A stretch of 33,324 bases of DNA, taken from Candidatus Hydrogenedentota bacterium. Its GTDB lineage: Bacteria > Hydrogenedentota > Hydrogenedentia > Hydrogenedentales > SLHB01. Every line of letters begins with the position of its first letter. The stretch's first letter is position 1. The stretch is taken from NCBI GenBank assembly GCA_029974275.1, contig JARKSN010000015.1, forward strand, positions 1 through 33,324, given 5' to 3'. The notes under the pieces are model-generated. The model ran no database searches. It had not been told where the DNA came from and saw only the letters and a list, made by a program, of their open reading frames with translations. This document shows positions 1 to 33,324 of the stretch, piece after piece. Position numbers and translations under genes: made by a program.

Positions 1-309
1 TTCAACGCGCCCGCCTGCATTTCGGAATGCAAACTGGAAAAGAATCGCTCAAATTGCTACCATAAGCTCCCGCTCTCGAGCGGCAGGCAGTCAAGGCACG
101 CCCAAACATAAGCCGAAGCGGGAAAACATGCGCGCATGGCGATCTGTCCGACCTCGCAGGCGCGCCGTATCGGCGGAAAGCGGCAGGGAACTTCTTTTCC
201 CCCGCAAAGATTAGAATTTCTACAGTTCACGGGCTCCGCAGGAAATAACATAACGATGACCGGCGTTCTCGCGGATTACGACGGAAACCTTACAAAATTG
301 GAGTGAATC

Positions 310-720
310 ATGAAGCGTGCATGGAATATTTGCCTGACGATCCTGTTGGCGGCGCCTTTGGGGGCCTGTTCCCAGCCCGGAAAAAAAACCGAAATCCTGG
401 CTCCGCCATCGTCGACAAGCGCTCCCGAAGCATCAAGCTCTTCCGCCGGCGCGGAACCGTCCACCCAAGGCGCCGATGCCTCGGTTGCGAGTCTGGTTGG
501 AAAAACATGGCAATTGGATAAGTTCACGCTCAGCTTCACCTCCGAAAAGGACATGATCGTACGCGGAGGTCCTGTCGATAGCATCGCCCCGAACGGCTTG
601 ACGGCGTCGTATTCGGTGGACAAGGGCATCTTCAAGGCCGTCGCCTTGGGCAAGACCTATACCGGCACGTGGGATGGGACCAACCTGGTGGTTGACGGAC
701 AAGTCGGCATTCGTAAATAG
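310..720 (+). CDS. Hypothetical lipoprotein
   Basis: 136-aa ORF with GGAG RBS; signal peptide with lipobox (LLAAPLGA-C), Ser/Pro/Ala-rich linker, small beta-rich C-terminal domain. Confidence 0.8.
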   Translation: MKRAWNICLTILLAAPLGACSQPGKKTEILAPPSSTSAPEASSSSAGAEPSTQGADASVASLVGKTWQLDKFTLSFTSEKDMIVRGGPVDSIAPNGLTASYSVDKGIFKAVALGKTYTGTWDGTNLVVDGQVGIRK

Positions 721-781
721 CGCACGATGCTTTCGCGGAGGGGGAGACGCAACGTGCTCTATAGGGGGGAGAACGCCGACG

Positions 782-810
782 TTGACTTTTGAAGAGGCGG
801 TGCATACCAT
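782..810 (+). promoter_or_regulatory. Sigma70-type promoter upstream of lpxA
   Basis: TTGACT (782-787), 17-nt spacer, TACCAT (805-810). Confidence 0.6.
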
Positions 811-987
811 GGGCGCGCTTGCCAGCCGTACGGGGTTTCATGTGCCTTTTCCCGTTCTGTCCATGGCATGCGTGTGCATAGGGAAAGACCCAACAACATA
901 AGGCGAAAAGAGGCGGGTCGCCGCACAGCGGGGAAACATCACGGACATCCTCTATTCGCCTGATTCTGAGGAAATTGACGGCAACAT

Positions 988-1779
988 ATGAGCATCCATC
1001 CAACAGCGGTTATCGATCCCAAAGCGGAACTGGCCCCTGACGTGATTGTGGAACCGTTCACGATCATCGGGCCTCATGTGCATATCGATTCCGGGACCGT
1101 TGTCGGGCCCCATTGCGTTTTTACCGGCAGGACCGTTATCGGCAAAAACAACCAGTTCTTCAGCGGATCGCAGATCGGTATCTTGTCCCAAGACCTCAAA
1201 CACAAAAAAGGCCTTATCGGACGCACCGTCATTGGCGATAACAACATGTTTCGCGAGCACGTCACCGTCAGCGCCAGCACCATGTCGAGTTTTGACGACG
1301 ACCATCGCGTCACCTCCATCGGCGACAACTGCTTGTTCATGGCCTATTCCCACGTTGCGCACGATTGCCACGTCGGCAACGCAGTCATCATGGCCAACTG
1401 CGCCGCCCTTTCCGGTCATGTCGACGTCGAAGACAAAGCCACCATCGGCGGTCTGAGCGGCGTCCACCAGGAATGCGTTATCGGCACGATGGCCTTCGTC
1501 GGAGGCATGACCCGCGTCAACAAAGACGTTCCACCCTACATGATTGTCGAAGGCAACCCCGGGCGCTGCCACGGCCCGAATTCCGTCGGACTGCGACGCA
1601 ACGGACTCGACGCCGCTGCGCGCGCCCGCATCAAGACGATGTACAAGATCATGTTTCGCTCCGAACTCAACACCACCCAGGCGCTCCACGAGATCGAAAC
1701 GGCCATCGAGGACAGCGAAGAGCGCAACCACTTCGTCGAATTCGTCCGCAAATCGCTGCGCGGCATTACGTTGCGTTAG
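988..1779 (+). CDS. lpxA: Acyl-ACP--UDP-N-acetylglucosamine O-acyltransferase
   Basis: IHPTAVIDP start, hexapeptide left-handed beta-helix repeats, QDLK, catalytic HVAHDC, GLSGVHQ, DVPPY, NSVGLRR; 263 aa. Confidence 0.93.
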   Translation: MSIHPTAVIDPKAELAPDVIVEPFTIIGPHVHIDSGTVVGPHCVFTGRTVIGKNNQFFSGSQIGILSQDLKHKKGLIGRTVIGDNNMFREHVTVSASTMSSFDDDHRVTSIGDNCLFMAYSHVAHDCHVGNAVIMANCAALSGHVDVEDKATIGGLSGVHQECVIGTMAFVGGMTRVNKDVPPYMIVEGNPGRCHGPNSVGLRRNGLDAAARARIKTMYKIMFRSELNTTQALHEIETAIEDSEERNHFVEFVRKSLRGITLR

Positions 1780-1897
1780 GCGTTTTGCGTTTTTCCGTAA
1801 CCGCTCATGCCCGAATGGGGGGCGGCTTCCTCAATGCCGATAGCATTTTCACAAGCATGCATGCGCCGCGCGCGCCCAAGAGACAAGGAGACGCCTC

Positions 1898-2572
1898 ATG
1901 AAGCGCAGTGAAATCAATGCCCTTATCGAACACGCAAAGACTTTTTTTGCCGAGCATCGGTTTATGCTGCCTCCGTGGGCGTTCTGGGGACCTTCCGACT
2001 GGAAGGGCAAGCGCGAGACCTGCGCCGAGATCGTCGAAAACATGCTGGGATGGGACATCACCGATTTTGGCAGCGGCGATTTTGGCGCTTGCGGTCTCCT
2101 GTTGTTCACCATCCGAAACGGCAATCCCGCGCGCGACAAGAAGCCCTACGCGGAGAAAATCATGATCGTCCGCGAAGAGCAAGAAACTCCCATGCACTTC
2201 CATTGGAGCAAAATGGAAGATATCATCAACCGAGGCGGCGGCAACCTCGTCATCGAGCTGAGCCAATCCACGCCGGACGAGCAGTTCTGCGACAGACCCT
2301 TCAGCGTGACCACCGATGGAATCGCCCACAGCGTGGAGCCCGGAGGCAAGGTCATCCTGACGCCCGGTGAAAGCATCTGCCTCACGCAGGGGCTGTATCA
2401 CCGGTTCTACGGTGAAAAGGGGAAAGGCTTGGTGCTGGTCGGCGAGGTCAGCCAAGTCAACGACGATCGCACCGACAACCGCTTTTACGCGCCCATCGGA
2501 CGTTTCCCCGTCGTCGAGGAAGATGTCGCCCCGAACCATTTGCTCGTCGGGGATTATCCCCGATTTCTATAA
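1898..2572 (+). CDS. D-lyxose/D-mannose family sugar isomerase (cupin)
   Basis: MKRSEIN start, GWDITDFGSG, LFTIRNG, YAEKIM, PMHFHWSKMEDIINRGGG, GEVSQVNDD..DN motifs; AGGAG RBS. Confidence 0.9.
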   Translation: MKRSEINALIEHAKTFFAEHRFMLPPWAFWGPSDWKGKRETCAEIVENMLGWDITDFGSGDFGACGLLLFTIRNGNPARDKKPYAEKIMIVREEQETPMHFHWSKMEDIINRGGGNLVIELSQSTPDEQFCDRPFSVTTDGIAHSVEPGGKVILTPGESICLTQGLYHRFYGEKGKGLVLVGEVSQVNDDRTDNRFYAPIGRFPVVEEDVAPNHLLVGDYPRFL

Positions 2573-2655
2573 TCGGCATCCGCGCGGACCAAAGGGCCGT
2601 TCCAAGCGTTCCAAGACGTGCTTAACGGACGACGGCGTTCGCGAGAAAGCAGACG

Positions 2656-3669
2656 ATGAGACTCGGCATCGGCGTGATAGGCTACGGGTATTGGGGGCCG
2701 AATCTAGCCCGGAACTTCGGCGCGCATCCGGATTGCCTCGTGCGAAGCATTTCGGATCGGAGGCCGGAGCGCCGGGAATTGGCCGGGCGCCATTTTCCGC
2801 ACGCAGCCATCATTGCGGACGATAGCGCGTTGGCCGCAACAGACGTCGATGTCGTGGCAATTGCCACCCCGGCGTGTACGCATTATGAACTTGCCAAGCG
2901 CGCCTTGCAGAACGGCAAGCACGTGTGGATCGAGAAGCCGATGACCTCGAACTCCGATCAGGCCAAGGAATTGGCGGAGCTCGCGGCGTCGCGTGGGTTG
3001 ACGCTGATGGTCGACCATACGTTTTTGTTCACGGGCGCCGTGAGCAAAATGAAAGAAGTCGTCGATGCGGGCGAACTTGGCGGCCTCTATTATTACGATT
3101 CCGTGCGCGTCAATCTCGGCTTGTTTCAGCACGACGTCAACGTCATCTGGGACCTCGCGCCGCACGACCTTTCCATCATGGATCACCTGCTGGGTCCGTC
3201 GGCGCAAGCAGTGTCGGCGCAGGGGCGGGGTCATTTCCACACCGGTCTGGAGGACGTCGCCTACGTCAGCGTGTTCTATCCGGATAACCTCATCGCGCAT
3301 TTCCATGTGAATTGGCTGTCGCCCGTCAAAATACGCCGCACGATCATCGGCGGCTCGAAGCGCATGCTGGTCTGGGACGACCTGAGCCAGGAAGAGAAGA
3401 TCAAAATATACGACAAAGGCATGCAAGTGACGACGATCGAAGGCATTTACAATGTCCTGGCCACGCCGCGCGTCGGCGACATGACGGCCCCGGTCGTTCC
3501 GTTCACCGAAGCGTTATCCGTTGAGGTGGATTATTTCGTGACGTGCGTTCGCGAGAAGAAAATGCCGTTCAACGACGCCCAGGCGGGTCTGCGCGTCGTA
3601 TCGATGCTCGAGGCCACGGACAGGTCCCTGCGCGAAGGCGGACGAATCGTCGAACTGCGGCGGGACTGA
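2656..3669 (+). CDS. Gfo/Idh/MocA family NAD-dependent oxidoreductase (nucleotide-sugar dehydrogenase type)
   Basis: GxGxWG Rossmann motif, HVWIEKP, DLAPHD. Confidence 0.9.
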   Translation: MRLGIGVIGYGYWGPNLARNFGAHPDCLVRSISDRRPERRELAGRHFPHAAIIADDSALAATDVDVVAIATPACTHYELAKRALQNGKHVWIEKPMTSNSDQAKELAELAASRGLTLMVDHTFLFTGAVSKMKEVVDAGELGGLYYYDSVRVNLGLFQHDVNVIWDLAPHDLSIMDHLLGPSAQAVSAQGRGHFHTGLEDVAYVSVFYPDNLIAHFHVNWLSPVKIRRTIIGGSKRMLVWDDLSQEEKIKIYDKGMQVTTIEGIYNVLATPRVGDMTAPVVPFTEALSVEVDYFVTCVREKKMPFNDAQAGLRVVSMLEATDRSLREGGRIVELRRD

Positions 3670-3681
3670 GGCGGGGGAACG

Positions 3682-4158
3682 ATGGAAACATACAATCGGA
3701 TTGCGCCGGACGTTGTGTTGGGCAAGGACGTGAAACTCGCGTGTTTCATCAATGCGTATGGTTGCGTCATCGGCGATAACACGAAGGTGGGGGCTTTCGT
3801 GGAGATTCAGAAGGGAGTGCATATTGGAGCCCGATGCAAGATATCGAGCCACACCTTCATCTGCGAAGGCGTGACGATCGAGGACGAAGTCTTTATCGGC
3901 CATGGCGTTACCTTCATCAACGACAAATTTCCCCGCGCCACCAATCCCGATGGGGCCTTGCAGACGGAGGCCGATTGGGCCGTCGTGCCGGTGCGCGTGG
4001 GGCGCGGGGCGTCGATCGGTTCCGGCACGACAATCCTATGCGGCGTCACCATCGGCGAGCGCGCGATGGTCGGCGCGGGCAGCGTGATTACGCGATCGAT
4101 CGGCCCCGGACAACTGTGGACGGGCAATCCGGCCCGATTCATACGCGGATGCGGCTGA
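3682..4158 (+). CDS. Hexapeptide-repeat N-acetyltransferase (WbpD/WxcM-like)
   Basis: VEIQKG, CKISSHTFICEGVTIED, FINDKFPRA, GNPAR; 12 nt downstream of the oxidoreductase. Confidence 0.88.
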   Translation: METYNRIAPDVVLGKDVKLACFINAYGCVIGDNTKVGAFVEIQKGVHIGARCKISSHTFICEGVTIEDEVFIGHGVTFINDKFPRATNPDGALQTEADWAVVPVRVGRGASIGSGTTILCGVTIGERAMVGAGSVITRSIGPGQLWTGNPARFIRGCG

Positions 4159-4167
4159 CGAACGCTC

Positions 4168-5772
4168 CTACCGAGGCCGAGGCAGCGTCGGCGAAATGTC
4201 CTTGGGCGGCGGCTTGACGGGAAGCAAGTCGTCATAACGGCCAAAATTCATGCTCACGATGGCCCGCAGACGATCGCGAGTGAAAAGAGGCCCTTGGGTA
4301 ATCACGCGCAGTTTCGCATGAAATGCGTTCAGCCCCGGGTCCTCGAAAACGTCCTGCCCCGTACGCAACGATTCCAAATACCCCGAAGGCAGTTCTCGGT
4401 AAAAATGTCCGTGCATGCCCCAACGATCCGGACGAATGCGCGCCAAAAGGGGATCGCAAATCGCGAACGGTTCCACAAGATGAATGCGCGGACCAGCAAA
4501 GAAACCTGCGAACCCCGCGCCCGCCGACGTGGCGACGACCGTCTCGCCGCCAGTGCGCAATGCGATTCCCTCCTGTGCCCATGGATGGTCCATCGGCAAC
4601 GGCACGGTCCGGTTCACGCGGAGCAATCCGGTATATGGGTAATAATTCGCCCGCTCGTCCGTCACCATCTTATCGTCGCGCGTGTCGCCTCGGCCCAACC
4701 CATAGCGGGCATCGCTCAAAAGAGGGGGGAATTGTCCCGCGAACCCCAGTATCATCACGATTGCCGTGAGCGTGATCGCGGGGCTGCGCATATGTACGAT
4801 TGGAACTGCCAACAGCAGGCACATTCCCGCAAGCATGGGGATGCTCAAAAAACGGCCAGACATGAAATCGCCGCCGATCCATACGATGTAAAGCAGGTAC
4901 GACAGCGTTCCCGCCAGAACGAGAAGAAGACGGGAGCGATGAGGGCTGAAACACGCCGCTATACCCCCCAGGGTGATGACAGTCAACGTTGCCGGGTCCA
5001 TGCTCAAGGAATTGGCAAGATAGCAAATCCCCTGCAGGCGAAGAGTCTCTTGCGGCACTCCCGTGATGAGTTTCGCGTATGCCGTGTTGGGAAAGGGGAA
5101 ACCGTAGTACGCAATCGAGAAAAGTTCCCACGCCACAAACGGCGCAAAGGCAAGACCCGCCAGCGCGATCCCTTTCCAGGATCGTTTCGCGACGAGCGCG
5201 GCGGCAATCGCGGGCAAATACAGAAGGAGCGTGTCCATACGATTGAGCGTGGCAAGCCCCGCAATGAAGAAAAGGGCGAAAAAGCGACGATCGGATGTGC
5301 CGTTTCCCAAATAAACAATCAGGAACAGAACCAGCAACAGATGGGAGAGAGGATTCTCAAGGCCCGACGTCGAGAAATCCATGAAGGCCTTGGACGCCGT
5401 CAACGCCGCCGCTGTTAGCGCGACGGAATAGGGAGATTTCGCTGCACGGAAAAACAGAAGCGCCGCCACGCCGAGGGAAAGGGCGCACGACAAGAACATC
5501 GCCGTGAAATGAATCTCGCGGGTGACGAAATACAACGCCGAGAGCAGAAAAAACCAGAGCGGATGCGTGAATACTTGGACGCGCTGATCGACGTTCCACC
5601 GCAGGCCATGGCCATGCACGAAGTTGTCGACGACGCGAAACGTGATGTAGGCGTCGTCCGACAGCCACGCATTGCGCAGCAGGATCACCCCCCAAAAAAG
5701 CAACATGCACCCTGCGACAAATACGCATTGTCGTTCCGCGTCATCGGTGATCCGGAATAATCGCCATGGCAT
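4168..5772 (-). CDS. AftB-like polytopic membrane glycosyltransferase (GT-C type)
   Basis: WLSDDAYITFR..N...GHGLRWN..RVQ.FTHPLW, TSGLENPL, YYGFPFPNTAYAK, GGDFMSGRF motifs; many TM helices. Confidence 0.8.
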   Translation of the reverse strand: MPWRLFRITDDAERQCVFVAGCMLLFWGVILLRNAWLSDDAYITFRVVDNFVHGHGLRWNVDQRVQVFTHPLWFFLLSALYFVTREIHFTAMFLSCALSLGVAALLFFRAAKSPYSVALTAAALTASKAFMDFSTSGLENPLSHLLLVLFLIVYLGNGTSDRRFFALFFIAGLATLNRMDTLLLYLPAIAAALVAKRSWKGIALAGLAFAPFVAWELFSIAYYGFPFPNTAYAKLITGVPQETLRLQGICYLANSLSMDPATLTVITLGGIAACFSPHRSRLLLVLAGTLSYLLYIVWIGGDFMSGRFLSIPMLAGMCLLLAVPIVHMRSPAITLTAIVMILGFAGQFPPLLSDARYGLGRGDTRDDKMVTDERANYYPYTGLLRVNRTVPLPMDHPWAQEGIALRTGGETVVATSAGAGFAGFFAGPRIHLVEPFAICDPLLARIRPDRWGMHGHFYRELPSGYLESLRTGQDVFEDPGLNAFHAKLRVITQGPLFTRDRLRAIVSMNFGRYDDLLPVKPPPKDISPTLPRPR

Positions 5773-5921
5773 GCGATCCCATATCCTTTCAGCCCGGTCG
5801 TGCGCGCCGCCCCTCGCCGCGCTGCGAGCGGCAGTATATCCGGCGCTGCCCGGAAATACACCTCTCCAAGGAACTGCGCTAAGCGGCTCAAGACGCGCGG
5901 TTTATTCTCGCCCTAGGCGTA

Positions 5922-5930
5922 TGGTATGAT
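5922..5930 (+). promoter_or_regulatory. Putative extended -10 promoter for the ftsH operon
   Basis: TGgTATGAT in the divergent intergenic region. Confidence 0.4.
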
Positions 5931-6088
5931 CCAGTAACAGCGTATGCCGCGACTTCGCCGCTGCGGCGAACGCGATTCACGAAAAACGGCCTCTTGTTTT
6001 CCGGCTGGCCACTGCGCGGGAAGAAAAGCGCACAACCCATTGTATATCAGTAGGAAACGCCGGAAAAACGAAGCCGGAAAGAGGTGTA

Positions 6089-8059
6089 TTGTCGCACATG
6101 AACGGTTTTTTCAAAAACGCAGCTCTCTGGGTCATCATCATGATTATGGTGGGCTTGGCCCTGTTCCATCTCAATCCCCCGGCCTCCGCCAAAAAGGAGT
6201 TGGGCCCCGCCGATTTCGAGTCGCAACTCCAGGCGGGCAACATTGACAACGTGGCCATCTCGAAACAGGGCGACCTCTACACGTTTCGCGTGGCCCTTAA
6301 AACCAAAATCGACGCCCAGCAACGCTTCGAATTCATCTACGACGTATTCCCTGACGAATGGCGCGCCAAACTCAACGAACAGGCCATTCGGTTTCGCATA
6401 GCGCCCGAAAGCACATGGCTGACGGCGCTCCTCATCAACGTGCTTCCCCTTGTGCTCATTTTCGGCGTTTTCTGGTTCTTCATGTTCCGCCAAATGCAAG
6501 GAGGCAGCAACAAGGCGCTCTCGTTCGGCAAGAGCCGCGCGCGCCTCACCAGCAGCACGGACAAAGTGGTGACCTTCAACGACGTCGCGGGCGTCGACGA
6601 GGCCAAGGAAGAACTCCAGGAAATCATCGAATTCCTCAAAGACCCCAAAAAATTCTCGCGCCTGGGAGGCAAAATTCCCAAGGGCGTATTGCTGGTCGGT
6701 CCTCCGGGAACGGGCAAGACGCTGTTGGCGCGGGCCGTGGCAGGCGAGGCGCACGCACCCTTTTTCAGCATCAGCGGATCCGATTTCGTCGAAATGTTTG
6801 TGGGCGTCGGCGCCAGCCGCGTGCGCGACCTCTTCCAGCAAGGCCAGAAACATGCGCCGTGCATCATCTTCATCGACGAAATCGACGCCGTAGGAAGGCA
6901 GCGCGGCGCGGGTCTTGGCGGCGGCCACGATGAACGCGAACAGACTTTGAACCAATTGCTGGTCGAGATGGACGGCTTCAGCACCTCCGAAGGCGTTATC
7001 CTGATGGCCGCGACAAACCGTCCCGATGTCCTTGACCGCGCCCTGCTGCGCCCGGGGCGTTTCGACCGCCAGGTGGTTGTCGCCAATCCGGACATCACCG
7101 GCCGCGAACAGATACTCGGCATTCACATTCGCAACAACGGCGTTCCCCTGGCCGAAGACGTCACCCTGCGCACCCTGGCCCGCGGCACCCCAGGCTTCTC
7201 GGGCGCGGACCTCGCCAACATGGTGAACGAGGCCGCCTTATTGGCCGCCCGGCGCGAACAGGATAAAGTGTCGATGCAGGACTTCGAGGACGCCAAGGAC
7301 CGCGTCCTGATGGGGCCCGAACGCCGGAGCCTCGCGCTGAGCGTCGCGGAACGCCGCAACACAGCCTACCACGAAGCGGGACATGTCCTTATCGGACGCC
7401 TCCTCAAAGACGCCGACCCCGTGCACAAGGTGACGATCATTCCCCGCGGCCCATCCCTTGGCGCGACGAGCATGCTGCCCACGGAAGACCGGCACAGTTT
7501 GTCGCGAGCGTATCTGCTGGCAAGCCTGCGAGTGCTGATGGGCGGACGCGCCGCCGAAGAAATCATCTTCAATGAATTTACCAGCGGCGCCGCGGGCGAT
7601 TTGAAGGTCGCCACGGACCGCGCCCACGCCATGGTCTGTGAATGGGGCATGAGCGATCTCGGACCGATATCCTTCGGCACGAACGCGGAGGTGTTCCTGG
7701 GCCGCGACTTCATGAAGGAGCGTCAGTTCAGCGAAGAAACGGCGTCGTCGGTCGACAAGGCCATCCACCGTTTCCTAGAAGAGGCGTATGCCGACGCCAA
7801 AAGCATGCTGACTCGGCACAAGGATTTGCTCACCGCGATCGCCGAGGAATTGTTCGAGCGTGAAACGTTGGATGCAGACGAAATCGACGACATCATCCGC
7901 CGCAGCGGCGGAGCCGATCTGATCCCGCCTCCCCCCGAACCCGCGCCGCCGCAAGAACCGGCCCCAAAACCGGCTGCCGCGCCGCCGCCATCCGTCCCTG
8001 CCGACGTGCCCGATATCGGGAAACTCAAACCGGGCGAAATTGTCCCCGGCACGACATAA
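6089..8059 (+). CDS. ftsH: ATP-dependent zinc metalloprotease FtsH (start may be ATG 6098)
   Basis: Two N-terminal TMs, Walker A GPPGTGKT, Walker B IFIDEID, SRH ([18 protein letters not shown]), HEAGH Zn motif; Pro-rich C-tail. Confidence 0.97.
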
Positions 8060-8158
8060 ATCCCAAAACGAAAAGGAGGGAGGGGCAGGGGGAATGTCTC
8101 CCGTGGTCTTCTTTTTTCTTAAACCGTAGACGCCGCCATTCTCTGCAGGAGTCCCGTC

Positions 8159-8989
8159 ATGGACTTGACGTGCATATCCCCCAATGCCCGGACGTTGGTC
8201 ATGGGCATCGTGAATATCACGCCAGACTCGTTTTATGACGGTGGACGTCACAGCACGCCAGCTCGAGCGGCGGCATACGCGCGCACGTTGATTGCCGACG
8301 GCGCGGACATTCTCGACATCGGCGGCGAATCATCCCGGCCCGGCGCGGAATCCCTATCGGCCGATCGCGAAATCGCCCGCGTGCTGCCGACGCTGGAGCG
8401 TCTTCGCGAGGTGGACGTTCCGATCTCGATCGACACATACCATGCCGATACGGCGCGGCGCGCTTTGGCGGCGGGTGCGACCATGATCAACGACATCACG
8501 GCGCTTCGGGGCGATCCCGCGATGGCGGACGTGATAGCCGAGGCGGGGTGTCCATGCGTGTTGATGCACATGCAGGGCACGCCGCAGACCATGCAGCAAG
8601 AGCCCCGGTACAAGGATATCGTCGACGATCTATGCGCGTTTTTTGACGATCGTCTCCGCTTTGCCGTTGAACGAGGCATCCCCCTTCGCAACATATGGAT
8701 CGATCCGGGCTTCGGGTTTGGCAAATCGCCCGAACATAACTTGACCATGCTGCGGCGGTTGCGCGAATTTCAGCGATTGGGCCGTCCGCTTTTGATCGGT
8801 ACGTCCAACAAGTCTACAATCGGTTTCGTGTTGGGCGGACTCCCGCCGGAGGAACGGACGGAAGGCACCGCTGCCACCGTCGCCATCGCCGTGTTCAACG
8901 GCGCGACGGCAGTCCGCGTGCACGATGTCAAAACCATGGCCCGCGTCGTCCGAGTGAGCGACGCGATTGCAGATCGAGGCGCGATATGA
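8159..8989 (+). CDS. folP: Dihydropteroate synthase
   Basis: MGIVNITPDSFYDGG, DIGGESSRPG, SIDT, DPGFGFGK, RVHDV; conserved ftsH-folP-glmM order. Confidence 0.96.
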   Translation: MDLTCISPNARTLVMGIVNITPDSFYDGGRHSTPARAAAYARTLIADGADILDIGGESSRPGAESLSADREIARVLPTLERLREVDVPISIDTYHADTARRALAAGATMINDITALRGDPAMADVIAEAGCPCVLMHMQGTPQTMQQEPRYKDIVDDLCAFFDDRLRFAVERGIPLRNIWIDPGFGFGKSPEHNLTMLRRLREFQRLGRPLLIGTSNKSTIGFVLGGLPPEERTEGTAATVAIAVFNGATAVRVHDVKTMARVVRVSDAIADRGAI

Positions 8990-10329
8990 GCGAACGGCTT
9001 TTCGGTACGGATGGCATTCGAGGGGTGGCCAACGTCCATCCGATGACGGCGGAACTGGCGCTGCAAGTTGGCCGGGCCGCAGGGCATATTTTTAGAAAAG
9101 AGGACAGGCCCCACACCATCCTCATCGGCAAGGACACGCGACAGTCCGGGTATTTGTTCGAAAATGCCTTGACGGCAGGGCTGTGTTCCATGGGGGTGAA
9201 CGTGCTCCTGGTCGGGCCGCTGCCGACGCCCGGCGTGTCCTACATCATGCGTAGCCTACGCTGCGACGCCGCCATCATGATCAGCGCATCCCACAACGAG
9301 TTCCACTACAACGGCATCAAGTTTTTCGGTCCGGACGGCTTCAAAATTCCCGACGAGGTCGAAGACGAGATCGAGCGCCTCGTCACCTCGAGAACCATCG
9401 ACGAAATTCGCCCGACGGCGGAACGCATCGGTTCTGCACGTCGCATCGACGACGCCGTGGGGCGCTACATCGAGTTCGCCAAAGCGACGTTCCCCAAAGG
9501 CATGCGTCTTGACGGCCTGCGCATTGTGTGCGACTGCGCGCACGGCGCAGCATACAAGGTCGCCCCGAATTGCCTAGCCGAGCTTGGCGCAGAGGTTATC
9601 GCCATCGCGAACCGTCCCAACGGATGCAATATCAACGACAACTGCGGAACCGTCCACCCCAAGGAAATGCGGGCGACGGTCATCCGCGAGCGCGCCAACC
9701 TTGGCATCGCGTTCGACGGCGATGCCGACCGCATTGTCATGGCCGATGAAGAGGGCCGCTTGCTTGATGGAAACGCCTTGCTCACGGTCCTCGGCATCGA
9801 TCTTCTCGAGCGCGACATCTTGCCCGGAAAGGCCATCGTCACGACGATCATGGCCAATGGCGGACTTCAACGCGCGCTTGCGCCGTACGACGGAAAAGTG
9901 CTGTACGCCAAAGTCGGGGACCGCTATGTCGTCGAGGCCATGCGCGAAAACGGTTATATCGTGGGGGGGGAATCCTCCGGCCACATCATCCTCCTCGAGC
10001 ACAACACCACCGGCGACGCCCTCATCACCGCATTGCAGGCGCTCGCTGCGATGATTCGCCGCGATCAGCCCCTTTCCGTTCTTGCCGCCCCCTACCAGCC
10101 CCTTCCGGAGGCTCACGCCAAGGTTCCTCTCAACGGAACCAAACGGCCCGCCGAGGAAATCCTCGATAAAATCCGCCAGAACGCCGAGGCCGAAATCAGC
10201 GGCAAAGGCCGCGTCGTCATCCGCGCCTCCGGCACCGAACCTATCGTGCGCGTCATGGTGCAGCACGACACCCAGCGCACCGCCAACGCGCTTTGCCTCA
10301 AACTCGCGGAACAAGTCCGAGCTTTGTAG
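8986..10329 (+). CDS. glmM: Phosphoglucosamine mutase
   Basis: FGTDGIRG, SASHN phosphoserine loop, DGDADR, GGESSGH, RASGTEP; ATGA overlap with folP. Confidence 0.96.
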   Translation: MSERLFGTDGIRGVANVHPMTAELALQVGRAAGHIFRKEDRPHTILIGKDTRQSGYLFENALTAGLCSMGVNVLLVGPLPTPGVSYIMRSLRCDAAIMISASHNEFHYNGIKFFGPDGFKIPDEVEDEIERLVTSRTIDEIRPTAERIGSARRIDDAVGRYIEFAKATFPKGMRLDGLRIVCDCAHGAAYKVAPNCLAELGAEVIAIANRPNGCNINDNCGTVHPKEMRATVIRERANLGIAFDGDADRIVMADEEGRLLDGNALLTVLGIDLLERDILPGKAIVTTIMANGGLQRALAPYDGKVLYAKVGDRYVVEAMRENGYIVGGESSGHIILLEHNTTGDALITALQALAAMIRRDQPLSVLAAPYQPLPEAHAKVPLNGTKRPAEEILDKIRQNAEAEISGKGRVVIRASGTEPIVRVMVQHDTQRTANALCLKLAEQVRAL

Positions 10330-10377
10330 GCGTTGCCCGGGAAAATCGCGAAGAAGAGGAATCGCCGGGGCCTTCCG

Positions 10378-10386
10378 TGTTATACT
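10378..10386 (+). promoter_or_regulatory. Extended -10 promoter upstream of the transketolase leader
   Basis: TGtTATACT; no clear -35. Confidence 0.5.
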
Positions 10387-10391
10387 CCCCT

Positions 10392-10657
10392 GCGCTGTGC
10401 CTGCACGCAGGCATCTCGCAGTTCGGTCGCGCGAATGAGGCGCGACACGAACTGCACATGCACGGACGCGTGCGCTGGGCGTGAAGATTTTCGGCGAGCC
10501 CCGTGGGGGAAGAATCTTGCCGGCACCCAATGGGTTGGGGCGCGGCGGAGTCACGCTGCGGCACAGCGCCCGAAGGTCCGGATGGCGCACAATAATCGAC
10601 CATGGTCATCCCGGCCGCTCTCGCTCGTCATACAGGGACTGCGTAGCGGAAGCGGCC
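10392..10657 (+). ncRNA. Candidate structured RNA leader, unassigned family
   Basis: 10-bp closing helix 10392-10401/10560-10569, 15-bp hairpin 10418-10455, further hairpins at 10460-10473, 10484-10518, 10526-10539 and 10613-10657. Confidence 0.4.
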
Positions 10658-10687
10658 TGCCAACGAAACGAAAGGGGTAGCACCGTC

Positions 10688-12589
10688 ATGAGTTTTCCAA
10701 TCGATATCAGCAAATACGCGCCGCTGACGCTCGATCCCGCCAAGGCTGCATTGTCCGACGCCGACAAAGCCCAGTTGAAACAAAACATCCAGATCATGCG
10801 CGACACGATCATCCTCTTTACGGCAGCCGCAGGCGCCAAGGGCCTCTCGGGGCATACCGGCGGCGCGTACAGCATCGTGCCGGAAGTTCTCATCGTCGAT
10901 GGCTTCATGCGCGGCAGCGCTGCGATGTACCCGGTGTTGTTCGACGAGGCCGGTCATCGCGTGGCCATTCAGTACGCGATGGCCGCGTTCCACGGAGCCA
11001 TTCCCCTCGAGAAACTGTTGCATTACCGCGAGTACGGCCACGACCTCTTCGGGCACCCCGAACTTGACCCGAAGCACGGCATCAAGTTCAGCTCGGGGCG
11101 CTTGGGGCACCTGTGGCCCTTCGTGAACGGCGTGGCCCTGGCCAATCCCGACAAGACGCTCTTCATGTTCGGTTCTGACGGATCGGAAATGGAAGGCGAT
11201 GATGCCGAAGCGGCGCGTTTCGCCGTGGCGCACGGACTCAACGTCAAGCTCTTGCTCGACGACAACAACGTGACGATCTCAGGACATCCGAAAGACTATA
11301 TGCCGGGTTATGATCTTGCGAAAACGATGGGAGGGCACGGCCTGACTGTCGACGCAGGCGACGGCGAAGACCTCGATGCCCTGTACGCGCGCATTCAGAA
11401 GGCGATTCAGGCAAAGGGACCGGTGGCGCTGGTCAACCGCCGCGTCATGGCCCCCGGCGTCCCCGGCATCGAAAACTCCCCCAAAGGCCACGAAGTCGTC
11501 AAGGTCGAACAGGCAATCATGTACCTTGAAACGCGCGGCTTGACCGCCGCCGCCGAGTATCTCAAAGGAATCGCCGCGCCGAAGAGTTCCGCCTCATACC
11601 TCGGTTCTTCCGAGAAGATGGGCAGCAACCGCACCGAATTCGGCAACATCGTCAACGGCATCCTCGACGCGATGACGCCGGAAGAGCGCGTCGCCAAAGT
11701 GCGCGTGATCGACAGCGACCTGGAAGGTTCCTGCGGTTTCAACCTCATCCACAAGGCGCACCCCGAGGTCTTCGTCTCCGGTGGCGTCATGGAGCGCGGC
11801 AACTTCTCCGCCGCCGCTGGCTTCGGATTCGAGAAGGGCAAACAAGGCATCTTCGGCACCTTTTCGGCGTTTTTGGAAATGATCCTGTCCGAGTCGACAA
11901 TGGCGCGCCTGAATCACGCGAATGCCATCTGCCATTTCTCGCATGCAGGGGTCGACGAGATTGCCGACAACACCTGCCACTTCGGCATCAACGTCTTCTT
12001 TGCCGACAACGGCCTCGAAGAAGGCAACACCAACCGTCTCTATTTCGCGGCGGACGCACTGCAACTCAAGTCAATGGTTGAAACCATCTTCCACGACCCC
12101 GGCCTGCGCTTTGTCTTCACGACGCGTTCGAAGGTCCCGTATATTCTCAAGGAAGACGGCGCTTCTTTCTTTGATGCCTCCAACGGCTACAGATTCGAGC
12201 CGGGTAAGGACGATGTCATTCGCGAAGGCAGCGCCGGGTACGTCGTCAGCTACGGTGAAATGCTGTACCGCTCGCTTGACGCCGTCGAGCGCCTGCGCCA
12301 GGAAGGCATGGATGTCGGCTTGATCAACAAGCCCACCCTGAACGTCATCGACGAGAACATGATGGGTAAACTCGGCAAGGCCCCGTTCGTGCTGGTTGTC
12401 GAAGGCCAGAACCGCCTCACCGGTCTCGGCGCACGTTTCGGCTCCTGGCTTCTTGAACGCGGCTACACGCCAAAATACGCCTACATGGGAACAGTTCGCG
12501 CAGGCAACGGCGGCCTTGAAGAGCAGGTTCCCTTCCAGGGCCTGGCCCCGAAGGACATCGAGGCGAAAATCCGTCTTCTGTCGCGGTGA
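10688..12589 (+). CDS. Transketolase-family ThDP-dependent enzyme (single chain, divergent)
   Basis: SGHTGG, GHPE, SSGRLG, ThDP motif variant GSDGSEMEG...DDNN, DSDLEGS, ERGNFSAAAG; start ATG 10688 after AAAGGGG (633 aa). Confidence 0.88.
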   Translation: MSFPIDISKYAPLTLDPAKAALSDADKAQLKQNIQIMRDTIILFTAAAGAKGLSGHTGGAYSIVPEVLIVDGFMRGSAAMYPVLFDEAGHRVAIQYAMAAFHGAIPLEKLLHYREYGHDLFGHPELDPKHGIKFSSGRLGHLWPFVNGVALANPDKTLFMFGSDGSEMEGDDAEAARFAVAHGLNVKLLLDDNNVTISGHPKDYMPGYDLAKTMGGHGLTVDAGDGEDLDALYARIQKAIQAKGPVALVNRRVMAPGVPGIENSPKGHEVVKVEQAIMYLETRGLTAAAEYLKGIAAPKSSASYLGSSEKMGSNRTEFGNIVNGILDAMTPEERVAKVRVIDSDLEGSCGFNLIHKAHPEVFVSGGVMERGNFSAAAGFGFEKGKQGIFGTFSAFLEMILSESTMARLNHANAICHFSHAGVDEIADNTCHFGINVFFADNGLEEGNTNRLYFAADALQLKSMVETIFHDPGLRFVFTTRSKVPYILKEDGASFFDASNGYRFEPGKDDVIREGSAGYVVSYGEMLYRSLDAVERLRQEGMDVGLINKPTLNVIDENMMGKLGKAPFVLVVEGQNRLTGLGARFGSWLLERGYTPKYAYMGTVRAGNGGLEEQVPFQGLAPKDIEAKIRLLSR

Positions 12590-12774
12590 AGCAGTATCTG
12601 TTCCTCCGCAGCCGCAGTTGGGAACTTTTTTGACAATATGCGGATTACATGAGAAAGGGGTGCGCTTCGTTTGCGGGGCTGTGTGTCTCGTTCGGACGAG
12701 GGCGCGCTTGGTCTACCTCCTCAGGGTGGGGACAAGTAGACAGAGGGAAGAGTTTTGCAAGAAGGAGATGCGAA

Positions 12775-13065
12775 ATGAAGAAAATGGTTGTGATGATGCT
12801 GATTGTAGGGGTGGCGGCTGCGTTTACGGCGTGTTCGAAACCTTCCGCCCCGGAAGCTCCGGCAATGCCTCCGGCTCCAACCGCCGACAAGCCGGCTCCT
12901 CCCCCTATGCCTGCTCCAGCGCCGACTCCAGCGCCTAAGGCTCCTGCCGCTGCGCCCATGCCGACCCCTCCGGCCCCCATGCCGGCCCCGGCGGCTCCGG
13001 CGCCCGCGCCTGCGATGCCGGCTCCGGCCCCGGCGATGCCAGCGCCGCCGTCCGTCACTCACTAA
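12775..13065 (+). CDS. Pro/Ala-rich low-complexity lipoprotein (96 aa)
   Basis: AAGGAG RBS, MKK + hydrophobic stretch + lipobox FTAC, then almost entirely P/A/M repeats; followed by a terminator. Confidence 0.78.
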   Translation: MKKMVVMMLIVGVAAAFTACSKPSAPEAPAMPPAPTADKPAPPPMPAPAPTPAPKAPAAAPMPTPPAPMPAPAAPAPAPAMPAPAPAMPAPPSVTH

Positions 13066-13090
13066 TTGCATAGCGCAGTTCGAATGCTCG

Positions 13091-13123
13091 GGCCCGTTTC
13101 CAGGAGGAAGCGGGCCTTCTTGT
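13091..13123 (+). terminator. Intrinsic terminator after the Pro-rich lipoprotein
   Basis: GGCCCGTTTCC-AGGA-GGAAGCGGGCC 11-bp stem followed by TTCTTGT. Confidence 0.7.
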
Positions 13124-13431
13124 ATGTGCGTCAGCCTCCGTGTTTCTCCATACGAAAAAAGATATTTTCTGGAGCAACACGCCTGCGCCAATCATGTCAA
13201 TGCTTGGCGAAAAGGCCTCACCGCATTGAGCGTGGGGATATACAGGCAAGCGGCGCCAGTGTTCCGACCGATTCATCCTTATGCAAAGTCATGCGATGAT
13301 TCTGCGCGTAGCGCCCGATCTCTGTGCCGGGCGGTTTTGTGCGTAGGGCAAAGCGCGTTCTTTCGCGAAACCGCACGAACGTCACGATAGTGGACTGCGT
13401 ATGCGGCATGGAGCCGTCTTTCCACAGCCAT

Positions 13432-13470
13432 CAAACGAACAGCCCCGCCCGGAAAGCCGGACGGGGCTGT
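13432..13470 (-). terminator. Intrinsic terminator of giant protein A
   Basis: 14-bp stem 13439-13470 whose single mismatch becomes a G-U pair on the minus strand, then UCGUUUG; ~22 nt after the stop codon. Confidence 0.65.
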
Positions 13471-13492
13471 GGAAAGCAGCGATGGGAGAGGC

Positions 13493-16400
13493 CTACGGCG
13501 CCGCGATGGCTCCGCATTGGCGCCCCATCCAGTAGGGCAAGAACACATCCAGGCTGGCGTATTCATACGCCGCATCGATTCCGTCTTTCAAGATGCCGGG
13601 AGAGCGCTGCCACTGATAGTCCGACAAGGGACGGTCGCGCACCAGCAAGGCGTACTGCGACAAATCGCCGTTGATGTGGGGGAAATACGCAGGATTCGCG
13701 CTTTGATCAACGTAGCGCATCCACTTTGGACCTTCCTGGAAGTCGAGCAGTCCGCCTTGCAGCGTTCCGCGGGCGACATTGTTCCATTTGTCATTCGCCG
13801 CGGCCATGTACATGGCTGAGAAGCCCGGCTGGAAGTGAGCGCTGGCCCCATACGCCCTGAACTTCGATGCGATCTGGGCCCGCCGCGAGGCATTCGGGTC
13901 GGTCTTGCTGATGACGTACATCGCCATGCAATCCAGGTTGTTGGAGAAATAATCCATTCCGTTGAGCGGCTTGATGTTCCAGCCGACCGCCATGGCATTT
14001 TGGAACATGGTTCCATAGTTCAACAACCCCGTGAACTTCGAGTCGTATTTGGCGTTATTGACGCCAAGACCTGCGCTCATCCACATGGTTTTGAAGCCAA
14101 AAGACACGGCATTGTAGGTGGTCTGGTTGCCCGGCGGCGGACATTTGATGTCGAAGCCATCGTCGATCAATCGATCGAGGACGCGCTCGATAATGAGTTG
14201 CGCGTGGTACCGCGCACCGGCATCGTTCACCAAAGCCCACACGCTGACCAGACCGAAACAGGTGCCGACATACGTGTCGCGCGAGCTGAAGCCCAGGTAA
14301 ATGCGATCCAGCCACGGCCATTCGCACTGGTAATACCCGTTTCCAGTGTAGTTCAGGTAATACGTCACATACGCCGGATCGTTGTAGGGGCCTGCAAACC
14401 GCGCGATGTACCCCTGCTTCTTGGTGCACAAGGTGAGCATATCGAACACATCCAACGTGGCGTTGATCTTGTTCAGCACGGACGGATCGCCCGTCACCGC
14501 GTACTTGTTGGCCAACGCCGCCAAATACACGCCGGTCCACGTCGCCGCGTCGCCCACGGTCTCATAACTTGTCGGATTCGATCGCGTGTAGTTGGAATAC
14601 AACACGTCCACGATCTGGCCATAGCGCAAGTTGTATTGCTCGCACAAGTTCATGAAATTCTGCGCCTTCTGATGCAGCGCGATGTTCTGGCCCGGCGTCG
14701 CCTCCTGCCACGGATACCCGAAGTTTCCGTGCGTTACCTGCACCATCCAATCGTTCTGGTAGTTCGACAACGCTTTATCGAGCTCGAAGGTCGCCGTGAC
14801 GCTCATGTCGCGCGTCAACGTGATCGAGACCGGATTTTCCATGCCCGTCGCATCGCCGGCCCATCCCGCGAATTTCCATCCCGTCGCAGGAACGGCCATG
14901 AGCAGCAGCATGTCGCCATCGTAATAGGGAGCCTGTGGATCGGCGTCAATCGCTCCCTGGCCCACGACGCTCGTCGTCAACGATCGCGGAATTTGCTCGA
15001 ACGTGGCGACGATGTGCGTCACGGCGGCCAACGTGACCGATTCGCTGGGATTAGCGCTGGTCAAAGCGCCTGACCATCCCACAAAGCGCCACCCCGCCTC
15101 AGGCGTCGCAACCAAGGTCGCCGTGTCGCCCACATAGTAGGGGCCGTCGGGCGGACTCAGAGTCACTGCGCCCATCCCCTCTTGGTCGACCACGAAATCG
15201 CTTTCCTGGCCGCCCAGGAACATGGCCGTCGCCGTCGTGTCGCCCACGAGCATGACGCTGACCGGGTTCGCGGCCCCGCTCAGATCATCCGACCATCCGC
15301 CAAACGTCCATCCCGAAGCGGGCGTCGCCAGGAAGGTCACCGTTTGGCCGGCGACATACGGGCCTGCAGGCGGATTCACGCTGATCGCGCCGTGCCCCAT
15401 CACGTTGGTCGACACGGTCACTTCGCCTGGGGCAAGGCCATTGCCCGATAGAGGCACCGCCAAGGCCGGCGCGTTGGTGGCGTTGGTGGGAATCGTCAGA
15501 ACCGCATTGCGGGGGCCCGTCGTGCGCGGATCAAAGACGATTTCGATGTAGACGCTGGCGCCGGGCTTGACGCCCGCCGTGGTGAAAGCCACCTTCGTAA
15601 TGACGAAATCAGCGGCCGCTGGCCCCGTAACGGTCAGCTTGCCCTTTAGCTTCAGCAGTGCGTCGCCGATGTTTTTGATTTGCAGCGTCATCGGGGCCGT
15701 CGGGCCGGAGTCGGGAAGCTGATACCCGAAATCGAGGGAGGTCACGGGCGCGTCAATGACCGGGCCCGAATATGCCACCACGTGAACCAGACGCGATACC
15801 GGCGCGGCGGCGTTGCCTGCCGAATCCGCCACGGCATACGTCACGGAATAATCGCCGGCAACTGCCGTGTCCACGGGGTTGACCGTCACGATTTTCGCGG
15901 TGAGATCGCCTTCCACCGCGTCCAAGGCCGTCGCGCCGGCGTCGACGTAGGTGCCGCCCTTGGCAACCGTGACTTCCGCGCTGCCCAGCAGCGTGATCTG
16001 CGGCGCGCCACCGTCCACCGTGATGGAGGCCGTTGTCGAGATAGACCAGTTGCCCGCAGCGTCCGCATATTGCCCAAACACGGTTTTCATGCCGTCGCCG
16101 GGCGTCAACGCCCATGCCGCGCTTGCCGCATACGGGAACACGACCCAGTTTGCGTTATCGTTGCTAAAGCGCATCAAGGACACGCCGGACGTGGCGTCTG
16201 TCGCGCTGGAGGTCAATGCGACGTTCATCGAACCGGTGTGCGTGGCGCCGCCGTTGATGACGAACGATCCCTTCGGAGGCTTGCGATCCAGCGTGATCGT
16301 GTCCGTGTACGCCGAGGACCAGTTGCCCGCGTTGTCGCCGTATTTCACGTACACCGTCTTGGGTCCGTCGCCCACGCTCAACGTCCACGACCTGGACTCG

Positions 16401-18472
16401 GCATACGCATACGTCGCCCAGTTGACGCCATTGTTGCTCAGGCGCACCTGGCTCAAGCCCGAGTTCTCGTCGGAAGCCGCCAGCGTCAAGGCGACGTTCT
16501 GCAAATTCGTGAAATCCGCTCCGCCGTTGATCTCGACGCTGCCGGTCGGCGGCGTCGTGTCGGGAATGGGCACATACACGCCCGCGCTGGTTGGAGAATA
16601 ACCGCTGCGGTTGCCGACATTGTCGTACGCGGCGACTCGGCAGTAATACGTGCGGCCCGGCGTTCCCACCACGGCCCAGTTCGGTTGATTGCCGATGTCT
16701 CCATTGGCGAGATAATGACTCTCGTCATCCCAGATTTGCACGTTGTAGCCAGCTAGCCCGCTGCCGATGATGTCGTCGGCCACTTCGTTCCACATGAAAC
16801 CGACGGCCGTTCCCGCGACATAGCCGTCGGGCTTGCCAGGTGCGGGCGGGGCGGCGGCATCGCACACGACGCCCACGCTGTTGTCGGTGAAATCGCTCAT
16901 GCGCCCCGCATGGTCAACCGCACGGACCTTGCAGAAATAGCTGTTCCCGTTGACGCCAGTGAAACTGTACGTGTTCGTCGTCGTCGTGCCGCTGACCCCG
17001 ATCGCAGGCCAATCCGGCCAATTGCGGATTTCGACCACGTAGTAGGCGACGCCGGAAAGGTCCCACGACGGAACCCACGCGAAGGTCACCGTCGCCGGCG
17101 CCCACACAGTGCCCGCCGTCGGCGTGCCCGGAGGCGCCGGATTCGTCAGGTCCACCGTGATGCCGCTGCTCCATGCAGTGGGCTCGCTCACGCGGCCCGC
17201 CTTGTCCTTGGCCATCATGCGGCAGTAATAGGTCTTGCCATCCGCGCATCCCGGAATGTTGTAGTAACCGGGTTGCGGTCCAATCCAGCCGTCCAGCTTA
17301 TCGGCCAGCCCCGGGGCAGTGCCCACCTGCATGTAATAGTCGGTAATGACGAGGTTGTCGTCGGTGGCGGTCCACGAGAAGGTGATGTTGTCGCTCGTCG
17401 AATACGGCGCGATGGGCTGCGGCGTTGTCATGGTGGGGGGGCCGAGATCAACCATGACGCCGTCGCTCGCGGATGACCAGTCGCTCATGCGGCCCACGTT
17501 GTCCACCGCCTTGACGCGGCAGTAGTACGTAACGCCCGATATCCCGTCCGGATAGGTGTAGAAATTGCCGGAGACGGTGCCCGTCGCCAAGACAGGATTG
17601 AAACTCGTGTTGGCGGCCACTTCGTAGACATACCCCGCGATGCCCGAGGAGGAATCAAAGCCCAGGAAAGAGAAATCCACCGTGCCGTCATCCCACAGCC
17701 CATTGTCGTACGGAGCCTGCACGGTTGGCGGATGAAGGTCCACCTTGATGCCGTTGGAGACCCCGGACCATGCGCTCGTGCGGCCAGCATTGTCCTGGGC
17801 ATACATCTGGCAATAATAGGTCACTCCGTCCGAGCATCCCGAAATGTCATAGTATCCAGGTTGCGCGCCAATCCAGCCGGCGAACTTGTCATTCCAGCCG
17901 GGTTGGGTGCCCACGATCATGTAATAGTCCTTGATGCCGCTCGTGCCGTCGCTGGCCGTCCAAAAAAAGCGAACCGTGCTGCCCGCCTTGTAAACGCCCT
18001 CGTCGGTGGGAGTGGAGATGGTGGGATTGTCGAGATCAAGATAGATGGTGTCGTAGGCGCTCCCGACCGTGTATCCGGCATCCAGAAATTGAATCTGGAA
18101 ACCATAGACGGCGCCACTCACCTGATACAGTTGTGGGTAGAGAGTGTACGAAACGCTTCCGCCCGCGGAAATATAGTTCCAGCCCGACCAATTCCCGTTG
18201 CCGTCGGTGACCTGGTACGCAATGATATTTTTATTGGCGGTGGCCGACACGGCGACAGGCTGCACCCGGTCGATGCCCCACGCAGCTCCGCCCGCGATGA
18301 CGCATGATGTGGAAGAAAATGCGGCATATGCCGGAAATGCCGCACCTCCCATAAACACGGCACATACGATTAATGCTGTCCAAAACGAGACGCTCCCTCG
18401 TGTCTCGGAATCGCCATAAGACTGTTTCTTACACAAGACAGAGCCCGCCCTTAATCCGTACCGCATGGTCAT
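13493..18472 (-). CDS. Giant secreted modular protein A (~1659 aa): signal peptide, 5 FN3-like repeats, Ig-like repeats, DUF5011-like Ig, choice-of-anchor D-like domain, 3 InlB-B-like repeats, C-terminal ~420-aa uncharacterised helical enzyme-like domain
   Basis: AAGGAG 6 nt before ATG 18472; signal ending AYA; repeats with YYCxVxAxDxAGxxS; GWxFxGWSG repeats; C-terminal domain homologous to the N-terminal domain of protein B. Confidence 0.85.
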   Translation of the reverse strand: MTMRYGLRAGSVLCKKQSYGDSETRGSVSFWTALIVCAVFMGGAAFPAYAAFSSTSCVIAGGAAWGIDRVQPVAVSATANKNIIAYQVTDGNGNWSGWNYISAGGSVSYTLYPQLYQVSGAVYGFQIQFLDAGYTVGSAYDTIYLDLDNPTISTPTDEGVYKAGSTVRFFWTASDGTSGIKDYYMIVGTQPGWNDKFAGWIGAQPGYYDISGCSDGVTYYCQMYAQDNAGRTSAWSGVSNGIKVDLHPPTVQAPYDNGLWDDGTVDFSFLGFDSSSGIAGYVYEVAANTSFNPVLATGTVSGNFYTYPDGISGVTYYCRVKAVDNVGRMSDWSSASDGVMVDLGPPTMTTPQPIAPYSTSDNITFSWTATDDNLVITDYYMQVGTAPGLADKLDGWIGPQPGYYNIPGCADGKTYYCRMMAKDKAGRVSEPTAWSSGITVDLTNPAPPGTPTAGTVWAPATVTFAWVPSWDLSGVAYYVVEIRNWPDWPAIGVSGTTTTNTYSFTGVNGNSYFCKVRAVDHAGRMSDFTDNSVGVVCDAAAPPAPGKPDGYVAGTAVGFMWNEVADDIIGSGLAGYNVQIWDDESHYLANGDIGNQPNWAVVGTPGRTYYCRVAAYDNVGNRSGYSPTSAGVYVPIPDTTPPTGSVEINGGADFTNLQNVALTLAASDENSGLSQVRLSNNGVNWATYAYAESRSWTLSVGDGPKTVYVKYGDNAGNWSSAYTDTITLDRKPPKGSFVINGGATHTGSMNVALTSSATDATSGVSLMRFSNDNANWVVFPYAASAAWALTPGDGMKTVFGQYADAAGNWSISTTASITVDGGAPQITLLGSAEVTVAKGGTYVDAGATALDAVEGDLTAKIVTVNPVDTAVAGDYSVTYAVADSAGNAAAPVSRLVHVVAYSGPVIDAPVTSLDFGYQLPDSGPTAPMTLQIKNIGDALLKLKGKLTVTGPAAADFVITKVAFTTAGVKPGASVYIEIVFDPRTTGPRNAVLTIPTNATNAPALAVPLSGNGLAPGEVTVSTNVMGHGAISVNPPAGPYVAGQTVTFLATPASGWTFGGWSDDLSGAANPVSVMLVGDTTATAMFLGGQESDFVVDQEGMGAVTLSPPDGPYYVGDTATLVATPEAGWRFVGWSGALTSANPSESVTLAAVTHIVATFEQIPRSLTTSVVGQGAIDADPQAPYYDGDMLLLMAVPATGWKFAGWAGDATGMENPVSITLTRDMSVTATFELDKALSNYQNDWMVQVTHGNFGYPWQEATPGQNIALHQKAQNFMNLCEQYNLRYGQIVDVLYSNYTRSNPTSYETVGDAATWTGVYLAALANKYAVTGDPSVLNKINATLDVFDMLTLCTKKQGYIARFAGPYNDPAYVTYYLNYTGNGYYQCEWPWLDRIYLGFSSRDTYVGTCFGLVSVWALVNDAGARYHAQLIIERVLDRLIDDGFDIKCPPPGNQTTYNAVSFGFKTMWMSAGLGVNNAKYDSKFTGLLNYGTMFQNAMAVGWNIKPLNGMDYFSNNLDCMAMYVISKTDPNASRRAQIASKFRAYGASAHFQPGFSAMYMAAANDKWNNVARGTLQGGLLDFQEGPKWMRYVDQSANPAYFPHINGDLSQYALLVRDRPLSDYQWQRSPGILKDGIDAAYEYASLDVFLPYWMGRQCGAIAAP

Positions 18473-18538
18473 GTGATGCTCCTTGATAGGTATGACAAAA
18501 CCCCTCACTTGCGCCAAAAGACAATATCACCTGTTCTA

Positions 18539-18567
18539 ACTATAGTGTAAGAATGGGATTCTGTCAA
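18539..18567 (-). promoter_or_regulatory. Sigma70-type promoter of giant protein A
   Basis: Minus strand TTGACA (18567-18562), 17-nt spacer, TATAGT (18544-18539). Confidence 0.75.
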
Positions 18568-18632
18568 GGAAAACGCTACGAAGATCGCTTTTGTAGTGAG
18601 TTTCGTAGAATCGGGGAGAAAATCGCGAAAAT

Positions 18633-19280
18633 CTACCGAACGGGGAGGACGTAGAGAAAAATGGCGATAAAATGGGCAGCGCTGCCGGCCATTACGAAGA
18701 CATGCCACACGGCGTGGTTGTAGGGCAAACGTTGGGCGGCGTAGAAAATTAGTCCCAAGGTGTAGGACAATCCCCCCACCAACAGCCAAAGAAAGCAACC
18801 GAAAGGAATTGCGGCAACCACCGGTTTGATCGCCACAAGAACACACCATCCCATCGCCACGTAAACGATAGTCGACAAAATGCCGAATCGGCCCGTGAAA
18901 AACAGCTTCAGCAAGATGCCCGTCGCCGCCAAGCCCCAAATCACTCCAAAAAGCCACCATCCCACTCCGCCTTGCAAACTGACCAGGGTGAAGGGGGTAT
19001 AGGTTCCGGCGATGAACAAAAATATGGCCGAGTGGTCCATGACGCGAAAAAAGCGTTTTAGCCGTGGGGCGCGGACTCCATGGTAGCACGTTGAAAAGAG
19101 ATACAGCGTTACGAGAGAGGCCCCATATACGCTAAAACTCACCACCCGAAGCGCGTCGCCCTGAATAGCGGCAAGCGTCACCAACACCGCCAGGCCGGCG
19201 ACGCCGAACGCCGCGCCCAGTCCATGGGTGATGCTATTGGCAATCTCTTCGCCTGTAGAATACGAAACAGTCCTAGGCAT
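18633..19280 (-). CDS. Hemolysin III family (PAQR/TrhA-like) membrane protein
   Basis: EEIANSITHG, STCYH, DHSAIFLFIAGTYTP, HAVWHVFV; ~7 TMs; start taken at ATG 19280. Confidence 0.92.
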   Translation of the reverse strand: MPRTVSYSTGEEIANSITHGLGAAFGVAGLAVLVTLAAIQGDALRVVSFSVYGASLVTLYLFSTCYHGVRAPRLKRFFRVMDHSAIFLFIAGTYTPFTLVSLQGGVGWWLFGVIWGLAATGILLKLFFTGRFGILSTIVYVAMGWCVLVAIKPVVAAIPFGCFLWLLVGGLSYTLGLIFYAAQRLPYNHAVWHVFVMAGSAAHFIAIFLYVLPVR

Positions 19281-19607
19281 GTGCGGTGACGGCGCGATCA
19301 TGGCTGCGCAAGGGTTCCCTGGGAGCGGGCGCGCCGCGTGCATGTGGCGCGGGGACGGCCTTTCACGATGAACATCATAAAAGACAGCATATCACAGTCG
19401 AGAAGAAAAAAGCTCGCTTTGAACGCAAAAAAAATGATATACGTATCGCTCCAGCCCCGGATGTTCACAGACGCATTGCCGGAGGCGGAAATAGCCGTTC
19501 CTGAAGGGGCGCCGCGCGAGAGAAGACCCTTCAGGCGAACATGCTGCCTGTGAGAATTCTCCCACGCCACACAAGCGCTTACGGCCAAACGAACGCAAGG
19601 AGGAGAT

Positions 19608-20539
19608 ATGCAGCCGATGCCCCAACACGAAATCCATCGCCGTTTTTTTATGATGTGCTTTTTGGCGGCATTTTTCCTGACCTTTGGGGCTCCGTCGGGC
19701 GCTGAAGCAGGCGTTCCGCGCATTCTGGTGGTGGGCGATAGCTGGGCCCAAGGCATCTTCGAGTTTGGCGCTTTCGACAAGGTGTTCGCCGCCCATGAAA
19801 TGGCGGGCGTCGAGGTGCGTGGGGCCACCACCGCGATTGGCGGATCGCGCGCCGACCAATGGGCGCGGAACCATAACCGCAAGACAGACAGCATCGGCAA
19901 GCTGGATTCCCTCAAACAGGCCCTCGAACAGGAGCCGACCCTTGACATCGTCCATCTCAGCATCGGCGGCAACGATTTTCTTCGCGCAACCATGGAGGAA
20001 GGCATCATCGAGATGACGCCAGCGCAGCGGGAGAAAGTATGGGAGCGCATCTGCAAGGACATTCGCGCCTTGGTGGATTTTATCCTGGCCCAACGTCCCG
20101 GCATCAAGGTGCTGGTGAACGATTACGACTACCTCGACCCTAACGTCATGCGGACCAAGCTCCGCATGCATATTCCCGAGAACATCACCCGTCGGAGTTG
20201 AACAAAGCCTTGTTGGAATTCGCCCGGTACAAGCAGAAGGCGCTGAGCGGCCTTGATCGCTGTGCATACATTCAGCATTTTGGCCTGCTGCAGTACTATT
20301 ATGGCAATCCACCCCGCGTTTCCCGCGGCCAAGGGCCGCTTCCGGGATTGCCTCCGCGCTACGAGCCTTTTGCTGGCGGAAATCCCGACTGCGCCAACTC
20401 GGAAGAGGCCATGCCGGACGGGGTTCACCCTATGCCGCAGGGGTATCAGCACATTATCGAACGGTGCTACCAGGCGGTCTACAAGGATTGGCTGGCGGCG
20501 GGAAAAACCGTTCAAGAGGCTGCAGCAGCGGCAAAATAA
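19608..20539 (+). pseudogene. Secreted SGNH/GDSL hydrolase split by a 1-nt frameshift (pseudogene or sequencing error)
   Basis: ORF1 has signal peptide, VGDSW and GGND blocks; ORF2 has the DGVHP block; adding one C at 20188-20190 gives ...ENITPSELNKALLEF... Confidence 0.8.
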
Positions 20540-20555
20540 CGGGGCGTGAAAGCGG

Positions 20556-21287
20556 TCAGTTCCCTTCCCGGGTCTTTTGACGGACGTGCCTGTTGATAGC
20601 GTCGAGTTCGGGATGCGCTTTCAAGAAATCCCAGACCTGCCTCCAGGATACGTAATCGTCGCCATCGAAGTGTGCATACACGGCTCGCACGAAAGCCAAA
20701 TCCTCTGCCGTATCGACGGTCCAACGGCCCTTGCTGCAATCGGCGTCATGCCGCACGCTCACATGCCGGAACCGGTTCGGGCGTTCCATGATATAGTCGG
20801 TGACGTGCTCGCGATCGAACGCATCCGAAGCTTCGGCATGCGCACACGCCAGTGCGTCGAAGGTGAACACTTCCGTATCAAGGCCGCGCGGATACGTGCG
20901 ATCAAGGATGTTCGCGGCGTAATCAGGGTGTTCGTTCAAGAAGGCTTCGACCGTTTTTCCGGTCACTTCCGGATCGATAAGGGGGCAATCGGAGGTGATG
21001 CGGACGATGGCTTCGGCGTTGTGCGCGACGGCGGCTCCGTAGTACCGGCCCAACACATCCATTTCGCTTCCGCGAAACACGCCTACGTCAAGCCGGGCGC
21101 ACTCCGCCACAAGGGGGTCGTCCAAAGCGGATGTTGTCGTCGCCACGACGATTTCGTCGATGAACGGAGCCTTTTGGGTCCTCCGGACCACGCGTTCGAG
21201 CATTGTCTGGCCGCTGACGTACATCAGGACTTTGTGAGGCAGCCGGGTGCTTCCCATCCGCGCCTGAATAATCGCCACTGTCCGCAT
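20556..21287 (-). CDS. SpsF-like cytidylyltransferase family protein
   Basis: IIQARMGSTRLP.KV, RGSE.DVLGRY, RITSDCPLIDP, REHVT, RWTVDT.ED; GAAGGAG RBS. Confidence 0.88.
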   Translation of the reverse strand: MRTVAIIQARMGSTRLPHKVLMYVSGQTMLERVVRRTQKAPFIDEIVVATTTSALDDPLVAECARLDVGVFRGSEMDVLGRYYGAAVAHNAEAIVRITSDCPLIDPEVTGKTVEAFLNEHPDYAANILDRTYPRGLDTEVFTFDALACAHAEASDAFDREHVTDYIMERPNRFRHVSVRHDADCSKGRWTVDTAEDLAFVRAVYAHFDGDDYVSWRQVWDFLKAHPELDAINRHVRQKTREGN

Positions 21288-21389
21288 GTGACTCCTTCAC
21301 GCGATGCGGTTTCCCTGGTTGCCGGATCGCCGAGGCGCCCATCATAATGCATCGTTGGGCGCAATGAAACCCTGGGGATTTCGCCTGCA

Positions 21390-22091
21390 TCAAGGAGCCA
21401 AACGTTGCGGCATGTGGAAATACGCAGGCGCTTCGCTCTCGAAGGCGACAGGTTCTCCGGTGGAAGGGTGGATGAAGGCGATGGACGTCGCATGGAGCGC
21501 GATCCGCTTATGCGCGGGGTTTTTCCGTCCGTACTTGTCGTCCCCGACAATGGGATGGCCGATCTCCGCGAGGTGGACCCGGATTTGATGTTTTCTGCCG
21601 GTCAACAGGGTGATCTCCAGCAGGCTGAAGCGCGGCGTCTCCTTGATGACTTGGTATGCAGTACGGGACAGTTTTCCTCTCGTGGCATCGTCCGTGGAGT
21701 GGACGGCGAGGGTTCTGCTTTCGGCCAAATAGGAGGAGATGACGCCGGCTTTGTCGGGCAAACAGCCATGAACGACGGCGAGATACTTTTTTTCGACCTC
21801 TTCCCACTGGGACTGGAGCGACTCCTTTGCCTCGAGGGTCTTCGCAAAGACAAGAACCCCTGAAACTTCCCGATCGAGTCGGTGAACGATGAATATGCGG
21901 TTCCGCGAACGCGCGCACCCTTTGCGCACGTAATCCGTCAGCCGATAGTAGGCGGTTCGTGTCTTTTCGGAATCCGTGCCCATGGTCAGAAGGCCCGGGG
22001 CCTTATCCACGACCAAGATATCCCGGTCTTCATAGAGTATCTCGAGGCCCTGGGGGTTATGTCTGCCGGAAGGCTTTGCGACCTTGGGCAC
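21390..22091 (-). CDS. RluA-family RNA pseudouridine synthase
   Basis: LYED..ILVVDK.PGL, IVHRLD (catalytic Asp), TGRKHQIRVH, GHPIVGDDKYG, LHA; GTG 22091 has GGAG 7 nt upstream (ORF extends to TTG 22121). Confidence 0.92.
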   Translation of the reverse strand: MPKVAKPSGRHNPQGLEILYEDRDILVVDKAPGLLTMGTDSEKTRTAYYRLTDYVRKGCARSRNRIFIVHRLDREVSGVLVFAKTLEAKESLQSQWEEVEKKYLAVVHGCLPDKAGVISSYLAESRTLAVHSTDDATRGKLSRTAYQVIKETPRFSLLEITLLTGRKHQIRVHLAEIGHPIVGDDKYGRKNPAHKRIALHATSIAFIHPSTGEPVAFESEAPAYFHMPQRLAP

Positions 22092-22124
22092 AAGGGTTCT
22101 CCCATGATTGGTTTTGCACAAGCG

Positions 22125-24800
22125 TTACGGATCGAAACGCACTTCATCGATGGCTACGTCGATGCCCGCTGTTTCACACGGATCGAGTCGCAATGCGGTG
22201 ACGGTTCCGCGCCAGAGCGTCTTTTTCGACAAGTCTATGGTATAGCTGTGCGATTGACCGTCGTGTTCGAGAAAAAAACGGGCGCTGGTCGTTTCGGAAG
22301 GCGCCGCGCCATCTGTGCCCCAATACAACTGTCCCGAGGCGTGCGGGGGCAGCGTGCCGGTGAAACGCATCGTGATGGTGCATTGCGTCGCCTCGTTTGC
22401 CGGAAACGACACCGACGAAATCGTGAGGGCCGGGTCGGAAGAGATCGTGCGGAAGCGGAGAGCGCCATTCTCGTTGCGCATGTCCACGACGTTCATATGA
22501 GCGCTCCAACCCTCAAGGCCGCTGTCGAAAGTCCACCTTGGCGGTCCGGTCTGCGTGGGGAAATCGTAGGGCCCAAGACCCACGTCCGCCGGCGCAATGT
22601 TTGCCGGCCACAATGCCGGATCGCCCGTGCCGAAGACTTCGCGAATGCGATCGTACATCGCGAATCCGAATTCGGTGCATGGTTCGATGTAGCTGCCTTC
22701 GCCCCATTCGTTCAATGGACCGATCACGACCATTGGCGCATGCTCGGCGGCGCAAAACTCCTTTGCCTGTTGCAGCAATTGTTTGAACAATGCCGGGGTG
22801 CGCCCGGTGATGCGATACGCACGGCTGCCTTCCCACGGACGATTGTCCCAGCCGGTGTCGACGGTCGGGTAATACGTCAATCCACCGCGCGCCGCATTCT
22901 GTCTGGCCCATGCCGCCGTCGCCGATTGCACGACGGTGTCGTAGGAGAGCGGACTCAGGCTTCGGGCTTCCGCTTCGTCTCGGACGCTGCCCCACTCGTG
23001 GTAACGCGTGTAAGCGGAATAGCCTTCCCTGGCAAGGGTCGCGGCGATATCCGTCGATATTTCGTTCCCGATCGCGACATAGAGGATGCCCGGAAATCCT
23101 TTTGCCTGCGCGGCCTTTTGCGATTCCTCGAACACGGCGCGCACGGCGTTCGAACCGCCCAGATCGGAACGCACGTGCGCTGTGTCCCAGATAAACACGG
23201 CAGGTTTGCCGTCAATGCGGTAATATCCCGGCAGGGTGAAATAGTGTTCGAGCCAATGCTGTGTGACCTTGCGCCAATCCTCGGGCGAATGCTGCCCTGC
23301 GGGCCAGTGATTGGCCCACATGATCGCCACCTTGAGTTGGTCGCGATAGCGTGCGTTGCGGTAGGCGCCAAACCAATGCTCAAGCATTCGGTCGCCCTTG
23401 TTCCAGTACCAATCCACCAGAAAACCCGTGATGCCGTGCTCGACAGCCCACTTGATCTGCCAATCCACGACTTCCGCCTTGCCTTCGTCGTAATAGCCCA
23501 ACAAAGGACGCCGGATCGGCGCGACGTGGCGGATGGGGTCCCACTTCTCCGGCGTGTCCCAGCCGGGGAAGTAATACGCCATTACATCGAGAATTGGTCT
23601 GACCGGTTGCGGCGCCGGCACGTAGTCGGCTTTCGGAAGACCCAGTGCGGGCGTGATGGAGATCGTGGCCGTTTGCGCGGGCGGCGCATGGTGGCCGGCG
23701 ATTGCGGCCGTGATCGGGTGATCGCCCGGCGATGACGGAAACACTGTCCACGCGAGTGTTGTGCGTTCGCCGCCGGCCAGCGCCGACAGCGTTTGCACGG
23801 CGCCGGAACCCTCTGCGTATTTCCAGCCTTCCGGCAGTTGCAGCGCTGCAGAAAGCGCGTCCACGGTCGAGCCGCCGCGGTTCATCAACTGCAGCAGCAC
23901 GCGGCACATCGCGCCCGCACGGTTTAGGCCGCTTTCCGCGCCGAAGTATTCGACCGCGCATTCAGCGGGACCGCCGGGAACGTTGGCCAACGCGAGAGAC
24001 TCGATTGTGGCGCCCTCGGGCAGGCGAACGCCAACGACAGCCAACGTTCCTTTCCATTCGGGATGGGCGCCCGTCTCGATATTGTAGTAATGAGAGAGGC
24101 CGTCGCCGCGCAGCGAAAAATCCTCGTGCACCGTCCCGCGTGACTCATGCATGCCCCAGAAAATGCTCGCCGCGCCCTCGCGATCCGACTTGATGCGCGC
24201 GACGACCCAGCTTTTTCCCGCCGCGGGCAGTGATATGGGAATCGCTCGCGTTGTTGATTCCGGCACGATGCGCCACGCGGCGTCGCTGTCGAAGGTCCAC
24301 TCCGACGCCGCGCCATTGATCTTGCCGACATCGCCCCACGGCACGACGCGCAGCGAGTCGATGGCGAAATGCGCGTTGCCGTAGAGGTCCAACCGCAGCT
24401 TGCGGACAACGCCCTCCTGCTGCCAGAACGGAAAGATGACAATGTTCTCCCATTGTCCTGCGCCCTGGACCGAAAACCGCGTCGCTTTTCTCCAATCGAA
24501 ACCGCCGGACGGCCCGCTGTCGAGATCCGTCCAAAAGAGTTCGCCCACCCCCGGCTTGTCCGCGCGCAACCGCACGACGACGCATTGCCGCGCCGTCGCG
24601 TCAATCGATAGCCCCGCACATGTGAAGAACGGATCGCTCGCTATCGTATCGCATGCCAATGCCCCATGCTCCACCCGCACATTCACGATCTGCGCGTTCG
24701 GCGTCCAGGCATGCCGCGCCTCGTCCGATGCAAACGACCACGACGGCAATTCGGCATTGGCTTGCGCCAAGATCATGGCGATACACCCGAATAGATTCAT
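22125..24800 (-). CDS. Multidomain GH99-like/WbsX-family glycoside hydrolase with CBM-like modules
   Basis: AYYFPGW, PLLGYYDE, WQIKWAVEHGI.GF..DWYW, YYRIDGKP, GWDNRPW, NEWGEGSYIEP; repeated beta-sandwich modules on both sides. Confidence 0.8.
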   Translation of the reverse strand: MNLFGCIAMILAQANAELPSWSFASDEARHAWTPNAQIVNVRVEHGALACDTIASDPFFTCAGLSIDATARQCVVVRLRADKPGVGELFWTDLDSGPSGGFDWRKATRFSVQGAGQWENIVIFPFWQQEGVVRKLRLDLYGNAHFAIDSLRVVPWGDVGKINGAASEWTFDSDAAWRIVPESTTRAIPISLPAAGKSWVVARIKSDREGAASIFWGMHESRGTVHEDFSLRGDGLSHYYNIETGAHPEWKGTLAVVGVRLPEGATIESLALANVPGGPAECAVEYFGAESGLNRAGAMCRVLLQLMNRGGSTVDALSAALQLPEGWKYAEGSGAVQTLSALAGGERTTLAWTVFPSSPGDHPITAAIAGHHAPPAQTATISITPALGLPKADYVPAPQPVRPILDVMAYYFPGWDTPEKWDPIRHVAPIRRPLLGYYDEGKAEVVDWQIKWAVEHGITGFLVDWYWNKGDRMLEHWFGAYRNARYRDQLKVAIMWANHWPAGQHSPEDWRKVTQHWLEHYFTLPGYYRIDGKPAVFIWDTAHVRSDLGGSNAVRAVFEESQKAAQAKGFPGILYVAIGNEISTDIAATLAREGYSAYTRYHEWGSVRDEAEARSLSPLSYDTVVQSATAAWARQNAARGGLTYYPTVDTGWDNRPWEGSRAYRITGRTPALFKQLLQQAKEFCAAEHAPMVVIGPLNEWGEGSYIEPCTEFGFAMYDRIREVFGTGDPALWPANIAPADVGLGPYDFPTQTGPPRWTFDSGLEGWSAHMNVVDMRNENGALRFRTISSDPALTISSVSFPANEATQCTITMRFTGTLPPHASGQLYWGTDGAAPSETTSARFFLEHDGQSHSYTIDLSKKTLWRGTVTALRLDPCETAGIDVAIDEVRFDP

Positions 24801-24816
24801 CGCGCCGGTATCCTTC

Positions 24817-27417
24817 TCAGCGGCCTAACTTGAAACCCGCCAGTTTTAGCCCTTCAAACCATAGGATGCTGGCAACGCCCGCGCCCAATGCAATGGCCAG
24901 GTCGAGTGGATGCACCGTCCCGAACCGGAACAGATCGCGCAAGAACGGCAAGTACAGCGCCAGCCCGAGGAATATCGACGCCCCCCCAAGGACCCACCAG
25001 AGCGCCGCGTTGTGTTTTCGCATCGTCTTCAGAATCGTGTCCGACCAGGATCGATTTGTCAGGATCAGGCACAGGTTGGCGATGATGAGCGTTGCATAGG
25101 TCACCGCGCGCGTGTCGCCTTCACTGAGTCCGCGTGCGCGCGCCGTCAGGACCAGCGCCACCATGATCGCCAGCACCATCATGCCTTGCGCCAGACTGAT
25201 GCCGATCATGCGCGCGTGAAACAAGGGTTCGCTGGCCTTGCGCGGCGGGCGATGCATGACGTTCGACTCCTCGCCCTCGGCTTCGAACACCACCGAACAC
25301 GCGGGGTCGATGATGAGTTCGAGGAACACGATGTGCAAGGGCAGCAGCATCAACGGCCACTCGAACAATACGGGCAACAGCGACATGCCCGCGATGGGCA
25401 CGTGGACGGCGAAAATATACGCCATCGCCTTGGTCAGGTTGTCGAAAATGCGGCGCCCCAGACGTATCGCGCTGACTATGGACAAGAAGTCGTCGTCCAG
25501 CAACACGAGGTCGGAGGATTCGCGGGCCACGTCCGTCCCGCGTCCGCCCATGGCGATGCCGATATGGGCGGACTTCAGCGCGGGCGCGTCGTTCACCCCA
25601 TCCCCGGTCATCGCGACGATCTCGCCGTTGGCCTTGAATGCGTCGACGAGGCGCAGCTTCTGCTCCGGCACGACGCGTGCAAAGATGTTGACGCTCTCGA
25701 TGCGCTCCTGGAGCGTCGCGTCGCTCATCGCGTCCAGTTCGGCCCCGGTGATGACCTCCTCCGCGTCCTTCAACCCGATTTGGCGCGCAATGTTACGAGC
25801 CGTTTCGGCGTAATCGCCCGTGATCATCGCCACGCGTATGCCCGCGGCGTAGCACTCCTGAATGGCCTGCGGCACGGCGGGCCGCACCGGATCGGCCAGC
25901 CCGATCAAGCCGAGGAACTCAAAGTCGAAATCATGCTGCCCCACCGGCATTGGCGTCACGTCCGATCCGGTCGCACCTCCGGCTGGAGCCGCGGAGTTCG
26001 TCAGGTTCGCTTTGGCCATGGCCAGCACGCGCAGGCCATCCTTGGCCATTTCGGCCACTTGGATTTCCATCTCTGCGATAGCGGAGGCATCCAAGTGGCA
26101 CAAATCGGCGACGGCCTCCGGCGCGCCTTTCGCGGCGATTACGTAATCCGTGCGTTCGGGCGTCGACCACACCAACGACATCGCCAGCAACTCCCGCGAC
26201 AAGGGATATTCGCGCACCAGCTTCCAGTTTGTATGGAGGTGTTCCGTGTTCGCCAGGAAGTGATCGCCCAAAGTCCGGAAGGCCTTTTCCATGGGGTCAA
26301 AAGGGTCCACCTGACTCGCCAGGATGCTAAACTCGAGAACCTCGTGATACGTCTCGGGGAAAGGTCTCTTCGCGTTGAGATCGACGATAAAGGTTTTCCC
26401 CTTGGCATGAATGCGCTCGACGCTCATGCGGTTCTGCGTGAGCGTTCCGGTCTTGTCGACGCACAGCAGCGTGGCCGAACCCAGTGTTTCGAGGGCCGGC
26501 ACGCGGCGCGTCAGCACCTGTTTCTGGGCGATGCGCCAGGCGCCAAGCGCCAAAAATACAGTCAACACAACGGGGAATTCTTCCGGCAAGATCGCCATCG
26601 CCATCGTGAGGCCGGCCAGCAGGCCGTTTTTCCAGGCATGCAACGTGCCGCCATGCGTGATGCCGTACGCCGCCACCACGACGACAAACAATCCGAGTCC
26701 CACCGTCGCCAATATGCGCACGAGGCGTCGTGTTTCCTTATGCAGGCGCGTTTCCTCTTGTTGCACCGTCTGCAGGGCCTTGCCGATTCGCCCCAGGGCC
26801 GTTTGCCCGCCAATGGAATGGACCCGTGCAATGCCTTTGCCCTGCACCACGAGCGTGCCCGAATACAGGGCGTCGGGGCCATCGGCGGCGGAGGGAAGTT
26901 GCGCGTCCGCATCGTCGTGCGGCAGTTTATGCACCGCGACGGACTCGCCCGTCAACAACGATTCATCAACGGACAAGTAGTTGCTCGACAGCAACACCGC
27001 ATCGGCAGGCACGCGGTCGCCTTCGGTGAGGATCAGCATGTCGCCGACGACCACTTCGCGTCCCGCGATGCGACGCTCGAGGCCATCGCGAATGACCAAC
27101 GCTCGCGGACTCGATAAATCGCGCAAGGCTTCGAGAGCGCGCTCGGTCTTGCGTTCCTGATAGAACGTGATGCCGATGATCACGAGCACGAAGCCGAGGA
27201 GCATGATGGCTTCCTGCGCGTCGCCCATCGAGAAATAGACCGCGCCGCACGCCACCAACAGCAAGAACATTGGCTCGCGCACGACCTCGATCGCAATCGC
27301 GAAGGCGCTGCGCGGTTTCGCCGACGCGAGTTCGTTGAACCCGTCGCGTTTCAGGCGCGCCTCAACCTCGATTTGCGACAAACCAGTCAGTTTGCCAACA
27401 TCGATTTCTGTTGCCAT
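24817..27417 (-). CDS. Cation-translocating P-type ATPase (type II-like), TM4 motif PEEFP
   Basis: TGES, DKTGT phosphorylation site, KGAPE, MITGD, GDGVNDAPAL; start ATG 27417 after GGAG. Confidence 0.93.
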   Translation of the reverse strand: MATEIDVGKLTGLSQIEVEARLKRDGFNELASAKPRSAFAIAIEVVREPMFLLLVACGAVYFSMGDAQEAIMLLGFVLVIIGITFYQERKTERALEALRDLSSPRALVIRDGLERRIAGREVVVGDMLILTEGDRVPADAVLLSSNYLSVDESLLTGESVAVHKLPHDDADAQLPSAADGPDALYSGTLVVQGKGIARVHSIGGQTALGRIGKALQTVQQEETRLHKETRRLVRILATVGLGLFVVVVAAYGITHGGTLHAWKNGLLAGLTMAMAILPEEFPVVLTVFLALGAWRIAQKQVLTRRVPALETLGSATLLCVDKTGTLTQNRMSVERIHAKGKTFIVDLNAKRPFPETYHEVLEFSILASQVDPFDPMEKAFRTLGDHFLANTEHLHTNWKLVREYPLSRELLAMSLVWSTPERTDYVIAAKGAPEAVADLCHLDASAIAEMEIQVAEMAKDGLRVLAMAKANLTNSAAPAGGATGSDVTPMPVGQHDFDFEFLGLIGLADPVRPAVPQAIQECYAAGIRVAMITGDYAETARNIARQIGLKDAEEVITGAELDAMSDATLQERIESVNIFARVVPEQKLRLVDAFKANGEIVAMTGDGVNDAPALKSAHIGIAMGGRGTDVARESSDLVLLDDDFLSIVSAIRLGRRIFDNLTKAMAYIFAVHVPIAGMSLLPVLFEWPLMLLPLHIVFLELIIDPACSVVFEAEGEESNVMHRPPRKASEPLFHARMIGISLAQGMMVLAIMVALVLTARARGLSEGDTRAVTYATLIIANLCLILTNRSWSDTILKTMRKHNAALWWVLGGASIFLGLALYLPFLRDLFRFGTVHPLDLAIALGAGVASILWFEGLKLAGFKLGR

Positions 27418-27494
27418 GTGCGTGCGTCTCCAAGTGCCGCAGTTTGCGCATGCGCTGCGACGCGGGACAGTCCCTGCCACTGGGAAAGCCCCTT

Positions 27495-27534
27495 AAATCA
27501 AAAGACCTGTGGGACGAGCAGTCCCACAGGTCTT
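27495..27534 (-). terminator. Riboswitch expression-platform terminator
   Basis: Perfect 14-bp stem AAGACCTGTGGGAC/GTCCCACAGGTCTT (27502-27515/27521-27534) with UUUUGAUUU tail on the minus strand; overlaps the aptamer 3' end. Confidence 0.85.
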
Positions 27535-27598
27535 CGAATCCTGCTGGTTGATGGTAGCAACCCCGGCTGCGCCACCCGTAGGGGCCGCCTGTTCCAGC
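27517..27598 (-). ncRNA. NiCo (czcD) transition-metal riboswitch aptamer
   Basis: Minus strand GCUGGAACAGGC-[P2 with cUACGg loop]-GCCGGG-[P3 GGUUG/CAACC]-AGCAGG-[P4]-CCUGUGGGAC follows the NiCo pattern (GAGCAGGC..GCCGGG..CAACAG..CUGUGGGAC); lies upstream of a cation transporter. Confidence 0.8.
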
Positions 27599-27601
27599 GA
27601 C

Positions 27602-27630
27602 ACTCTACCTTGCCATTGCTTGGCTGTCAA
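27602..27630 (-). promoter_or_regulatory. Sigma70 promoter driving the riboswitch-ATPase transcript
   Basis: TTGACA (27630-27625), 17-nt spacer, TAGAGT (27607-27602), directly before the aptamer. Confidence 0.8.
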
Positions 27631-27682
27631 GGGATCCGTGCCGTGTTTTTCCTGGCGCCATCGAGCGGCGCCCACCCCCCCC

Positions 27683-27714
27683 AAAAAAAGCCGCCCATAG
27701 GAATATGGGCGGCT
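27683..27714 (-). terminator. Intrinsic terminator of giant protein B
   Basis: AGCCGCCCATA/TATGGGCGGCT 11-bp stem with U-run on the minus strand. Confidence 0.85.
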
Positions 27715-27735
27715 GGGGGGATCCGCGATATGGCG

Positions 27736-30700
27736 TTATGCAGCGCGACGGCGTCGCACGGCGATCACGCCTGCAAGCAGCAGAATCGTTGCGAGCAGCG
27801 CCAACGCGGCAGGCGTCGCCATGGGAACGCCGAGCTGTCCCGCCCCATGTGGGGGATCGTCGGGATCGAGCGGGTTGGTTCCGAGCGCGACTTCGATGCC
27901 GTCGGAGATGTTGTCGCCATCGGTGTCCCAGTTCAGCCAATCGGTCTCATTCCCCGGGAACGGCCACCGCATGGGAAAAGCTGCGTCAACATGGCTCCAT
28001 ACGCCATCTCCATTCTCGTCCTCGACCAGATCGGGGATTCCATCGCCGTCGGCGTCTTCGGTGGGCAATGGGGCGTTTTCGGGGATGCCCGCCAGGAAGA
28101 ACACGCCCCACACGTCCGTGTTGGCGACGAGGGAGGTCTCCCCGCTCTTTTGCAAGGAGGCATTCAGCCACTGGAACTGCTGGGTGCGCCCGTCGATGCG
28201 GCCCATGCGTAACGTCGCCACCGGCACGCGCGTGCCATCGACGTATCCGTCGCTGTTGTCGTCCTTGAACCATATTTGAACAGGGCCGATGGAATTGCCG
28301 GTCACGAAGGTGGTTTCGGGCTTGACGCGATAGCAGGAGCCGTCGAGAATCTGGGCGTCTCCGGAAAGCTCGAAGCGCGGCTCGCGGTCCAACCCAATCG
28401 TCAAATTCGGCGTGCCTGTGATGCGACCGCCGATCACGGTGACTCGGATAAAATCACGGTATGCCGACGAGGTCGTATTGGTTGGGACGGTGAGGCTCGT
28501 CGGATTTTGGGTGATGTTCACCGTGCGCGTGATCGGGGCAGCGGCATTGCCGGCCGCATCCGTCACGGCGTATTCCACCAGATACGTGCCCGGCGTGTTC
28601 ACGTCGACCGGATTGGACGTTTCGATGCGCGATGTGATGACGCTGGTCGAATCCACATTGTCGGAAGCCGTGGCTCCAGCGTCGACGTAGGCGAGCGTCC
28701 ATTCCTGGGACACCGACGCAGGACCCCGGAGCGAGAGCGTCGGGGCAGTATTGTCGGCCGTCAATGCTACGGGGCTGGCGGCTGTTCCGGACACGTTCCC
28801 GACGTTGTCCTGGGCGGTGCCGGGAAGCACGGTGAGTTGGATCGTTCCATTTCCCGAAATGCTGGTCAGTGAAACGGTGCGCTGTGTGGCGCCTGTGCCC
28901 GACACCATCGCGGTGGCCATGGCATTGCCCGTAGCCACAAGCCCGATGCGCGACGCGTCGAGCGTCACCGTGTCTGCGCCATCGTAGGTGATGGTGTACG
29001 TCACGATGCCGTCCTCGTTCGCGATTGGAGGCTCCGGCGCCGACACGGTGATTGCCGGCGGCGTATTGTCCACCGTGAACGCCTCGCTGGGGCCAGCGGC
29101 AGGCGTCGGATTTCCTGCGCTGTCAAGGCCGCTCCCCACTGGAAGCGATATGCTCAACGCGCCATCCCCGGTGATGTTGGAGAGCGTCACCGTGCGGGTG
29201 GTGACGCCCGTTCCGCTGCCCGTGACCGCCACCGCCGCGTCGGCCGTTCCCGTCCGGTTCAGGATCACGTTGGCGGGGCTGAGGAGGACCGTCTCGACGC
29301 CGCCATACGAAACCACGTAGGAAACTGAGCCCTGCCGCGTCTTCATGACGGAAGGCGGCCCAATGCTCACGCTGGGCGGCGTATTGTCCACCAGCAACGG
29401 GGCGCTGGGCTCCGAGGGAGGCGCCGGAACGTCGAAGTAGTCAATTCCCATGCCTGACGGCAGTTGAATCCACAACATGCCCTCGCCGCTGATATTTGAG
29501 AGAGTGGCCGTGCGGAAGGAGTTCCCTGAACCCGACAGCGCCAGCGTGCCGGTTGCGGTTCCAGAGCGCCCGAGCACGACGTTGGATGTCGTCAAGGTAA
29601 GCGTCTTCATGCCGCTATAGTGGATGTCGTAGGTGACCGGGCCTGTGCTCGCAACGGAAGGCGACGGCGCGCCGATGTTCACGCCGGGCACCGAATTCAT
29701 CACTTGAAACGCGGCGGAAGGCGCGGGCGCGGGCGCAGCATGTCCAACCGCGTCGTGCGCCGTCGCGGCCAGGATATCGATGCTCAACGATCCGTCTCCC
29801 GTGATGTTTTCAACGGTGACGGTGCGCGTGGATGTCCCTGTTCCGCTGACGCTGACGACGCCGTCGGCGGTGCCCGTTCGTTCCAGCGTGATGTCGGAGG
29901 CGACAAGAGAAACGGTGTCTGCGCCCGTGTAGGTCACGGTGTATGTGACCGGTCCGATGCCTGTCTTGTCGACCGAGGGGGCGCTGATCGCGACGCCCGG
30001 AGGTGTGTTGTCGACGATGACCGTCGCACCTGTGGCCCCTTCAGCCGGCGCCGGATTGTCAAAAGGATCGCGTCCGGTCTCAGGCGGCGCCGAGATGAAG
30101 ACCGTCCCGTCGCCGGTTATGGAGGAAAGCGTGACCGTGAAGGAGCTCCCACTGCCGCTGAAGCCAAACGTTCCGGTGGCGGTTCCCGTCCAAGAAACCG
30201 TAACATCGCTGGCCGCGAGGGCGTCAGGCGTTCCCATGTTGGAATAGACGATCTCGTACGTCACGGGGCCTATCGATGTGGCCAGCGCGGACGGATCGTC
30301 GATGCTCACGCTCGGTTCTTGACTGCGCACGTTGAAGGAGGCGCTGGAACCTCCATTGGCGAGGTTGCCGGCGTTATCGCGCGCCGTGTCGGCGGCGATG
30401 GAGATGCTGAGCGATCCATCGCCGGTGATGCTGCTCACGGTGACGTTCCGGCTGGAACTTCCCGTTCCCGAGACGCTCACGACGCCGTCCACGCTTGCCG
30501 TTCCCAGGGGCGTCTTGATGAGGGTGATGTCTGTTGCGGCGAGCGTGACCACGTCGGCGCCGGCGTAGGTTACCGTATAGGTCACCGGCCCCGAAGCCGT
30601 GAGCGCGGTCGAGGGGGCGCTGATGGTCATGACGGGATTCGTGTTGTCGACGGTGAATGCCGTCACGGCGGACGCGGGAACTGCAGGCGCGGGAACGTCC

Positions 30701-33228
30701 CAATAGTCCGTCGCTGTTCCGGAAGGAAGCGAGACTTTCAGCGTGCCGTCCCCCGTCAAACTGGTTAGGCTGATGGTGCGGGTCGTGTTGCCCGATCCGG
30801 AGACGCTCACGGCAGCGCTCGCAGAGCCCGTTCGAGTCAATATTACGTCGGACGCCTGCAACCCTACGCTCGCCATGCCCGCATAAGAAACGGTATAGGT
30901 CACGGTTTGGCCCGATTTGGCGTAGCTGCTGGAAGGTTGCGAGATGCTCGTGCTGGGCGCGTTGTGTTGGACGTTGAATACGGCGCTGGGACCTGCGCCA
31001 TTGGCCAGGTTGCCGGCGGCGTCGACGGCGGTATTGGCCGCCAACGAAATGCCCAAACGGCCATCTCCCGTGATGCTGGAGAGCGTCACCGTGCGGGTTT
31101 GGCTGCCGGACCCGCTCACCGACACGGTCGCGCTGGCCGTAGCGGTTCGATTGAGGGAAACCTGAGCCGCTCCAAGCGTCACGGAGTCGGCGCCCGTGTA
31201 GGTGATGGTGTAGGTCACCGGTCCGTCCGACGTGCTGCCCGTGGAAGGCGCGCTGATGCTCACGACCGGCTTGGTGTTATCCACCGTGAACGTGGCGCTG
31301 GGACCTGCGGCCGGAGCCAGATTGCCGCCGCTGTCCGAAGCCGTTCCCGCGGCAATCGAGATGCCCAGCGCGCCGTCGCCGGTGAGACTCGACAACGTCA
31401 CGGTTCGCTCCGTTGTGCCCGATCCGCTGACAGAAATGGATCCGCTGGCCGTTCCTGTTCGGTTCAGGGTGATGTGGCTGGCGGCCAGCGTGATGGTGTT
31501 TACGTTGCCGTAGGTGACGGTATAGGAGATGGGCCCCGTGTTCGTGATGGAGGCGGAAGGACTGCCAATAGAGGCTGTCGCAAGGGCGGGAGCGGGAATC
31601 TTGCCCGACACACGGCCCATCCAGTACAGCGTGTACATGTCAAAACCCGGGAAACCGCGGCAGATATAATCCATTTCCCCGTTCGTCGCGAGCGCGGCGG
31701 ATCGCTGCCAGTTCCAATCGTTCATGGTGGTTTGGTGCGGCAGAACGGCATAGGTCGTGTATTGCGCGTTATAGTAATATGGGGCGAATCGCGGGTCTGC
31801 ATGCAAGTTGATGGGACGTCCCCATTTGACGGGGTCGGGCATGCACAACAAACCGCCAAGCAGTGTCGCATACGCGTCGATGGGGACCGATCCGTTATCA
31901 AACATGCAGGTGGCGGCCGCCAGGAAACCGTTCATGTCGAACCGCCGCGCCTCGTAGCGGCTTCTCCACGTGTTGTTAAACGAGACGAGCTTGCTAGGAT
32001 TGGTTTCCAGCAGCGTGATGCCGAGCCCACGCATCCAGTCTAAGTTGTTGATCCAGTAATCCCCGTTGCTCTCGTATAGGTTGTTGTTCGTCGACAAGGA
32101 CAGGTTGTAGGATGAGATCGTGCTCGCGAAGCTCGAATATTTCGTCGGGTTGGCCTTGTAGCCCACCCGCCGCTGCAATTGCTGCAGTTGGGTGTTGTTC
32201 GCAGTCGTGTGGCCCTTGCCGTCGAGGATATTCCAGCTGTCCGCGATGAGACGATCGATGATGATCTCGACAATGGCCTTGCAGTTCGCCAAGATGGTCG
32301 GATCCTGACAATACTGCAAGCAGGCCGCCAGACCGGTAAACAAACCGGTTTGCGTGTCGCGCGAAGGATAGCCCAGCCACGTATAATCCGTCCACGGAGC
32401 GGCGCCCGTGTAATGGCCGTTGCTGTAGCCGTTATAGTACCAATAATAGCCGGCATTATTGGTTGGACCCGAGAAACGCGCCGTGCGTCCGGCGGTGCCC
32501 GTGATCATGATGTTGCGGTAGATGCCGTCCAATACGCGATTCAGGTCGTCCTTCGTTTGTTGATCGTTGGGCATACAGGCATTTTTCATGGACAGCGCCA
32601 TCAAATGCATTCCCGTGAAACACATCGAATCGCCGATGAGATCCAGGGCGTCCAACGCGCCGGTTCGATTGAAATTGTTCCACCAACCCACGCCTTCCTG
32701 TCCCCAAAACTCGTTGTGATCGCGGTAATCGGTCAAATGGTTTTCCGCCTTCACGTACATCTGATTGATTTGGTCTTGCGTCAGGCCGTCCCAGCCGATC
32801 CAGGAACCGCGCAGGAACGACGTAAGCTGGTTCTCCTGGGTGGCGTTGGGGTGACATGTGCTGCCGAGCGGCAGAAAGGTCGCGTAGATCGTCGTGTCGG
32901 CGTTCAGGGTCAACTGCGTCGGGTTCTGCAAGGACGGCGTAAACTGCGGTGAGCTTGGTGAATACGACCAGTGACTGAAGACCCATCCGGCATCGGGGTC
33001 GCCCGGCATTGCCGGAGCGACGTCGGGCTTGCTCGTGAACTGCTGTCCATTCGAGGGACTGAACGAGATCGTCACCACCGTGCCAGCCGCATAGGGGGGC
33101 GACGGCGAAACCGAGTACCGGCCCTGACCGATAAGGTTGACGGTGAGTTGCACGTCTGCATAGGCGAGACCCAAAAACAGGCACCCGCAGAATGCCACTA
33201 CCAGTGCGCAAAAAAGCCTCTGATTCAT
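27736..33228 (-). CDS. Giant cell-surface protein B (~1830 aa): signal peptide, InlB-B-like repeat, ~420-aa uncharacterised enzyme-like domain, 9 Ig-like repeats, DUF5011-like Ig, Ca-binding DxDGDG motifs, C-terminal TM anchor/sorting signal
   Basis: GGGAGGTG RBS before ATG 33228; signal ending AYA; ~105-aa repeats with GPVTYTVTY..TGDG..D.AGN; DADGDGIPD and DTDGDNISDGIE; C-terminus VPMATPAALALLATILLLAGVIAVRRRRAA. Confidence 0.88.
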   Translation of the reverse strand: MNQRLFCALVVAFCGCLFLGLAYADVQLTVNLIGQGRYSVSPSPPYAAGTVVTISFSPSNGQQFTSKPDVAPAMPGDPDAGWVFSHWSYSPSSPQFTPSLQNPTQLTLNADTTIYATFLPLGSTCHPNATQENQLTSFLRGSWIGWDGLTQDQINQMYVKAENHLTDYRDHNEFWGQEGVGWWNNFNRTGALDALDLIGDSMCFTGMHLMALSMKNACMPNDQQTKDDLNRVLDGIYRNIMITGTAGRTARFSGPTNNAGYYWYYNGYSNGHYTGAAPWTDYTWLGYPSRDTQTGLFTGLAACLQYCQDPTILANCKAIVEIIIDRLIADSWNILDGKGHTTANNTQLQQLQRRVGYKANPTKYSSFASTISSYNLSLSTNNNLYESNGDYWINNLDWMRGLGITLLETNPSKLVSFNNTWRSRYEARRFDMNGFLAAATCMFDNGSVPIDAYATLLGGLLCMPDPVKWGRPINLHADPRFAPYYYNAQYTTYAVLPHQTTMNDWNWQRSAALATNGEMDYICRGFPGFDMYTLYWMGRVSGKIPAPALATASIGSPSASITNTGPISYTVTYGNVNTITLAASHITLNRTGTASGSISVSGSGTTERTVTLSSLTGDGALGISIAAGTASDSGGNLAPAAGPSATFTVDNTKPVVSISAPSTGSTSDGPVTYTITYTGADSVTLGAAQVSLNRTATASATVSVSGSGSQTRTVTLSSITGDGRLGISLAANTAVDAAGNLANGAGPSAVFNVQHNAPSTSISQPSSSYAKSGQTVTYTVSYAGMASVGLQASDVILTRTGSASAAVSVSGSGNTTRTISLTSLTGDGTLKVSLPSGTATDYWDVPAPAVPASAVTAFTVDNTNPVMTISAPSTALTASGPVTYTVTYAGADVVTLAATDITLIKTPLGTASVDGVVSVSGTGSSSRNVTVSSITGDGSLSISIAADTARDNAGNLANGGSSASFNVRSQEPSVSIDDPSALATSIGPVTYEIVYSNMGTPDALAASDVTVSWTGTATGTFGFSGSGSSFTVTLSSITGDGTVFISAPPETGRDPFDNPAPAEGATGATVIVDNTPPGVAISAPSVDKTGIGPVTYTVTYTGADTVSLVASDITLERTGTADGVVSVSGTGTSTRTVTVENITGDGSLSIDILAATAHDAVGHAAPAPAPSAAFQVMNSVPGVNIGAPSPSVASTGPVTYDIHYSGMKTLTLTTSNVVLGRSGTATGTLALSGSGNSFRTATLSNISGEGMLWIQLPSGMGIDYFDVPAPPSEPSAPLLVDNTPPSVSIGPPSVMKTRQGSVSYVVSYGGVETVLLSPANVILNRTGTADAAVAVTGSGTGVTTRTVTLSNITGDGALSISLPVGSGLDSAGNPTPAAGPSEAFTVDNTPPAITVSAPEPPIANEDGIVTYTITYDGADTVTLDASRIGLVATGNAMATAMVSGTGATQRTVSLTSISGNGTIQLTVLPGTAQDNVGNVSGTAASPVALTADNTAPTLSLRGPASVSQEWTLAYVDAGATASDNVDSTSVITSRIETSNPVDVNTPGTYLVEYAVTDAAGNAAAPITRTVNITQNPTSLTVPTNTTSSAYRDFIRVTVIGGRITGTPNLTIGLDREPRFELSGDAQILDGSCYRVKPETTFVTGNSIGPVQIWFKDDNSDGYVDGTRVPVATLRMGRIDGRTQQFQWLNASLQKSGETSLVANTDVWGVFFLAGIPENAPLPTEDADGDGIPDLVEDENGDGVWSHVDAAFPMRWPFPGNETDWLNWDTDGDNISDGIEVALGTNPLDPDDPPHGAGQLGVPMATPAALALLATILLLAGVIAVRRRRAA
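28745..31580 (-). repeat. Nine tandem ~105-aa Ig-like repeats within protein B
   Basis: Manual alignment of the translation; unit P.VSISAPS...GPVTY..Y.G...TL....TGTA...VSGSG..RTVTLS.ITGDG.L.I....TA.D..GN....F.V. Confidence 0.85.
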
Positions 33229-33324
33229 GAGACACCTCCCTACCATAGAGGCAGTCGGTTCGACAAAATGGCGATCCGAATGCATGTTCCTGTTCCCGTC
33301 CTGTCACGAAGGACGCGTGGCCTG

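Follow-up and report, generated by a model that had tools for sequence, protein, structure and literature searches.

Enzymes built on the (alpha/alpha)6 or six-hairpin barrel have their active site on the face formed by the N-termini of the inner helices and by long loops. Catalysis on this face is performed by two adjacent Asp residues in GH76 and by a set of Asp-Asp-Glu residues in GH9, whereas GH127 uses a Cys nucleophile together with a Cys-rich zinc site and the AGE / cellobiose 2-epimerase superfamily a pair of catalytic His residues. The Hydrogenedentota are uncultured, and the diet of this phylum has been deduced from annotated genes alone. The window considered here, i.e. the whole stretch of DNA that was analysed, comprises 33,324 nucleotides from contig JARKSN010000015.1 of a Candidatus Hydrogenedentota bacterium and includes two genes encoding giant proteins, named A and B, that share a module of ~425 aa. 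According to structure models, this module is a real, independently folding (alpha/alpha)6 'six-hairpin' barrel, and it is a member of a large, unnamed family of exported proteins. With a probability of roughly 0.55 the barrel is a glycan-cleaving enzyme, for which catalysis as well as the class of substrate are inferred; a glycoside hydrolase is the most likely version of this reading and a lyase a less likely one.

The features of the two genes are the following:

13493..18517, minus strand: gene A, ORF of 1674 aa; likely start M16 at 18472, giving 1659 aa
18323..18472, minus strand: predicted signal peptide of A (residues 16-65), a hydrophobic core followed by AYA, recognised by eye in the sequence
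15440..18322, minus strand: stalk of A with FN3-like modules, two OmpL47-type barrels, a Bact_surface_Ig-like domain and a choice-of-anchor D domain
14768..15439, minus strand: three InlB-type B-repeats of A, immediately N-terminal to the barrel (PF18998, E 7.7e-36, 3 stretches)
13496..14785, minus strand: (alpha/alpha)6 barrel domain of A, residues 1245-1674, i.e. the C-terminal 430 aa (AF2 model and conservation)
27736..33285, minus strand: gene B, 1849 aa when counted from the first ATG and 1830 aa in the public call, which starts at M20
33157..33285, minus strand: predicted signal peptide of B (residues 1-43), ending in AYA, likewise recognised by eye
32869..33156, minus strand: B-repeat of B with an insertion of ~25 aa (PF18998, E 2.7e-9, 2 stretches)
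31588..32868, minus strand: (alpha/alpha)6 barrel domain of B, residues 140-566 (BLASTP against A, AF2 model and conservation)
28756..31587, minus strand: stalk of B, nine repeats of ~104 aa, residues 567-1510 (repeat periodicity)
28513..28731, minus strand: Bact_surface_Ig-like (DUF5011-type) domain of B (PF16403, E 1.2e-12)
27739..27927, minus strand: TSP3 repeat of B (PF18884, 25.6 bits) and C-terminal tag consisting of GVP, a hydrophobic span and RRRR

The public gene call of A starts at M16, an identical product of 1659 aa is on record, and cluster members of 1659 aa and 1630 aa are located on other contigs (100 kb and 168 kb). The stalk of A yielded profile matches to Pfam fn3 (E 3.9e-9) and PF16403 (E 1.5e-17) as well as to the NCBIfam models NF012200 (47.3 bits, cut-off 45) and NF047446. 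No Pfam family matched the nine repeats of B at gathering level; repeat starts were detected at residues 668, 772, 879, 986, 1091, 1195, 1299 and 1405, and this repeat type is present in giant proteins of many phyla with 45-69% identity. The ~25-aa insertion in the B-repeat of B is also found in the paralogs on C284 and C197.

The sequence-only reading had placed one shared domain of ~420 aa at opposite ends of the two giant proteins, and this description holds: both ORFs exist, and a BLASTP alignment of A (1180-1674) with B (47-566) contains 150/535 identities (28%) with an E value of 2e-46. All nine motif pairs quoted in that reading are present in the alignment, and its domain coordinates were off by only a few codons. 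A second BLASTP segment (E 1e-15) connects the Bact_surface_Ig-like domains of A and B with 45% identity. The further claims that a B-repeat precedes the barrel in both proteins, that the stalks are unlike and that an anchor-like tail is confined to B were recovered as well, since PF18998 scores 122.4 bits in A and 37.3 bits in B (cut-off 23.6), the stalk of A is composed of fn3, OmpL47-type, Ig-like and choice-of-anchor D modules and that of B of nine ~104-aa repeats, and a terminal hydrophobic segment with RRRR after it is present in B alone. Judged by their termini, A may be released and B tethered.

The view of A and B as a paralog pair proved incorrect, because the domain occurs at eight places in this genome (seven full-length copies and one fragment) and the nearest copies are 62% identical to A and 78% identical to B. 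The barrels of A and B represent two subfamilies with 28% identity, each of them with closer paralogs in the same genome. The dN/dS values of 0.13-0.17 between paralogs indicate purifying selection. Among RNA-library contigs, four were assigned to A, two to the barrel of B and none to the genes in between, which is a weak hint that A and the barrel of B are transcribed.

The AF2 model of the barrel of A reached a pLDDT of 95.9 and a pTM of 0.95 and contains 12 main helices. A two-domain model of B, built from a different alignment, yielded a pLDDT of 87.8 and a pTM of 0.91, a value that alone is no proof of packing between B-repeat and barrel; residues 1-95 of this model are predicted to form beta strands, and the loop at 36-46 is of low confidence. 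At E<=1e-3 Foldseek matched six-hairpin proteins only, namely GH9, GH76 and squalene-hopene cyclase. The top rows of the VIA comparison were GH76 proteins for both models (A: Z 17.0, rmsd 4.4, 309 residues aligned; B: Z 16.0, rmsd 4.0, 292 residues aligned), with GH76 scores of 17.0, 16.9, 16.5 and 16.1 for A and of 16.0 and 15.8 for B and with the next families following within 1-3 Z units. These matches are remote, with 7-10% identity, and the Z score declines smoothly from 17 to ~12 through a series of hydrolases as well as lyases, epimerases and terpene cyclases, so that the fold does not pick out a reaction. The models and fold searches nevertheless specify the helical (alpha/alpha)-toroid foreseen from the sequence as an (alpha/alpha)6 fold, and with its twelve predicted helices the domain is, by prediction, a member of the six-hairpin (alpha/alpha)6 glycosidase-like superfamily.

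Residue conservation was computed over 112 full-length domains and is given in domain-A numbering. The Asp, Arg and Trp residues that had been regarded as invariant in A and B turned out to be conserved family-wide: the acidic positions D79 (96%), D170 (98%) and D413 (97%) are accompanied by the basic positions R129 (95%), R169 (89%) and R385 (88%), by N/Q319 (98%) and W392 (93%), and additionally by W83, W163, W211, Y279 and F390. In the helix map of the model, D79, R169-D170, Y279/N283, H317/N/Q319 and D413 are situated at the starts of helices 2, 4, 8, 10 and 12, and the long loops on that side of the barrel carry R129, W163, R385 and W392-Q393. Judged from this helix topology, the conserved residues may form one pocket; the candidate residues of A and the residues kept in B are the following:

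A, candidate pocket residues: D1323, R1373, R1413-D1414, Y1523, H1561, Q1563, R1629, W1636-Q1637 and D1657
B, residues kept: D219, R270, R309-D310, Y410, N452, W526-Q527 and D549

The family position R385 is occupied by Thr in B. At positions 52 and 317, which are His in 71% of the family, A contains N52 and H317 and B contains N52 and D317; owing to these replacements A and B may deviate from most of the family.

In public data the barrel family amounts to 627 representative clusters with a threshold of E<=1e-3, to 237 with <=1e-10 and to 49 with <=1e-30. The search of the phylum, probably Hydrogenedentota, included 121 genomes; 111 of them contain a family match at E<=1e-10, as do 81 of the 86 high-quality ones, and a single genome contains up to 13 matches. 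The barrel domain of A or B is not covered by a sequence family of Pfam, NCBIfam or PDB, PDB sequence searches with the single domains returned chance-level rows only, and a characterised relative at the sequence level was found in none of these three sources. The ESM Atlas contributed, at the level of a lead, only clusters named 'hypothetical protein' with scores of 0.84-0.85, and relatives in public sources are named only 'hypothetical protein' or, after accessory domains, TIGR02543 (a B-repeat family) or TIGR03437. The earlier failure to assign the barrel to a characterised family is matched by blank results in the Pfam, NCBIfam and PDB sequence searches and in the public names. A full-text literature search yielded no paper on the barrel domain in the portions of text returned, an absence that does not show the family to be unpublished. 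The passages available from a study of two MAGs contain general carbohydrate and sulfatase predictions and do not include the barrel family (PMC10866078).

Stand-alone secreted proteins represent the majority of the family (61/106 representatives), the paralog on C200 likewise stands alone, and a hydrophobic N-terminus, predicting export, is present in 80 of the 99 representatives that start with M. The barrel is N-terminal to further domains in 17 of the 106 representatives, including P0034 and P0060 from the clade of B itself. The proposal that B-repeat and enzyme move as a cassette was borne out in so far as the combination behaves as an inherited unit: all 20 B-repeat-linked rows fall into one clade of 31 rows (support 98), and the B-repeat label requires 5 changes on the tree compared with 18.8 in shuffles. 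Fusion partners include a GDSL/SGNH esterase (3 of 85 relatives and the genome's own copy C261b), dockerin (2), CARDB (2), a weak GH5 match, laminin-G and a metallophosphoesterase; the GDSL/SGNH, dockerin, CARDB, GH5 and laminin-G partners are typical of carbohydrate-active enzymes. The genetic neighbourhood was inspected at 3 loci and then by means of 68 neighbour proteins from 17 of 20 further loci, the other three repeating earlier loci. The neighbours of the relatives are often sugar-related (sulfatases, ThuA, GFO/IDH/MocA, a GH5/39-like protein, amylase and glycosyltransferases), and they vary from locus to locus, without a conserved operon among the 3 + 17 loci that would indicate a substrate. 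ThuA recurs in L027, L033 and L036, the latter two belonging to one genus, and sulfatases, GFO/IDH/MocA and BlaR1-type proteins each occur in 2-3 loci, as raw counts.

In the proposed mechanism of a glycan-cleaving enzyme, the pocket would be located on the long-loop face of the barrel. The three near-invariant Asp residues at inner-helix N-termini (D1323, D1414 and D1657 of A) would supply the acid/base or the nucleophile, and the conserved Arg residues (R1373, R1413 and R1629) together with a ring of Trp, Tyr and Phe would hold the sugar; the number of conserved Arg residues hints at a possibly anionic substrate. A and B are two of at least seven paralogs, both derived from the clade that combines B-repeat and barrel. 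The cassette of A forms the C-terminal tip of an FN3/Ig stalk in a protein equipped with a signal peptide alone, and that of B the N-terminal tip of a nine-repeat stalk ending in TSP3 and the GVP-hydrophobic-Arg tag. As TSP3 repeat and tag are common to other giant proteins of the genome, the enzyme would be displayed at some distance from the cell by a chassis that these proteins share.

The adhesin-style construction of A and B, giant proteins with Ig/FN3 stalks and B-repeats, also suits a non-catalytic, lectin- or adhesin-like binding head for a polymer or the surface of another cell, with stalks that serve for attachment only, and the barrel keeps no known catalytic signature, B having replaced R385 and the majority His317 and both proteins His52. 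Such a head is nevertheless unlikely, since the three acidic positions at helix N-termini, conserved to 96-98% in the 112 sequences along with Arg, Asn and Gln, go beyond the usual demands of binding, the 61 stand-alone representatives are small secreted proteins without a stalk, and the fusion partners include hydrolytic proteins such as GDSL and metallophosphoesterase. An enzyme of the same fold with an activity other than glycan cleavage, be it a sugar-converting one (epimerase or isomerase) of the AGE / cellobiose-2-epimerase type or a cyclase-like one for terpenoids or lipids, appears still less probable. The fold matches do include cellobiose 2-epimerases (Z 14.6 and 13.8), squalene-hopene cyclases (Z 13.1-13.5, Foldseek E 3.8e-4) as well as drimenyl diphosphate synthase (Z 14.6), and two positions are occupied by His in 71% of the family; but the GH76 rows outscore epimerases and cyclases for both models, the His residues at these positions are retained neither in A (N52) nor in B (N52 and D317), and no DxDD-like run of acidic columns is present in the 112 sequences. 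Moreover, the export of the barrel proteins and their fusions with dockerin, CARDB and B-repeat modules fit poorly with enzymes acting on small cytoplasmic sugars or isoprenoids.

A different kind of doubt concerns the connection of enzyme head and stalk in B, which might be an assembly chimera, in which case the genome would contain C-terminal barrels only. The junction is known from this contig only and is bridged in none of 53 family relatives, the other public versions of B (976 aa and 854 aa) both start inside the stalk, and loose ends are visible at 30990 and 31734 in one DNA run. That repeats do disturb this assembly is evident from C261 and C284, two contigs that end within identical B-repeat sequence. 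A chimera is nevertheless improbable: no second place in the assembly shares 95% or more identity with a segment of gene B (paralogs reach 68-76% at the DNA level), so that no repeat is available at the junction to make a false join, three DNA runs from different studies provide depth in 30/30 bins, the reading frame of gene B is continuous without a stop, and the barrel precedes further domains elsewhere too, in the 17 representatives that include P0034 and P0060. A protein database search across the junction returned 626 proteins, all of them stalk-repeat matches with ~57-67% query cover and uninformative on the junction. Among the contig matches listed from the read mapping none bridges position 31588, and a joint from 15886 to 30632 was discarded, as its side of 21 is too short to trust.

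DNA of this organism has been found in wastewater, activated-sludge and digester metagenomes. Since the nameless, exported family occurs in 111 of the 121 genomes and often in many copies, annotation-based surveys of carbohydrate-active enzymes would miss it entirely. If the barrels are glycan-cleaving, a new enzyme family would be gained and the substrate niche of the phylum could be approached directly; if the barrel is a binding module, the finding shrinks to one more adhesin domain. Stalk and tag, as a chassis common to several proteins, would illustrate how heads are swapped in nature on a cell-surface display scaffold. A more specific version of the enzymatic reading, which we put forward tentatively and hold at somewhat less than even odds, describes a new family of GH or PL enzymes whose Asp-Asp-Asp/Arg pocket differs from that of GH76, expanded in Hydrogenedentota as their signature tool to cleave glycans or envelopes and deployed in three formats: free and secreted, at the tip of giant stalk proteins with linked B-repeats, and, in this species only, as exchangeable head on a shared chassis of stalk and GVP tag.

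A comparison with known systems revealed the closest solved folds of both models among the GH76 alpha-1,6-mannanases (BT2949 4v1r, BT3792 4c1s, 6u4z and CtGH76 9r4k), with MmpH (7qsj) and Lin0763 (3k7x), structural neighbours of GH76, likewise among the best matches. GH76 and the barrel share the exported (alpha/alpha)6 fold, with ~290-310 aligned residues and an rmsd of about 4 A, and may also share an Asp-based chemistry in a pocket at inner-helix N-termini. They differ in sequence, with 7-10% identity: Pfam PF03663 (GH76) is absent from the matches of both domains at E<=10, and an hhalign comparison of the family alignment with the one GH76 found in the phylum gave a probability of 1.1%. 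The adjacent Asp pair of GH76, apparent from D136A and D137A in the PDB title of 6shm, has no equivalent in the barrel, where a pair of neighbouring columns that are acidic in at least 60% of the 112 sequences is missing. Membership in GH76 was consequently rejected, with only the closeness of fold in its favour; canonical GH76 was detected in 1 of 101 phylum genomes, compared with 111 of 121 for the barrel family.

The GH127/GH146 beta-L-arabinofuranosidases (PF07944; 5opj and 6yqh) belong to the same fold class and provided the sole hints at the sequence level. PF07944 matched domain residues 82-129 of A (48 residues) with E 0.052 and 13 bits, below the cut-off of 24.9, and gave nothing for B, and the family profile matched 5opj with E 0.0037 over 56 columns that cover the second and third barrel helices, i.e. 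one hairpin. As no alignment column of the 112 sequences reaches 30% Cys, the Cys nucleophile and the metal site are without a counterpart, and together with the score below gathering level this spoke against membership in GH127/GH146. The GH9 cellulases (CelD 1clc/4cj0 and CbhA 1rq5), which rank high in the Foldseek search (E 2.3e-4 to 1.6e-3), have a catalytic Asp-Asp-Glu set that cannot be mapped onto the barrel, and their beta domain is CelD_N instead of an InlB-type B-repeat, without sequence similarity; the arrangement of a beta-sandwich immediately before an (alpha/alpha)6 catalytic barrel is nevertheless common to GH9 and to A and B.

With respect to the tail of B, the genome encodes an exosortase on C280 (PF09721, 208.4 bits) and six canonical VPEP tails. 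The tail of B remains below every CTERM cut-off, the best match being IPTL-CTERM (16.2 vs 20.5), and PEP-CTERM (TIGR02595/PF07589) scoring 13.4 vs 16. The module of TSP3 and GVP tag, a putative sorting-tag module, is common to other giant proteins, as it also ends giant ORFs on C135, C88 and C89. It differs from PEP-CTERM/exosortase tags in its motif, which is GVP placed after a conserved module containing TSP3, and it shares with them, as well as with IPTL-CTERM and MYXO-CTERM, the order in which a short motif is followed by a hydrophobic span and then by a basic cluster.

The barrel domain, a module of about 425 amino acids, is located at the C-terminus of protein A and in the N-terminal part of protein B, as is evident from the following coordinates:
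13493-18517, minus strand: ORF of protein A, 1674 aa (public gene call from M16, 1659 aa)
13496-14785, minus strand: barrel domain of A, residues 1245-1674
27736-33285, minus strand: ORF of protein B, 1849 aa (public call from M20)
31588-32868, minus strand: barrel domain of B, residues 140-566
A BLASTP comparison yielded a single long alignment of residues 1180-1674 of A with residues 47-566 of B (150/535 identities, 28%; E 2e-46). Since this alignment contains all motif pairs on which the sequence-only reading had based a shared domain, the similarity is real and far above chance. A second segment of similarity detected by BLASTP is unrelated to the barrel and represents a DUF5011-type Ig domain. 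Both genes are flanked in the window by ordinary housekeeping genes encoding an LpxA-type acyltransferase, FtsH, FolP, a GlmM-type mutase, a KdsB-like cytidylyltransferase, a pseudouridine synthase and a P-type ATPase. The ORF at 4168-5772 (minus strand; 534 aa), located between the hexapeptide transferase gene and ftsH, is without a Pfam match at E<=1.

Protein A starts with a signal-peptide-like N-terminus, followed by FN3-like modules, two OmpL47-type barrels, a Bact_surface_Ig-like domain, a choice-of-anchor D domain and three InlB-type B-repeats (PF18998; E 7.7e-36), after which the barrel domain extends up to the stop codon. Protein B likewise starts with a signal-peptide-like N-terminus and continues with one B-repeat that is interrupted by an insertion of about 25 aa, the barrel domain, nine repeats of about 104 aa, a Bact_surface_Ig-like domain and a TSP3 repeat, ending in a tail in which GVP precedes a hydrophobic span and RRRR. 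The B-repeat of B matched PF18998 when scanned alone (E 2.7e-9, 37.3 bits) and was undetected in the whole-protein scan. The earlier description of two different stalks (FN3-like in A, Ig-like in B) and of an anchor in B only was thereby confirmed. Judged from the termini, release of A and attachment of B to the cell are plausible.

Contrary to the earlier view of A and B as a paralog pair, the barrel domain was detected at eight sites in the genome, seven of them with the full-length domain and the eighth with a fragment of 185 aa. The domain of A is 62% identical to copy C261a (one of two copies on contig C261), 42% to C261b, 40% to the copy on C200 and only 28% to B, whereas that of B is 78% identical to the copy on C284 and 68% to that on C197. 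A and B thus represent two old subfamilies, each with nearer paralogs. Pairs of paralogs showed dN/dS values of 0.13-0.17, which are rough since dS exceeds 1. The C200 copy is a stand-alone, secreted protein of about 460 aa, and C261b additionally contains an SGNH/GDSL-like esterase region; P0007, the family representative closest to C261b, matches GDSL in Pfam. The ORFs C261:1-1731 and C284:5163-6944 both run off the contig end within identical B-repeat sequence, which indicates that the assembly breaks at these repeats and that both paralogs lack their true N-terminus in it. The copy number and architectures given here are therefore minimum estimates. The fragment, an open frame of 185 aa at C329:3690-4244 (plus strand), contains no more of a B-type barrel than its C-terminal third (E 2.7e-4 to A) and is likely a gene remnant.

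A B-repeat immediately precedes the barrel in six of the seven full-length copies. The distribution of this linkage, defined as a simple motif within 150 residues upstream, was examined on a midpoint-rooted FastTree phylogeny of 112 domains. All 20 linked rows fell into one clade of 31 rows (local support 98), B was placed in a clade of 13 rows that are all linked (support 100), and the label required 5 changes on the tree versus a mean of 18.8 after shuffling, with near-copies among the rows inflating the clustering. The proposed cassette of B-repeat and enzyme thus gained support, and the clustering of the linked rows suggests that both parts are inherited as a unit.

The tail of B, a module of about 70 aa comprising a conserved stretch with the TSP3 repeat, GVP, the hydrophobic span and an Arg cluster, also terminates three other giant ORFs of the genome:
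C135:1-6774, plus strand: giant ORF with the B tail module, at least 2258 aa
C88:1-7422, plus strand: giant ORF with the B tail module, at least 2474 aa
C89:11305-18714, minus strand: giant ORF with the B tail module, 2470 aa
These ORFs also carry the stalk repeats of B, at about 68% DNA identity in C135 and C89. A similar tail is present on C310. Copies of the stalk repeat (B residues 567-760) with 45-69% identity occur in giant proteins of Verrucomicrobia, Planctomycetota (Fimbriiglobus), Bdellovibrio, Desulfuromonadales and Armatimonadota, often accompanied by S8 proteases or beta-helix heads. The genome contains an exosortase gene as well as six canonical VPEP tails; the tail of B scored under the cut-off in all CTERM models. 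It is not a plain anchor, and the shared C-terminal module may be an undescribed sorting tag. As the tail module recurs on other giant ORFs, B looks like a B-type cassette joined as head to a common chassis of stalk and tag.

No match bridging the enzyme-to-stalk junction of B was found among 53 family relatives, and the other public versions of B (976 and 854 aa; 98% identity), which look truncated, begin mid-repeat at B residue 874. Consequently, the fusion is either species-specific or an assembly error. None of the contig matches listed bridges the junction. Against an error, no segment of gene B is at least 95% identical to another part of the assembly, and three DNA runs from different studies provided depth in all 30 bins of the gene. 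Near-identical gene B DNA was present in eight runs with at least half of the sampled words, all labelled as wastewater, activated-sludge or anaerobic-digester metagenomes. The full architecture of A was assembled independently on contigs of 100 kb and 168 kb. One metatranscriptomic library contained six contigs at >=99% identity, four on A and two on the barrel of B, and none on the genes between them; this weakly hints at transcription of A and B, with possible DNA carry-over in the library.

When 1.84 billion cluster representatives were scanned in full with HMMER, 627 proteins matched at E<=1e-3, of which 237 reached E<=1e-10 and 49 E<=1e-30. Among 106 full-domain representatives, the barrel is stand-alone in 61, C-terminal in 23, N-terminal in 17 and central in 5, and 80 of 99 sequences beginning with M have a hydrophobic N-terminus. 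The genome most likely belongs to Candidatus Hydrogenedentota: its MurC, FtsZ and GlnA share 76%, 70% and 78% identity with their counterparts on MAG contigs named as Hydrogenedentota. In a sample of this phylum, matches at E<=1e-10 were obtained in 111 of 121 genomes, among them 81 of the 86 of high quality, with up to 13 per genome; further members are present in MAGs labelled Verrucomicrobiota, Pedosphaera and Nitrospiraceae. The domain, which the sequence-only reading could not assign to a characterised family, likewise received no family above cut-off in Pfam, NCBIfam and PDB sequence searches. At E<=10, Pfam returned only the GH127 catalytic domain for A (13 bits over 48 residues; cut-off 24.9) and nothing for B, no Pfam family covered the barrel in 85 relatives, and neither NCBIfam nor a PDB search with single barrel sequences gave a match; the family profile produced one PDB match, to GH146 (5opj; 56 columns, E 0.0037). 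Public sources name the relatives 'hypothetical protein' or after accessory domains, and a literature search at the level of listings returned nothing on the family.

The AlphaFold2 model of the A barrel (49-sequence alignment; pLDDT 95.9, pTM 0.95) consists of twelve main helices with long loops on one face, and a separate model of the B-repeat and barrel of B (23 sequences; pLDDT 87.8, pTM 0.91) places a beta domain ahead of the helical pattern seen in A. At E<=1e-3, Foldseek matched GH9, GH76 and squalene-hopene cyclase (TM-scores 0.38-0.53). In exhaustive VIA searches, GH76 mannanases ranked top for A (Z 17.0, rmsd 4.4, 309 aligned, 7% identity) and B (Z 16.0, rmsd 4.0, 292 aligned, 9% identity), with GH126, MmpH, cellobiose 2-epimerases, GH9, GH8, GH88/105, GH144-type glucanases and a PL27 lyase in lower rows down to Z of about 12. 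These models and matches support the (alpha/alpha) toroid guessed previously, a predicted fold that by itself does not select a reaction.

Conservation was calculated from 112 full-length domains in domain-A numbering (+1244 for protein A). Highly conserved columns are D79 (96%), D170 (98%), D413 (97%), E/D296 (96%), D188 (88%), R129 (95%), R169 (89%), R385 (88%; Thr in B), R422 (95%) and N/Q319 (98%), together with the aromatic or amide positions W83, W163, W211, Y279, N283, F390, W392, Q393, Y418 and W419; positions 52 and 317 are His in 71% of the family, whereas A has Asn and His and B has Asn and Asp there. Cys reached 30% in no column, and no pair of adjacent acidic columns was present. 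According to the helix map of the A model, the N-termini of helices 2, 4, 8, 10 and 12 hold D79, R169-D170, Y279/N283, H317/N319 and D413, and long loops on the same face carry R129, W163, R385 and W392-Q393. Six-hairpin enzymes bind their substrate on the long-loop face, so the conserved residues located there likely form a single pocket, and D188 and E296 in short turns of the opposite face are probably structural.

Three features, namely export, the set of conserved Asp, Arg and aromatic residues, and the domains fused to the barrel in relatives (GDSL/SGNH esterase, dockerin, CARDB, laminin-G, a weak GH5 match, metallophosphoesterase and isochorismatase), suggest that the barrel domain acts on glycans and forms a new family of six-hairpin enzymes. 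The frequent sugar-related neighbours in relatives, namely sulfatases, ThuA, GFO/IDH/MocA, a GH5/39-like protein, amylase and glycosyltransferases, point in the same direction as raw recurrences. No conserved operon surrounds family members among the loci examined. The many Arg residues kept across the family are a hint that the substrate may be an anionic glycan.

A ThuA-family gene directly adjoins stand-alone members at L027, L033 and L036, two of these three loci being from one genus, and GFO/IDH/MocA oxidoreductases are adjacent at L009 and L026. Locus L025 in a relative's genome (G011:C76) contains tandem members at 5974-7356 and 7396-8847 (minus strand), neighboured by a GT2 glycosyltransferase and a MarR regulator. 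Locus L018 (C222:23430-23921, plus strand) includes an ORF of 747-760 aa with a sub-threshold GH76 match (24.4 bits; cut-off 25.9) and a hydrophobic and basic tail after a DP-rich stretch. In the window, the gene at 22125-24800 (minus strand), located between the pseudouridine synthase and P-type ATPase genes just downstream of the operon side of gene B, encodes an 891-aa protein with a WbsX-type/GH99-like domain (PF14307, E 1.6e-29; PF16317, E 6.3e-7) and an NPCBM-associated domain, possibly another glycan-active exported protein.

Among the established families, the GH76 profile does not match the barrel domain, hhalign against one GH76 protein from the phylum gave a probability of 1.1%, and the adjacent Asp pair of GH76 is missing from the barrel family; a canonical GH76 was found in only 1 of 101 genomes of the phylum. 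The likeness to GH127/146 comprises one helical hairpin, and the barrel lacks the Cys site. Membership in GH76 or GH127/146 thus fails, as profiles, Asp pair and Cys site are all unmatched. The barrel family is widespread, typical of the phylum and new, with a known class of fold, and it is better regarded as a promising subject for enzyme discovery than as a system of an entirely new category.

Follow-up and report, generated by a model that had tools for sequence, protein, structure and literature searches.

A NiCo (czcD)-class metal riboswitch, predicted to act as a transcriptional ON switch, before a calcium-pump-like P-type ATPase of a Hydrogenedentota bacterium

Layout of the locus

The window, i.e. 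the whole 33,324-nt stretch of Candidatus Hydrogenedentota DNA that was analysed, carries a promoter-like site, an aptamer of the NiCo (czcD) class and a terminator on its minus strand, 77 nt upstream of a gene encoding a P-type ATPase (Table 1). The promoter-like site agrees with the consensus at 10 of 12 positions, and one such site was found where 0.1 would be expected from shuffled sequences, which bears out the consensus promoter of the original prediction. Judging by its spacing, transcription would start near G27595, at the 5′ edge of helix P1 of the aptamer. The aptamer precedes the ATG of the ATPase gene by 99 nt and is on the same strand, i.e. in the 5′ leader as is typical of NiCo riboswitches. 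The ATG itself, at 27417, follows a GGAG (27431-27428) at 10 nt and is backed by homologues that align from residue 1. The gene for an 891-aa protein starts 16 nt past the ATPase stop, behind an AAGGA; this spacing suggests that it is probably the second gene of the ATPase transcript, in which case it would be under the control of the riboswitch too. No such gene was found next to the ATPase orthologues at 29 loci of the phylum. On the upstream side, a terminator-like hairpin sets the gene of a large surface protein apart from the riboswitch unit, and a run of G's (27689-27670) follows this hairpin. A 2334-nt contig of a related strain (DNA run X4) shows 21 differences from the window over 26400-27642 and stops matching at 27642, 12 nt upstream of the -35 box, where it continues into unrelated sequence; in that strain, what lies upstream of the promoter-riboswitch-ATPase unit is thus different.

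Table 1. Features of the locus in window coordinates, from upstream to downstream in the direction of transcription.
Feature	Position	Strand	Description and basis
Surface protein, 1849 aa, with Ig-like domain and TSP3 repeat	27736-33285	-	ORF and Pfam; stop at 27736
Terminator-like hairpin of the upstream gene	27689-27714	-	stem of 11 pairs with 7 G-C, 4-nt loop, followed by TTTTTTT; terminator scan
Sigma-70-type promoter-like site	27602-27630	-	TTGACA 27630-27625, 17-nt spacer, TAGAGT 27607-27602
NiCo (czcD) aptamer	27517-27606	-	Rfam RF02683 and our covariance model R1
Expression platform	27494-27534	-	14-bp terminator stem, loop UGCUC, tail UUGAUUUA; folding and pair listing
Leader between terminator and start codon	27418-27493	-	Sequence and fold; no clear function in the fold
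P2-like P-type ATPase of the 'PEEFP' clade, 866 aa	24817-27417	-	Pfam, NCBIfam, structure match and homologues
Protein of 891 aa with WbsX/GH99-like and NPCBM_assoc domains	22125-24800	-	ORF and Pfam

The aptamer and its terminator

The covariance-model search that the original prediction had proposed as a check was positive. The Rfam NiCo model (RF02683) aligns over its full length (positions 1-96 of 96) and scores 37.5 bits against a gathering score of 37, i.e. it clears the cut-off by the narrow margin of 0.5 bit. The E value is 4.2e-5 for the window against 4227 families, 4.6e-7 for a 361-nt region and 1.3e-6 in the 4.38-Mb host genome, where this is the sole match; the 14 control genomes gave no match to the model. 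In the search of the 361-nt region one weaker match to a NiCo clan mate was left out, and the yybP-ykoY family was absent among the overlapping Rfam matches with E up to 10. Our own covariance model (R1), which was built from five sequences of the phylum, scores the window aptamer at 73.6 bits. The window agrees at all 28 columns that are conserved to at least 90%, 23 of which are fixed by the search pattern; the five pattern-free columns are the C, A, C, A and G of CA-CAG, and the window matches these as well.

The helices P2, P3 and P4 are present as first described, all of the pairs listed for them being standard. P2 is a GGC/GCC stem closing GCC-CC[UACG]GG-U-GGC, P3 pairs GGUUG with CAACC (27562-27558 with 27550-27546) and P4 pairs GCAGG with CCUGU (27544-27540 with 27530-27526). 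Together with P1 they form a four-way junction in which 22 of 22 hand-listed pairs are standard, three of them G.U; of the 23 model pairs, 19 are standard in the alignment fitted to the model, two are non-standard and two fall on gaps, owing to a different register in P2 and P3. The junction strands, i.e. GAACAGGC, GCCGGG, CAGCAG and GUGGGAC, contain all of the junction sequences of the class (GA-CAGGC, GCCGGG, CA-CAG and GGGAC). According to the accessible part of 10.1101/2025.08.02.668262, the metal-binding guanines of the solved NiCo aptamer lie in the P2/P3 (J23) and P4/P1 (J14) junction strands, with terminal G.A pairs, and the P4 3′/J14 strand is the switching (anti-terminator) strand. 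The equivalents of the metal site, as far as that account describes it, are kept in the window as GGG 27564-27562, GGG 27525-27523 and the A's of CAGGC and CAGCAG.

Helix P1 is weak. It consists of U27596-G27519, G27595-U27520 and G27594-C27521 plus the isolated C27591-G27523, and costs +4.6 kcal/mol in the nearest-neighbour model; a start at G27595 would place U27596 outside the RNA, so that two P1 pairs plus C27591-G27523 would be left. P1 and the interior of P2 also deviate from the Rfam consensus ('v' marks in the alignment). The original prediction had considered a short, weak P1 close to the start site to be unusual; the shortness is real, but it is not unusual, as the -10 box abuts P1 in the four relatives described below too. 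The A in GAACAGGC, which had likewise been called unusual, proves to be widespread, since at least 118 metagenome stretches match a pattern that requires it; it is present in four of four relatives within the phylum, and the g of the Rfam consensus at this position is in lower case.

Downstream, AAGACCUGUGGGAC (27534-27521) pairs perfectly with GUCCCACAGGUCUU (27515-27502) over 14 bp around the loop UGCUC, and this hairpin alone reaches -27.7 kcal/mol. Its 5′ arm shares bases with the loop and the 3′ strand of P4, with the GGGA and with the first P1 3′ base, so that the terminator competes with the aptamer for the P4 3′/J14/P1 3′ strand; both pairing and fold thus agree with the 14-bp terminator that had been predicted to take up the P4 3′ strand and GGGAC. 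The U tract of the terminator is interrupted (UUUUGAUUU), and a simple consensus terminator scan did not list the hairpin at 27534-27502 but only that at 27714-27689. The minimum free energy of the whole leader is -57.0 kcal/mol (z -4.71), and none of 200 shuffled sequences folds as well. In the nearest-neighbour model, the aptamer fold reaches -17.0 kcal/mol, compared to -43.4 kcal/mol for P2 and P3 together with the terminator. As the terminator fold is far more stable than the aptamer fold, the default state would be termination (OFF), and only a metal-locked junction formed during transcription could prevent it, i.e. the leader would act as an ON switch. The ON-switch reading of the original prediction is supported in that it follows from this anatomy.

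In the related strain, G27532>U occurs together with C27504>A, and a G-C pair of the terminator is thereby replaced by U-A, a compensatory change; 27532 is a P4-loop base, and the rest of the aptamer is unchanged. The retention of the aptamer along with a compensatory change in the terminator points to selection on the switch. Two RNA runs each gave a contig within the ATPase gene (X12, 263 nt on 26877-27138; X20, 151 nt on 27031-27181), which is not proof of transcription, and neither run gave a contig on the leader.

The NiCo (czcD) structure 4RUM comes from an Erysipelotrichaceae bacterium (Furukawa et al. 2015, as cited in the accessible parts of PMC9389577, PMC11672702 and 10.1101/2025.08.02.668262). 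The riboswitch of the window resembles the 4RUM type in its four-way junction, junction sequences and G-rich metal site, in a switching strand that lies within the terminator, in its location in the 5′ leader of a cation transporter gene and, by prediction, in its ON logic. It differs in its host, which belongs to the Hydrogenedentes and not to the Firmicutes, in a shorter P1 that abuts the promoter, in a P2 with a UACG loop and a U bulge, in a score just over the cut-off and in the regulation of a P2-like ATPase.

Occurrence in relatives and metagenomes

NiCo matches over the cut-off were found in only 5 of 135 genomes of the Hydrogenedentes phylum, i.e. in the host genome and in four genomes from a single genus of its order (loci L096-L099 of G043-G046; 38.7-47.2 bits), and the earlier remark that the host is an unusual one for this class therefore stands. 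The units of the four relatives share the compact arrangement of the window, with a TTGACA and a -10 box abutting P1, the GAACAGGC variant of the aptamer and a terminator with the 5′ arm CCUGUGGGAC. Their P1, P2 interior and P3 differ from the window by paired changes, the P3 and the P2 interior being of entirely different sequence. Unlike the window, all four have a CDF exporter of 321-357 aa (Cation_efflux and ZT_dimer domains) after the aptamer. The Rfam match, the overlap with the terminator and this homologous design in relatives together bear out the proposal of a complete NiCo/czcD-type riboswitch. Among 41 genomes, i.e. the host and 40 relatives, the host alone passes the cut-off. Eleven of the 40 relatives gave a total of 14 sub-threshold matches of 17.2-28.1 bits; we take these as noise, since they fall for the most part on long ORFs and in no case next to an ATPase homologue.

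A pattern scan of metagenomes with GAACAGGC...GCCGGG...CTGTGGGAC gave at least 118 stretches, and 80 loci were retrieved. R1 confirms 55 of these at E <= 0.001; the other 25 are likely to be chance matches, as they are mostly G+C-rich and have unrelated neighbours. Among the matches listed, the ORF downstream of the 55 confirmed loci encodes a CDF protein in 44 cases, a P-type ATPase without Cation_ATPase_N in four, a P-type ATPase with Cation_ATPase_N in two (L145 and L169) and a VIT1 protein in one, its type being not determined in the remaining four. In the alignment of these 55 distinct sequences, which was fitted to the model and so favours the structure, 95.7% of cells are paired compared to 80.9% in shuffles, and the covariation score is 0.325 compared to 0.118 when shuffled (reached by 0 of 500 shuffles) and to at most 0.067 when the partners are slid. 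At one metagenome locus (L125:735-1715), NiCo matches of 34.7 bits (735-824) and 29.3 bits (1626-1715) flank a VIT1-family (iron-transporter family) ORF, and there is a weak third match at 863-942.

The window aptamer is approximately 51-56% identical to those of the same-order relatives and 55% identical to a low-GC metagenome example (L171). The identity to relatives is thus no higher than that to low-GC metagenome examples. A class-level search by way of the genome of locus L021, which is probably no typical Clostridium, found NiCo in none of 151 genomes and therefore says little about the Clostridia.

The regulated ATPase and the proposed mechanism

The riboswitch is of a known class, and its partner is not one of the customary heavy-metal exporters but an uncharacterised ATPase that resembles calcium pumps. 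The original prediction of a P-type ATPase as the regulated gene holds as regards the P-type, but not for the heavy-metal P1B type, since the pump is P2-like with Cation_ATPase_N and Cation_ATPase_C domains. Membership of the P1B heavy-metal ATPases, an eight-helix type that lacks Cation_ATPase_N and Cation_ATPase_C and includes P1B4 pumps such as PfeT/FrvA, was rejected on account of these domains, of a TIGR01525 score of 234 bits against a cut-off of 346, and of the M4 motif LPEEFP, which is not of the (C/S/A)PC type described for P1B pumps in the available part of PMC3573892. The P2A Ca(II)-ATPases of PMR1/SERCA/LMCA1 type were also considered; the ATPase lies below every NCBIfam equivalog cut-off, and its best score, to the PMR1-type Ca-ATPase model TIGR01522, is 468.6 bits against a cut-off of 798.3. 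The CtpE family (family 23 of the uncharacterised P-type ATPases) is set apart by its TM4 motif, given as VPEGL in the text seen of PMC5615198, where the window has LPEEFP. We found no paper on the PEEFP clade, and a search on the uncharacterised P-type ATPase families (FUPA) led only to CtpE.

The window pump carries the motifs LPEEFPVV in M4, AVHVPIAG in M5 and FLELIIDPACS in M6. Proteins with the signature of the clade, i.e. M4 LPEEFPVV, M5 H-x-PIAG and M6 ELIIDP(A/T)CS, occur in many bacterial and some archaeal phyla and are usually annotated as calcium or generic cation pumps. P2A Ca(II)-ATPases have a PEGL-type M4 and Asn/Asp ion ligands in M5 and M6. The closest solved structure is the Listeria Ca-ATPase LMCA1 (6zhf, E 5.5e-123, residues 11-860; also 6zhg and 6zhh), with which the window pump shares the order of domains. 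Unlike LMCA1, which has IPEAL, GNLG and NLVND, the pump has LPEEF, VHVP and ELIIDPAC at the aligned places. At these M4, M5 and M6 positions, which we take to be ion-ligand positions, the pump carries His, Glu, Asp and Cys compared to the Asn/Asn/Asp of LMCA1, and a transition metal therefore fits better than Ca(II). In a set of 81 sequences, i.e. the window and 80 homologue loci of many phyla at 50-66% identity, H672 is conserved in 80, E280 in 79, C707 in 77, D704 in 73, E279 in 67 (N in 10) and E700 in 66 (H in 10). The NiCo-linked ATPases of L145 and L169 are 38% and 41% identical to that of the window, respectively, and share the M4 motif AMA-x-PEEFPV with it. H672, E700, D704 and C707 of the window pump recur, at 42-45% identity, in the full-length L169 protein and in five proteins of its Clostridia-rich family. 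The presence of the PEEFP clade behind NiCo on two unrelated metagenome contigs hints at transition-metal export by the clade.

Twenty-one further genomes of the phylum encode an orthologue of the ATPase (57-67% identity). A strict pattern search of the 500 nt upstream of 80 named homologue loci gave no match, and a scan of 40 of these 80 loci at the Rfam gathering level gave only two tRNAs. When R1 was run on 24 sources (the window locus, 18 orthologue loci of the phylum and five named loci), it found the window locus only, along with four weak matches (12-20 bits), which fall within genes or on the wrong side of them. As the riboswitch is absent from the 18 orthologue loci of the phylum and from the 40 scanned homologue loci of other phyla, its pairing with the pump is a single occurrence within this orthologue group, and it appears to have been joined here to a pump that is elsewhere regulated otherwise. 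In the four relatives that carry the CDF-type unit, the window ATPase is matched only by paralogues of 32-40% identity. The host genome (marker-gene completeness 100%, contamination 3.58%) has neither a CDF gene (no match to PF01545, which was found in 14 of 14 control genomes) nor VIT1, and the PEEFP pump stands where the relatives have a riboswitch-controlled CDF. The host also encodes two P1B ATPases over the TIGR01525 cut-off (C99:7987-9657 and C112:13953-15707), neither with a NiCo match, and the window pump is therefore not its sole candidate metal exporter.

The neighbours of the ATPase homologues were surveyed through 23 adjacent same-strand ORFs chosen from 140 flanking ORFs. Three of the 23 are metal-transport genes, i.e. 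a second P-type ATPase (L016:2814-5174), a CDF (L017:2790-4043) and a VIT1 (L029:1645-2343), a number that is suggestive only; four are MarR regulators, and the remainder are unrelated. At the Bacteroidales loci L057, L060, L061 and L094, a MarR gene of 137-146 aa immediately precedes the PEEFP-type ATPase gene in the same orientation, which suggests protein-based control of the pump there.

Similar pairings are known. The accessible part of PMC9389577 mentions a NiCo-regulated gene of C. cellulolyticum, Ccel_1038, whose annotation is that of an 'MgtA-like' ATPase outside P1B, so a non-P1B partner of NiCo is, to that extent, already in print; the window, in a different phylum, likewise has NiCo before a P-type ATPase outside the P1B heavy-metal type. 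The yybP-ykoY Mn(II) riboswitch activates the P2-type Mn/Ca ATPase MgtA of Streptococcus (Martin et al. 2019, through the parts available of PMC9389577 and PMC11672702). This is again a metal-sensing four-way-junction riboswitch that turns on a P2-type ATPase, although the RNA family differs.

Riboswitches of the NiCo class are characterised by cooperative binding of Ni(II), Co(II) or Fe(II) and by read-through that depends on the metal. We propose, with a probability of about 0.85, that a NiCo (czcD)-class metal riboswitch acts as a transcriptional ON switch before the P2-like ATPase gene. Transcription would begin a few nucleotides ahead of P1. At low levels of free Fe(II), Co(II) or Ni(II), CCUGUGGGAC would pair with the downstream GUCCCACAGG to form the 14-bp hairpin followed by U's, and the transcript would end before the ATPase gene. 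When metal is high, ions at the junction guanines would lock the four-way junction, and the switching strand would be held by P4, by the short P1 and by the GGGAC strand of the junction, such that no terminator could form. The polymerase would then read into the PEEFP ATPase gene and probably also into the 891-aa gene behind it. By analogy with the relatives, the pump would most likely export the sensed metal, in the role of the CDF behind the same riboswitch.

The fold could instead be tuned to another divalent ion, e.g. Mn(II), Zn(II) or Ca(II), to match the P2-like pump. Listeria LMCA1 and the SPCA/SERCA pumps are the closest to the window pump, whose nearest relatives of solved structure transport Ca(II) and Mn(II); some NiCo constructs respond weakly to Mn(II) and Zn(II) in the available text of PMC9389577, and the deviations of P1 and the P2 interior from the Rfam consensus would suit such a retuning. 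However, the intact set of 28 conserved columns (23 of them forced by the pattern), the presence of the same aptamer type before CDF, P1B-like and VIT1 genes elsewhere, and ion-site residues that differ from the Asn/Asn/Asp of LMCA1 and suit a transition metal better than Ca(II) make a different ligand improbable. A shade less probable again is that the aptamer is a decaying relic, with the leader serving as a constitutive attenuator or the gene being driven from elsewhere. Decay could explain why the terminator state is approximately 26 kcal/mol more stable than the aptamer fold, why P1 has three weak pairs (fewer if transcription starts at 27595) and why the Rfam score is marginal; moreover, orthologous ATPases work without a riboswitch. 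It does not sit well with the conserved junction bases, all of which are intact, nor with the functional-looking units of the relatives, in which P1 is equally short and abuts the promoter. In the X4 strain the aptamer is unchanged but for one P4-loop base and the terminator is kept by a compensatory change, and the two RNA-library contigs on the ATPase coding region weigh slightly in the same direction.

We give very little credence to a chance resemblance in G+C-rich DNA, of the kind seen in the related genomes, where 14 sub-threshold matches of 17-28 bits mostly overlap long ORFs. The match in the window has an E of 1.3e-6 for the genome and no counterpart in the 14 control genomes, it is intergenic and on the right strand, after a promoter-like site, overlapped by a terminator and before a cation pump, and four relatives have homologous units. 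Thus, the NiCo-class ON switch is the reading that we retain.

A wider proposal, that the PEEFP P2-like ATPases constitute a hitherto overlooked class of exporters of Fe(II), Co(II) or Ni(II), to which NiCo was recruited at least three separate times (in this genome and at L145 and L169), is put forward tentatively, as we consider the odds to be somewhat against it. The riboswitch is routine and detectable with Rfam, and the locus therefore adds a host phylum and a gene partner, not a new mechanism. An Fe(II)/Co(II)/Ni(II)-sensing riboswitch would nevertheless provide a functional label for a widespread orphan clade of P2-like ATPases, and the pairing bears on the debate on whether NiCo riboswitches are truly iron sensors of anaerobes. 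A text search of the accessible papers found none that joins 'Hydrogenedent' and 'riboswitch'. The sequencing runs that contained at least half of the sampled words, from four studies and with X4 as the one aligned to the window, come from anaerobic digesters, wastewater and activated sludge.
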